Source: Spirogloea muscicola (taxonomy: Eukaryota). Taken from it: a stretch of DNA of 64,000 nt. Each line of letters opens with the position of its first letter. The first letter of the stretch is position 1. This document shows, piece after piece, positions 1 to 64,000 of the stretch. Location of the stretch: the NCBI GenBank assembly GCA_009602725.1, contig WELB01000010.1:574535-638534 (forward strand). Reading direction: 5' to 3'. Made by a program: the position numbers and the translations under genes. The notes under the pieces were generated by a model. That model did not search any database. It was not told the DNA's origin and saw only the letters and a program-made list of their open reading frames with translations.

Positions 1-159
1 GGGGAGGAGAGGGAGGGGGGGGTGTGGACCGAGCCAGGCGGCGGACTCGTGGGGGGGGGGGGGTAAGCGACCCCGCCGGGCCCGTCAGCCCAATGGGACT
101 TCAACGGTAGAGAGAGTGGCTCCCCCAACGGGGGCGACGGTGGCCCCCGTCACTAGCCT

Positions 160-1745
160 AGCATCTCCGACCTGCGGCTGCTTGGCAGAGGTTACTAAAT
201 GATTCTCCTGTAGCTCTTTGGACTTTGTCCATTCTTTTTTGGCTGGCTTCTGCCAGCCCCTCTCTTCTATGGGCGAGCTTTTTCTTCGTCACTAAACCCC
301 CCCCCACCCCCTCGCCCGTGTCCACTGCCCCTCCCTCCCACCAAGCCGGCGCTCCGATGCGGTCAGCAGTCAACGGCGCAGTATCACCTGGGGCCGCGCC
401 CTGGCTGCTGCTGAAGACGCCCTTTTGGCCGTTTCTGGCTGTGTGGGTTTGGCGCCTTCCGGCCCCGTGGACCTTGTGACTTCCTGGGCTGGCTTCCTCA
501 CAAGCCCCCACCCGCTTTGGAAGGGCTCACGTCTTCTTGGGGCTGGCCTTGCCTCTGCGGGCTGGCCGTGCTCTAGCTGCAGCCTCTGGCTTACGTCAAG
601 GGAACTGCTTTGCAAATGTTCCATATGCGGCTATCCATATCTTTCCAACGGTCCCAGGCTCAACACACAGTGCACTTGCAGCCATGGCACTGGCAAGCCG
701 TGCCATGGCTGCTGCTTCAGGGTCTCATTGTGCCTCTTTTCCAGCTGCAAGTTACTCCGACTTGCGACTGCTGACTCGTGGTTACCAAGCTCCATTCGCT
801 GTGGTCTCTTGCATAGCTGTGTGGTTTTTAGCGCAGTTAGACCTTGTTCATTCTTTCTGGGCTAGCCATTCACAGCCCCCGCCCCCTTTGGACTAGCTCA
901 CTTCCTTTCTCCTCTGGCTCTGGCCAGGGGACCCACTTCCAGGAGCCTAGCTTCTCTGACCTGAGGCTGCTTAGCAGGGGTTACTGAGTGATCCGTAGCT
1001 GCTTTGTTTCTTTGTGTGCTTGTTTTTCTGACGATTCCCCTGGCCCCCTTCTCGTCTTTAATTGATTCTTTTTTGGGCTGGCTTTTCCAGCCCCTATTCT
1101 CAATGGGCGAGCACTGTCTTCCTTTCCGGCTTTCAGTGCTTTTCGGGCCCTTTGGACATTGTCTTTGTTTCTAGGGCTGCTGTTCACAGCCCTCGCACCC
1201 TTTCTTTCCTTTGAACGAGCCACTTTCGTTGGGAGAGCTGATTTCATTCCGGAGCTAGTCTTTGTGACGTGCGGCTGCTAAATAGAGGTTACTATTGTTT
1301 ATCCTACATGGTACTTGCTTAATTATATCTGTCAGCGCTTTTCGGCCCCTTTGGACCTAGTTGGGCTGGCTTTTCACCACCCTCGCCCCCTTCAGAAGAT
1401 CTCTCCTATTTTTTGGGGCTGGCCTTTCACACTATCTCTGACCTGCGGCTGCTCAACAGTAGATATTGAGCACCGGTGGCCACTTGAGTCGCTGTGTGCT
1501 GTAGCGCTTTTCTGGCCCCTTTGAGCTTTGTATTTTCTCCTCTCTATTCTGGGCTGGCCAATCACAGCCATTGCCCTCCTCTGTAAGTCTGTCTCTCACA
1601 TGGAGTCATTCGTTCACAAGGCGGGTCCAACGCCGCTGGCTCGCTGGCCCAGGTTTCGTATACGCCTGTCCACCGCCCTTCAGCACTCCTTGGCCCACGC
1701 CTTGCATCTGCGCAGCGTGGAGCCCTTGACCTACCGCCGCCGCTC
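160..1745 (+). mobile_element. Head-to-tail stack of about 8 or more 5'-truncated 3' ends of a CRE-like (RLE) non-LTR retrotransposon, mostly UTR family 1
   Basis: Recurrent ORF ends DLRLLGRGY* (~168-200), SDLRLLTRGY (~756-787), SDLRLLSRGY* (~955-987), DVRLLNRGY (~1267-1294), SDLRLLNSRY* (~1437-1469). Each is followed by a GGGCTG-GC(Y)n-CAGCCC hairpin (e.g. 1075-1093). FRIRLSTALQHSLAHALHLR at ~1654-1713. Confidence 0.8.
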
Positions 1746-2263
1746 CTCGAGCCCGAGGAGTCCACTTATGAACAATCAATCCTTACAGTAGTTTAACCTA
1801 CACAGTAGCTACACTCTGTGCACCATTAACACCTAGATCACATCCATATGCCCTAGACCTCTTAACAAGCAGTAGTTGGACCTTTTCGCAAACACCAGTC
1901 ACACTGCCCTACTGTACAGTGTGCTTCTTTACAGCACTTGCTGACAAAATCAATGGTGTTGCAACCTGCAAGAGCTCCCAGCCACCCTACTGTTCTGCGC
2001 TGCTTCAGCCCCTTCAGCAACTGCCGTGTTGCAAGTCCCACTACAATAGGGAAAATCCTGAACGCTACAATCAGTTGAAACCACTGCAGTAGGATTGTGT
2101 AATAAATGGACAGGCTATTCTTATGCCCCTCTCCTGGCACAGCATTGCACCAGAGCACTGGAGCACCCCAAAGAAGGAATTATCACAAACATGGGCACAC
2201 GCATGTGCGTTTGCCTGGGCAAGGCCGAAGTGTGGTGCAAGAGGGCGCTCTTTTGAGCTGCCG

Positions 2264-5200
2264 CTATATCCACAGCTCTGGCAGCTCCTCGTATCTCCTG
2301 TACTCCTGGCACACCTCGTCCACAATCCTCTCTGTCTCGTCGTCCTGGCCCTGAACAAAAGTGTAGACCCTGTAGTTGAAGTTAAAGGCCTTCTCCAGCG
2401 TCTTGACAACACGCTTCACCCGCGGCAGCTCTGTTGGCTCTATTGTTCCCTCCAGCGTGACTGCCACCATTGCCTTAATTAGACGACTTTCCTGGCAATG
2501 GCAACAGAAGGTCAAATTGTGAGCCAAAAGTACGTCACTGACATTCCATAACCGACAGAGCCGACCTCTGCAGGCGATTGAATGAATGTCAGCACTGACT
2601 AGTCCACGTGGTCTTTAACATAACAACTGCAAACCACCTAATGAGGTGCAGACAGAGGATGCGTCACAATAACACCCAAGCCACGACCAGATGGAAGTGC
2701 TTGTGAGGAAGCAGCAAGGACGGTGCCAGACCAAGTGCAGGCTGTGAGCAGAAGAAAGCATAAGCTACAGCAAAAGGTGCCAGAAGCTTGATGATAACCT
2801 GTAAGCAAACATCCAGGAACTGGCCAGCATGGGACACAGCAGCCTCCTTAATTCGGGTGAGAATGCCAAAGTCAAACTCAATTTTCTGGGCCTGGAACCG
2901 CTTCTTGTCTTCGTCCTTGGACTTCTCGATCGCATTGAATTGCTTCTCCATCTGCAAAAAGGCACCAACCATCAAGCTGCGTACTTGCGCGGCACTTTGC
3001 TGTCGTGGACAGAGGCAGGACGGCAGTCAAAGGAGTGACTTCGTCAACGCCAAACCTTGTCAAAGTAGCGAGTGAGGCGCTCGAGCTCGCCGCTTGCCGG
3101 GTGCCGGAGCTCCTGAGTGGTGAGCAGCAGCTCCTGTCTCTGCCGCTCCTTGAGCTCTGTCGCCTTGGCCTTGAAGTCCTTGACGCAGGCCTCCAAGTCC
3201 TTGGCCATAGTCTCCAGGCGCAGGAACAGCGATGCTGCCTCGCGAATGGTGTCGAGCTTCTTGCTTGGGAAGGGAAACTTGGACAGGACCTGCGAGAGAA
3301 CCGTCAGACTGTCAGCCTCTCCTAACAGCAGCCTTTCCTCTCAGTGCATTCAGTAATTTGACAGCAATAGTGAACATGGCGCCATGCCGGCCTTTTGCCA
3401 AAAGCGTGATAGGTGGGATACATTGGGGAAAGTGATTGGGCATGCACCTGATTCTCGTCCGTTAGCTTCTCCAGCATAACATCGACCTTATTTCGGAAAG
3501 CAACAAGCGAGTTCATGTCAGAAGTCTGGAATGCGTCCACAAGGTCTTTGGCTTCCCAAATTGCTGGCGCGTGCTGTACCACATCCTCCTCGACCTGTTT
3601 GTAAAATGCAGACCTGGCAAGTCAACACCCAACAGTGTAGGAGCAATGTTCAGCTTTTGGTGAGGTACTCCTTTGAACGTGACGCAAAGGCATCTGCATA
3701 GTGAAAGCCTGTGTACAATCCAGTTGGCAGTAGTCAGCATAAAGAGCATAAAGAGCACAAAGGAAGCCCAACAATGCATACTTCTTGGTGATCTCCTCAA
3801 GCGCAGCCCCCATGCCCTCCGACGAGCCGCCATTGTTGCGGGCACCGAGGACAGCGGCCTGCGCGGCCTCCCGCCACCAGCGCTGCCCCTCATGCGCTGC
3901 AGGTTTGGGTCAGCGTGCGACTTGATGAGGCGGTACATCTGTCCCATCTTGGCGTTGCGCTTGAGCCGGCCCTCACGCTGCTCCTTGAGCAGCTGCGCGA
4001 TCGACTTGCCCTTCATCCCAGGAGGAGGAGGTGGGGGAGGGCCCCCGCCAGGCCCCCTCTTGGCACCGCCTGGCGGAGGTGGTGGAGGAGGGGGCGGCCC
4101 CCCTGCAGCTTTGGGTGGCGGCGGCGGCGGCGGCACCACCGCTGGCTTGGGCGCCGCCGGCGGCAAGACGAGCCGCTTGGGCGAGCTGATGCCCAGGCCG
4201 CCGGCAATTCCGCCGGCGCCCACATCAATGGAGAGGTCTCGCTTGAGTGTGGACGAGATGCCGCCGGGCCCTGGGTTGGCGAGTGTGGGCCCCATGCTGG
4301 CCATGGAGCGCGGCTTCTCCGCAGCAGCATCAGCGGCAGCCGGCCCGAAGCTCGCGCCTGGCGATGGAGCCGCTCCTGCAACGCCTGACCCGCCGAATCC
4401 TGGCCCCTGACCTGGCCCAAGGCCGGGACCGAGCCCTGGTCCAAGGCCGGGCCCGTAGCCAGCGCCCAGGCCTTCTACTCGTCCAGGTCCGAGGCTGGGG
4501 CCATAGCTGTGGCCGAACCCATCACCGAGTCCGGCTCCATATCCAGGGCCGTAGCCTGGGCCGAGGCCGCTACCATTGCCGCCAATGCCGCCATCGCTAT
4601 ACGGCTTGGCAAAGGACGTCCTGCCCAGGCTGGCGGAGAGGCCCCCAGTGCGAGGCGAGGAAAGGGAGAAGGCGGCGGAGGCGCCTGCCGCTGGCCCGAA
4701 GGTCTGCGGCCGGGCCTGGCGGACAGGCGAAGCGGAGAAGCCTCGGCTGACAGAGCTGCCCTGCCGAGGAAGCGCGTCCAGCAGCGACGGCTGGAGGGAC
4801 GGCGCCCCAGGCAGCGGCGAGAGCAGTGCCATCCGGCCGCCCTCCTCCAGCAGGAACTCCAGCGGGGGCCAGAGCAGCGGCGCAGCGCCAACGTTTGCAT
4901 AGCGCACGCTGGGCCTGGCCTTCTTGGGCGAGGGCGGCGCTGGCGCTGCCGTGGACGCTGCCTGAGTGGGCCAGATGGACGTCGGCTGGATGGTGTCCAG
5001 AGTGTCCGGCGATGACGGCCCAAGCACGGACCTGACAAAGGGGGCAGAGCTCAACGGTGCCAGAGGGGGCTTGATGGGCACTGGCGCAGTCATCGGCCGG
5101 GAAATGGGCGCCAAGAAGGACCCGGCCACCTGGCGCGCGCGGGGCGAGAGTGGCCCCCGGCACTGCCTCGGGCTCTGGGTCCTGCATGGCGTCCACCTTC

Positions 5201-6434
5201 TTCGTCTTGTCCTCGAAGTGCATGCTGTTCAGCTTCCGCAGAATCTTATGGCCTGCGACGGGAACATGAAGGTACATGAAGTCAAGTAATGCATCACGTA
5301 CAAGGTTGGCATCAGTGCTAACTTGCTCAGTGGCTGATCACTTGCTTGAGGCTGAAGTCGTCTGCACTTGCTTCCTTGACAGCAAAAAGGCGCTGAAGAA
5401 CTCACTCAGCTCATCAAGCTCGTGTTCCTTGCTGCTGCTAAAGGCAGCATCGGAACTGCGCCGCTGGCGGCTGCGGCGCTGCTCGCGCTTGAGCTCCTCA
5501 GCAAGAGGTGACGGTACCCCTGCAAAGCTTGTGCGTGGGGAGCTGCTGCGCTTGGCCTCGCGAGCCCGCTGCTTCACCAACCGCCGCTCCGCCAGCTCTA
5601 ACAATAGCGAAGTGTTGGGGGTGACACAGGAACCACATTGTGTAGGGCCGGTCAGACACAGGATGGAGCTTGGCATCGTTGCCTCGTAGCTGACCTGAAT
5701 TTGCAACCAGCAGCAGCACCTGTCTACATAAGTGACTCAAGGAGGAAGCACAAGATGCACGCCTTACCCTGCATCTTCCTTGCTGACGCTTTCTCGGCAC
5801 CTTCATCCAGCGATATCACGCTTTCATTGTCCTGCAAAGATGCAGGCCATTGACTGACATGAGGCGAGTTCGCAGGCAAGATGGTGTGTTGAGCCAAGAC
5901 AATGTGCAGTAGAGGCGAAACAAAAGTAACAGGAGCAAGCAAATGTCTTGCATATCATGCGGAGCCACAGGTGCTTACGCTTGGATAGTCCGGATCAGAG
6001 TCGTCAAGGTCAACAAGTGGCGTCTGCGGAGGGACATCATGAGATGTAGCACGATGAGCAGGGTTGTCCTTGCAATGTCGTGCAGCAATATTGTCTTGAG
6101 CAGAACGACTGTCAACCAGGTTAGACACATATCCGCACACGTATAGACGAGATGTTCTGCTCAGATTCGTGCACATCACCAAGCGCTGAACAAAGCAGGC
6201 AATGATGGCAAGAGGCGCATTGCTCAACGCAACTGACCCTGTGTGCAAAGCTCTCAATCCACGTGTTCTCCATGGAGCACAACGTGTTGTATAGGTTCTC
6301 AAGTCTCTGCAGAGGTTGCAGAAGCACTCCAGAAACAGCATCAGAAACCAGGCAAGTGGTATGATCAGCTGCTGAGCATGCCTGCAAGCAACATGTCCAT
6401 CTGTTCAGGTGTGACGGCATCTTTGGTAGCTGAC
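2264..6434 (-). CDS. At4g04980-like / CHUP1-C-terminal-domain proline-rich protein; multi-exon, 5' end lost in the gap at 6462, two apparent frameshifts
   Basis: Spliced motifs LKRNAKMGQMYRLIK, GMGAALEEITKK|SAFYKQVEEDV, FQTSDMNSLVAFRNKVDVMLEKLTDENQ|VLSKFPFPSKKLDTIREAA, IEFDFGILTRIKEAAV, AFNFNYRVYTFVQGQDD. Poly-Pro tracts ~4020-4135. Stop TAG 2264-2266; last exons 2264-2491 and 2799-2951. Confidence 0.75.
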
Positions 6435-6470
6435 CTGAAACATAGGCTTCTGCTCCGAGTTNCTCTAATT

Positions 6471-9400
6471 TCATGTTGCGTTTTTGTGCTTGAAACCAAA
6501 GTCCTCAAGCACACCCTGCAGCACTGAAGAGATTGTATCAGATTGTAGTGTACTGTTATCTCTGCTAATCTTCGGCAATGGAATTGAGTAAAATGTCCAG
6601 GAAAGACAGTGAAGGGCACAACATCTGCTGGTCATTCAAAAGTTACCAGAATGTCTACTCACAAGTGCGTCATTGATACCGTAGGCAATGCAGTAGTGCT
6701 CCTGCAAATGCACCATACATTTTCAGTAGTCAACAATCTGCAAGCACCTTGTAGACCCCCCTTGAAGTTGTCGCAACATGCAGATTGTCATGATCTGCTT
6801 CTGAATTGTACAGCAAGCCCCTTGTCTTAAAGGCAAAGCCGTCACTACCTGCATAATGTGCCACTCCTCGAATTCGTCAAACAGTTCTAGCCTCTCTATC
6901 CTGCACGGGCAGCATCTCAGCTGTTCAGCCACAACCAAGGCACATGTTCAAGCCCAAGAAACTTCTGCTGCGCTGCTGCGAAGCATAACCTCGTAGTATT
7001 GCAGAGTGAATGAAACCCTAGCCTGGACTGGCAGGACCTGCAGCTTGTATTTTTTGTAAAAGACTGTCTCAAACAATTGGAGATAAGCATCAATACCTCT
7101 TGAGATCTGTTTCATCTAAGGTGGAGTAGATCTCATCCATATCATGAGCCTGTGCCACCTGCACATGGCAATACGAAAGCTTGAGCTTGAGCCTGGAAGT
7201 TAGCACCCGCGTCACATCCTCAATGCAATCATCATCATGCAAAATACCGAACACATCATTCAGTACTATAAGAATTTTCGTGTATTTGAAACAAACGAAG
7301 GCCAAATGGCCAAGTACAAAGGCAAGCACATCTTAAGACCTACATAACCTACAGTAGATTGACCCGCTCAGAAACCGCGGGTCAAAACATAAAGGTCGCT
7401 AACCGATGCCTGAATACTAGGTGGCAGATACGAAGCCAAAGGAAGGACAATACTATGGAGTCGGCAGATTCAAGCCTCCAGGTATGATCACCTTCTATCA
7501 CAAGATAACTAAGTGACAGCTCAATTGACTCACCTTCCAGCCACAGGTTGTAAAGCGTCTCTTCTTGGACTCGAGATCATGAGTGTCTTCTATGCCGAGC
7601 AAAGGGCAGCCTCTGCTCTGAAACACCGCATGAATAGATGAGAATGAGCTCTTGATCAGCACAGAAGAGTAGGCTTGTCTCATGGCTTGTCCCAAGTGTG
7701 TCATTATCAAAAACCATGTCAAATGATTGTACTGGTTAGCAAAATCTAGCAAAATCTAGCAAATCCTGTTGATCACCTAGAAACGCTTCCAAAAAAATGG
7801 CGGATACCAGGAATTACCTCCAAATTCAGGAGCATTTGCTGTCCAAAGGGATCATGGGGTCGGATCTGGAATCAAACTTGACCTGATTATGATATACTAC
7901 AATTGAATTGACATGGGAACTTAGAGAACCTAATCAAGTGATCTCACCTTTATGCTGCAAATTTTCTACCTAGCTAAACACCAAAAGCATAGAGATCCAA
8001 CATGCACAAAAGAACGATAACTACAATTGACGTTGGCAGCTGATTGAAGGCCTGTGGTATGAATCTGTGGCCTCCCATGGACAGGCAGTGGTGTAGCACT
8101 TTCTGACGTGCACAAGTACACGAGCTGGACAATTACCTGCTCATATATGACAAAAGCGGCAGTTGTGAAATGCTCCCCTGCCCACTTGCAGATGTTTTGG
8201 CTGCTTTCGGGTTCCAAGTATATCAATACACACTCCGCCAGGATCAAGCTGGGCAGGCTGAAAGAGAGAAAAGAGGTCATACATGTGAAGTACTTCACAA
8301 CAAGCTGCTTACTAACGTGAAGATGTGTGGAGATGTGCGTGTATGTCCAAGCAACCATCAAGCTACAAATGCCTGCTCTAACAGGGGAGCATGCTACAGC
8401 TTGCTGAGTTACCTGACATCAACAGCAGCTCTGGCAAGAGCAGAGTCTAAAGACTGCAGGTCGCGTAGATCCACCGGTATGAGATGATACGAAGAGCTAT
8501 GGAGCTCACCCTTGTCTGCAGACATAAGTATCCGTTTGAGAAAGCCAATTTGGCAGGCGACGGCGGAGCCAGGTGTGCAGAAATGATGCAGAGCCAGACG
8601 AGGCCTATTCCATTACACATGCAGGACTTGAGTACGTTGGGAAGCTGTACGTACATTCACTTCCTATCTACAGCATTGGGCAAGTATTGTAGAATAGGAC
8701 TGAGATTCAAGTACCTGCATGTATGACTGGATCTTTCCCAAGACCTTGGAGTAGGTCACTGTGGCTGGAGATTGTGAAGGCCTTCCTGCTCGTCACCTGA
8801 ATAGAGGTGAATAAGGACAAACCGTGGCTGAGATAAGAAAGTCGCAAGCTGTACAAAACATGAAGGCTAAGAGAAGTGCAGTAGATACATACTTTTGAGC
8901 TAGATAGGACTAGCTGCTAACAGCCATCTGCTTAGAGCCAAAGGACCCCTTTACGGGTCCGAACGACTCCTTGCTTCATGGGTTCCAGGTTGCAGACCTC
9001 CTGGAAGTCCACCTCCACGTACTTGTATGGAGCACGTCCTTCTTTCTGCCGTAATTGTTAGTGCAATGCAAGCATGATATCAGTACCTGCATATAAGCAG
9101 CCGCATGTAGCTAGTTGTCATATAATGATGTAGATGTCACTTTCACAAGCTCACCCGCCGTGACATTGTTAGCACAAAGAGCGCATACACAGTACAACTA
9201 CATGACGACAATGTCCTTCAGCACATCTGCTTGCCTGTGTGCTGCTCTTTTTTCAATAGCAAGGTGGCAATTAGGGCTGGTAAGTTGGTTGCTACCTGCA
9301 ACTGGAAGAATGTGGTATCAAAACCAGCTCCTAATGAGATGACTTGTTTCTGGAGAAGGTGCTCTGTCTCTGCTTGTAGCTCTGCTTCCAAAAACTGCTC

Positions 9401-10165
9401 TACGAGGTTGCGGATGGCTGCCCACCGTGCGTAGTACCCTGCCTTTCTGCAGCAAACTGTCATCAGCCAATACGGACTGGCGAGGGGGCCTTCCCAAGCA
9501 ACAAGGCATCAATCTGAAAGACGAAGAAATCTGGACTATTGCTTTTGCTTATGATAATGAATGCCTAGCGGATGGTCTAAAAATAGGGTAGCAGATGGGA
9601 TTTTGCATGTAAGTCCCTCATCAGATGGTAAGCCATGAGGAAGCAGCACACGTGCAGCATCGGCGGGCAAGTGTTGATATGTCTCTTCAGACCTCGATTG
9701 ATCACTGGAGCTCTTCGGGCGGGTCTCCTCACAAAATGATGGACAAAGTCATCTTTGAAGTATCCCTTCTTGACACACGACCTGGCACCACGCTCAGTTG
9801 TTCGTCAGTGCCTCACAGTTAGTCCAATCAACCTGCCTAGCTCGAACGAGCTCACCTCCAAAGCAAAGGCAAGACATGGACTGTTCAGCCTGCAGAACTG
9901 CAGCATGATAAGCTCTGCGAAGCGCCCTTCTGCTGCCTGCTTTCGACTGCCTGGCTGGGGCATGCCAATCAGTGGGCCAGACTCAGCACAACCTGCCATC
10001 CCATGCCATCCCAAGCATGAGAGCAGCACAATGTTAAAATGCAATGCACCTGACATATGTCTGCGTCAGGGAAGGGCATAAGGAGAGGGCTCACAGCTTG
10101 CTGACGGTGGCGTCGTCGTTGGTGCCCTGGACAGTGGCATCCAGGCTCCCACGTGGCACCGCCAT
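6471..10165 (-). CDS. LCMT1: Leucine carboxyl methyltransferase 1 (PP2A methyltransferase), about 11 exons
   Basis: MAVPRGSLDATVQGTNDDATVSKL|SCVKKGYFKDDFV..RRAPVINR|GYYARWAAIR..KQVISLGAGFDTTFFQL; LILAECVLIYLEPE; IRPHDPFGQQMLLNLE|SRGCPLLG; IERLELFDEFEEWHIMQ|EHYCIAYGINDAL|GVLEDFGF...TGA at 6471. GT-AG junctions keep frame. Confidence 0.93.
7275..7447 (-). mobile_element. Truncated retroelement 3' end (UTR family 4) inside an LCMT1 intron
   Basis: Minus strand reads ASYLPPSIQASVSDLYVLTRGF*. The following UTR is near-identical to the tandem pair at 31331-31520. Imperfect flanking duplication cagtactataaga (7261-7273) / caatactatggag (7448-7460). Confidence 0.8.
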
Positions 10166-10346
10166 GTGCCGACAGTGCAGGCAGGTGGTGCACGGGCAGC
10201 TCTGCCACACGAGCGAGCACACCGAAGCAGACCGGCGACGGCGGGGCCCCGGCGGCGGCGGGCGCGCGGCGCGGCGGCCTCAGGCCGGCGCAGGTGGCGG
10301 AGGGCGTGGAGCAGGAGTGCGGAGCAAGTGGCACTGCTGGCAGAGA

Positions 10347-10887
10347 ATGCGGCTGCTGGTATTGAAAGAGCGGCTGTAAGAGGCCAGCCAGATGCATACA
10401 GATGCTGGTTACAGCCCGCTCGTCTCCTTGTCACCGCCGCACCACCAACAATGGAGCGCCCACCAGGGGCGCGCCGTCGCCGCCTGCCCGTCTCCCCCGC
10501 CGCTTCCCGTTCGTTTCATGCGCACCGTGCGCCTTTTCCTTGCTCCGGCCCGGTCCTTCCAGTTAACAGGACATTTGTAGGGCTAGAATTGGCCTCCCCT
10601 TCAATGTCATGCGCACCGCGCGCCTTCTTCCAGACCTTGGAGAGCAAGCGCGGCCAGATTAACTGGTGGCTGGGAGAGGCCAGCCCAAAAGAATGGACAA
10701 GGTCTGAAGGAGTCGGAGTGCTAAGGACTGAGACAGCAGTAAGCGAACTCTCAGTAACCTCTCGTCAGTAGATGCAAGTCTGAGTAGCTAGCAGGCGGAA
10801 AGACGTCGCCCTGACGGAAGCCGGAGGCCGCCGCCAGAGCGCGGCCTGCGCGCAAGTGGACCGCAAAAGCTAGGGACCGCTGCACAG
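10347..10887. mobile_element. Cluster of retroelement 3' ends (families 3, 2, 2, 1) in the divergent LCMT1 / ATP6AP2-like gap
   Basis: Family 3 terminus (-) ~10350-10410. Family 2 termini (+) ~10505-10540 and 10563-10626, the latter flanked by cttccag at 10556-10562 and 10627-10633. Family 1 copy (-) encodes QRSLAFAVHLRAGRALAAASGFRQGDVFPPASYSDLHLLTRGY* (10887-10751). Confidence 0.8.
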
Positions 10888-10888
10888 N

Positions 10889-10979
<91 letters not shown>

Positions 10980-10982
10980 GTC

Positions 10983-11023
<41 letters not shown>
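10889..11023 (+). repeat. About 89-nt poly(A) run next to an n gap, followed by a (GCC)n microsatellite
   Basis: Seen directly: n at 10888, A-run 10889-10977, (GCC)n ~10984-11023. Confidence 0.9.
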
Positions 11024-11026
<3 letters not shown>

Positions 11027-11135
11027 TGCGCCGACGAGGGGCGGTGCGCCTCCACCTATCCCAGACGACGGCTCCACGAAAGCGCGGCAGCGTGGGGCTT
11101 GCTCCGAGCAGGGTCCACCGCCACCTGCGGGTGCA

Positions 11136-14108
11136 ATGACCTCCAGTCGCCCCGTCCTCGCCGTTGCATCCCTGCTGCTCCTGGCGGCGGTTGCCGCCCT
11201 TGCCAATAGTGAGGTGCACTTCACTTCACTTTTCTGTCACCTGGTATTACCCTCATGCGTTGTTGGAGCGTTGACAATGTTCCAGCCGCCCGGCTGCACT
11301 TAGAGCTTGTGTGATGGCGTATTACGACATCTTTGCAGGTCCAGCATACTCCTGCTGTGCTCTTTCTGGACGACGGGAACAACGGAGATGGGGTGTTCCT
11401 GAGAGCTGATGACAAGAGCTCTGAGCAGGCATGCGCTGCTCTTACATCCTCCTCACACGGTTGTTGTTGTGAACAACATTGATCAGCCACCAGAGGAGCT
11501 TGGCTTGTATCCTAATCAGAATGGAGGTTTTCGACGAGCGCCTACAATCACTCGCAGCTGCTCTGACCAGGACTGAAGTGCTTGGCAGGTAGCAGATTTG
11601 ACTCCACAGGCCTTCGCAGCTGCAATTGCCGCTCTCCTAGCTAGCCGTATCCCGTACACCGATTCCACCACTTCATTGCAGGTGTGCCCCTCCTCACCTC
11701 AGAAGCTGCCGGGGGGAGAAAAAGCTGCATCACTAGTAGACACATATAGAGAAGGGTGGATGGCATATGAGGGTGAAACACTGCAGGGATTTATGTCTGG
11801 AGGGCTGAGTTGTCATACTTAGAGGGCCCATCATAAATTGGCTTCAAGCAATGCTTCAATCACTGGGTTTGTCTGAAAGCCCACAGATGCAGAGTCTTTG
11901 CAGAGCTGCAGATAAAGACATCATCTGTTATTCATGTGCAGGTCGATGCGTTGCTTGCCCCTGACATTTTCAAGAGGCCGGAGGCAGTCATTGTTGCTGT
12001 GGTTGCTGGCATTGACCAAGGTAAAAGTCTCATATCTCCTTCTCACTTTGATATATCCGTATGTCTGTATTGCGATTCTCTGTCCAATGGTGAACCTGAG
12101 CTTGTTACTACCCCCAGCCCTGGAAATTGACGAAGGCCAGCAAGAGACAGGCTAAGCCTGCCCGAAACCCTACTCACGTGTAGTCTACGTTGTCCCACTG
12201 GTGGCTGGAGTGCCGAGCACATGTTTGTCCACTACCTAGATTCCAGGGCGGTACTAGGGTTATACGGCTCCCTGAAGCGAGTATGAGGACCTCACATGTC
12301 GTCCATTGACAAATGCAGAAACTTTTGAGGCCATTTTGGCTCCTGGGGAAAGAAGTTCGCTACATGGTACCTGGAGGCACTTGTCTATTAGCAGGGCAGA
12401 GTCAACATCTCAGTCTAATAGCAGTGCAGTAACTTCAGAAGGCCTTATTAAAGCTCTTGCTGATCTTCCTGACCTGGCTGGCTCAAATGCACGTCGGAAA
12501 TCTCTAAGTTGCACCAGCCAGCAAAGATGTCAAGGCGACTGCCTTCAAGCCTTTGTGGAAGAATGGGTGAGGACTTAGCAGGCTGATTGGTGAAGCATCA
12601 TCTTCTGCTTATAAATTCAGGTTTGCTGTGCTGAATTAGTTGCAATAAGTCAGGGGCGTCAGCAGCCAATCGTACATGCAGCTACTAAATCACGTGCTGC
12701 TTCCATTCTTCAGGAAGAGAGTCAACGCGTTGCTAATGACGCACAAAATCCTCAAGTGGGGAGTCCTGACCTCATTGATTTGATGCAAGTATGTCCTCTA
12801 AGCTGGTGTGGCTTGTGTAGCTGGTGGGGGCTTTGTAGTGGGCCTACTTTCATATGAACACTTGTATGTCTCTTACCGATACTTATGTGCGGCCACTCAA
12901 TTAGGTTGTGGTCACCGTTAAGTTGATAAAGGTGCATGTGCAGCAAAGTGACAGGAACCGCAGAGTTGTGCAAGTAGCTCCTGTGTAATAACAAGGGGGT
13001 CATAGAGGAAGTTGGCATCTGTGGATGACCTTAAGTCCCTGCTTGATGTATGAGTGACAACCATCTGTTTGTAGCAGCACACAAGAGCCAATCTAATGGT
13101 GCTCGTCTGTCAACAGGAGACAGATCAGGAATATGTATCAGAGCTATCCTGCTTTCACAAGAGTGCTGAGGATGAGGTACTTCGAGCAACGACAAGCAGC
13201 ACGAGCATTACAACGCCACAGCCTGTGCTTCTTTCTGGACTTATCACGACACTCCAGGTACAGCAACTAATGGAGGTCATCAGGTGACACTTTTGAAGTC
13301 TGTGGATGGATAAGATGGTCGCAAACACTGTGCCACTGTGTCATACAACTGGCACTTACTGAATCTGACGATGAATACCAAGCATGAATACCAGGCCCTT
13401 CGCAAAAAGCATGGCACAGAGTCAACCAAGTACCAGAGGGCAGCAAAACTGGTGATTGATGTGTTGGTCCACTCATTCCGGAGCCTCAGGACTGCATATG
13501 AGGGTCTGTTTTTCATCCATGGACCAGCTAGATTCTACTCGTAGAGCCACTCACTCCTCACTCTGGTGAAGCTCGCAATGTCTTTTGCATGCGACTGACT
13601 CTAGTCGTTTTTGATGTGGTGCTTCAAAGTTTGTACTTATGGCTACAGGATATCAAAGGTGCAACCTGCTGAGGACGTGCTAAGTTCACTCTTGCTGCAG
13701 GACAAGTTGTTGGTGCCCTTGTGCTAATTGGCAGCATCGAAGATGAGGAAGCTTCCTTGCTCAAGAACAGCGCCCAGCTTATCAGAGTAGCCCGGAAGCT
13801 GCAGGACTCCAGCTTGAGCTCTGTTAGGTCGAGGAAATTTGTGAACAAGACCATAGCCATCCTCACTGGACTGATTCTCTTTGTGGCCGCTCTCCTTGGG
13901 GTAATTTCGCAGCAACTCTTGACTGAGGCCTAGCAAGAAGCTTTGCTTAGCTTGATCTAGCTACTGCTCTGCCTGTGCCTACTTGTTGTGTCCATGTCAG
14001 ATCCTTACACTAGTGTCTGCACGTTTGCCCTGTGTGCAGGTTTATGCCTTGTTGTACATGCCGCTGACGCGCGACCCGCTACTGTACTCTGGCGCTAAAG
14101 TAGATTAG
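11136..14108 (+). CDS. Type I membrane protein, ATP6AP2/(pro)renin-receptor-like V-ATPase accessory subunit (plant PMP/At3g24160-like)
   Basis: Signal peptide MTSSRPVLAVASLLLLAAVAALANS; exon VDALLAPDIFKRPEAVIVAVVAGI; C-terminal TM segment KTIAILTGLILFVAALLG|VYALLY and short tail MPLTRDPLLYSGAKVD* (stop 14106-14108). Confidence 0.7.
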
Positions 14109-14274
14109 CCCAGCTCTTAGCAGTGTGCATTGTAGGCAGGAGTGTCTTGGGTGATCCAAGGAGACTGGTTCTGTGGAGACTATGCGCGGCTGCTCGGGGC
14201 GCGCATCAGCTCGCACAGTGTGTGGTGCAATGTGCAGGGGGCCACTTGGCTCCTCACTCCTGGACGAGGCAACC

Positions 14275-14975
14275 AGAGAGAGAAGGCGCGGGGTGCGCAT
14301 GCACTGAAAGGGAGGCCAAGCCGAGCAAGTTCAATGTCAATACATACCATGTTCAATACAAAAGGCAAAGAAAGTGCGGGCCTGCACAAGGCGAAGCCCT
14401 ATGCTGAGAGGGACTTGTTCCGAAGGGGGGCAATGGCTTGAAAGGCCACTACAGATAATATCTCTGGAGAAGGACCGCTGAACCAGGGCCGGAGGGGCCC
14501 GCTAGTGCCTCAGCAGGTGCACAGTGAAGTCGGACAGGCTAACCTAGAGAGCGGGAGCAAAGCCAGGGAAGGTGGCCTGGGTGAGGATAATAGACGGGAG
14601 CGCCCAGTACGATGATAAGGGTCCAAGGGTCAATGAAGGGCCAAACCGCTGCGACGGCGCCGGGGGGCGGCCGAACGTGAGAGTTGAGGATTAATTTGTG
14701 TAGCAAACGAAGGCCAGAATGGCCAACGCCAACGGCAATGGCACATCATATGACGAACATCACCCACTGTTAAGGGAGATTGCGCGCGATAGGGCCATGT
14801 TGGGGCGGGGGGGGGCCCACCGACCTTGGGCGGGGTGAGGGGGAGGCGCCAACGGCGTTGGGGTGGAGGAGTCGTCGAGGCCTGCGAGCCGTCCAAGCGG
14901 GCACCCGTCTCGTGCCGTCGCAGAAGGAAGGAGCGCGGTGCGCATGAAATGAAAGGGAAGGCCAATGCGAGCCTC
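14275..14975 (-). mobile_element. Retroelement 3' ends upstream of PP2C (family 2 at ~14275-14405 and ~14922-14970; family-1-like end at ~14405-14455)
   Basis: Two reverse-complement copies of the ttggcctccctttca..catgcgcaccgcgcgccttctc terminus. One starts directly in the pyrimidine tail of a family-1-like copy. Confidence 0.7.
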
Positions 14976-15316
14976 ACCAAGTCCCGGTAACGGGGCAGCA
15001 AGCTGTCAATGGGGGTCTCTAGTACCCACGAGTCGCAGAGCGCTGGCGCCGCAAGCGAGGGCTTCGTCGCCCCCTGGCTCGTTCAAATGTCATCAGCCGC
15101 ATTCTGGCGCCCGTGGGGAGACGGGGCCCGGGGCGGGGCTATCCAGTGCCCGCGGGCGCGGCGAAGGCGGCGGCAACCCCCCCGGCCGGCCGGGCCCGGC
15201 CTCGAACCGCAGCCGGGGGTCGACAAAGAAACGGAGACGAGCCCCTGCCATCTCGCCGCCCCATCATTCCCACCGCTCCCCCCGGCCCGCCCGCCCGCCC
15301 ACGCCCACGCCGCCCN

Positions 15317-17964
15317 GAATTTGCTCAACAACGTCTTCGCGTCGTCCAAGGACGCGAGCTCCGGCGGCGGCACCACGCCCTCGGTCGGCGGCGGCACCAG
15401 GTGCGTGCGGTGCTCCTGGACCGCTCAAACCCTTACCGAGAGGTGCTGCGTCGCTGCCAGCCATCCTTGGATGGCTCTCCTTTGACTGCCCGGCGCGACT
15501 GCGGGTTGCTCTCGGTCTCCAGCGAGGATGGTACCTTCAGCTATGGCTACTCAAGGCTGCGCGGCAAGCGGGCATCCATGGAGGACTTTCACGATGCTCA
15601 AATCCGGCCAATAGGGGGCCAACTGGTTGGCCTCTTCGGCGTCTTTGACGGTCAGCTTACGCTTCTCCCAGCACTCCTGCAGCATCAGTGGCCTCCATTA
15701 GATCGGCTTATGCACTAACCTCGTGAAAGAGGATGCCCCGTTATGTTACTGCTATGTACCCTTTGGAGAACGACTTTGACTCTGCAGCCATGTCGTGCCA
15801 CTGGTCTGGCCATGACACCATGTCATTGCCCGGTTGCCAGGTCACGGTGGCTCCAGAGCGGCAGAGTATGTGCAGAAGCACCTCTTTGACAACCTTGTGA
15901 ACCATCCAAATTTTTCAACAGACCCTAAGGCTGCCATAGGTTGGTTGGCTGAGTCTCAGAGTTGACATGTCATGTCTTGCACGGTTGGCCCTTGCTTGCT
16001 TTGGTGCATGCCAAGGACTTGATATGATCCGTCATTGAGAGGCTGGTCATGTCTACACCAGCCTTTCAAGCTTTGTAACCCACTGCCTTTCGCCAGGGTA
16101 GTCTCAAGAAGGCGAAGTATGGAGGGTTCTCACTAGCAACCTAACACAGTGTTACTGACCTAATGCTGCAGCTGAGACTTACAAGCAGACGGATCAGGAT
16201 TACCTAATGTCTGAGAATGGACAGAATCGGGACGCTGGTTCCACTGCATCTACAGCGGTGTTGGTAGGGAAGAAGCTTCTTGTGGCCAACGTTGGAGATT
16301 CACGAGCAGTTATGTGCCGAGGTGGTAAGGGTGAGTGGCTGCGACATCCTTCCTCTGGAGCTCTTCATGCGTCACTAGACCTAATGTATAGTGCCAAGGG
16401 TCCTTACGTTGTTACTTGTAGCACAAGTCCTGTGTAAGCCACTTAAGTTGTCATTCAGCAGGCTGTGAGCAGAGTTCCTGACTGCCTGCTCAGCAGGCTG
16501 CTCCAGAGCGAACCAAGTCTTGCTTGAGAGATGGCTGATCATCAGTGTCTCAAGTTACTGTTTTTCTTTACATACCCCTTTGGCCGTCCATGCCAGCCCA
16601 TGACAGGCTTGATTTGCAGTACGCTCTGGCACAGAGGCTCAAGACTCTCATGCCAGATCCTGGCAACCTGAGCTGTACAGATGTCCTTTGATGAAGCATA
16701 TCAGCTTTGTCTATCCGGGTTTTCAAGGTCTAGAAGTGTATGTAGCAGAAGCTAAACAGGCTGTGAAGGCCTGCCGTTTGCTGATTGTGCATTGAGCTCA
16801 CACGATCAATGTTGCCGATCGTCTTTCAGCTGCCCCTCTGTCATCCGACCACAAGCCCAACAGAGACGATGAACGGCAACGCATAGAGGAAGCTGGAGGT
16901 GTTGTCATGTGGGCAGGTATGTGAATGCGTCAGGAGTCCTTGAGCTGGCTGGACTAGCACCATGTCTTGTCAAGCATGTTATAGAAGGGTTGCTTGAGAA
17001 ATGCAATACTTGTGCCCTGCACAATACTGCAAGGACTATGGGGACTTCACATATATACCTGCTGAGGATACACCGGTTGGCAATGCAGGCACATGGCGAG
17101 TGGGTGGGGTGCTAGCAGTTTCTCGTGCATTTGGGGATAGGCTGTTGAAGCGTTATGTTGTAGCAGAGCCAGAGATACAGGTGAGAGTCAGAAGTGGTCT
17201 GCTTTTGCATGTGAAAGTTGCTGCAACGCTTTGTCTTTGATTGGACTGGACAGACAGCTTTTTGACCATAAGTTTTTCAGAGGACGTTCAATGGAAGGTG
17301 CACCGCTCTTATGCCAAAGTGAGTTGTGTTGGGATTCTTACCCTCCATGACTTGCCCGGTGCAGGAGGAAATGCTCACCCCTGAAGATGAATTTCTTGTT
17401 CTTGCAAGCGATGGCCTGTGGGATGTAGTCTCAAACCAGGTGGGCTGTTCCTATGTTTGCTACTGCGGTGTGCTTCGGCATGTAGCTTCCTACTGGGTTT
17501 CAGTAGTTATGGGTATCAGGTGCTGTATGACTGTGCACAATGGCCATTTCGTATCTGCTTATGAGGTTCTGGAAGACTGCCTTGCAGAGCACCTTCAGAT
17601 ATACATTATGCAGATACTTCTAGCACCATGTAGTGCTGAAATCTGACAATGAGCAGCGCTTACGTTCTCGTGACACAAGCAGGACACCAAAGAATAATGT
17701 CGTGGGCCGGCAAGGGGCTACTGCTACTGCTTTGGAGGACTAGAGTGCTGGACTAGTGCTTGATGGCTGACACTTATCCTGCTTTGTTTGCAGGATGCTG
17801 TATCAATGATTCAGTCCATTACCGACGCACAGGAAGCTGCCAAGTGCTTGACAGACGAAGCTTTTCGCAGAGGGAGCGCAGACAACATCACCTGTGTAGT
17901 TGTCCGCCTGCATCAAGCACAAACTGCTGCTGATGGACCTGGCCCAGGCTTTACGCATCCTTGA
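15317..17964 (+). CDS. Protein phosphatase 2C (clade F-like); start codon probably lost in the n gap at 15316
   Basis: [115 protein letters not shown]. Stop 17962-17964. Confidence 0.93.
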
Positions 17965-18564
17965 GGCTCAGGTAGCGTGGCCGTCTGCTCAACGGCGCAG
18001 GATCAGGTCCTCCAGTTTGTGCAGGAATGCAGATCATCACGCAAAGAGACAGCTTATGCTGGTACAGCACTGTCTAGACTTTAGGAGGCCAGCGTGACTG
18101 GTCATGAACCCAGTGTCTGTGACATGGTCACTTCTAGCCGGCAGGACTGAACTACCAGGCTTGCCTGCCTTGGATCTCAAGCCAACATCATTGTCCTGGT
18201 CGAGCTTTGAACCATTGCTCCTGTGATGAGCCCAACAGGGCTCCTACCAAAGCATTCTAATTGTGCACTGTGGTAGGTTTCAACTACATGACCGTAGTCG
18301 TTGAGGACTTAGACCACGCCTGCATTTTCTCGGTCATGAGGACTTCACTTGGGCACCCAACATGTGTAGACTCCCACGATGAGCACGTCATGAGTGCCGC
18401 ACAAGAATGCAGGAACTAGAACATTCTGTGACGGAGTGTATGCCTTGCAATCTTGTTGCAGGCTGTGACTGCTGTCTTGACTCAATGACCGCATAGCAAG
18501 AGCAACCACAGTTGGTCATCTTGCACCTCCCTCACACGTCCAGCAGAAGAAACGCCAGTAGATA

Positions 18565-19590
18565 GCATGGACAAAGTTTGCAAGCTAGGGCGATTGGTGC
18601 TCTGGCCCGCTACCAAGGCTCAGTCAGGCGCCCTTGGTCAGCTGCTGCACGCAACGTGAGCTGGGCAAATGCCTTCCCCAAGCTGGACGGCTCCCAGTGG
18701 CCTGCACAGCTCGAGAACGCGGCTCCTATTAGGCAGGTAGCCCGCTTGAGCACGAGCCTTTCATAACAGGTGACAGCCAAGGTGGCAAGAGGGTGGAGTT
18801 GGCCAGCCAAACTCGTTCCAAACACAGGGCGGCAGTCGGGAGTGGCCAAGGCATCTCACAGCCCTCGCTCCCTCTGGATGCGCTTGTCGGCCCTGTTGGC
18901 GCCCTCGTCAATTCTTCTCGAGCTGGCTTCTCACAGGCCCCTTTGGGAGAGGGACTGTCTTTCACCCGCTTCCAGGAACCCAGTCTCTCTGACCTGAGGC
19001 TGCTTAGCAGGGGTTACTGAGTGCTTCGTAGCTACTTCGCTTCTTTTCTGTAGCCTTGTTTAGTTTGCACTCGCCTCTGCTTGAACTGTGTATTGGCTTG
19101 AATTGGCCTCCCTTTTCATTTCATGCGCCCCGCGCGCCTTTCTTTTCTGTGCTTGTTGTTCTTCGTACTTCCCCTGGCCCCTTCTCGTCCTTTGTACATT
19201 CTTTTCTGGGCTGGCTTTTTCCAGCCCCTATCCTCAATGGGCGAGCCCTTCTCTCTTTCAGGACGAGCTTATTTGCCTAGTGGGGCCGACAGTGGGCCAG
19301 TCCGGGGAGAGCTGCTTCGCCTTTGCCCCCTGCGAGCTGGCCCCGCCACGCGTCGTGACTGTGCACGTGGCAGAGCCGCGAGGGGCTGCGCTGACGAGGC
19401 GAGGTTGCCCCAAGAACGGGGCCGCTGCGCCGTCCGATGCAGATAAGGCGGCCCGGTCGTGGGATACCCAACATCCGACGGTCGCCCGGGTGCCGGCGCT
19501 GCCCGCTTGTGGCCAAAAAAATGAAGGAGCTCACCGTTCACCTGGCTGGCTTCTACAAGCGCTCTTTCCACATCAGCAGCCGCAGTCTGT
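18565..19590. mobile_element. Cluster of retroelement 3' ends upstream of the TSP9-like gene, including a nested insertion with an 11-bp TSD
   Basis: Old copy (-) ~18565-18720. Family 1 copy EPSLSDLRLLSRGY* (stop 19020) is split by a family 2 insert 19052-19139 flanked by ttcttttctgt (19041-19051, 19140-19150). Family 3 terminus ~19543-19583. Confidence 0.85.
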
Positions 19591-19650
19591 GCTTCGTTTC
19601 GGCCGTCACCGCGGAACGGCTGCTAACGGCCGAGTGTGGCGCGCACTTCG

Positions 19651-20388
19651 ATGGCGTCCTGGGGGCTGGCGGCCGGCGGCGGCGGCGCCGCGGCGGCCGC
19701 ACTGCTTGCGGCCGAGAAGAAGGGCTTCTTCCCGCGCGGCGGCCTGCTCGACTGGCTGGACGGCGCGTTCACGCGCGAGAGCGCCATCGGCGGCGAGAGA
19801 GACCCCGGTGAGGCGTCCTAGCCGCTCTACGCGCGCCAGCTTGTGCTGTGATCCGCTTGGCATTTTTGCTGGGTCAGGCGTACATTTTGTCTGATCTGAC
19901 AGGCAGCTCGTCATCCTGCTCTGTAGAAAGTATGCACCTGCTATGTAGCTTGCAAGGTGAGAGAAACATGGAATGGGTGTCACACTCACGGCTACAGTCC
20001 TTTAAGATTCACTGATAAGATAAGAAGCCAGCTTCTTAGCTCACAATGCGTGGCGATTGTTGTTGCATTGTGTTGTTGCATGTTCAATCAGCCACCAGAT
20101 TAGTGCATGCAGGTTCCTGAGGAACTCCCCGGGCCCTGTTTCGTATGGCCTGATAGACGCTCCACTTTGATGCCAGTGCTCAAGAAGGCGGAAGGCAAGT
20201 CGGGATCCAAGCAGCCAACACCCAAAAAACCGGCACCCAAGGTGCGAAATGTGCACCTTTGCTGAGCACTCACATGCATGACTAGCTGGCCTTCTGAATG
20301 CTGAGGACATTTTAACACAGAATTCCTGCTTGACTGTATTACAATCTTGTGCACCACCTGGCAGCAAAAACCGGCTGCCAAGAAGTAG
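19651..20388 (+). CDS. Small basic protein resembling thylakoid soluble phosphoprotein TSP9; 3 exons (19651-19807, 20177-20241, 20365-20388)
   Basis: Spliced reading EKKGFFPRGGLLDWLDGAFTRESAIGGERDP|VLKKAEGKSGSKQPTPKKPAPK|QKPAAKK* resembles the TSP9 core (DWxxG...ExDPxLKK plus Lys-rich tail). The N-terminus is short for a transit peptide. Confidence 0.5.
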
Positions 20389-20727
20389 CGGCACCTCCAA
20401 CGCTACACTGAGACATACATGGTGGAGGATACCCACAAGGATCTGTATCTTGACTGCCAGGCTGAGCTCCAGTGCCACCAGCACTGGCTTCTGTTGTCTA
20501 CTCGAGCTGATTTACGTACTACCTACCTGCAGCAGTTTCTCACTTGAGTAGACCTGCAGCATTTTCAAATTCTTTGAGGGCGGAGCGTGCCACCCCCTTT
20601 GTTTATTTTGGTAGTCCTCGGTCTTGACTAGGCAATGTGGTGATCCAATCATGTCGTTTGGCGTGTTACATCACAGACATATACTGCTTCAGAGCACAGA
20701 AAGTCAAGGGCCTTGATGTTGCTTTCT

Positions 20728-22992
20728 TCAGCGATTTAGTCTCTTCAAGTGCCCAGAGGCACTCAGTGTCCTTATATCCCTGTCTAGATTGACTATCTCA
20801 GAATTGCTGCAGACAGTGAGTCTCTCCAATGACATGTTGCCTGCACATGACTTGTCTTCCGCTGGGGCAGGCAGTTTGCCTTGGGCAACTCTGAGAGTAT
20901 CCAGGCCTAGCAGTAGCTGCAGTTCACGCCATTCCAAAAAACAGAGCAGACGGAAAAGTTACAAGGTGTGGGCTCAGGAAATATATGTTCAGAATGCAAG
21001 AAACTGGAAACAACTCTTGGCGGGCAGCAGCAGGTACCTGTGTTAACATCTTATAGGATTTATGTACATGCTTTGCTGCAGGTCCTATGCCATGAAGCTG
21101 GGGTAGCTTGGTTGTAGCCAGAGAAGACACCCTTTCCTGCCAGACCAACGCAATGCATCAGAGCCCCTGGCAGCTGGAGAGTTGCAGAGGAGTTGCTTAA
21201 AATGGCACAAGTAGACTGCACCAAAGTGACGATGCTTGCCTGTGGGAATGCTTGATTGCAGCAATCTACAGCGGATAAGAAACCCTGTAGCTGCCCTTCG
21301 ACTTCCGCATTTGCCGCGGTGTTATCATAGCTCACAAGCTCTGGTCCCTGCCTGACAACATGCCAGCAACAAAAGCAGTCGGCGAGTCTGCATGAAGTTG
21401 TCATTGGTGAAACCTCCCAATGTCCACCCTGTGTTTCGATTGCATCAATTACAGTGAAGGTTGCCAGCTTTCTCCACCACAAATAGCGAAGTTGCGTCAT
21501 ATAAAGAAGAACTGCACCTGTAATTTGAGCTCAACAAGGTCATCCTCCCTCTCCTTGAGAATCTCCTCACACTTCTTGAGCTCTGCAATCTGCTTCTCCA
21601 GATCTGGATGACCAATGCTGGACATTCTGCAACAGATGAATAATAGTGGTCAATTACTAAAACAGCTGACAATGGAGTAATAAGAGAACAAGCCAAAGGT
21701 TCCTGTATGGTACTGTTATCAGCAAATAATTCAGAAGTTCCTACAAATTATAGCAATGGGTTGATGAATACTATGGCCCACATAGACTAAAAGTAGACGG
21801 GTGGATAAAACAAGGAGAAGTGACCCACAGAGGCAGGCTGTGCTGGCTGACATCTGGGGGAAACAGATCAAGCTTGGTTGTGGTAACACGGCCATATTCC
21901 TGTCCAATAAGATCTATCAGCTCAATGTCTTTCTGTGTCTGGTCGTCAACACTGGCACCAAGCATACATGAGGCATTTGTAAGTAATGGCTCACCACCGG
22001 TCAGTCGTCCTAAGTGAGCTGGAGCATTCAGATTTGACACATGGGAAAATTGCACTTTATGTGATAGCATCAGAGACAGCCAATCGCTTCAAACATACCT
22101 CTGGGTAAGTGCAACAGATTGGATATGGATTATGGAATAAGGCTACAGCAGACATTCCCTTACCTCCAACCACCCTTGTCAGTATACTTGCTGGCCATCA
22201 CGAGGTTTGCCACTGAGAAGAGGAAGTCCGCTTTCTTATGAAATGATTCTGAGCCCTGCAATTGAAGTGGATAAACATCACTCTCCTGTGTGGTCCTCAG
22301 CAAAAACCTCTCATCGTGTAGGCTCGGCAATCATGCTCAAGGAGCTTACGCAAAATACTCTGGTTGCTTGATTGCGATGGTCCAAAGCAGCCCCATGAAA
22401 CTTATCGACCAAGATAGTCATCTTGTTATATGACAAGTGAGAAGTTGATGCATTTGGCCTTCTTTGACCTGCAAGCTCTCTATCTCCTCGAAGTCGGAGA
22501 AGCCAAGGATGCGGGCTGACGTGACCAAGCCTGTGGGCGGCATGCCAAGTGAAATAAGTCAGTCGTATCACGAAGATCGATGTCCAGGAATGGAGCAAGA
22601 GTCTGCTGACAGGTGAGGAAAGCCATGCATTCAAATCCGCTCATCTCTTTACCAGGCGTGTCTACTTCGTCTGCCCACCCGTGCTTGTCAGCAGCTTCTC
22701 CGAGCAAGCTGTTGTTGCAGTATGTTAGACGCTATGCAGTCATGTTAGAGTTGTGACGTTGTCGGGTCGTCAAGAGTGTGAAAAACCATCACTCCAGCTC
22801 TCATCCGCATCGCCCTAGCGATGAACATGGCCATCCAAGCGTGACTGCGTATTGAGTTTGGGACCTGCTGAAGAGCCAGGCCAGCAGCTGGTAATGCGTC
22901 TCGCCCGGGTACAGGAGCGCCTCCAGCGGGGCCAGGGGCCCGCTGTATCCAAGCAGCTGCAGATGGTACTGCAGCCGCAGCACGGTGTCCAT
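20728..22992 (-). CDS. AUG7: Augmin complex subunit 7 (divergent)
   Basis: LQLLGYSGPLAPLEALLYPGETHYQLLAWLFSR|LLG; VDDQTQKDIELIDLI..KLDLFPPDV; KLPQLHGIGPAAK; NLDRDIRTLSAS near the stop at 20728. Collinear with plant AUG7 motifs as I recall them. Some internal exon borders not resolved. Confidence 0.8.
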
Positions 22993-23169
22993 CGGGCGAG
23001 CGGTTGCCAGGCCGCGAGCAAGGCGGCGTGTAACGGCGGCGGCAGCGGCGGCGAGGAAGGCGCGAAGCTGGTGGAGCTTCCCTCCGCGAGTGTGCCGCTT
23101 TTAAACGCGCAGTTTCCCGCTTATGCAACGGCCACCACTAGCTTCCCCGGCGATGCTCCGGCTCTCCGT

Positions 23170-24560
23170 CAAAGAAAGAAAGCGCGGCCAGATTGACTGG
23201 TGGCTGTGAGATGCCAGCCCAAAGGAAGGGTCAAAGTCTGAAGGAGCCGGATGGAGCAGAAAGCAAGATACGAAGTGCCAAGACGTCAAGCTGTCCAACT
23301 TGTCTGTGCTCACTCGTGGGTAGTAGCCCCCACCGTCACTAATACACACTTCATTCTCCTCCAGTCGTAGTCGCCCTTTCAGACCTTCTGCATTTCTTAG
23401 TTCCTACGTATCCATTCCTTTGGGCTGGCCTCTCACAGCCGTTGCTTTGCATTGGAAGAGCTGTTTCGTACTCTTTTCTGCCCCGCTTCCTAAGCCCCTA
23501 ACCCTAAACCCTAAAGCCTAGGTCTTCGCTCCACGTTGCCCCAATGTTTGCACATTTTTAACTTTGCATGGACAGTCCATTGGCTCCGCTTGGCCTCCAT
23601 TTCACTTTATGAGCACCGCCGCACTCTCTTGTGAAGCGGTCGTCGCGACCAGCGGGCCCCAGCCTGTGCAGGCCTGGACAGCTAGCGTCAATGAGATAAA
23701 AGGCGCGTGGCGTGCTTATGATGGAAGTGAGGCCAAGCCGAGCTAGTGATTGTTGATGCAATGGAAGTGCAACAGGCAAATGTAGAGTTTGGGCTAGCGC
23801 GCACGGAAGCTCTTCTGAACGGAAGCGACAGCACAAGCGGAGCGCAAAGTCATATAGTGGTCCTCCATCCTCCAGCGTCTTGCACAGCAGGTCGGCAAGC
23901 GTTTCCGTAGTTGGGGGGCAGTTTGCGGCATACTGCAGGCGTGCTACAGGAGCAGCTCTCGCTAAGCCTGCAGCGCTTGCAGTCTCTGGCCCTTCATCAG
24001 CATGCTCCGCGCGCTATAACTCGGCCACCGGCTTCCGCAGTAGTAGTGCTCGGGCTGCCCAAATTAGCGTATCCAAATTGTATGTGCTCATTTGTGGGAA
24101 CAAAAAGCCTCCTTTTCGCCCTGACATCGTCTGCATTCATGAGCTGCCACAGATCTCCGGAGCCCACCCGTTTTAGGCTGTCTCGGCTGTCATGCAAAGG
24201 CAAAGGCAGTGCAACGAATGTTGCTGCACAGAGGAGAACCCAAATTGCTGAGTGCTAAGCGCTGCCGTGTTGGGGCTCACCCCTTGACATTGTCTGTTTC
24301 TTTTGGGCTGGCCTTCCACATGCATCGCCTCCTTTGAGTGCTCGTGAATGAAGCTGGAGGCCACATCTAGCTAATGCACCAATCAACAGGATGTGCAAAG
24401 ACTGGGGTTACACAGATCGAAAAGCACTAGGCTAAGAGGGGCTAAAGATACAGGACAGCCAATTTCATTGGCTTGATGTGGCCTCCCCATTCGTCTGTAT
24501 GCACTCATAAGGAGGCGATGAATGTGGAATGCCAGCCCAAGAGAACCTGACAAGGTCAAG
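23170..24560. mobile_element. Cluster of retroelement 3' ends upstream of AUG7, both orientations
   Basis: Family 1 UTRs at ~23170-23260 (-), ~23410-23467 (+), ~24300-24320 (+). Family 2 termini at ~23575-23630 (+) and ~23695-23745 (-). Decayed ORF WSSILQRLAQQVGKRFRSWG..CYR/EQLSLSLQRLQSLALHQHAPRA/..QISVSKLYVLICG at ~23858-24100. Confidence 0.8.
23496..23520 (+). repeat. Short interstitial plant-type telomeric repeat / telo-box
   Basis: ccctaa-ccctaaa-ccctaaa-gccta. Confidence 0.7.
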
Positions 24561-25291
24561 GGGTGAGCTCCAAGACGGCAGCACTCAGCAGAATGAAGTG
24601 ACTACCACATATAGCCCCTCAGCAATTCCTAGGCAAGATGGGAGAGAAGTGGAGGGGCCCTGGGGGAGGCGATGGCACTCTCACCAGCGTCGCCCCAAGC
24701 CCTGGCCCTCCTGGCCTGCCCATCACGGGCTGCCACACCTGGTGCAGGCCATCATCTCGGTTTTGTACACCTTTGTACACTGCATCACCTCTGCCACTAT
24801 CTACACAATCTCCTCCGCACTCGGCTGGCTTTGACAGCTGCACCTGAGTAGCAATAGCAATTGTATAGTACATACTAATAATCTCTTCTGTCAGCAACGG
24901 CGTCAACCCAGGGTCGGTCATGTCCAACAAAGTCGATGTGTGGGCTCCAACACGAGCTGGACTACTCCATCAAAAAATTCTAGCATGCACTGTGGTTTGA
25001 TGTTTTTCGACATAGAAGGCACCAGCTTCACGCTGCCATGCTTAGCCCCTCACACTGTAAGATGCCGCTATTCCTAAGCTAAGTGCCGATGCTTGAGGCG
25101 ATACAATGGTTGAATCTCAATGCATTCATCTCCAGCGAGCTACAACCAGCACTCTGGAGGCGGAAGTCTCACCAGGAAAAACACATAATACAGATCTGCA
25201 GCAATTGAAGGCCATGTAGGCATTGTATCATATGGCATTGTTTGTCTAGTACAACTGGTCCCTCTAATTTGAGGGGTCAACCCGCTAGCTA

Positions 25292-26771
25292 TCACATTGC
25301 ATTCTGGAAATGTACATCGTTGAATAACTCTGGCATGTGAGCGTTGGTGACCTTCATCCTTGCGGTCATCTTCCGCTGTTTCTGCTTGGGCTTAGGCTGT
25401 TGCTTCCTAACAGCAGCCATCATCTGGCGACGGGCTGGATCAGACACCGGCTTAATGCCAGCCTTAATCAACTCTCGCTCAACATCTACAAATTCCCGAG
25501 GAAGCTCAATGCTCCTGAGCAGTTGCTTCAGGTCGTCTTCCACTTTAAAACCCATGAGTTTCGGATCGTTGGGATACACTACCTCTTCGTTATTGTCTGT
25601 ATTTGTTATTGCCCAAATCTGGCCAGCTGCTTTGAGTTCCTGTCGCAGCAAAGGCAAGGCAATGACCGTTTGACAGAATGCAAACAACCATGATAGTGGC
25701 TCTTGCATAGCCAGTCCACAGCAATCACAGGCAATAATAGGTGGTGACCACTAAGGGAATAAGCCCAGGCGTTGACTGACCTGGACATCATTCAGAACCC
25801 CTGGATACGCGTCCTTGATGTCAGCAATAGGGGTTCCATCCAAGATTTGCCGTATGAGTTTCAAGAGCTGCTCCTTGTTTTCCAGTTCATGCTTGGCCTG
25901 GTCACGATGATGAATGTGAGCTGAAGAACGATAAGTGTGAGGAGATGACATGATGGCAGACAAGCAACACGGTCTCAAACAGCAAAAAAGACGTGCACTT
26001 GCGTCCAAAGTTGCTGCTCCTTCTCAGGGGCAAACAAGAGGGGCCGGCATCCTTCGGGGCCAACTGCTTGCCTTGTAAGAGTATCGCGTGCCATCAAAGG
26101 CGACCTTGACATTAGCCTTCAGATTCTCCTGAAGTTCTTTGTTCTTATCAATATCAACATAGAGGGTGCTATATATCTCCTGCGTTGTGAATGCCTTCCT
26201 CTCCTGACACATCCAGATGAGTCATGACTGCGTGAGCTGGTTGGCATATGCAGCAATGCTTGCTGCTGCTTGCTTCCCTGTGCATCATGATTTGGAGTCG
26301 CTTCTCCGCACAACGTCGCCCTTGTTGACATCATTATCAGCGTATACGAGAAGAAGTGACGGCAAAGACCTTGTCATCATTCTGTAGTTGTGACCACAGA
26401 AGATTGTATGGTGCCCACTGAAGTAGACCAGCGACAGCGTCACTCACTAGCAGCAGAAGATCGATGACTTTCTTCATCTGTGCTCCAACAGGTAGCCGGC
26501 GTACGTTCTCCATCTGGACGTACTTGTCGCTCTCCTGTAGGAACTTGTACTTGGCCATCTGTTGCTGGTGCTGGGCGCCATATGCAGAAACCTGCTGGAC
26601 GGCGGGCTTGCTGGCAAAAACCTTCGTGGTCGTGACAATCGATACCGTCGCCACGGGCGGGGCCGCCCCGGCGGGCTTCCGCGTCGCCGCATCTTTGGAG
26701 AGCCGCTCGGCTGCATCCTTGGCGAGGCGCTCCTGCTGCTTGTTGAACTTGGCGAGCTGCTCCCGCAACAT
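25292..26771 (-). CDS. GTF2E2: General transcription factor IIE subunit beta; 4 exons, one GC-AG intron
   Basis: MLREQLAKFNKQQE; PVGAQMKKVIDLLL; NLKANVKVAFDGTRYSYK|AKHELENKEQLLKLI; IKDAYPGVLNDVQ; VVYPNDPK..KVEDDLKQLLRSIELP; KVTNAHMPELF. Confidence 0.92.
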
Positions 26772-27099
26772 GCCCCGCAGGATGCAGCGGGCGCGCACCA
26801 AGCTGGCAGAGAAGGGGCGCCGGCGCAGGAAGGCCGGCCGCCTCTGCCGGCGCCGGCCACGGCCCGCGGCGCGGGCGCGGCGCCGGCGTTGGGCTGCGGC
26901 GCTGGGGCGCCGAACTGAGAATGACAGACATTACAGACCAACCCCAATGGATTTTATAGACCGGTGGCACGCCACAGCCCGCAGCAGTGAAACTGGCGAA
27001 ACGACGGGATGGCGTAGACGACGTCCGCCTCAAGGCTTGAGGGCATTGCTAGCGGCAGGGCAGAGAGAAGTACAAGTAAGCTCTTCCACAGAAGCGTCC

Positions 27100-27208
27100 C
27101 CCTTATTAGTCTCCCCCTTAGCCAGCTCATTACCCAGTTGACAGGACATTTGTAAGGTTAGAGTTGGCCTCCCTTTCAATTCCATGCGCACCGCGCGCCT
27201 TTTTCTCT
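27100..27208 (+). mobile_element. Family 2 retroelement 3' end in the TFIIE-beta / ClpR3 divergent promoter
   Basis: gccagctcattacccagttgacaggac...gagttggcctccctttcaattccatgcgcaccgcgcgcctttttctctc, closely matching 31793-31878. Confidence 0.8.
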
Positions 27209-27362
27209 CACAGAGAGACGGCCCGCGATGTTCATGAATTGGAAAGGGGTGGCCAATGCAAGCGAATACATTGTCCAAAGAGCAGACACCGGGATGGTGG
27301 GGTGGCAGAAAGCCTGCCCAGCTGTAGGTTTAGGGTTCAGCAAAAGGTTAACAGTGGGACTG

Positions 27363-29669
27363 ATGAGCTGNCGCCGCGGCAGCTGGGACGGCCGCGGCCC
27401 GGGTGCCTCGTCCCTGCGGCCGGGCTTGCACCTGGGGCGGCCAGGAGCCGGGCGCCTCGCAGGCGCGCATGCTGGCCGCTCGAGGTGGACCATGTCCGTG
27501 GTCTCCCGCCGCTCCAGCGCCGTGCTACCGCCGTTTCAGGATGCGTTCCTCCCCTGGCTGGAGATGGCAGCCGCCTCGGAGGAGGGCCAAGACCAGCTGA
27601 GCGACGCAGCCAAAGGCAATTACGACGGCCCGCCGCTCCTGGACATCGCGGCAGCGAAGATGGTGCAGCGGCAGATGACGGCGCCTGCACAGGTGGAGAG
27701 GGGCGGCAACTACGGCGAGCACCGGCCACGGCGGCCCCCGCCTGACCTGCCTTCCCTTCTCCTCAACAGCAGGATTGTGTACATCGGCATGCCAGTAAGC
27801 GTGGACTGCCTGTAGGGTCCAATTGCACCACGGGTGGAATCACAGCCTGACAAAATCTAATAGGGTTGCCTCTTGTTCTTGATGATTGTACCATCCTGCT
27901 GAAGGTTGTCAGGGCTTCCCTAGAGGTGCTCTGATGGTGTATTTGCCTAAAAAGCAACCCTCCTTATGAAACAGCCGTGAATTGACTTCATACACTGATC
28001 TCAAGGCTTTGTGGTCTTCTTCGATCATAGGAAAATGAATGAAATTATCAATCAATTGTGATGACCTATCTAGCGAGATGTCTGCATCTTTTTGTACAGC
28101 ACTGATAAGGATTCACAAGGGTACTGGTATGTCGACTGCAGCTTGTACCGGCTGTTACAGAATTGGTCATTGCTGAGATTCTCTATCTCCAGTGGCTAGA
28201 CCCAAGACAGCCAACCTATATCTACATCAACTCCACTGGGACGTCACGTGCTGATGGTGAAACAGTATGTCTCCAAGCAACATGCATGGCTCGGCAGAAC
28301 ATATTACTCGGAGGTTCGGAACCATGCATCTCAGCGGCATGTGATGTTTCATATTCCTGTGTGAAAATTTTTATGTATATGGACACTGTCTTCTACTTGG
28401 CTGAGTCTTCAGGTTGGCATGGAGACAGAAGGCTTTGCCATCTATGACACCATGAGACAAGTCAAAAACTCGGTAAGTGACGATTTGGCACAGCTACAGC
28501 TTTCTACCTAGGTGAAGAGTTAAGGGAGCATACAAGCTATAGGAGTTGGAGCGTAGTCTGATCCCATGGCTGAGTCTTGGATTGAGTAGCTGAGTGTGAG
28601 ACATTGTAGGTGTTCTAATTTTCTGGACGCACAGTCAGAGGAGAAGCACTACTGCACCTGAAGTGGTTGACTGCCGCTTGGCTTGCATTCAGATTCAAAC
28701 TGTGGGCGTAGGAGCTGCTATTGGTCAGGCCTGCCTTCTTCTTGCAGCTGGTGAAAGAGGCCGCAGATTCATGCTCCCTCATGCCACAGGTGGTTGAGAT
28801 GGCCTCCTCTTCGGACGACGTTTTAGTAGTCTGTGATAGAAGTGGAAGATAGGTTCCTTGGTAAATATACACAAAAGCTGCAACAATGTCATTAGGCTTA
28901 TTGCCAGCATTGACTAGTTGCCATATGTTTTTCAGCCATGATTCAGCAGCCACGCTTGCCCTCAACTGGCCAGATGAGTGCCATTGATGTTCACATCCGA
29001 GCAAAAGAGGTACGACACGTACCCCAACTTTTGATGGCATTGCTGTCGCACGTGAGTGACGCTACTTCCTTGCAGTAATTGCCAGGCTTCTTCTGGATGT
29101 CACTTCTGGCCTCACACTGAAGTTGGCAATGCTTTTACTCGCTAGGTTATCAACAATCGGGATTGCCTTGTGAAGCTCTTGGCACGTCACACAGGCAATG
29201 TAAGGCATTGTTCGGCCTCCATAGAGGAACCATGGGCTGCTTTGCAAAGCGAGGTCTCGTACAGGGTCTTGTGCACTTCATCTTAATATATGTCAGATTT
29301 AAAGAGCTGCCAAATTTCATGCGCACTACTGACACTAAATTTCATCTGCTGCAATCAGTCCGTGGAGAAAGTATCGAAAGTCATGGAGAGGCCCTACTAT
29401 ATGAATCCTCAGAAGGCCATTGCTTTTGGTGTTGCAGACAAGGTGGGCAGGGATACCAACAACCTTCGTCATCTGTATGTGCTCGTTCATTGCTGCCTCG
29501 TTCACAGTGGTGCAGACTGATCAAGCCTTGTTCTTCTGTGATTGCGCGTCAGGTCCTTTGGAGAGGGCAAGAGGCAATGGCTGACACATTGTCAGCAGAG
29601 GCTTGGGACAAGAATGCGGGCATCCGAGTGGTAGAGCGGCCTATGAATTATGCAAACCCCGCAACATAA
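27363..29669 (+). CDS. CLPR3: Plastid Clp protease non-catalytic subunit ClpR3; 8 exons, 5' end uncertain (n at 27371)
   Basis: RPRRPPPDLPSLLLNSRIVYIGMP|LVPAVTELVIAEILYLQWLDP..YINSTGTSRADGET|VGMETEGFAIYD; GAAIGQACLLL (catalytic Ser absent); RPYYMNPQKAIAFGVADK|VLWRGQE..WDKNAGIRVV. Confidence 0.92.
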
Positions 29670-30216
29670 GCTCTCCTGTAGATCTTGACCACATAACAAT
29701 TTGGTTCCCAGAGTCTGGGCCTCATTCCCAGCAGGTCTTTAACCTAAATTGTAATGCCCGTGGTTTCTGTACTGGCTGCGCATATTTTGAAGGAGGTGGT
29801 GGTATAAGTGCATCTCTACAAGCAGACCTCTTGCTCAAATTTCTTTGCTAGTCAAGTGCAGTGAAAGAGGTGTTGAAGTCTGTGTTGCTCATAAGTGCTA
29901 GCTAGTAAGTCGTTTGTTTAAGCCACGTGCATACTAGACTTGGAATACCCCATCTACTTTAGAGAACAAATGTTAGTTGTGGTCATAAGCTGCCAATTTG
30001 AGAAAGCAATCAACTGTGGGCTTACCAGCAAGGAGAAGTGCTGTGCAAAGACACCACATTCCATTTCAAGCAGGTGTCACAAGAATACCACCACTACTCA
30101 AGAGATTCTGCTTCTCTTTGAGATGTAGCAGTCCTTATATCAGGAGCTAAATTTGTACTTGGATGGCCGTTGTAGAAGCCACGCAGTAGCTGAAAGTAAG
30201 AAATCTTCATGCTCCA

Positions 30217-30835
30217 TCATCTTCGCATGGTCTTTGAGAGTCTCTGCAAGTGATAGTTTATGGGCGGAACCTGTTTGTTTCTTTTCGCCTGCAGGATAAG
30301 CAAAGCTTTCATATCATTGCCTGTTCGCTGCCAGCCAGCAATCTGACGATCCTTTGCCATCAGCAGTTGGCAGATTGACATGGGTGTGCCCATGCAGCAG
30401 CAAGCGATTCTTGCACACAGTGCGCCTGTATATTTACAGGCTGGCCCCTATGCGAGCAATTAAAGGCAGCAGGTGGTCAGTCGACTTCTCCACGACTTTA
30501 CTGCTAACTTCCATATTCTGATATCCGAGCTGTGGTCGGACTTGCATGACCATCAACTCTCACCACACGCTAAGCAGACCAGCACGTTGCGTCCGTGAAA
30601 GTTAGACGCTGCCCACAGAGCTAGCAGCAGGTGACGTGGTAAAGGGGCAGGAAGGACTTGCCTGCAGCTCCATGCAGGCGTTGAGGGCGCGCTTCTCAGC
30701 GCCGCAGTTGTCGGAGTTGAAGCTGGCGTACTTGAGGCAGGACATGAAGGCCATCATCTCAGTGAAGCAGGACAGCACCTTGCGGCCGCCGAGTGTGCGC
30801 GGGTTCACGCGCAGCACCTCGCTCTTCTTCCCCAT
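30217..30835 (-). CDS. Twin CX9C (CHCH) protein, mitoribosomal mS37-like; 2 exons (30835-30662, 30288-30217) joined by a GC-AG intron
   Basis: MGKKSEVLRVNPRTLGGRKVLSCFTEMMAFMSCLK...CGAEKRALNACMELQ|AKRNKQVPPINYHLQRLSKTMRR*. Two CX9C motifs plus the INYHLQRL motif. Confidence 0.8.
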
Positions 30836-31330
30836 GGGGCACTGCCGCTGGGCCGCCCAGCGCAACGGGATGACAAAACCTACTCCAAGCAAGCCACCGC
30901 CGCTGCCGACTTGGAGACTCAGACGCCTTCAGGTCTAAAGCCCAGCAGCCGGCCAGCCTCGTCGGCAGCAATACACTCTCAGCTCCAACGGGGATCCGCA
31001 CTCCAGCCGGCGATCTGACTCCCCGGCACCTCGAGCTTGCCGGCGTCGGCGCCACGAGCCTCGTGGTGGCCAGCCCTTGCAGGCGGCCGAGCTCGACACC
31101 TGACCGCAGGCGGAGCCGCCGCCGCCGCAGGGTTTGATGTGGGGCTGATGGTGGTGGGGGCTTTGGGGCTGAGACAAAGCCACACGGCCGGCGGCGCACG
31201 GCCTACGGCGCGACTACTGCCAGCCTGCGGCCGCCAGTTGCCGACGGTGGAGCGGGCCGCGGAGCTGGGACGGCAGAAGCGGCTCGCCGTCCATCGGAAA
31301 GACGAGTGGCGAGAGCGAGTGCCCCTATCC

Positions 31331-31878
31331 TCCTTCAATCTACGGTGGGTTATGTAGGTCTTAAGATGTGCTTGCCTTTGTACTTGGCCGTTTGGCCTTC
31401 GTTTGTTTCAAATACACGAAATTTCCTTCAATCTACTGTGGGTTATGTAGGTCTTAAGATGTGCTTGCCTTTGTACTTGGCCATTTGGTCTTCGTTTGGT
31501 TTAAGTACACGAAATTTCATATACTCCAGCCCCTATCCTCAATGGGCGAGCCCTTTCCTCGAGAGTGAACGTGGCTGCTGGTATGGAAAGAGCGGCAGAA
31601 ACTGGAAGCGGAAGACGGCACCACTTGGGCAGCCCCCCGCCGTCTACAGCGCTCCCAGGCACTCGCGATACACCAGCGTGCTGGCCGTGTGCACTAGCCC
31701 AGGCTAGTGGCTTCCGTGGTGGTGGTTTGGCGCCTCAGTATAGCTTGTCAGATATGCATGTGCTTCACTGGGGGATATTCGGTGTCCCCCTCAGCCAGCT
31801 CATTAACCAGTTAACAGGACTTTTGTAAGGCCAGAATTGGCCTCCCTTTCAATTCCATGCGCACCGCGCGCCGTCTCT
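31331..31878 (+). mobile_element. Cluster of retroelement 3' ends (family 4 tandem pair, then families 1, 3, 2) between the mS37-like gene and APH1
   Basis: About 94-bp tandem duplication 31331-31520. Family 1 tail ~31525-31560. Family 3 fragment (-) ~31570-31600. Family 2 copy LQRSQALAIHQRAGR/ALAQASGFRGGGLAPQYSLSDMHVL plus UTR at ~31644-31878. Confidence 0.82.
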
Positions 31879-31962
31879 CGCCGCCACCTCGTCTCGGACG
31901 CCCGCGCCCGGCGGCCGCGGCGGCGGAGGCGGCGGCCCCCTCGCCGGCGCCTTCCTGCCGCA

Positions 31963-34058
31963 CGCTCGCTGGTGGGCCTGGGCCCCGCGCTGGCGCTGGC
32001 AGCGCTCGTGCTGCTGCCCAAGCCCGTGCTCACTCTCGCTGCGCTCTGCAGGTAGTAGCAAGCACTCCTCCGCTGCCCCCACTGCGTCGTGTCGGCTCGC
32101 TGGGCGGCCGAGGGCCTGTGCGAAGGCGAGCGCGACACTCGCAATCGCAGGCGTCTCCAGCAGAGGCCCGGCGACGCATTTGCTCCACATCCTCGCCTCT
32201 GAGGCTCGCGCTGAAGCAATCTCTGGGGCTCAGCGCTTGGGCAGAGCCTAAGGAGGCCCGATCCCCTCGACAAACTAGAGCCCGCCAGCTTGCTATCGAG
32301 CCCGGGGCCCACCAGCTCACTTCCCCCCCGCCCCTTCCCCTGCCTGTCCCTGCACAGCACCTTCTACTGGCTCGTCACCATCATTGCGACCGCTGGCCTC
32401 ACTCGCCTGCTCCTGCCCTCTGCGCCCCCCACATGGTTCCTGGCCTTGCTCCTGCTCGTGGCCGTCGCCTGTCAGGAGTTGGCTCGCATTGGGCTCTGGA
32501 GGATTGCCAGGCGAGTTGGCCCTCGTGCAGTGCAGCGCCAATTCACAATCCGAGTGTTGTTCCTATTCTTATGCTGCTCTAAGCATGTGTGTCTTGCTGT
32601 GCCGTCTTGATACCTTCACCAAAAACCTGTGGAACGCTCTTCGGCGCAGCAACAATCGTAGTCACACACAGATTTAGAGTTGCACTGTCAGTTGGTAGGT
32701 CTCGGCCGTGCTTGTAAGCTCCATTTCCAACAGCCCCAGCTCATCAAGTTGCTTGTTGCTCACTATCTTTACTTGCATGCATACAGACATTTACTTCGTG
32801 CGCTCCAACTTATTGCTCGCCGTCAATCAAAGGCGCCTCTTTCCTTCAGTGACAAGGTGCAGATTTATTTAGGTAAAGAACCATCACTAGCATGCCCAGA
32901 CTTTCACAAAGAACGATCTGCTTTGACATTTATCCGTGTAGTTTGGACCCTGCTGGTGTCTGCATCCCGTGAGCAGTCGATTGTGCATGAAGTCAGGGAG
33001 GCAACCCCTTGCTTGCAAGCTAGAACCTGCCCTTTAGGATTTCCTGCGTCTGGCTTGCTCTTCTGGTGGTACAGGAAGTTATTGGTGTAGATTGAGAGGG
33101 AACTTGGACAATGTCATTGAACTCTTAGCTCCATCAGTCGATGGGCTCAGAAGCCATGTCTTCTCTTGGTGATTACCACATGCATCTATCTCGGAGCAAG
33201 CTCTGAGTTGCTCTACTGGTGTAGTTGCTCAATGACACCCCTGCCAAGTGCAGCTGCAGGGTTCGGTCATGGACTTGCCCACTCGTTGCTGTTCTTCCTG
33301 AGCCTCATGACCCCTGCAATGGGACCAGCAACATACTATGTCTCTGCTTGCCCCCAGATGCCTATTTTCCTGGCCATGGGTAATCTGTCACACCAATGTC
33401 TAGTGAAGCACAAGCACAGTCTTGACTACCACCGGTCAAAATCGATGTCTTGAGTAGTGTGCTGTTGACAAATTTCATTGCAGTTGTTACATGTGCACAG
33501 TGTCGTCAGTATTCTTATGCAGCCCGATATGCTCTGATTGAAGCAATCTGATGACATCCTAACTTGTGCTGCATGCAGCAATCGCATCTTCTGCCTTCTT
33601 CATCATACATGCACTTAGTATGATTATGGCTTTTGACGGTTACGGGGAAAACAGCAGTCACCAATATTATGCTCCAATTATTCACTTTGCAGCAGCATCG
33701 ACTGTGAGTGAACATCATATGCAACAAACTCAAGCATCGTTTTAAAGCGACTGACCATGGGAAGATGACGCGTACCTGCGCAGACACTTTGTACTTCCTG
33801 AACGTCAATAGTTGTGAATCATTCAGGCACTTGCAAATAATAATACTGACTGGTGCAGGTTTGCTACCATTTTTGCAGACGCTCTTGAATCTTGCTCCAA
33901 GTGGTTGCCTTGTTGGATTACCACTTCTTTGGATCATCGTAGTTTCTGCAGTCTCTGCCTGCCACAGCATTCTGTGGCGGAAGAGCAATACAGTGCAGCA
34001 GAGTGTTGTGCATCGTGCTGGTCAATCTAGTACTCTCCACACGAGACAAGCTGATTGA
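31963..34058 (+). CDS. APH1: Gamma-secretase subunit APH-1; no in-frame ATG visible at the 5' end
   Basis: SLVGLGPALAL..PKPVLTLAALCS|TFYWLV; VACQELARIGLW; DKVQIYL|AAGFGHGLAHSLLFFLSLMTPAMGPATYYVSACPQMP; IIHALSMIMAFDGY; IIHFAAAST|TLLNLAPSGCLVGLPLL. Stop at 34058. Confidence 0.88.
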
Positions 34059-34355
34059 TTTAACACGGGCACATAAGCAAGTGAATGATACGTTAGGATG
34101 CTTATGCCAATGCTGCTTGCATTCCTTTGGGCAGATGAGCATTTTATGCTCAGTCATGTACTGTGACTTCCTATTGAATTGTCAGGACGACTAAGATGCG
34201 GTATTCTGCGAATAAATGCAAATGTCATTGTCATTGGCATGACTAATTTTCACATATTGTACATATACCTTTGTTTACAGCTAGCTCTCTGAGGGCACTG
34301 CCAGTCTACTCACTCCCAGACTTGCAGTGCTGAAGCTTGATACCTCAGATTGCAC

Positions 34356-36505
34356 CTAGTCAGCAACAAGGCGAGCATCTGCCCAAGCGGTTCTTATGAC
34401 GCGCTCTACTTCACTAGCTTCTGGATGGAGAATGGAGATTGTTGCCTCTGTTGCGTTTCGCTCATCATGCTGGCTTGCATACAGCCGCACCTGTCAGTGA
34501 ATTAAGGTATCATCAGTTTTTCAAATGAGACGATAATAAGAGAATGCGACAAGCCAACAAAGAATATGTCGCCTTATGAGCACCTATACAGCACAGCAAT
34601 GATGAGCTAAACGACATTTGAATGGGGTCATGCGTTTAACAACAGGTCTTGCAGCTTGCTATTGTCACCAGCATCATCAGCTTATCTGGCATCAAGGGTA
34701 ATATAGAGAAAAGTACTGCTATACTACAGTGAGGAAAACATCAGACTAATCTAAGCACAAGAGAAGCAAATTACTGTTCATTTTGTTTGCTCAATAACGT
34801 GCCTGGTGAGCCTGACAACAGCAGAGGAACTGCGGATTCCGCTCGTCCAGCTCGATGTCTTTCAGGAACCGGAAGTCTATGAAGGATGTGTCAACTGCAC
34901 AAAGCATTTACCCAGGTAAGCAACTCTGCACTTCACTAGCAGCTTCACCAGTACCACGTCCAATTGATGAAGGCAGTACCTTAACTATCTGAAAGTTGGC
35001 AAGACTGGGTACCGTTGCAACTGGTCACTTCAGAGCAACAACACCTGCTGCATTCTTTGCATGAATATGCAAGCACGAGCAACCAGCACGTCACCCTTAT
35101 ACTCTTGCTCTTACCGTCGTCACAACAGGCAACAATGGGAGCAGGTATTGTTGTCCAGCGGATGCCCTGCTGGGTAATTCGCCAAGACGTGAAAGCAATG
35201 CAGCAGGGGCAGAGCTCACGCCGCAACCAACCTAGGATCCTGGTCAAGAGCACGCCTTTTGCTGTGACACGTGAAATGTAAAGGAGCTGAAAACATACTC
35301 AGTGTGCTCGTGCACTTACGAGTTGTGCATGAGCATGTACAACAAAGTCAGTGCTAACTTTCAAGTCATGAAGCCAGATCGCAACATATGTAATTTTCGC
35401 CAGGGTACTATGCGTGAATCAGCCGTACAACATGTCAAGCATCAAGAAGGTGGGGCTATGTCTGTGATAGTAAAGCTCGACATGGCCAGGATGTCAGCAA
35501 AGGTGCAGACGAATGATTACCCATGATTATATGCACATCCCCTGGCAGGTGTCCTGCCCACCCAAAGCGGAGCATTCCTTTGAGCCTCAATCTTCTTATG
35601 CTGTGTATACAGTGCAGAGCTTCAGATATCGAAGCTAGCCGAGTTCGTTTCACAAGGTGCTCGAGATAAGGGCAGCACATGAAGAACGACGCGTCTTGAT
35701 TCATGATTGAAGTGTAGAGCAAACAGGCAGTATTGCTACACGCCAGAAGAGTTTCAGCAGTGGGTTCCACCTTGCACGCTCTGAAAGAGAGATTGATAGA
35801 AGAACAATCAGCACTGTCAGGCAGTTGTGAAAAGTTAACCTTGATGACAGCCAGGTTCTCCATGATGCTGAGGCGGTCCCCAAGGCAGGAGATGCCCATC
35901 TCCCGGAGGTGCTCCTCAGTGAGCTGCATCAGCACGCGGCCCGTGACGCGGTGCTTTTGGAACGTGTCGGCGAGGTAGGACAGGTCCAGCCGATTCAGGA
36001 ACTCCTGCACAACGTGCTCTGTGCTCCAGTCTGCACATGGCGGCAGAGAGGCGGGCCGCACGGCGTGAGGCCGCCTTCACGCCCGCCTGAGACCTTGGGT
36101 TTGCACCGAGCACGACAGAGGCTGTGAAGCTGGAGTTGCAGCAGCTAACAGCGGAGCCCGAGTGCACCATCGCTCGGTGACCAACGGGAAAGTAAGCAAC
36201 ACAGAGGGGTCGCTCTCGACGCAGTGGTCGCGTCGGGTGTGCAGCTCAATGGTCGCCCAGAGCCAGAGCGGCTGCTCGGCCAGCACCGAGCCCCCTTTCT
36301 ATCCACAAGCCCAGCGGACGTCGTTCGTGCCTCGGGAGCTGTTCAGTGTGCGGGGAGGAGGGCGGCGCGTCGGGCTCTCACGGTGGATGACGTCGGGCTC
36401 GAGCATGCGCAGCTCCCGGGCCACCTGCGCCGCGTCCTCGGGCACCATCGCCTGCGGCGCCGGCGCCTCCAGCAGGCTGCTGCCCTCGTCCTCGCCCGCC
36501 GCCAT
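34356..36505 (-). CDS. SAM-domain protein with a Cys-rich, possibly PH-like C-terminal domain; 6 exons
   Basis: SAM motif WSTEHVVQEFLNRLDLSYLADTFQKHRVTGRVLMQLTEEHLREMGISCLGDRLSIM. Downstream exons splice in frame (HKKIEAQR..AYNHG|ILGWLRRELCPCC..WRITQQGI..ACCDD|VDTSFIDFRFLKDIEL..LCCCQAHQ|VRLYASQ..AWADARLVAD*) if one GC donor is allowed. Confidence 0.75.
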
Positions 36506-36689
36506 GGCGTGCCCTGCGGCAGCCCGAAGCCCGGCGGGCCGGCGCCGCCGCAGGGGGCCGGGGGCTGGCGGCGCAGGCCGCGACGCCGCAGCTCGGCCAC
36601 GCCCGCTCGCTACGGCGACGTGGTGGCGGACGTTGTCGTGGTGGCAGACGAGGTGAAGCCCGGCAATGGCAGTGTGAGGCCAGACAAAT

Positions 36690-37345
36690 AGGAATAGACC
36701 AGGTCTGAACGAGGTAGCATCTCTACAAGGGGGCGATGGCTGTGCGAGGCCAGCCCATGAGTTAAGGATTCCAAGGGCCGGAGAGCATGAACTACACCAC
36801 GCAACTTTCATGGATGGCTGCTCAATATCCAACAGCCGCAAGTCGGATTGACTAGCAGCCCCGAAGGACTCGCCCGGCTAATGGCCAGAGGCGGCAATAA
36901 AAGCACGGCAAGCCCGTGGGTGGTGCTTGCAGATGCGATGCAAGCACCTGAAGTCCTTGTAGCAGGCAAGAAGAGAGCGGCTGAGATAGTCGAGGGCGGC
37001 CGAGGTAGCCAGCCGAGTGCATGAAGATGGAGACGTGGAGTCTACACTATGCGGAGCTGCTGCAGAGCGAGCAGCTAGGTGGCAAGGCAAGGTGGGGGTC
37101 ACAGGCCTGACTTTGGGGGAAAGGGAGCGGTCAAGTGCCCACAGGAGAAAGTCGCTTTGTCTAGAAGGAGGCAGTGGCTTTGAATAGCCAGCCCGACATG
37201 AGTGGACAAGGTGAAGGGGGGAGCCTCACCACGGTAAAGCCAACCAAGAGAAATGGCTATTGCTGATAGCCACTGACTAACCCCTACTCAACAGCCGCAA
37301 GTTGGAGTGAGTAGAAGCAGGTAAGGTCGCCCAGCTGTCATTTTG
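36690..37345 (-). mobile_element. Older family 1 retroelement 3' ends upstream of the SAM gene
   Basis: Minus-strand peptides ASTHSNLRLLSRG* (~37320-37278) and AASQSDLRLL (~36860-36830). Reverse-complement hairpin UTRs at ~36735-36760 and ~37170-37215. Confidence 0.65.
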
Positions 37346-38189
37346 AGGCAGCAAATCAAGGCACGGCCTGGATTATTGCGGCAAGATCCAGAGATGCGTG
37401 CAACACAACAGGGCCGGCAAGCCGGCGGCAAGATGAGTTCAGCTGCCCAACCTGCTGCCCCTGCAGTTGGCCACCGCTTGTCACGCAAGCCGCTAGAGGG
37501 TGTGGAGCCACCGAGCCCAAACGCCCGTGGACATTAATTGCAAGCAGGAACGAGCTACCAGTGGCTCCGCTGCTGGTAGGTGGGTTTGAGGAGGGGGTGG
37601 CTGTGGATGGCGAGCCCAGTGAACGGTCTTACGGCTAACATGTGCAAGCGCTGGGCTCTGTGACAAATGGCCCAGCCCAATGGACAACGAGCCGCCTTGC
37701 CATATTGTGGAAGCGAGCCGAGTGCTTACAGAAGTGACCCTGAAGGTGGCTCCAAATTGAACGCACTTCAAGGCGATTTCAGGGGCCTGCAGGGGCCTCA
37801 GGGGCACCAGTCCATACAGGGCAGCAACCATGCAACTGCCACCTAGAGTCTGCAAGTTAATGCATGGTATTCCACTGACTGAGAGGAGCCGAGCTCACAT
37901 AAGGGGCCTGTAGATCTACAATGCCACCAGTGCAATAGCCACTTCAGCAGGAGAGCGAGCAAGTCCGCGGCGCCCTGCACGGGTTGGCCAGCTGGTGAGC
38001 CAGCTGTCTCCGTAAGATATGCCGCATGTTCTGCTCAACTGTAATATATTGAAAGTGGGCCTAGCCGTGTCTTATTGCACAAACAAGCACTACAATCAGC
38101 ATGGCTCTCAGCTGCCAGTTAACGACCCTATAGAGAACCTCGGTCGCTTGCAGGTACAGGGAGGGGAGGGAGTACCTGCAGCTAAGCTT

Positions 38190-40529
38190 CTAAGCCTCGG
38201 CATAGTGGTGCAATTGATACAGGAGAGCTTGCCCTCGGGCATTGCCAATGGCAAGGTATGCGCCACCTGGGCTGAAGTCCAGCGAGTGCACAAATTGGAG
38301 CGGCGACCTTGACGTTGGCCAGTTGGAGAACACTGTGCCAGAGGGAACATGCACCAACCGTAGCGCGTCCTTGCGCATGTGCGATGCCATGGCCAGGATG
38401 TCTCCGTCGCTGTTGTATTGGAGTGTGTCAACGCTGGTGGTAAGGTTCATCAGCACCTGCAGGTAGAGAGATCAACCACTGGAATGGCAATGAATAAACT
38501 GAAAGAATTCTAGTTACGCACAACAAATTTCCCCTGTAGTTGGCATACAAAGAGAAGTAGCATGCATTACCTTGCTCGGTTCAGAAGTCCCTGCTTGGAG
38601 GATATTCTCAGCATCGTACATGTTTACCACTCCCTGTGCAGAGCCGCAGGCCAAGGACCGGCGGCCCCCCTGCGAGGACAGAGCGAGGGACGTGATCCCA
38701 ACAGAGCCCTCATCTCGCCTCTTATGAATGCAACGTTGCATTCGCAGGTCCCACAGATACATGTCCCCATCGCCGCCACCAGTGACCAGCTCGTAGCCGC
38801 TGCCCGCAAAGGCAGCTGTTCACCACAGGAATGCGGTATGTAAGGAAGAGGATTGCAAGACAGGTCTATCTGTAAGTACCTCTAGCTGACGGTACACGAG
38901 CCATGGCTATCTCGCATACTGCTCAGCCAAAGCCTTTCCTCCTCAAGATCAATAAGGTATAACAACTTGATGGAGTACTGCAAAAGCTGGGCAAAGATGG
39001 GGGTGCGCAGCTTGTGTGCCGTCACCTGTCCGTGCAGTGCCGTTCATCTTGAGGTTGCCAATCCACTGCCAGCTTTTCTGAGACACTAGGACGATGTATC
39101 CATCATTGCCAAGGAATGCGACAACGCCGCTCTGCCCTACGCTTGGCGATGCCACAAAGGACTCCAGGCTCTTCTCTTCCCTCCCGTGGAGAGGCCCGAG
39201 GCGCTCAACCTTGCCTGCTGCAATGTCATAGACATAGAACCACTGCCGCCTCCCGGCAGCAAGGACCTGTATAAACAGTAGTAGCTTGCAGTCAGAGGCT
39301 GCTGGTTGCACCAATGAGCTGCCACCCAGGTAGCTTGACAGAGGAATCTGCTGCAGGGCTCTGCAGATTCAGCAGTCTTGCATTCACCTGCAGGGATCCT
39401 GGTCCAGTGAATGCGGCCTTGTGCACGGGCATGTCCTCCAAAAACACGCTCTGCACCTTTGGGTTCTTCTTTCCATCCACCTGGCTGGTGCAAGGCCAGA
39501 CAGACCGCCTGATGAGAAGCACGCTCGACCAAGGAAGATGTCTAAAGCCCACCAACAATGAGGCTGGCACAGTACATCTCTGACACCCCACTACCATCTC
39601 CAGTATTTCTGATGGAAGCCGTCCTGAAGCCTCGCCTGATGGCCAGCTGCAACAGACTACGTCTATCCACCCACCAGAACGGGAGACCGAGAGTAGCTGA
39701 GGAGTTCAAACGAAGGGGACCTGGAAGAACCGGAGTGTCTTGTCGAGGCCGGCGGTCATGAGCAGCTGTGCGTTGTGGTGGAACTTGACCGTCTGAAAGA
39801 TACAGCGCCAGGGTCAGGAGACCGACCGAAACAGATGTAAGCCGACCGTTGAAAAGGCACTGGCCTTGGACAAGCCCAAGCACCAAAGCCAACCTGGACG
39901 ACGGCCTTGGAGGGGTCTTGGCGGTTGGCGTTGGCCAGGCGCGTGGTCTCCAGCAGGCCTTGCGGCAGTCGACCCCGTCCTCGCGGCGCCAGCAAGGCCC
40001 TCTCTTCCACCCCTTCGTCGCCGTCGCTGGCGCCATCGTCACCGTCACTGCCCTCATCTCCAGCGCGCAGCGACGACGGCAGCCGCCCCGGGCGAGGGTG
40101 CGGCGGCAGGGCCGCCCAGGCAGCCGCTCCCGCGTTCAGGCGCTCGTGCTGCCCGCGCAGGCGCTGCGCGTACTCGGCGCCGCTGAAGCTGGCCTCAACC
40201 TCCGTGCGGCGCAGCTTGCGCAAGCGGGCGGTGTGGGCGACGCCGACGGCCAAGCCCGCGTCTGCCGGGTCCTCCCATGCCGGTCGCCTGGCACCGGGCT
40301 GGGCGCGGTCGCCGTCTTCCGTGGCGTCGCCGGCGCCGTTGCCGTCCCTGTCGAGCCCGGCCTCCGGGGCCGGCGCGAAGGCAAAGAGGCCGCCGCTGCC
40401 GAAGAGCTCCGTCTCCAGGCGCTGCGCCTCGGCGGCGTCTCGAGCCAACTGCTCCTCGGGCGGCTCCGGCACGCCCGTGGCACGCCCGCGCGCCCGCTTG
40501 GGCCGCTGCCCTGCGGCGGCCGCCGCCAT
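38190..40529 (-). CDS. UTP18: U3 snoRNA-associated WD40 protein UTP18
   Basis: PAWEDPAD, RLRKLR..EYAQRLRGQHERLN, TRLANAN, VKFHHNAQLLMTAGLDKTLRFFQ|VDGKKNPKVQSVFLEDMPV, LKMNGTAR, RLVHVPSGTVFSNWPT, DFSPGGAYLAIGNARGQALLYQLHHY. Confidence 0.94.
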
Positions 40530-40675
40530 CGCCGTCGCGTGCCTGAAGCAGCGTTCAGAGCGGCCGATGGGAGTGGCATCCGGAGCTTAAACCCCGACCC
40601 CTGCGACCAGGCGGAGCCAGAAGTCAGCTGGGACCAACTGGAGAAAGACGCAACTGGGCGTGGTGGGATAGAGAA

Positions 40676-40920
40676 GGCGCGCGGAGCGCATGAAATGAAA
40701 GGGAGGCCAATTCAAGCGAATATAGTGTTCAGGCAGAGTCTAGTGCAAATTAAACAAGGCGACATAGTACGGTGGGAAGGAAATGGGGGACGGCTGTATC
40801 AGAATGCTGGAGAAATAGCTCTTCCAATATGAAGAGAAGAAGCCCTGCCAAAAGGAGGCGATGGCTGTGAAAGGCGAGCCCACAGGAGCAAGACGCTTTC
40901 TAGGAGAGGGCAGTGGCTGG
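40676..40920 (-). mobile_element. Family 2 (40676-40770) and family 1 (~40833-40920) retroelement 3' ends in the UTP18 / PES-like divergent promoter
   Basis: The family 2 copy matches the 19052-19139 insert and is flanked by ggtggga at 40662-40668 and 40771-40777 (imperfect TSD). Confidence 0.8.
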
Positions 40921-41194
40921 CACGCACAGCGTTAGCAAGGACGCGAGGAGTGCGTCGGGGCCCAAGGAGGCGTGCGAGCTGCCGTTGCCGACGTTGCCCA
41001 TGGCAGGCACCGTGCGGTCGCGGCCCCGGTGGCCGCACACGCAGCCTGCTCCCAGGGCTTGGGCTCCGGGTTTTTACCGTGCCCGACTCAGTCTGCGTAG
41101 ACGTGCACGCCTTCGTGCTAGCCATTTGTGGCCACCTGCTTTCGTTACACATACCACTTATCGACGTGCCAGCCTTCGACCGCGAGGCCCCGCC

Positions 41195-44100
41195 ATGGCT
41201 TCCGCAGTGGCCGCCTCCGCCGCGGCGGCGGCCGCTGCCGCCCGCGCCGCTCCGCCTGCGCCGCTGCCTCCGAGAGCGGCGCTTCTCCGCCGGCCAGCCG
41301 GCGCCGGCCTCGGCCTCCGCGCCAATCGCAAAGTCGGCCGTGCTGGCCTCCGGCTCGGCTTCGTCCCGCGCTGCAAGGCTTCCACTGCGACGACCGAACG
41401 CGGCGCGACGGCCGTTGCTGCCGAAGCGCAGGAGGCGGTGCTGCAACGGAAGCTGCCGGCTGCAGATCCTGCTGCTCCAAACAGTCGCAGCAAGGGCAAG
41501 CCCGAGGCTGAAGGTGGCAAGGCTTGGCGCAACAAGAGCACGGAAAGTGGTGCAGCTCCGTGGGAAGGCGACAGCGGCGGCGGTGGCGGGCCGGTGGGCG
41601 GGCTGCCGCCGAGCCGCGTGCGCACAGTGCGGGACTACTTGAGCAGCACGGGTGACATAGTGAAGCCGGATGGGGGGCCACCGCGATGGTTCACGCCACT
41701 GGACGTGCGCCCGGCCAAGCCTGGCCTTCCACTCCTCTTCTTCCTCCCGGGTACGTCTGCTTTGAGCTTTTGAAACATGCGCTCGCAAGCCCCTGCGATG
41801 CAGCTAAGCGGCAACTTTAACTGCCTGCCAGCTGCACGTCAGCAAAGCCAGGACTTCCTGGCTTTGTTGAGCACTAGCGTCTATAGGAGACGAGAGCAAT
41901 AATCTCTTCGAGCATGCATGAATCTTGTGCAGGCATCGATGGTACTGGGTTGGGCCTGGTCTTGCACCACGAATCGCTTTCGCGGTCTTTGCCCATCCCT
42001 TGCAACCTCTAAGCTACAATCTTGGTTGCCTGTCATGCATTGTATTGTTGTCATTATGCTTCAGTAGCTGGCTTATGACTTTCGTTGTGGATAGATCGTC
42101 AGGATGGCAGCTCTTTCATATTGATGTGCTCTCTCGCGGTCTTGCCCGACGTGGCTGCAATTGCGGTTTTTGACTTGCTGTCTTGCAAATCCTTGGCATC
42201 ATGACTGTGCAGGATGTTTGAGATGAGCTGCCTGAATATACCCACATCGGACCGCACCACATTTGCGGGTAAATGTCTCTCCAAGCCTTGACTTTGTGCA
42301 TATCATCAAGCTGAGTAGACGCTCCTTGAAGATGGTTCCTAGGCTGCAGGAGGGAAGTGTACAGGCATGCATCCCGTTCTGATAAACCGCACCTTTGCTG
42401 ATTTTCGTCTTGGTCAGGTCTAGTAGAGTTGGTGGAACAGAGGCTTGTTGAGGAGTGGAAAAAGGCCCCAAAAAGGCCTCTGTATATCATTGGAGAATCC
42501 TTTGGTGGGACCTTGGCGCTTGCCATTGCTGCTAGGAATCCCTCTATGGACCTTCAGTTGGTGGTCGTCAATCCGGGTAAATGTTGTGCAGATAGCTAAT
42601 GGCTTGGGAATAAGCTGTCCTCCCGCTTGTCAGGCCCTCTGCATACTCTAGGCCCCTCTGTTGTCAGGGTTGCATTGAAGAAGAGATGCTTAGGCAGGAT
42701 TCCAGGCTTTGTCTGATGGGATCGTTATTTCTGCTTGCTGTGCAGCTACCTCCTTTGACCGCACCCCCCTCAAGCCCCTTTTCCCATTGCTGCAGAACAT
42801 TCCTCCTCTACTTTACCGGGTGGTTCCTTTTGCTTTAAGCACAACTTTAGGTAAGCATTACAGCTGTAAAACTTCCGCTCTTAAGGTCCGACTCTAAGCA
42901 TGTGCTGAGCTTGCATCTCATGCAACTATGAAGCCTGAACACATTTTGGTATATGTAGGCGACCCTGTACGGATGGCGGCAGCAGGGTTGGACGGCGAAG
43001 GAGGTAATACTGAGCGGCTGATCAGGATAAGCAGTCCACATGTGTGCTGCTGTGGTAGTGATACTTGAGCAATAGGTAACTGAACGTCAAGACTGGAGGA
43101 ACATAGAGTTGGGCAATGCTGTCGTCGCTCTTGTTTCATGAGTAATATTCTTCTGCTCATCTTGCACCTTTGTGCAATCCTTGGCTATTCACAGGGTTTG
43201 CTAGTGTTGCACCTTGGGAGCGAGCCTTGAAGATACGGGATAATCTAGTGGCTATGCTACCCCAACTTCCCGTATAGTCATTCCTTCATACTTGCAGACT
43301 TTAATCAGTAGTCTGAATATCAGTTACTGGTATGCTGTTCCCAAAGGCAGCTGTGCTGGGAGGTGTGTGTGCCCTGGTTAAATTCCTGCACCTGAAATGT
43401 CGCAGCTTATGGCCGACATACTACCACAAGAAACACTGGCATGGAAATTGAAGCTTCTCAAGGAGGGCCAGGAGTACACAGAACCTCTACTGCCCTCGAT
43501 AGAAAGCCCTATTGTCATTGTTGCCAGGTACGTGGTTTCCATGTGCTCTTTCAGAATGGTGGAAGTGATGAAGCTCCCTCCACTAAGATCAGAATATGGA
43601 TTGGTCAGCTTGTATCTGCTTCACATGTATGACCACGCGTAATGGCATTTGCTCTTGTGGAATTGCTGGAGCCCAATAGCTTACAACTTTAGTAGCACCT
43701 TGGTCTGTGTGCTTGTGCTGGTCAATTGTTGCAGTGGCAAGGATGGCCTGCTCCCCAGTGCAGAAGAGGCCAAGCGGCTGAGGTTGAAGTTGAAGAAATG
43801 CACAGTGCGCAACTACAAGGATGCCGGCCACTCCATTCTCCTAGTAAGTCACCAGTCAATATGCCATGGTTCTCACCAGTCTACATGCGATCGTTCAACC
43901 CTTCCGTGAGGGTTATATTGGTCCTTGCTCCTAGTTGCACTATGTTAGCATGTGCAGGCAACCTTCCAGGGAGACTCCTTCTAGAAAATCTCCTCAACAA
44001 AATAGTGCCAGATTCTCGCATATTATCTGTCCAAGAGCCACCTGCTACTGTTTGTAGCTATGACAAGCTGGTGCCTTGATCTACGAGCTAGCTTCAGGAC

Positions 44101-46341
44101 TGCAACCTTTTGTACTTAGGTACTATTTATGAAGAGTGATCATCTCTTGGTCTATTTTTGGTGGGACAAGATTAGTACCAGATTCTGCAAGGCCATGGCT
44201 TGCATGGGAAGGTATAGAGGAGATATCTCACCTGCGAAGTCATTCTTTCCAGGAGGAGGGCTTAGACCTGGGGTCCCTGATCAAGGGGGTCGGCATGTAC
44301 AAGCGAAGCAGTGGCAAGAGCGATCCAGTGCTTGACTTCGTTCCTCCTTCTCCTGCCGAGGTGTACCGTGGAGGTGGCATTGTCAGGTTTGTAGATTAGC
44401 GTAGCACATGGACTTTGGGAATAGCCTCACATTAGACATCCATAGTTGCAAGCTGAGCAGGATATGTAGTGTGATGCTTCAGTCAATCTCCAAGATTGAT
44501 TGTCTGAGAGAGCAACAGAGACCCCTGCTGCTCCCAATGGTTGCCACTTCAGCGATTCAGTCTATTTAGCGCACACTAATGTGCTTTGTGGAGTTTCTGA
44601 GTCCAGGTTTTTGAGGCAATTGACCAGCCCAGTTTTCTTCTCCACCTGTAAAGAGACTGGCAAAGTGATCCAAGGGCTCAGCCACCTGACAGTCGAACAG
44701 AATACACCGCTCCTTTTTGTCGGCAATCACCAGCTGTTTGCACCAGACCTTGGTGTTCTGGTAGAAGGCGTTCTACGAGAGAAGAACTTACTCCTCCGAG
44801 GCCTGGCACACCCTGCAGCTCTGGGATTTATTGCCAAAGACGAAGAGAAAGGGGGCTCAGAGGAGACGTCATCTGACCAAGGGGGCTTGGGGGACTTCTT
44901 CCGGACTTTTGGTGCAGTCCCAGTATCTGGAAACAGCTTATACAAGCTCCTGCAAAGCAAACAGGCAGCACTGCTCTACCCTGGTGGAGTCCGCGAGGCC
45001 TACAAACGCAAGGTCCCACCCAATATGCTAGACCTGCCATCCTATTGTCCCTTGCTGAAAGCGGGCTCAGTCTATAAAGACCCACCCAAGAAAATCCTTC
45101 TACTTCAGCTACAGCTTTGTCGCTTACATACTTTGATCCCTGCCCTTCCAGCTCTTCCAATCACATCCATGTTCTTTTTGCTAAAAGTTTTAGGCCCTGC
45201 GACTTGCATTTGTCAGGGCGAGGAGTACAAACTCTTCTGGCCAGAGCGACCAGAATTTGTGAGGATGGCTATCAAGCATGGAGCAACAATTATCTCTGTT
45301 GCTGCTATAGGTGCTGATGACGGTCTGCAGGTGCTGATGGAATTTGGGCTCTGTACATGGCCTTGTTGGTCTTCTCATGTTGATGTTGCACTTATTGGTA
45401 ACTCTCTCTTTTTAGGATTAGCTGCTGACTGGGATAGGTGTGCCAGCAAAGCGATTGATATTGAGATTGAGATTTAGATTGATCACAGCATCAAAATTTG
45501 CAGATTGTGTTTGATACGGAGGAGGTGCTGCAGCTTCCTGTCCTTGGAGATCGGGCTCGAAGATCGGCTCAACAAGTTCCCTCTGCAAGGTTCAGTGCCA
45601 TGTTTGGCTGCATACTGGCGCTTTGCTTGTTTGTTTAGTATCTTCTTCCTGGAAGCTTAATGCTATTACAAGTCACTTCTGCATATAACAAGGTTTTTTT
45701 TTGGTAGCTTAATTCTAGTACAAGTCTCTTTATGAACATCTGCATGGCTGCATCATGGAAGTTAGATATTTTGAAGTTTTTGTATGAGTAAGTATTAAGG
45801 ATTGTCTTCGTTTACCTTTCTACTTCAAACATATATACTTGGAATCAGCAGCTTTTATTAACAAGAGGTGCAAAATTCAGGTCGGGCCGATCAACTCGTG
45901 AGGTAGATGAGACATTTGTTGCGCCTATTGTGGCACCCAAAGTACCCCGACGCCTGTACTTTTTATTTGGGGCTCCAATCCAGACAGCAGGCAAGTCATG
46001 TGAAGAAGCTTGGTCCTACATGCGATCATGTTGCACAGGTCTTGCTTCTGCAATGAGAAATGACTGGAGCGTCGTGCTTGACTGGCTTGTCCTGACTGCT
46101 GTGAGTATGATATCAAGGTATTAACTGAGCACTTAAACTTTTATAATCTGCAGGCCTTCAGCATTTACTGAAAGATAAGGAGGGGACTGAAAAACTTTAT
46201 CAGCAAGTCAAAGCGGAGCTTGAGGACGGCCTGTCTTATTTGTTGGAGAAACGGGAGGAGGATCCGTATGATTCATTTGTGCCTCGAGCATTTTTTGAGG
46301 CCACATGGGGTGGTCGTCAAGCCCCAACATTCAATCCTTAG
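41195..46341 (+). CDS. Phytyl ester synthase / esterase-lipase-thioesterase family acyltransferase (PES1/PES2-like), plastid-targeted
   Basis: Ala/Arg-rich transit peptide; DGGPPRWFTPL; PLLFFLPG|IDGTGLGLVLHH; YIIGESFGGTLAL; LLFVGNHQLF; LRGLAHP; LLYPGGVREA..|GEEYKLFWPERPEFVRMA; RLYFLFGAPI; YLLEKREEDPY. Stop 46339-46341. Confidence 0.9.
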
Positions 46342-47049
46342 GTGTTCATCGTGGTAGTCTTGGCCCACCCCATTGGTCTTCATTTCTAGCCATAATCTGG
46401 CAGCCATTCTGCCACTACTACTGTCCTTAATCTGTGTTGTTGCTCCTGCGCCCTTTCTAGCGCTGTAGAATGTAAAGCCCATATGGCTTGCCTGTTGATT
46501 TTGGCTAAAGGCAGTCCATCACTTTAAAGTTGGACAAGCAGTGGTTGCCATTGCAGCCCTAATAAACTATGAGTAAGTCTTAGGCTCCTGAGAGCTTCTT
46601 GTGCGCTCCAATGAAGTTGGCAGATCAAGCACATGTATCAACAAAAACCTCTGATCCAGAGCAACACACATTCAATCTAGCATCATCCCGAGCAGAGTAT
46701 CCTCCGAGCTACTCTGCCTGATGCTGAGCTGCTCAGCATCCGGCTCTTTATGTGCTGCTCAGGCCTCCGTGCAGTGCCTGTTGAGTTGGAGGATCAAGCA
46801 ACACTGAGGGAGTAGGCTTGCTCTCAATCGCGTGCAATGGAATTGGCTTCTAGCTTGTGTCCACTCTGGCCAGATGGGCTGACCACATAGGTCGGGCGAT
46901 ATCCAGAAACGGGCTGGAGTCACTAGGAGCCTTGAAATTGCTGAGCAGAAAGGCCAGCTCAGGTCGCGATTGTGCCGTGTGATGGACATGGGTATAAGCG
47001 GGGGTGCCTTCATGGAGAACTGCGGCCTCCTCCTAGCTGCTAAGCAGTG

Positions 47050-49850
47050 CTCTCAGAAGCCGGGGCAAGCTGTGCTGTGATAGGCCAGCCCCAACGAATT
47101 AAGTTGATGTTGGAATGCTCCGACACAAAGCGCAGATCAAAGGGAGAGAGAGAAGTGGCTCTCCCAATGGGAGCAAGGGCTGTGAGAAGCCAGCCCGAAA
47201 AGACTTGACAAGGTTCGAAGGGGCCAAACTAGGAGCTAAGCAGCGACTGCGGGGCCTGAAGAGGCAAGGGAGAGAAGCTTTTGCGAAGGTGGCGAAGGCT
47301 TCTAAGCTCCCATTCGCTGTAGCCAGTTGCAGAGCTCTTTCCAGCACTTTTCAGCCCCTTCGGATCTCGTCCATTCTCGTCGGGCTGACTTTTTACAGCC
47401 CTCGCCACCTTTGGATGAGCACTTTCACAGCTCGAGGCCTCCCGAGAAAACCCTTTCTTTCAAAGAAGGGCCGGCCCAAAGCACAGACAGGGCCTTAGGT
47501 CTTTCTCTGAGGCGGAAGCCTCAACACGAATCAACGAACGTCACTTCAGTGGGGACTCGGCCCTCCGACCACGGTCTGGGCCGTCGCACTCGAGGAAGCG
47601 ACTCTGGCTCGCCTTGAGGGAGGGCGCCGCGTGGGGCACATGGAAGTCATTGAGGCAATATGGGAAGGTCTCTCTCCAAAGACTTCCTTTTTATAGTATA
47701 TTCTCCCTTGTATAGGGCTTCGTTTCATGTAGCCACGTTATTTGCACTGCATATTTCGCACTTCGTGCTCAGTTGCCTGAACAATGTATTGGCTTGAATT
47801 GGCCTCGTTTTCTTTTTATGCGCACCGCGCGCCTTCTCTCCGGAAAGGTCTGCACCTTGTCTGCCGTTGTCCTGGGAGCGGGCAGCCAGCAACAGACCTG
47901 CAGCTCGATGCGTTCGCGTGGAAGGGCATGAGTAATAGAGGAGCAGCTCTTTCATTCTTTTTCCTGGGCTGGCCTCACCCAGCAACCGCCCTCTCATGGA
48001 AGCGTCTTTCTTCTTTCAAAGGGGGCAAGGACTGTGAAAGCCAGCCCGCAAGTATGAACAAGGTACAGACAAAGAAACAGCTTCTCAAAGTAAGGCGATG
48101 GCTGCAAGACTACAGCCCTAAACGAGTGAAAAGCCGAGCGGGAGAAAAGAAGATGGTATACACTTGAATAAGCTCCGAAATAGAGAACGCATGCAGTGCG
48201 CATGACGCAAGGGACCCGAAGCAGATCCAATCAACCTGTTCGACGAGAAAGGAAGTGGAAGTGCAAGGGATGGGGTTGCAAGTACAAGTTCCCTTGGCTG
48301 AGGGAAAATAAGCGAAGCTCTTGAAGTAGGGCGATGGCTGTGACGTGCCAGCCTAACAAGGAAAGCACAGCTGGAGGAGGGCTTGATTACCGTGTCGACT
48401 CTTTACGGGCTGGCCTCTCACTGACATCGCCCCTTTTGCAAGAGCTGCTTCTCCTCTGGGCTGGAATCTCACGGCCATCACCTTATTTTGGGAAGAGAAG
48501 GCACGCGGTGCCCATGAAAGGCAGTCCAACCCAAGCCCAGTACACTGCTTTTGCGAAGAACAAAGAGTGACTTCAGAGGGGCTAAGGTAATAGGACGCTA
48601 ACAAGTGCTGAATGAAAACTCCAGTACCCAAGAGTGAGCACATGCATATGTGACTGACTGATCTGGGGAGCCGGAGCACCACGCAAGCTAGTGGCCTGGC
48701 TTACCGCTCCCCCAGCACGCTGCTGTATGGCTAGAGTCAGGGAACGCTGCAAAGAGTTGCATTCTGTGTGAGCAACTAAAGCTTTGCGGGACATTAGCGG
48801 CCCAACTTAGACGGCGTTCGTCTACCAGCTGGGCCATAGCGATGGAGGAGGAAGGACCAATTCATACTGTAGCTGCCATGGATGTCCATAAGCACGGATA
48901 AATTGGTCTCCCTGGTGATGGTCCTTTCTTGTGCATTTTTTTCGGGCTGGCTTTTCACAGCCCTTGCCCCCATTGGGAGCGCCACGTTCTTTCTTCTCCT
49001 GCCACCGCCCTCTCCTGGTAGCGTCCTTTCTTCTTTCTTGGAGAAACAAATTCCATAATCGGCTGATTACAGCACCTTCATAGCAGCCACTGGAGTAGCA
49101 ATCTTCTTTAGCGCTTCCTGATCCCTTCTTCATGGGCACTTCCGGCCCTCCTTCCCCCCCCGCCATCCTCCTGCCCCTGCTGCTGCCCCACTCGTCTCGC
49201 AGTCTCCAGACGCTGCTAAATGCTAGCTGCTTCGTCATTTAGTTGTGCTTGCCTCTGCCTTGGCCATTTGGCCTTCGATTGTTTCATATTACACGATATT
49301 CTTCTTCCATTGTCAAAGCTCTTCTGGCCTGGCCCCACAAGTCTTCCGCATGCGCCTGGCCGTATCGCTTCAACGCTCCCTTGCCCACGCCGTCCATACG
49401 CGTGCAGGCCGTGCTATGGCCGCCGTCTCTGGGTCTCGGCGGAGTGCCTCTTTCCCTGAGAGTTCGCTTACTGCTGTCTCAGTCCTTAGCACTCCGACTC
49501 CTTCAGACCTTGTCCATTCTTTTGGGCTGGCCTCTCCCAGCCGCCAGTTAATCTGGCCGCGCTTGCTTTCCTGCAGCGAGCTACTCAGACCTGATGTTGC
49601 TCACTCGTGGGTACTGAGCTTTCCTCTGCATCGTTTCTGTGTTCTGCAGTGTTTTGTAGTGTAGTCCTTTCTCCGGCTCCTCTTTCTTTGGCTTTTGGAC
49701 TTTGTCCATTCTTTTTTGGGCTGGCTTCGCTTTTCTATGGGAGCGCACTTCCTCAAACTCTTAGAAGTTTGGGGGCTGGCCCCTCCCTTCTATGGCCGAG
49801 CACTTTCTTCGAATAACAGCGATCACCTCCTAAGGGGAGAGCTTTTCCAC
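47050..49850. mobile_element. Largest cluster of nested retroelement 3' ends (families 1, 2, 4; both strands), upstream of the bHLH gene
   Basis: Hairpin UTRs at e.g. ~47150-47230 (-), ~47380-47410, ~47790-47840, 48944-48985, ~49500-49570. Longest copy ~48925-48495 (-): DHHQGDQFI/VLMDIHGSYS..SLQRSLTLAIQQRAG..QISQSHMHVLTLGY. FRMRLAVSLQRSLAHAVHTRAGRAM at ~49344-49420. Confidence 0.85.
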
Positions 49851-49904
49851 GACCACCCAGTGAGCACGCTCAAGTCGGGCAGAATAATCTGGGGAGCGGA
49901 AGCG

Positions 49905-50110
49905 GGTGCCGTGACGTGGGGGGAGCGCCGATGAAGACGAGGAGGGAGCTTTTCCGAAGGATGACGTGGAGGATGCGCGGAAAATCGAGTAGGGGGGCGG
50001 CCCTCTGGCGGACAGGCACCGGCGGCCGCCGTCGTCCGCCGTCGTCGTCCGGGGGGAGGCGCGTCAGTCCGGCGGACCCCCGCGCCCCCTACTCGCCCGG
50101 CCACGTGGCG
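49905..50110 (+). promoter_or_regulatory. Putative bHLH promoter with ACGT-core / G-box motifs
   Basis: TGACGTGG at ~49912 and ~49962, CCACGTGG at 50101-50108, in GC-rich DNA upstream of ATG 50492. Motif match only. Confidence 0.35.
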
Positions 50111-50491
50111 CCGCCGCAGTGGGGACCCTGCGGATGCGCCACCGCCGCATTGGGCCGCCGCCCGACTCGATCCTGCCCGCCGGCTATGGGGCTACTGGGG
50201 CTAGCGCCCTCATTCCCCCTCCCCCCAGCTATGGCGCCCAAAAGGTAGGGCTCCGTGATCTAGGGCGCGGGCCAGGTCCCCGCCGCCGCCAGCCGCCGCC
50301 GCCGCCGCCGTCGTCGCCGCAGCGGCTCATGCGGCGGACCCCCGNNNNNNNNNNNNNNNNNNNNNNNNNNNNNNNNNNNNNNNNNNNNNNNNNNNNNNNN
50401 NNNNNNNNNNNNNNNNNNNNNNNNGGCGGCGGCGGCGGCAGCGGCGGCGGCGGCGGCGGCGGCGGCGGTAGCGGAGGCGGCGGCGTGGGCC

Positions 50492-52124
50492 ATGAACTCG
50501 CCGGTGAGCGAGGCGCCGTGGAACTGCTACCTGGAGGACGAGCAGCACATTGACAACCTGGTCGGCATCTGGAACGGCCTCGACGGCGCCGCCAGCGGGT
50601 GGGCGCCGCAGCCCGGCCCCCTGCGTGCGCGCCACCTGGCCCCGCATGCCGGCTTGGTCTTCAGAGCTCAAGCTCCTGCGCGCTGGTGCCCGGATGGATG
50701 GTGGCGCAGCGGCGGTGATGCGGTGAAGGCGGAGGATGGCAGCCATGACGAGGAGGTGGAGAAGGAGTCGTCCGTCTCCAAGAAGCGGTGCGGGCCCCTT
50801 TCCACGCCTCCGGGCCCACATCGCGGCAGTGCTCCCACGCCCTCGTGCGGCGATGAGCTTGGCCGTGGGTGCCAGCTTTCAGCAGAGTCGGGACCTGGCA
50901 GCCGTGGCCCTCGTTGGCCTTCATACTGGGCAAAGACAAGCGAGAGCAAGCAGGTGGTGGCTTTGCAGCAGTCTGTGCTGCGTGGGCCACTTGAAACATG
51001 TGCTGAAGCCATGGAGGCTCCCTGAGGCTTGCACGCGGCGTGGGCGGGGCTGCCTGACCATGTCCGCGGCAGGTCACGGGACGAGTGCTGCCGCGAGGGC
51101 GGCTCTGGCAGCAAGGCCAATCGGGAGAAGATGAGGCGGGACCGGCTGAATGACAGGTCAAGACTCTGCCGGCACCCCCTGGGGTAGTCTTGAGTGGACG
51201 CTGCCTGCAGTAACAGTAGAGGCCTGACACAGCATCTGTGACTAACGACAGCCAAGAAAGCTGAGTTTGGGTGCCAAGGGAAGGACTGATATGAGATTGC
51301 CACTTATGAGCCTCAGCCGCAGCTGCTAGGCCACTCCGTTTTGGGAGAGTGCTCCTGCATCAGGGGGCGTATTCATTGATGTACTTTGGAGGACGCTGGA
51401 CCGTGGCACAAGCCAGTGGCATAAGGGCTGAAAGAATGGGTGATTTCCTGGGGGGGCATGCAGGTTCGTTGAGCTGAGTCAGGTCCTCGAGCTGGACCCT
51501 GGGCGGCCTCCCAAGACCGACAAGGCCAGCATTTTGAGTGATGCCGTCAAGGTGGTGGGCCAGTTGAGAACAGAGGCCAAGGAGCTGCGTGCAGGGAATG
51601 CGCAGCTGCAGGACCAGATAAAGGAACTGAAGGTACACAAGTCTTGCTGCTTTTACAAGAGATGGCATGGTAAAGTAGCCTTGAATGTCAGCCAACTAAG
51701 GCCTTGCCACATAGGGGTATGTGTGGGGCATTGCTTTCAGCCTTCCACCCGGATCCCTTTGCAAGAAGGCCAGCCTGGTGGCAGGTGTTCCTGGCTCTTG
51801 TGAAACTCTGACTGGATAGCTTGCTTGCTTCTGCTCTATGTCATCTTTGAAAAACTTCTGCAGGCGGAGAAGATTGACTTGAAGGATGAGAAGGCGAGGC
51901 TCAAGTCAGAGAAGGATCGCCTGGACCAGCAGGTTAAGAGCATGGCAGTGTCGCCGGGCTTCATCCCTCACCCCGCAGCCATGCAGGCGGCTGCCGCTGC
52001 GTATGCTGCACAGGGCAAGGGGGCTCCGTATGCCAGCTACCCAGCTATGCATATGTGGCAGTACCTTCCGCCTGCAGACTTGGATACGTCGCAGGACCAT
52101 GTCCTCCGCCCTCCTGTAGCTTAA
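50492..52124 (+). CDS. bHLH subgroup IVc (ILR3/bHLH105-like) bHLH-ZIP transcription factor
   Basis: SKANREKMRRDRLNDR|FVELSQVLELDPGRPPKTDKASILSDAVKVVGQLRTEA..IKELK|AEKIDLKDEKARLKSEKDRLDQQVK; C-terminus MWQYLPPADLDTSQDHVLRPPVA*. Confidence 0.92.
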
Positions 52125-52536
52125 CCAGCAGGGTTATAGGGTTGTGTAGGGTACTAGCATGTAGGCACATTTTTGACCCCTTCTCAATTCTTGCTAGAAT
52201 TGACATTTTATTGTGTGGCGGGGGGGGGGGGGAGAGGATATATTTCATTTACGGTTCACCTGCCAGTCATGATCTTTCTACTCCAGGACATCTTGTAGTG
52301 ATGTTATTGGTGCAGCTAGCCGGCAATCACCTACCTTGCTTTTGGCGTTTGACAACGTGGAACATCTCATCTGACCTGAAAAAGCTTGTCGCAGGAAGTT
52401 GTGTAGGCACAGTAGGCATACAATAAGCATAATCATGTGGAGGACCTCTAGCTGCAAAGTTGATCACTTCAGTCCTACAATGAAAGGCAGAGGTGGATGT
52501 CATGCATTACTGAGCCTCCAGGCCCACGCCAGCCAG

Positions 52537-55298
52537 TCACCTCGTCACCTTGTAGGCCTGGGTCATTCACAGGCAACACAGTGATTCTTGCATGGCACCA
52601 ATCATGCCTTTCTGAGAGGTATTGCATCTTAACTTCAAGTGACATATAACAGGTACCTCGCGGAACTGGCAACGTGTTGAATCAATGTTGCTATTGCAAC
52701 CATTACCGTGGAGGGTGCATTTGGGAAGTTCTGACTCGCTCACCTTCACTTGCATGAGCAATTTCTTGGCCTCAGGGTCATTCTTGAAGTGGTTGCGCAC
52801 TGGCTGTTGATGATGCCGAGGAAAGTAGGGTGAGGCAGAAGTCAAAAATATATAGAGCGGATGTAAGAGCCATGGATAGAGACGAGGCACCAGATAACGT
52901 GCAAAAGTTCAAAATTCGTGCTGGAAATGCTACTTCTGCCATTCGTGCAACTATTTCTATCAATACAATGAGTAAGACATTTGAACTGCACACGTCTTGT
53001 ATAGTATACGGGCTAGTACTAATCTTACCTGGAGTATCGCGTTAAGACCCTTGGCAAGGGCAATTTTAAGGTCCTGTGGGTGGAGCTCACCGGTCAGGTA
53101 ATCAGAACTGACCTCCTCAAAGTTTGTATACTCCCTGCCAAGAGAAAAGCAAGGTCTTACACACTATTTGGCGAGAGAAAAACTCGGAGTAAGTCATATT
53201 CACTTCTGAGTAACCAATGCATTGCGAGCAGAGTTGCTAAAAGGACAGCAAACTCACTTGTTCCCGCCGTGCAGCTCGCTTCGCTCAATGAGGAGCTTCC
53301 CAAAAGTGGGCAAAATAATGTACTGCACATAAGCAATGCAAGGGTTGCCTTCCAACACCTTCTCTGGGCAGAAGGCTTTCTTGATTTTCACATTGACTTC
53401 AGCCTGCACATTCAACAGCACTGCACATGACTTGATATGTGGATTATCAGATACAGCAGAGCACTGGGGAAATGCCGCATGCTCAGATGTCAGGTTCAAT
53501 CACCAACAGGCAGGGTCTATAGCCTACAGCCAAGGCAGGGCCGCTGGAGCAGATCCGGCAAGTCTGTGGAGCGTATAAGCAAGGGCAGTTGCAGGACTCA
53601 AGACCTCTTCATCCTCCATGAAGATAGCAGAATTTGGGTCACTCTTGGACATCTTTTCCTGCCCTTGCAAAAGACCGGGAAGCATATCTATTGGGTTGTC
53701 AAGAGCTCTCACACCACTGCAGCTGCAGCAACATCCTCGTGTTTGCACACTACATTCAGAGGCATGCAGAAATGGAGATCGCAAAAAGTGATTGTTATAG
53801 CCGTAGTGCAGCATCAATTATTGCGGATACGATGGGAGAGGATGATGGGCTTGTTTTTCCGTTTGATGTCATCGCAGTACTCCCGTGCTAGGACATTGAC
53901 TTTGCGCTGGTCCATGCCCAGCTGGCAAATGTCCGCCTGCACTGCACGGCGTAGGCAGCTCAACGGCCAATGGAAATAGCTTGCAGTGGAAATAACTTGC
54001 AGCGGCAAGTCCAAACGAAATAGAGAGCATGGTGATCTTGACGTGTTCAGACGGAGCGGAGACATCTGGGCCTCCTTGTGGACCACTACAAGCAAGGCCT
54101 GAGGTTGACAGGAATGCATGCACCGGATTTTCGAGCAGGACCTCAGGGTCACCTTGAGGAAGAAGATGTCTGCGCACTGCATGCAAGGATAGAAGATCTG
54201 GGCCGCCGACAGGTCGTCCTGCTCACTCCTCCCCATGATCTGCGAGCATCTGCCACCCAGCCCAGACCAGGCTGTTTTCACTGCCTGCTGTGGCGACCAT
54301 TGAGCGGCTCCTGCACACTCGTTTCCCGAAGCTCGCAACAAAGCTCGCGCTCGGTCATCTGACCTGATGATGCGTGGTAGCTTGTTCCGTGCAGCAATAT
54401 CCATGACCAGCGGCCAGTATTCCCCCGCCTTGGACGTGATCTCCTCGGACGACCACAGAAATTGGACACGCTCCAAGTCCATGCCGGCGGCTTTCCAGAC
54501 CTCGATCATGTAGCGCCCGACGGTCTGGATCTTCTTGAGGTCGCCCCCCATTTTGTTGTTGAGCTTGGCGAACCAATCGGCCACCCAGAACTTGAAGATG
54601 CAGCCAGCCCCCGTCAGCTTGTTGACGTTCAGCGCCTTCATGACGCCCTGCGAGGAGCAGACTGCCATGCAAGGGTCACGACTGTTCGAGTCAAACGTCC
54701 ATTTCGGAAGAGCCACGGCCGTTCTGGATTTGGGGTTCTGGGTTCTGGATTCTGGGTTCTGGCTACGTGAGTCTGTGGCTTGAGGACGAGGCCCTTCCAC
54801 GTGCACGCTAAAACCAGCAGCAATGCCACACATGCGGCCTCCCCACGAGCTCCTCCTCAGCCTCAGCCCGGCAATCGGCAGCACGAGAAGTGCTGGAAGC
54901 AAGCGGCGGCGAGGCAGTGAGCCGGGCGTAGGCAGTGGGGGCGGGTGCAGGCTTCACCTGGGCAATGTGCATGCGCCCGGACGGCTCGAAGCCGTCGTAG
55001 CAGACGGGGTCGGGCTTGCGGAGCAGCAGCTGCCGCAGCTCCTCCTCCTGGATGCACTCCTCGCCCACGCTGCGCACCTGCGCAAACCGCTCCTCCAGCG
55101 ACAGCCTGCGGCAGTCGGCAGCGCGGGCGCCGGCGTTGGCGGCCGGACGACTGCCACTGCAACGGCGCGGCACCGACAGCCCGGCTTCCCCGCGGTGCAC
55201 GGGGTGCTCGCCTGCCAGCCGCCGCCGCCGCCGCCGCNGGCTGCCGGTGGAGCTCCGGGAGAGGCCTGGGCGGGGTCCTCCCGCGTGGCGTCCGCCAT
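52537..55298 (-). CDS. TyrRS: Cytosolic tyrosyl-tRNA synthetase
   Basis: VGEECIQEEEL..CYDGFEPSGRMHIAQ|G; WVADWFAKLNNKMGGDL; QIFYPCMQCADIFFLK|ADICQLGMDQRKVNVLAREY; HHMLPGLLQGQEKMSKSD; C-terminus QVK|AYKVTR* (stop 52537). Confidence 0.96.
54721..54762 (+). repeat. Degenerate heptamer tandem repeat (TTCTGGG-like, about 6 units) in a TyrRS intron
   Basis: gttctggatttggggttctgggttctggattctgggttctgg. Confidence 0.7.
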
Positions 55299-55392
55299 GG
55301 CGGGCGCGGCCCGGGGCGCGGCCCGGGCGCTGGCGGCAGCGAGCCCACGGGCTGACTGTACAAGGCGAGGGGTTAGTGCCTCCGGTGCTGCA

Positions 55393-56940
55393 GGCCGCTG
55401 ATATTGAAAGAGCGGCTGTGAAAGCCAGCCAGATGCATACAGGTGTTCTTGACGGAGCCACAGGCTAGGCAGACAGTCAAGCGGCTGCTGATATTAAAAG
55501 AGCGGCTGTGAAAGCCAGCCAGATGCATACAGCTGTTCATGACGGAGCCACAGGCTAGACAAACAGGGCGCTCTTAGTACCCACGGGTCAGCAGTAGGAA
55601 GTCAGATGAGCCGAGGGGAGGAAGAGCAACCCCGCTGCGCAAGCCAGAGGCCGCCGCAAGGGCGCCTACCGGCGCGGCGGTGCAAAGCAAGCGCTTGGGA
55701 GCGCTGGAGGGACACAGACAATCGCATGCGGTAGCAGGACACAAGATCCAAAGGCACCGAGCCTCCAGGAAGTGCTGCACCCTGTTCCCAGGCCGCCGGC
55801 TACGGCTTGGGCCGTCGCGCAACCCCTCCCTTGCGGCTCTCGCTTTGTGTGCAACATTCACAAGCACTGGCCATTCATCAGCGTGCTGAGCGCGCTCCAA
55901 GTCAGGCCACCGGCTTCCGTGGCGGCACTCCGGCTCCCCAAGTTAGCCTGTCAGATTTGCATGTGCTCACCCGTGGGCACTAAGTCACACTGTTACTTGA
56001 GCCACCTTAGCATGGGGCTTCGTTTTTTCCCCCACATTTAGCGCTTTTGCCTGAACAACGTATTGGCTTGACGTGGCCATCCTTTCGTTTCATGCGCACC
56101 GCGCGCCTTCTCTCCTTGCGTCGTCGTGTGTGGGGCTTGTTGCAGCGTGCTCAGGCTCATGCTTTAAGCCATAAAGCGGGGCGAGCTCTAGTTGTTGGCA
56201 GAAGGGCTTGGTATTTGCCATCTGGTATTCAGGCATCAATAAGGGACCTTTATGTGCCGATCCGTGGGTACTGAGCGGGTCAAATTGCATTGGGTGATGT
56301 AGGTCATCAGGTGTGCTTGACATTTTACTTGGCCACTTTTGGGCTTCCATCCGATAATTTGAAGATATGCAAGCCCGCCCTTGCACCAGCTGGTCGAGCT
56401 TTAGCTGGCGGCACGAGGGCTTCTCCTTTGCCGTCCGGGCATCAGTTAGCGACCTCTACGTGCTGACTGGTGGTTACTGAGAAGGTCAGCTTAGCAGCAG
56501 GTGAGGTACATCTGTAAATGTGCTTGCCTCTGTACTTGGCCACTCAGGCCCTCCATTACTCAGCACACACTCCATCCCTCTCCTATGGTTGTGCTTTGTC
56601 TTTGGACGCTCCTAAGCCTTGGATGTTCGTCAGCGTGCTGGGCGCGCTCAAAGCCGAGGCCGCTGGCTTCCGTGGCGGTACTCCGGCTCCCCGAGTTAGT
56701 CTGTCGGATCTGTATGTGCTCACTAGTGGGTACTGAAGTCCCATTTCAGCCTGCTTTCGCACTGTTACCTTAGCACCCTTCGCATGGGCTTTGCTTTATG
56801 TAGCCCCACTCTTTGCACTAGCTTTTGGAGAGAAGGCGCGTGGTGTGCCTGAAGTGGAAGGGAGGCCAAAGCAACCCAGAACAGTGTCTGTGAGAGAACA
56901 GAAAAAACACTAGTAGGGGCTAAGGCAATAAAGGGAAAAT
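55393..56940. mobile_element. Cluster of retroelement 3' ends upstream of TyrRS (family 3 with duplicated UTR; families 2 and 4)
   Basis: Minus strand CYRMRLSVSLQRSQALALHRRAGR/ALAAASGLRSGVALPPLGSSDFLLLTRGY* (stop 55574), UTR duplicated at ~55395-55468 and ~55482-55558. Plus strand QVSLSDLHVLTRGH* (~55983), RRRVWGLLQRAQAHALSHKAGRAL..ASIRDLYVPIRGY* (56274), SVSDLYVLTGGY* (~56479), RVSLSDLYVLTSGY* (56736). Confidence 0.85.
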
Positions 56941-58717
56941 CACAGCTGAAGCACTCTGCTGCCCTCGAGTTAGCGTAAGGATGTCTGATGCATGTGCGAT
57001 CGCTGGACATCTGTAACGATCGGATATCCGGATGTCCGAAAATTCCAATATGCATATCCTAGGTCATCAACATTCTTGGATAGGTCATGGATACGAGGAC
57101 CTATGCAGCCAAAGATGTTGAGTGCTGCTGATAGGAGGTGATTGCAGCGGGGGCAGTCAGTGCAGTGCTGCATAATCAAAATAGTGCAGTGAAAGCTAGC
57201 CTAGAGCATATCGTAACGGGCAAGAGGTCTATGGCGGGACATGATACCCTCCAAGAATGCAACCTGCGCCTGGTTTTCCAATTTATGGTCGTTGTCCATC
57301 ACATTGTCCACTAACAGCTGTCGCCTGAATGTCAATGAGCTGGGGTCTACTAGAATACAGAGTGACTTCTCACACTGTGCGTATTATTTGTAGATGCTTG
57401 CTCTCGTATGTGGCCGACGTGGCCCTCATGATGCCACTCGCACACTCCACTGCAAGCAAGCAGCCTATAACCCGCAAGCCGGCTCCACGCTTTCACTGCA
57501 GGCAAGCAGCCGAACAAAGCGCAAGCCAATCGCTCGCCGTTGGCAATGGCCGTGACGAGCAACACCATCTGGTTTTGGGCATCAATTACCAATCTCTGTA
57601 TGCTGACCTGTGGTGTCACAGCAAGTCGCCATGACTGATGTATGCTTGTCGATGTGCTTGTCTTTGCCCTCAGGCAGCTCTGGCCCTCTAACACAAAACA
57701 AGCCCTTCTAATTAGAATTCAATTAGTAGCAGCATGCCGCATGTGATGTCCTAGGTCGTTCTGCACTGAATATCTCATGCTGCCACTTCACTATGGGACT
57801 TAGTGGCTACAATAGGATCTTCATATCTGGCACAACTGCTCTAGCTCGACTCCCACTCAATCGCACCGACTGCAGCTCTTTCCCCTTCTCACAGTTAGCT
57901 ACAATCATCAGGCAAAGGCTCTCTACACCTGTTAAAGCTGCTACCAAATCGTTGATTGTAAAGCTGATGTTCTGTTCATTCAGGAGAGCGAATGCATGCA
58001 CTGGGCCACCTGCCCACGAGTTGTGGAGTTCTGTAGAATCTTGTTTCCTTCAAAACCTGGAAGCTTTACATGACGCTGATTTTCACTCAGATGATTTCAC
58101 TTTCTCGACTCGACTTTCAACCTTTGTAAACTGCCACTCGAGCAAACCTGTAGGGAGGAACACTTGAGTGATAAAGATGGGTGTGACCATGACTCTTGGC
58201 AGTCCTATTGCTCTATACAGGTTCTGTGAGACTCTGCTCCCCTCAGCCAGGTGCAAGAGAAGAAGAGAGCTACATTTCACTACTACACGGCCCTGGCTCC
58301 CTGAGATGCAGCACAAGGGAGGGAGGACATTAAAACAGAAAAAACTTTGGTCACAGAAGTTCACTAGCCATGGATGACATCCCTCACTGACAGCCCACAC
58401 GATCCATACCTTCCTGCCTTCACATGCCTCAATAAGATATGAGGGGCTGCTATTGAAAACTCTGTGCTTACTCCATGTCAAAAGATAGAGAGGCATTAGA
58501 ATGGATGCCAGATGGGTAAAATGTGCTAATGAGGGGACAACTTGGAGTAAGAGCAATATAGCTTGTCGGCCATCTGACAGGACCTATGCAGAAGTTGCTG
58601 TTGTCAACAAGCTGAAGCAATGAGCTCAAGTATGCTGAATCAGCAAAGCAGACACTTCGACGCCTACCAAAACTACTTCCATTGATCAATGGACCTAGGG
58701 CACTATGCAATGAGCAT

Positions 58718-61700
58718 CTAGCGATGAAGCTCCACAGACTCCTCACATTGCCTTGTATCTATACCAATGCCCACATGCTGCTTGCTGCCTTGGAATGGCA
58801 GGGAAGCGACTTCCAATGTGGAAGGTGGGTCGCCCTTGGACTGGCTTGACATAGGAGGCTTTTCAAGCTGCACCTCAACTTCAACAATGGCTGCTGGGCT
58901 CTCCACTGTGTGATGTGTACCTTCCTCCTCCCCCTTGTGCGACTGGAGGCCACACAGTCGAGCCAGATCCACCCATTGCTGCAGACCAACAAGAGTCGTG
59001 TCAATTGCATGCTTGTGACGAAGGGACATAGGTGCTGCAGAAAAGATGGAAGCAATCAGACAAGTGGCCAATAGTTGATTGAGTACCAATGGTTGACTAT
59101 CTGCGCTTCACGCAGATAGCCAAGTTGCCATCTATTCAGGATGATTCACAACTTACCCCTGTGCCCCAGTATGAGTTTGCAGTGCGAGCCACAAAGGACA
59201 GGATGCTGCCCAGTAGAGGCTGGGACGCCAATAGGTAATCGGCCCCCCAGTGTTCTACAATGCCAGCAATGGCCTGCACTGGGTGGAAATACATGAGAAA
59301 TAACTAATGCGACTAGCCTGACCTTCTTAGGGTGTCGGATGACTGAATTCAGACATGCCAAATTCTACAGCGACGCTGCCGACTCGAGCTTGAGTCAAGG
59401 TCTCTTGACTCCTCAAGGGACTACTACTCCACAGCTTCTGACATGGCTGCTTCTAGAGCACGTAAAATTCAAGTGCAGTAATTGATGCAATTGCAGGTAT
59501 GACTTTGCTGGTTCTAAGTCATACCTAAGAAGTAAGACAACTCAGATGAGGACAACAGCTTGCAGAAGGGGAAAATCCTAACCTGATAGCGCAAGTTGGC
59601 AGACGTGCCCAGGAAGGATGCATACACCACAGCAGTTTTCACCAGTGGTGATCGTTTGGTCTGTGGCTGTGACTGCAACTCTGGTGTGAGTCTTTGCCTC
59701 ACTTTCGCCAATCCATTGCTGACTCCAAGAGTTCCCATGCTTGACACGAAGCCAACAACAAAGAGCTTCAAGCCACCGATCACCACGGCTCCCACTCGCT
59801 GCTCTAAGCTCCAGTAGTCACCCATGGAACTTCGCTGGAAGGCGTTGTCAGGCAGAGCCCCCAGAAGGCCCTGAAGCCCCTGCAACGCTCCCTTTGCACC
59901 ACGCAATGGAGGTGGATTCAAGGATTGCCGGGAGAAGGAAAGCCTGCAAAGAGTACAAAGGGCATGATCAGCCAATTAATTAGTCATAGAATATTGCCAG
60001 CTACTCCTCTATGTGCAATATCTACAGGAGACTGTAGTAGTAGCTTTGTGGAGTTGTTGGGTTGGTATCCACACCAATCCTGGGCATCTGTAACCACCTG
60101 GGCGCAGGAAGCCAGACTGTGAAGAAGTCAACCACTGCGCCGCGAGTTGTGTCCGTTATAACATATTCCAACTCCTCCCAAAATCGCTCCTTCCTTCGCT
60201 CATACTGAGCAATCAATGTTGTTGTGATGCTAATCGCCTCCTCAATGAACAGGCGCTCCAAGAATCGGGGATCTGCAAGCCATCGCTCCCGTAGCCCCTG
60301 TGCAAAGGATTGCACCAGCCACTAGCTGTCATGATATGAGCAGCATATGGAACGTGGCTGAGACAGATAGCAGATACAAGCCGGTGATGTGGTTCTGTTC
60401 GTGCTGTTTTCCAGCTGCAGCTGCATTATTTGCAGATCATAACATGACTAAATACATCTACCTGAATACATTTACCTGGTTGTGGCTATCAATGGAGTAC
60501 CTGAAATCTCTTAGTAGCCTCAGCAAGAATGGGGTTCCTGTCAAGCTCAAGGAAACTCTTGAGCGTGTCAGGTGACACAAGCCCGCTCTCCAGTCCGAGC
60601 TGGATGTCCTTTGGCAGAGCATCTCGTGAGCGACCAGCGGCCCCCATAACACGTGCCACTTCCGCACGGTCGAAGCAATTATGAGTGCAAGCCTTGGCGC
60701 CGGAGTACCAGAAGAAGTCCGCCTCCGGCACATCTCCCTCAAACCTTGAGTGCTGTCGCTCTGGGTTCAGTAACACTACAGCCTGCGTCGACTTCTTCAA
60801 CCTGCTCTGCACTCGCGCAGGTACACCCCTTCCTCTGGCACCATACTTGACATGAGAGGCACCTACAATAGCACAAAAGGCTGCCTCAGCACTCCTACAA
60901 AGACTGCCTGGCTGGCATGTCTAAAGTTTCTAAAAACGTACATAATCAGACACAACACCTGTGACTGCAAAGCATGCTCCTCTTTTACCTGTGATTACCA
61001 CAAGCACTCCCACTGCTCCACCGTCGACCATTGCTTGGGTCACAGCCTGGGCCATTGTATGGTCCAGAACCATCCGAGCTTGTGCAAATTGATAAGGCCC
61101 TGGACCAAATGGAACGGACGTTTTGGGACTAGGAAGCCCCTCTGCCATGGCTGGAGGCTCCAATCCCGGTATTGTTATTGGGGTGTCAGCATGCAGTGCA
61201 CTTCCACCAAAAGGGAGCGGCGCGTATTTCCTCCTCTCCGCGGCAGTCAATCCCTGGACACCCTTGGCCTGGACCATTCGCAGAATCTGCATATGCCAAG
61301 TACAGCCTTATGAGACTGGGCTTCATGACTATGTCATTGCTCTCAGGTGTCAAGAAGTGCAGAGAGAGTCCAGTCAGTCAAAAAGCCTGTCTCTTCACCT
61401 CTTCTGGAGCGCCACATGCAATGAGGCGTGCACCAGCATCTCTGCAGTACTGCAGGATAGGGAGGACTTCTGACCAACGCCAATCAGACCAGTGAGGAAC
61501 AAGGGCCCGAAGCTCCTGATCTGAGATCCTGTCAAATATACATCTGAGAATCTGTTAGAGCCTGTTGTTTGCGATTGTGCATGACTACCAATTCAAAGCC
61601 TAGGTTACAGATTTCAAGCCTCCTTCCAACCCTCACCTGCCAACTTCACGCTCATGCTGGATTTAGGTTCGACAATGCATGCATGCAAGTAACCACAGAA

Positions 61701-63293
61701 CAATCAAAGCACTGGAACACAGAAACTTGGATTTCGTGCAATGATGCTAAGCACTCATAAGCTCTTCTGACATGCAGTGAGATATATATCAAAAGGATGA
61801 GACTAACTTCTTGCCCATGTACAGGTTGAGCTGAGGCTGCATAGGGCGTGGGAATGCTGACAAGGCCACAGATATGGGTCTTTTCTGGGCAAAGCACTCG
61901 TCTCGCAAGTGCTGTATGATTTCCAACTCCAAGACCTGCACTGGGAGGATCGATAGCAAGACTGAGTACAGCGCAGTCATGCTAGTCTAGCAGACTGCTG
62001 TGACAGGGTAGCCAAAGCATTTCACAGCTTTCAATGTCACCAACTCCTACCCTGACCTTGTCTGTAGGATCTGGCACCTTCTCAGCCTCCCCAAGATACA
62101 CAATCCTTGACGACATCAACCTCTGCCACACTCGAGTTTTGTCGCCAATGGTTCCTGGTTCACCAAGGATAGTCGCATCATACACTCTTGATGCCTTGGC
62201 CTGCAAAAGTTCCGAGACCCAGGGTCATAAGATGCAGACAAGATAGTATCCCGTCTCAGTGTGACTGCAATCCTGTCTGCTTCCTGTGCTGCACTAAATC
62301 TGTACCCAAAAAGTTCGACATGTACGATGCTACATCAACAAAAGAGACAAAGTGCAGCTCAAGAAAGTCGGAGCAGCATCAACACTCCGTACACCAGACT
62401 ACGTCATGAATGACTTAGAGAACTTGAAGAGCATCTTGAGGTGGTTGAGGCAGCATCAGAACCTCAATGCCTACCTTAGCTGCAGCAGCCATGACAGGGT
62501 TGTTGGCAACATCACCCAGGAGCCAAAACTTCCCTGCCGTGTTTGCCTGCCCCGGAGCTTGTGCTGCAGCCTGTGCCAAACCTGCCTCTGCCAGACTTGC
62601 TGCTCCCAAGCCTGCAATAGTCATGGCAAGGAGCCCACGCCTGCTCGATGCCCACTGCTTCCTTGATTGTGTTGCTTCAGAGTCCGCAGCACATGTCGAG
62701 GTTGACGCAGGTTCATCACAGGGAACAGTAGAAGGGCGCTCTAGAGCAGTCTCCTGGCCCTGGCTGCTGCAAGCAGCAGCTCTGCCTGTTTCTATGCCGC
62801 AGCCCAGCTCTGCCGTGCTTGCTTTCGCAGAGTAGACCCTCCTCTTCTTGTTGGATGGCACCGAGTCAATGCCTGCTGGCTCTGGGCTGGTGGCACCAGC
62901 AAAGTCTAGTCTGCGCCCAGCCTTGCCATCGCTGCAGCCAATGTGTCCGCCAACGAACGAGCTGGCTAGCCTGCGCCGCTGCTCGCGAAGGGAAGAGCCA
63001 TGGTCCTTGAAGCTCTCAACCTGGACCAATATTTTGGGGGGCTGCCTCCTCGCTTCAGCCTGCGCTAGTGAGCCTTTGCGAGACGGGGAGGAGCTCGAGA
63101 GGCAAGACGACCCAGAGGCAGCATACGGGGGCATGCGCCTGGGGGACGCGCGAGGGGAGTGGCACGGGGAGGACGCCGTGGACGAGGACGGCGAGCAAGC
63201 CGGGCTTGCGGGCATGGAGCTGCGCACATCGAGCCACCGGCTGCGAGGACTGCCGTAGACGGCCTCCAGAGGGGCTGGCAGAGTGGCCAGCAT
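58718..63293 (-). CDS. RETICULATA-RELATED 5/6-like plastid protein (ChaN-like/DUF399 plus DUF3411); start uncertain
   Basis: Twin-arginine signal [145 protein letters not shown]. Stop 58718. A polypyrimidine acceptor just before ATG 63293 suggests an upstream exon. Confidence 0.9.
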
Positions 63294-63724
63294 GGCTGGA
63301 AGGGCAGTGGGTAGGAAACAGGGCGAGAGATGTAGGAAACAGTGGGCCGAGGCTGGGAGGCGATCGGCTCCGGTCGCCTGGGCTGCAGGCAGCTGCCTCA
63401 GCAGCCGCCTGAGCGGGCGCAGCGCGAGGCGAGGACGGGGCCGCCGCGGGCGCGCAGGCGGGCGCTGGCCGAGCAGGCGGCGGGGCCGGGGCGGAGCTGG
63501 CCGGACATCTGGCACGGGCTCGTGGGGTGCCGCGGGCGCAGCCATGGCGGCGCGGCTGGCTGGTGAGAAAGACGAGGCTGCTGATGTCAAACGAGCGGCG
63601 GTAATCGGCGGCCAGATGGTGCTCATGGCACGCATTAGCGGAGCCACGGGAGCAGCCGCCGTTAGGGAAGATGCGCTTCGCGTGGCTCCGCCTGACGGGG
63701 AGCTCCCCCCCCGCCTTTATCCAG

Positions 63725-63910
63725 TCCGCCACCAATGACCACTACGAGCCCGCCACGCGGCCCTTCCCGCCGCCCACCGTCCAATCACCCGCCTAGCGCG
63801 GGCGGCGGGGCACTCGCACGTGCCAGTTGCCCATCAATTGGGCGCCGCGTGGCGGGCTCGGTGAAGCACGTGCCGCTGCGAGAAACTGGCGGGGGGTCGA
63901 CGTGGGGGGG
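63725..63910 (-). promoter_or_regulatory. Putative RER promoter with CCAAT boxes and G-boxes
   Basis: CCAAT at ~63732 and 63781; CACGTG at ~63817 and ~63867. Motif match only. Confidence 0.35.
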
Positions 63911-64000
63911 CGCGCGGCCAGAACGTTCAGGCTTGGGGCGGGACACGCGGCGCGCCGCGGCGCCGCCCGACAGTTGGGCTAGACTCGGTCCAAGGCCCCA

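Follow-up and report, generated by a model that had tools for sequence, protein, structure and literature searches.

Repeat clusters and genes of the window

The window analyzed here is a 64-kb stretch of Spirogloea muscicola DNA in which gene bodies, traced by us from start to stop codon, occupy 41.7 of the 64 kb. The original prediction had named 12 clusters of short related repeats, and all 12 are real: self-BLAST and a repeat finder returned nontrivial repeats at each, the exception being one part of a cluster (18565-18850), in which no element was found. To these we add a thirteenth cluster at 63574 (63574-63626), which lies 29 bp from a start codon. A second copy, at 27213-27280, was also absent from the predicted list, as were the remnants 57051-57173 and 57636-57691.

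Element 3' ends were called with four nhmmer profiles and open reading frame (ORF) ends with one further profile, at a cutoff of 12 bits; the models were seeded from copies in the window, and the seeds match by construction. In the 64-kb window, 62 nonoverlapping 3'-end modules and 19 ORF ends scored at least 12 bits, compared with a top score of 8.9 bits for any of the five models over 10 shuffled windows. The 3' ends are referred to as types A, B, C, and F, and families as F1 to F6 among about nine. The copies, and one control gap, are as follows.

155..1749, plus strand: left-edge pile of 8 A-type 3' ends (212-1580) and 5 ORF ends, with longer ORF remnants at 580-792 and 1623-1716; no gene 5' end traced inside the window
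7267..7437, minus strand: sole intronic copy, with an ORF end of family F5 and a 3' end of type C (7269-7356), sense to a gene that we take to be LCMT1-like; possible 9-bp target duplication with one mismatch
10340..10406, minus strand: F-type 3' end, family F6, sense, 172 bp from the LCMT1-like start codon
10503..10632, plus strand: two B-type 3' ends (self-BLAST, nhmmer)
10639..10887, minus strand: family F2 copy with 44 codons of ORF end, stop, and a 3' untranslated region (UTR) that has an end of type A; identity to gene-model relatives about 90%
14276..15060, minus strand: pile upstream of a PP2C gene, with ends of type B (two) and type C (one)
18850..19262, plus strand: pile upstream of a TSP9-like gene, with an F1 copy (18955-19262) broken by a B-type insert
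19537..19592, plus strand: F-type 3' end, sense, 66 bp from the TSP9-like start codon
20388..20728: convergent gap (control), covered by two overlapping RNA contigs
23165..24590, both strands: pile upstream of an AUG7-like gene, 8 3' ends, with an old ORF remnant (23858-24100) and an inverted pair (24253-24590)
27105..27280: tail-to-tail pair of B-type ends that lies between the divergent TFIIE-beta and Clp protease genes
31331..31879: divergent-gap pile; C-type tandem pair with a 12-bp direct repeat on its flanks, A and F ends that are partial, and a copy of family F4 that stops about 50 bp short of the Aph-1 coding region
36662..37318, minus strand: all-sense pile of 3 A-type ends plus 2 degenerate ORF ends, upstream of a SAM-domain gene
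40667..40918, minus strand: divergent gap with ends of types B and A; distance to the start codon of a WD40 gene, 141 bp
47074..49850: largest pile, 13 3' ends, upstream of a bHLH gene
49326..49760, plus strand: family F3 copy whose ORF end is interrupted by a nested insertion, followed by stop, 3' UTR, and A-type end
55388..55800, minus strand: family F6 copy; ORF end plus tandemly duplicated F-type end, sense, 93 bp from the TyrRS start codon
55800..56940: head-to-tail F4, F5, F5, and F4 copies (plus strand), then a B-type end (minus strand)
57051..57173, minus strand: old remnant derived from the interior of the nuclease domain, 54% identical to P0035; new to the list
57636..57691, plus strand: degenerate C-type end, 18 bits; new to the list
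63574..63626, minus strand: degenerate F-type end, sense, 29 bp from the start codon of a RETICULATA-related gene

The clusters are truncated RLE-type retrotransposons

The clusters are 5'-truncated copies of retrotransposons that lack long terminal repeats (non-LTR) and carry a restriction-like endonuclease (RLE). Across the 62 3' ends and 19 ORF ends, 5' breakpoints are variable and 3' ends are common to copies, without LTRs, and several 3' UTRs in the window are preceded by the C terminus of one ORF and its stop codon. A profile built from 12 window peptides matched 54 proteins, and named S. muscicola gene models made up 16 of the 18 that were looked up; P0044 and P0051 were set aside, as they look like low-complexity false matches. 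The gene-model relatives prolong the ORF upstream into a zinc (cysteine-histidine) knuckle, nuclease, and reverse transcriptase (RT), and by eye both the R-x-D...D...K nuclease motifs and the knuckle can be seen in P0004, P0058-P0060, and P0019.

P0058 is a mis-spliced, chimeric gene model that carries the same C termini as the window remnants. It contains RVT_1 at an E value of 2.4e-4, which lies under Pfam's curated cutoff; its two best matches in the PDB are R2 proteins (E values of 0.005 and 0.011), and the RT region as query finds two RVT_1 proteins. Upstream of the RT lies a C2H2-like finger, the model being chimeric, so that domain order within one element may differ. For the folded nuclease domain (a low-confidence model, pLDDT 56), the top Foldseek match was R2Tg (E value of 0.004, probability of 1.0, TM score of 0.43). 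Pfam searches of the nuclease fragments and of the four window remnants found no match, and a PDB sequence search with the nuclease profile gave only a chance one. The ESM Atlas returned eukaryotic clusters at 0.95 to 0.96 that bear no clade label, one set having RVT_1 in 18% of members. Within the 64-kb window, we found no RT, and no intact full-length ORF was seen in the window or among the relatives. The ORF remnants, the gene-model relatives, and the RT and nuclease matches support the predicted identity: a diversified non-LTR lineage of RLE type, present as truncated 3' ends. A SINE or MITE origin was rejected: the copies bear ORF remnants, and neither tRNAs nor Rfam families were detected in the window.

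Membership in the CRE clade is likely, judging from motifs compared by eye. Set against printed alignment rows (PMC7650587 supplement), the RT motifs of P0058 look nearer to CRE1, CRE2, and SLACS than to R2, and the members of this clade (CRE1, CRE2, SLACS; MoTeR, GilM/GilT; Cnl1) likewise have an RT with a zinc knuckle and a C-terminal restriction-like nuclease. In place of the fixed insertion site in a multicopy target that is typical of CRE elements, flanks vary among the window copies. Short flanking repeats of about 4 to 12 bp at four junctions are candidate target-site duplications, confounded by microhomology. Contig depth summed over repeats reached 1.1e6 versus about 100 for single-copy pieces, which points to many copies elsewhere and is not a copy number. 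Among 340 pattern matches in metagenomes, no related locus was confirmed.

Families and nesting

The ORF ends form nine C-terminal groups, 26 to 79% identical between groups, which we treat as about nine families. Two insertions are nested in older copies, and for both the empty site is resolved in contigs. At the first, a B-type 3' end (19040-19139, plus strand) sits within an F1 3' UTR at a run of pyrimidines that recurs on either side of it, and an RNA contig holds the insert-free form (joint 19039-19139). At the second, an F2 3' UTR of 116 bp (49456-49571, plus strand), 98% identical to 10639-10754, lies inside the F3 ORF end and is a young insertion; its insert-free form (joint 49454-49570) occurs in 10 contigs of X1 and 15 of X4. 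Element tails are element encoded, as they are present before purine-rich flanks too.

With 21 ends of types A and F as input, RNAalifold found no consensus fold. A hairpin plus pseudoknot of our own design was paired in 80% of cells and was rejected on unconvincing covariation (13 to 162 of 500 shuffles reached the measures); the 3' hairpin is conserved in sequence only.

Placement relative to genes

All placement figures refer to fixed copies in one 64-kb window, in which insertions within one pile are not independent events. Tandem gaps hold 39 of the 62 3' ends, divergent gaps 13, and window edges 9 (8 at 212-1580 without a traced gene and 1 at 63574-63626); a single end is intronic, the only one within gene bodies, and the four convergent gaps have none. 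Hence 52 of the 53 nonedge ends lie in tandem or divergent gaps holding a gene 5' end, and elements are present in 10 of the 11 internal gaps of this kind, the exception being a gap of a few bases near 6471. For 15 of 16 genes, an element 3' end lies at most 740 bp upstream of the start codon, and for 8 genes ends lie 29 to 181 bp from it. This placement is common to all nine C-terminal groups. The predicted promoter-side location is thereby confirmed, for this window only (52 of 62 ends in 5'-end gaps, 1 intronic).

Two further parts of the original prediction held in part. Copies in tandem gaps were said to sit nearer the 5' end, which is the case for 27 of 39 ends when the start codon is set against the upstream stop codon. 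In all six tandem gaps, the 5' side has the shorter stretch free of elements (66 to 737 bp versus 346 to 1,027 bp on the 3' side, which includes the 3' UTR of the upstream gene), and tandem gaps are mostly filled by piles. Convergent gaps were said to be element free, and all four (300 to 547 bp) are, but the argument is weak and the control does not discriminate: RNA contigs 20401-20644 and 20622-20916 overlap within gap 20388-20728, as do the two 3' UTRs, leaving no untranscribed DNA there. The real placement signal is the avoidance of introns. Intron length is about 60% of gene span, as extrapolated from three genes, and introns with RNA joints are short (122 to 499 bp). Among 19 ends having a sibling at 85% identity or more, 1 is intronic.

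The CpG observed/expected ratio is 1.02 around start codons versus 0.48 in gene bodies. A pyrimidine patch upstream of start codons was discarded as a target, the pyrimidine share being 0.43 to 0.63 in 15 of 16 genes with no clear patch (upstream of the sixteenth is mostly an N gap). RNA-contig cover is low over three clusters, an observation that carries no weight as evidence.

Preservation within gaps

Better-preserved copies tend to lie nearer start codons (within-gap P of 0.005 to 0.03). The observed gradient was reached by 0 of 2,000 shuffles in a first version, by 14 to 61 of 3,000 in five stricter versions, and by 39 and 92 of 3,000 when CpG sites were left out. It is carried by two of six gaps and is flat or reversed in both gaps with three copies. 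Pooled, it is not significant (P of 0.06 and 0.26), nor is it at the protein level (n = 13; P = 0.39), and one well-conserved copy (47151-47226) lies 3.3 kb from the bHLH start.

Probable insertion bias and its alternatives

On balance, we think it probable, if narrowly so, that insertion is biased to the open, CpG-rich promoter chromatin of RNA polymerase II (Pol II) genes and that piles grow by nesting. Preferred targets would be the open CpG-rich DNA immediately upstream of such genes and the copies already present there. Target-primed reverse transcription would start at the RNA 3' end and, from the established biology of the class, usually abort early, so that only the 3' UTR and at most a few dozen codons are left. 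A nuclease of little sequence specificity could be gated by chromatin, such that DNA which is accessible and unmethylated would be cut and methylated gene bodies would not, with methylation and chromatin state read solely from CpG content. Each new copy would arrive close to the transcription start, displacing its predecessors outward to decay, and selection likely sharpens the pattern.

The main alternative, which we rate as rather unlikely, is that insertion has little positional preference and that selection purges exons, short introns, and UTRs. Copies would then survive only in untranscribed DNA, which in a compact genome would exist only beside promoters and would grow as copies land in copies. 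The convergent gap wholly under overlapping 3' UTR contigs, the size of all four such gaps (<550 bp), and the broad filling of tandem gaps by piles are consistent with this. So are the recent intronic copy at 7267-7437 and the shortness of introns, in which an insert could disturb splicing; the same alternative has been raised for Entamoeba LINEs (PMC1635306). Purging would, however, have to clear nearly all intronic copies (1 seen, when about half of the 62 ends would be expected by estimated length) and yet tolerate both the sole intronic copy, in sense, and ends 29 to 181 bp from start codons in eight genes, where selection should be strong. The genes are moreover apparently present in about three copies, which should relax selection. 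Selection against old promoter-proximal copies would yield the same preservation gradient. The original prediction allowed for preferential insertion as well as preferential retention; intron avoidance and the weak age gradient lean towards insertion bias.

It is very unlikely that the elements mainly target their own earlier copies in the manner of Zepp, in which case they would land on tails rich in pyrimidines and on UTR tracts, and their position at promoters would merely follow from where the founders fell. The site of both resolved nested insertions is a run of pyrimidines similar to the incoming tail, copies are stacked head to tail at 155-1600 and 55800-56800, and Zepp does make nested clusters (PMC3446292). 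Such a process predicts few large clusters (one per chromosome in Zepp), whereas here 10 of 11 promoter gaps are occupied, isolated copies exist (7267, 63574), and junctions of the tail-to-tail kind show no enrichment (4 against an expected 2.5; P = 0.2). Least probable of all is retention by the host as parts of promoters or 5' UTRs, in which F6 ends in particular might supply the transcription start. Four genes have an F-type end as their nearest element, in every case sense and 29 to 172 bp from the start codon, and all nine ends within 200 bp point towards the gene. That cutoff was picked after the data were seen, however, and measuring from the 3' end favors sense: by nearest edge, about 8 of 10 are in sense, and per gene 9 are sense versus 6 antisense. 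The copies also decay like neutral DNA and vary from gene to gene, and among the RNA contigs listed, none joins an element to a spliced first exon. A sense-orientation bias as such was dropped, being a weak trend once the 3'-end measurement is corrected.

Under insertion bias, a broader proposal can be made that we rate as somewhat short of probable: a radiation of at least nine CRE-like families may have swapped sequence-specific for chromatin-guided Pol II promoter targeting, possibly via a methylation-sensitive restriction-like nuclease. The upstream regions of nearly every gene would then be time-ordered stacks of tails.

Comparison with known systems

Known CRE-clade members insert in spliced-leader genes (PMC1635306) or in telomeres and subtelomeres (PMC10088271, PMC11413187). 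Unlike these, the window elements are scattered next to protein genes that are single copy, with about four ends to a gene. EhLINE1/EhSINE1 of Entamoeba histolytica likewise have a restriction-like nuclease and are dispersed, intergenic, and near genes; tail-to-target pairing has been proposed for them and selection against genic copies raised (PMC1635306, PMC3118788). Unlike here, the available portions of those reports mention neither 5'-side bias nor nested piles, and they give a T-rich rather than CpG-rich target context. The R2-like, non-site-specific BLAG indicates that RLE lineages can lose site specificity (PMC7650587) but, unlike the window copies, is described as randomly placed.

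In outcome, the window elements work like Tf1 of Schizosaccharomyces pombe, whose insertions fall in tandem and divergent gaps on the upstream side of Pol II genes, no more than a few hundred bases from the start codon (PMC7175516). Tf1 is an LTR element whose integrase is tethered by host factors and whose targeting was shown by new insertions. The window elements, unlike Tf1, have a target-priming RT with a nuclease, and their targeting is read from resident copies. Zepp of Coccomyxa is L1-like, not restriction-like. It likewise consists of algal LINEs nested in one another (PMC3446292) but, unlike here, in one cluster per chromosome that is probably centromeric. Hornwort P3 genes likewise have upstream regions rich in transposable elements (PMC10952607), which in those clusters, unlike here, are enriched in DNA transposons.

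Implications for the RLE class and for annotation

A preference for open promoter DNA would be unusual for the RLE class and, if true, would make these elements an equivalent of Tf1 that uses target priming. The RLE class has been noted chiefly for inserting at fixed sites in multicopy genes, and its members are under development as gene-insertion tools. Were promoter chromatin to steer one lineage, this would reveal another way for such elements to leave site specificity behind, and it would supply a rule for nuclease gating that can be tested. The host is a close algal relative of land plants, and its upstream regulatory DNA would be largely recycled retroelement tail; tails would differ between triplicated gene copies, allowing a direct test of whether these insertions drive expression divergence after genome duplication.

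In the eight fused gene models with Pfam domains that were inspected by eye, the remnant lies outside the host domains, a picture biased by gene prediction and given no weight as evidence. Remnants are fused into many public S. muscicola gene models (e.g., P0001, P0007, P0036, P0040, and P0061), and the annotation of this species therefore needs masking.

Element ends upstream of window genes

In 15 of the 16 genes of the window, the start codon has an element 3' end no more than 740 bp upstream. The original prediction had placed CRE-like LINE 3' ends in twelve clusters, most of them beside promoters, and self-BLAST of the window bears this out: all 104 repeat pairs fall inside those twelve intervals, although nothing was found at 18565-18850, which had been listed within one of them. 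Profiles were built for four 3'-end types (A, B, C, and F) and for the ORF end (the C-terminal coding remnant), and at a threshold of 12 bits (shuffle maximum, 8.9) they retrieved 62 3' ends and 19 ORF ends. Most of these 3' ends fall in tandem (39) or divergent (13) gaps; 9 are at the edges, a single one is intronic, and the four convergent gaps have none.

Individual copies measure ∼60 to 320 bp and comprise a 3' UTR with a short terminal pyrimidine tail, preceded by up to ∼70 ORF codons. Empty forms in public contigs resolve two nested insertions, both of which sit at pyrimidine runs resembling the incoming tail and carry short flanking repeats. A- and F-type tails have a hairpin-like motif in common, for which covariation gave no support as a structure.

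Nested insertions and copies additional to the original prediction (window coordinates)
49456-49571: nested insertion, 116 bp, splitting the ORF end of another family; 98% identical to 10639-10754
19040-19139: nested insertion, 99 bp, splitting a 3' UTR; empty form in public contigs
63574-63626: additional copy, profile match
57051-57173: additional older remnant
57636-57691: additional older remnant

An inverted pair of element ends (24253-24590; 82% identity over 125 bp, 90 bp apart) could yield a long hairpin RNA if transcribed. Within the largest pile, a CpG-rich stretch without an element match (47520-47650; observed/expected ratio of 0.85 in that 500-bp bin) may be an orphan promoter whose gene has been lost or is unannotated; this would account for the good preservation of copies at a distance from the bHLH start.

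Identity of the elements

The elements can be assigned with high confidence to the RLE-type non-LTR retrotransposons. In six-frame translation, a common protein C terminus and stop codon precede differing 3' UTRs, and one such peptide matched a gene model that has the same segment lying between two host genes. Searching with a profile built from 12 window peptides retrieved 54 proteins (E ≤ 0.001); among 18 matches looked up, 16 are Spirogloea muscicola models and 2 resemble low-complexity false hits. Together with those from further searches, the named matches are spread over 21 scaffolds, and the closest named relatives of the window repeats are EukProt gene models of S. muscicola, which makes this zygnematophyte alga, or a close relative, the likely source of the window. 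These models carry the ORF further upstream, with a cysteine-histidine knuckle and nuclease motifs; a zinc finger is also present in the chimeric model P0058, as is a reverse transcriptase (Pfam RVT_1, E = 2.4e-4), and the best PDB matches of this model are R2 proteins. The top structural match of the nuclease region is R2Tg (E = 0.004), from a low-confidence model (pLDDT of 56). By-eye comparison places the reverse transcriptase motifs closer to CRE1, CRE2, and SLACS than to R2, making membership of the CRE clade likely.

Clustering of 64 C termini at 80% identity gave nine multi-member groups, 26 to 79% identical to one another, of which eight are matched well by window copies and the ninth weakly. 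The four UTR families proposed from sequence thus reappear as four tail types, but these are common to about nine families. In seven public gene models (P0001, P0007, P0036, P0040, P0057, P0061, and P0062), element remnants are fused to host genes; another, P0005, is one nuclease segment repeated ninefold.

Targeting versus retention

In this window, the accumulation of ends on the promoter side of genes is striking, and the evidence leans toward insertion bias as its cause. The account that we favor, with modest confidence, is that the elements would copy by target-primed reverse transcription, truncating early, with a nuclease controlled less by sequence than by chromatin, such that new copies would land in accessible DNA on the promoter side of genes and inside copies already present there, displacing the older ones outward. 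The main alternative, held to be less likely, is broad insertion followed by purging from transcribed DNA. The absence of copies from convergent gaps, offered in the original prediction as a control, fails to separate the two: two RNA contigs from the public run X5, which has spliced GT-AG joints, overlap within the gap at 20388-20728, so that gap holds no untranscribed DNA, and the other three are equally short. Introns are the informative contrast. Gene bodies occupy 41.7 of 64 kb. In the three genes with RNA joints, ∼60% of the span is intronic (three introns added by tracing), which by extrapolation suggests ∼25 kb of intron in the window; a single end out of the 62 lies there, as does one out of the 19 best preserved. 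Ends are nevertheless tolerated 29 to 181 bp from the start codons of 8 genes.

Among copies in tandem gaps, the better preserved tend to be closer to the start codon (within-gap permutation). The observed value was reached in 0 of 2,000 shuffles in a first version, 14 to 61 of 3,000 under stricter handling, and 39 and 92 of 3,000 with CpG sites removed. The AUG7-like and TyrRS gaps account for this gradient; in the two gaps with three copies it is flat or runs the other way, and neither the data pooled across gaps nor the protein-level comparison reaches significance. It would also arise if old copies close to promoters were purged. Self-targeting of earlier copies, to which the nested insertions are relevant, appears improbable as the main cause, and tail-to-tail junctions are not enriched in the window. 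Retention of copies as regulatory parts seems, if anything, still more doubtful; ends within 200 bp are sense oriented in 9 of 9 cases, or ∼8 of 10 once measured by nearest edge. These explanations, chromatin-gated insertion included, are not mutually exclusive.

Comparison with known systems

Most RLE elements are site specific for repeated targets (PMC4640811), which for CRE members are spliced-leader genes or telomeres (PMC1635306, PMC10088271, PMC11413187). Entamoeba LINEs also encode an RLE and are dispersed and intergenic (PMC1635306, PMC3118788); the R2-like BLAG elements are placed at random (PMC7650587). Tf1 aims at Pol II promoters yet is an LTR element (PMC7175516); Zepp nests, in one cluster per chromosome (PMC3446292); and regions upstream of hornwort genes are TE rich, mostly in DNA transposons (PMC10952607). 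Full-text searches, whose scope mostly excluded subscription papers and Repbase reports, returned in the portions retrieved no description of a promoter-associated RLE lineage, nor, with the species' genome paper outside that scope, of the elements of this alga. Catalogue entries for the families as such may therefore already exist.

Genes and genome setting

Sixteen spliced genes were traced from start to stop codon in the window, a gene-dense stretch of eukaryotic DNA. Pfam backs the PP2C, TFIIE-beta, Clp protease, CHCH, Aph-1, SAM, WD40, tRNA synthetase, and RETICULATA-like genes, and weakly the NMP1/AUG7 and bHLH genes; others we take to be CHUP1-like, LCMT1-like, TSP9-like, UTP18, and PES. 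Around start codons, GC content is 71% and the CpG observed/expected ratio is 1.02, compared to 50% and 0.48 in gene bodies. This layout is CpG-island-like, and its CpG content would imply methylated gene bodies and unmethylated 5' regions. In public contigs, gene regions (e.g., 50500-55300) show ∼3 times single-copy depth together with diverged paralogous contigs, which fits a triplicated genome; the genes appear triplicated.

Several sites bear on the assembly. At 10888-10976, N followed by 88 A residues adjoins a GCC repeat and is likely an artifact rather than an element tail. The Aph-1 gene lacks an in-frame start codon, its frame seemingly broken within a GC-rich stretch (31930-31970), likely through assembly error. 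Upstream of the bHLH start (50282-50500), an 80-base N gap separates opposing runs of GCC and GGC, and the assembly there is uncertain. At 6240-6475, the LCMT1-like stop codon adjoins an open frame that is possibly the start of the CHUP1-like gene; with neither a GC-rich promoter nor an element between them, a two-gene transcript or read-through is possible.
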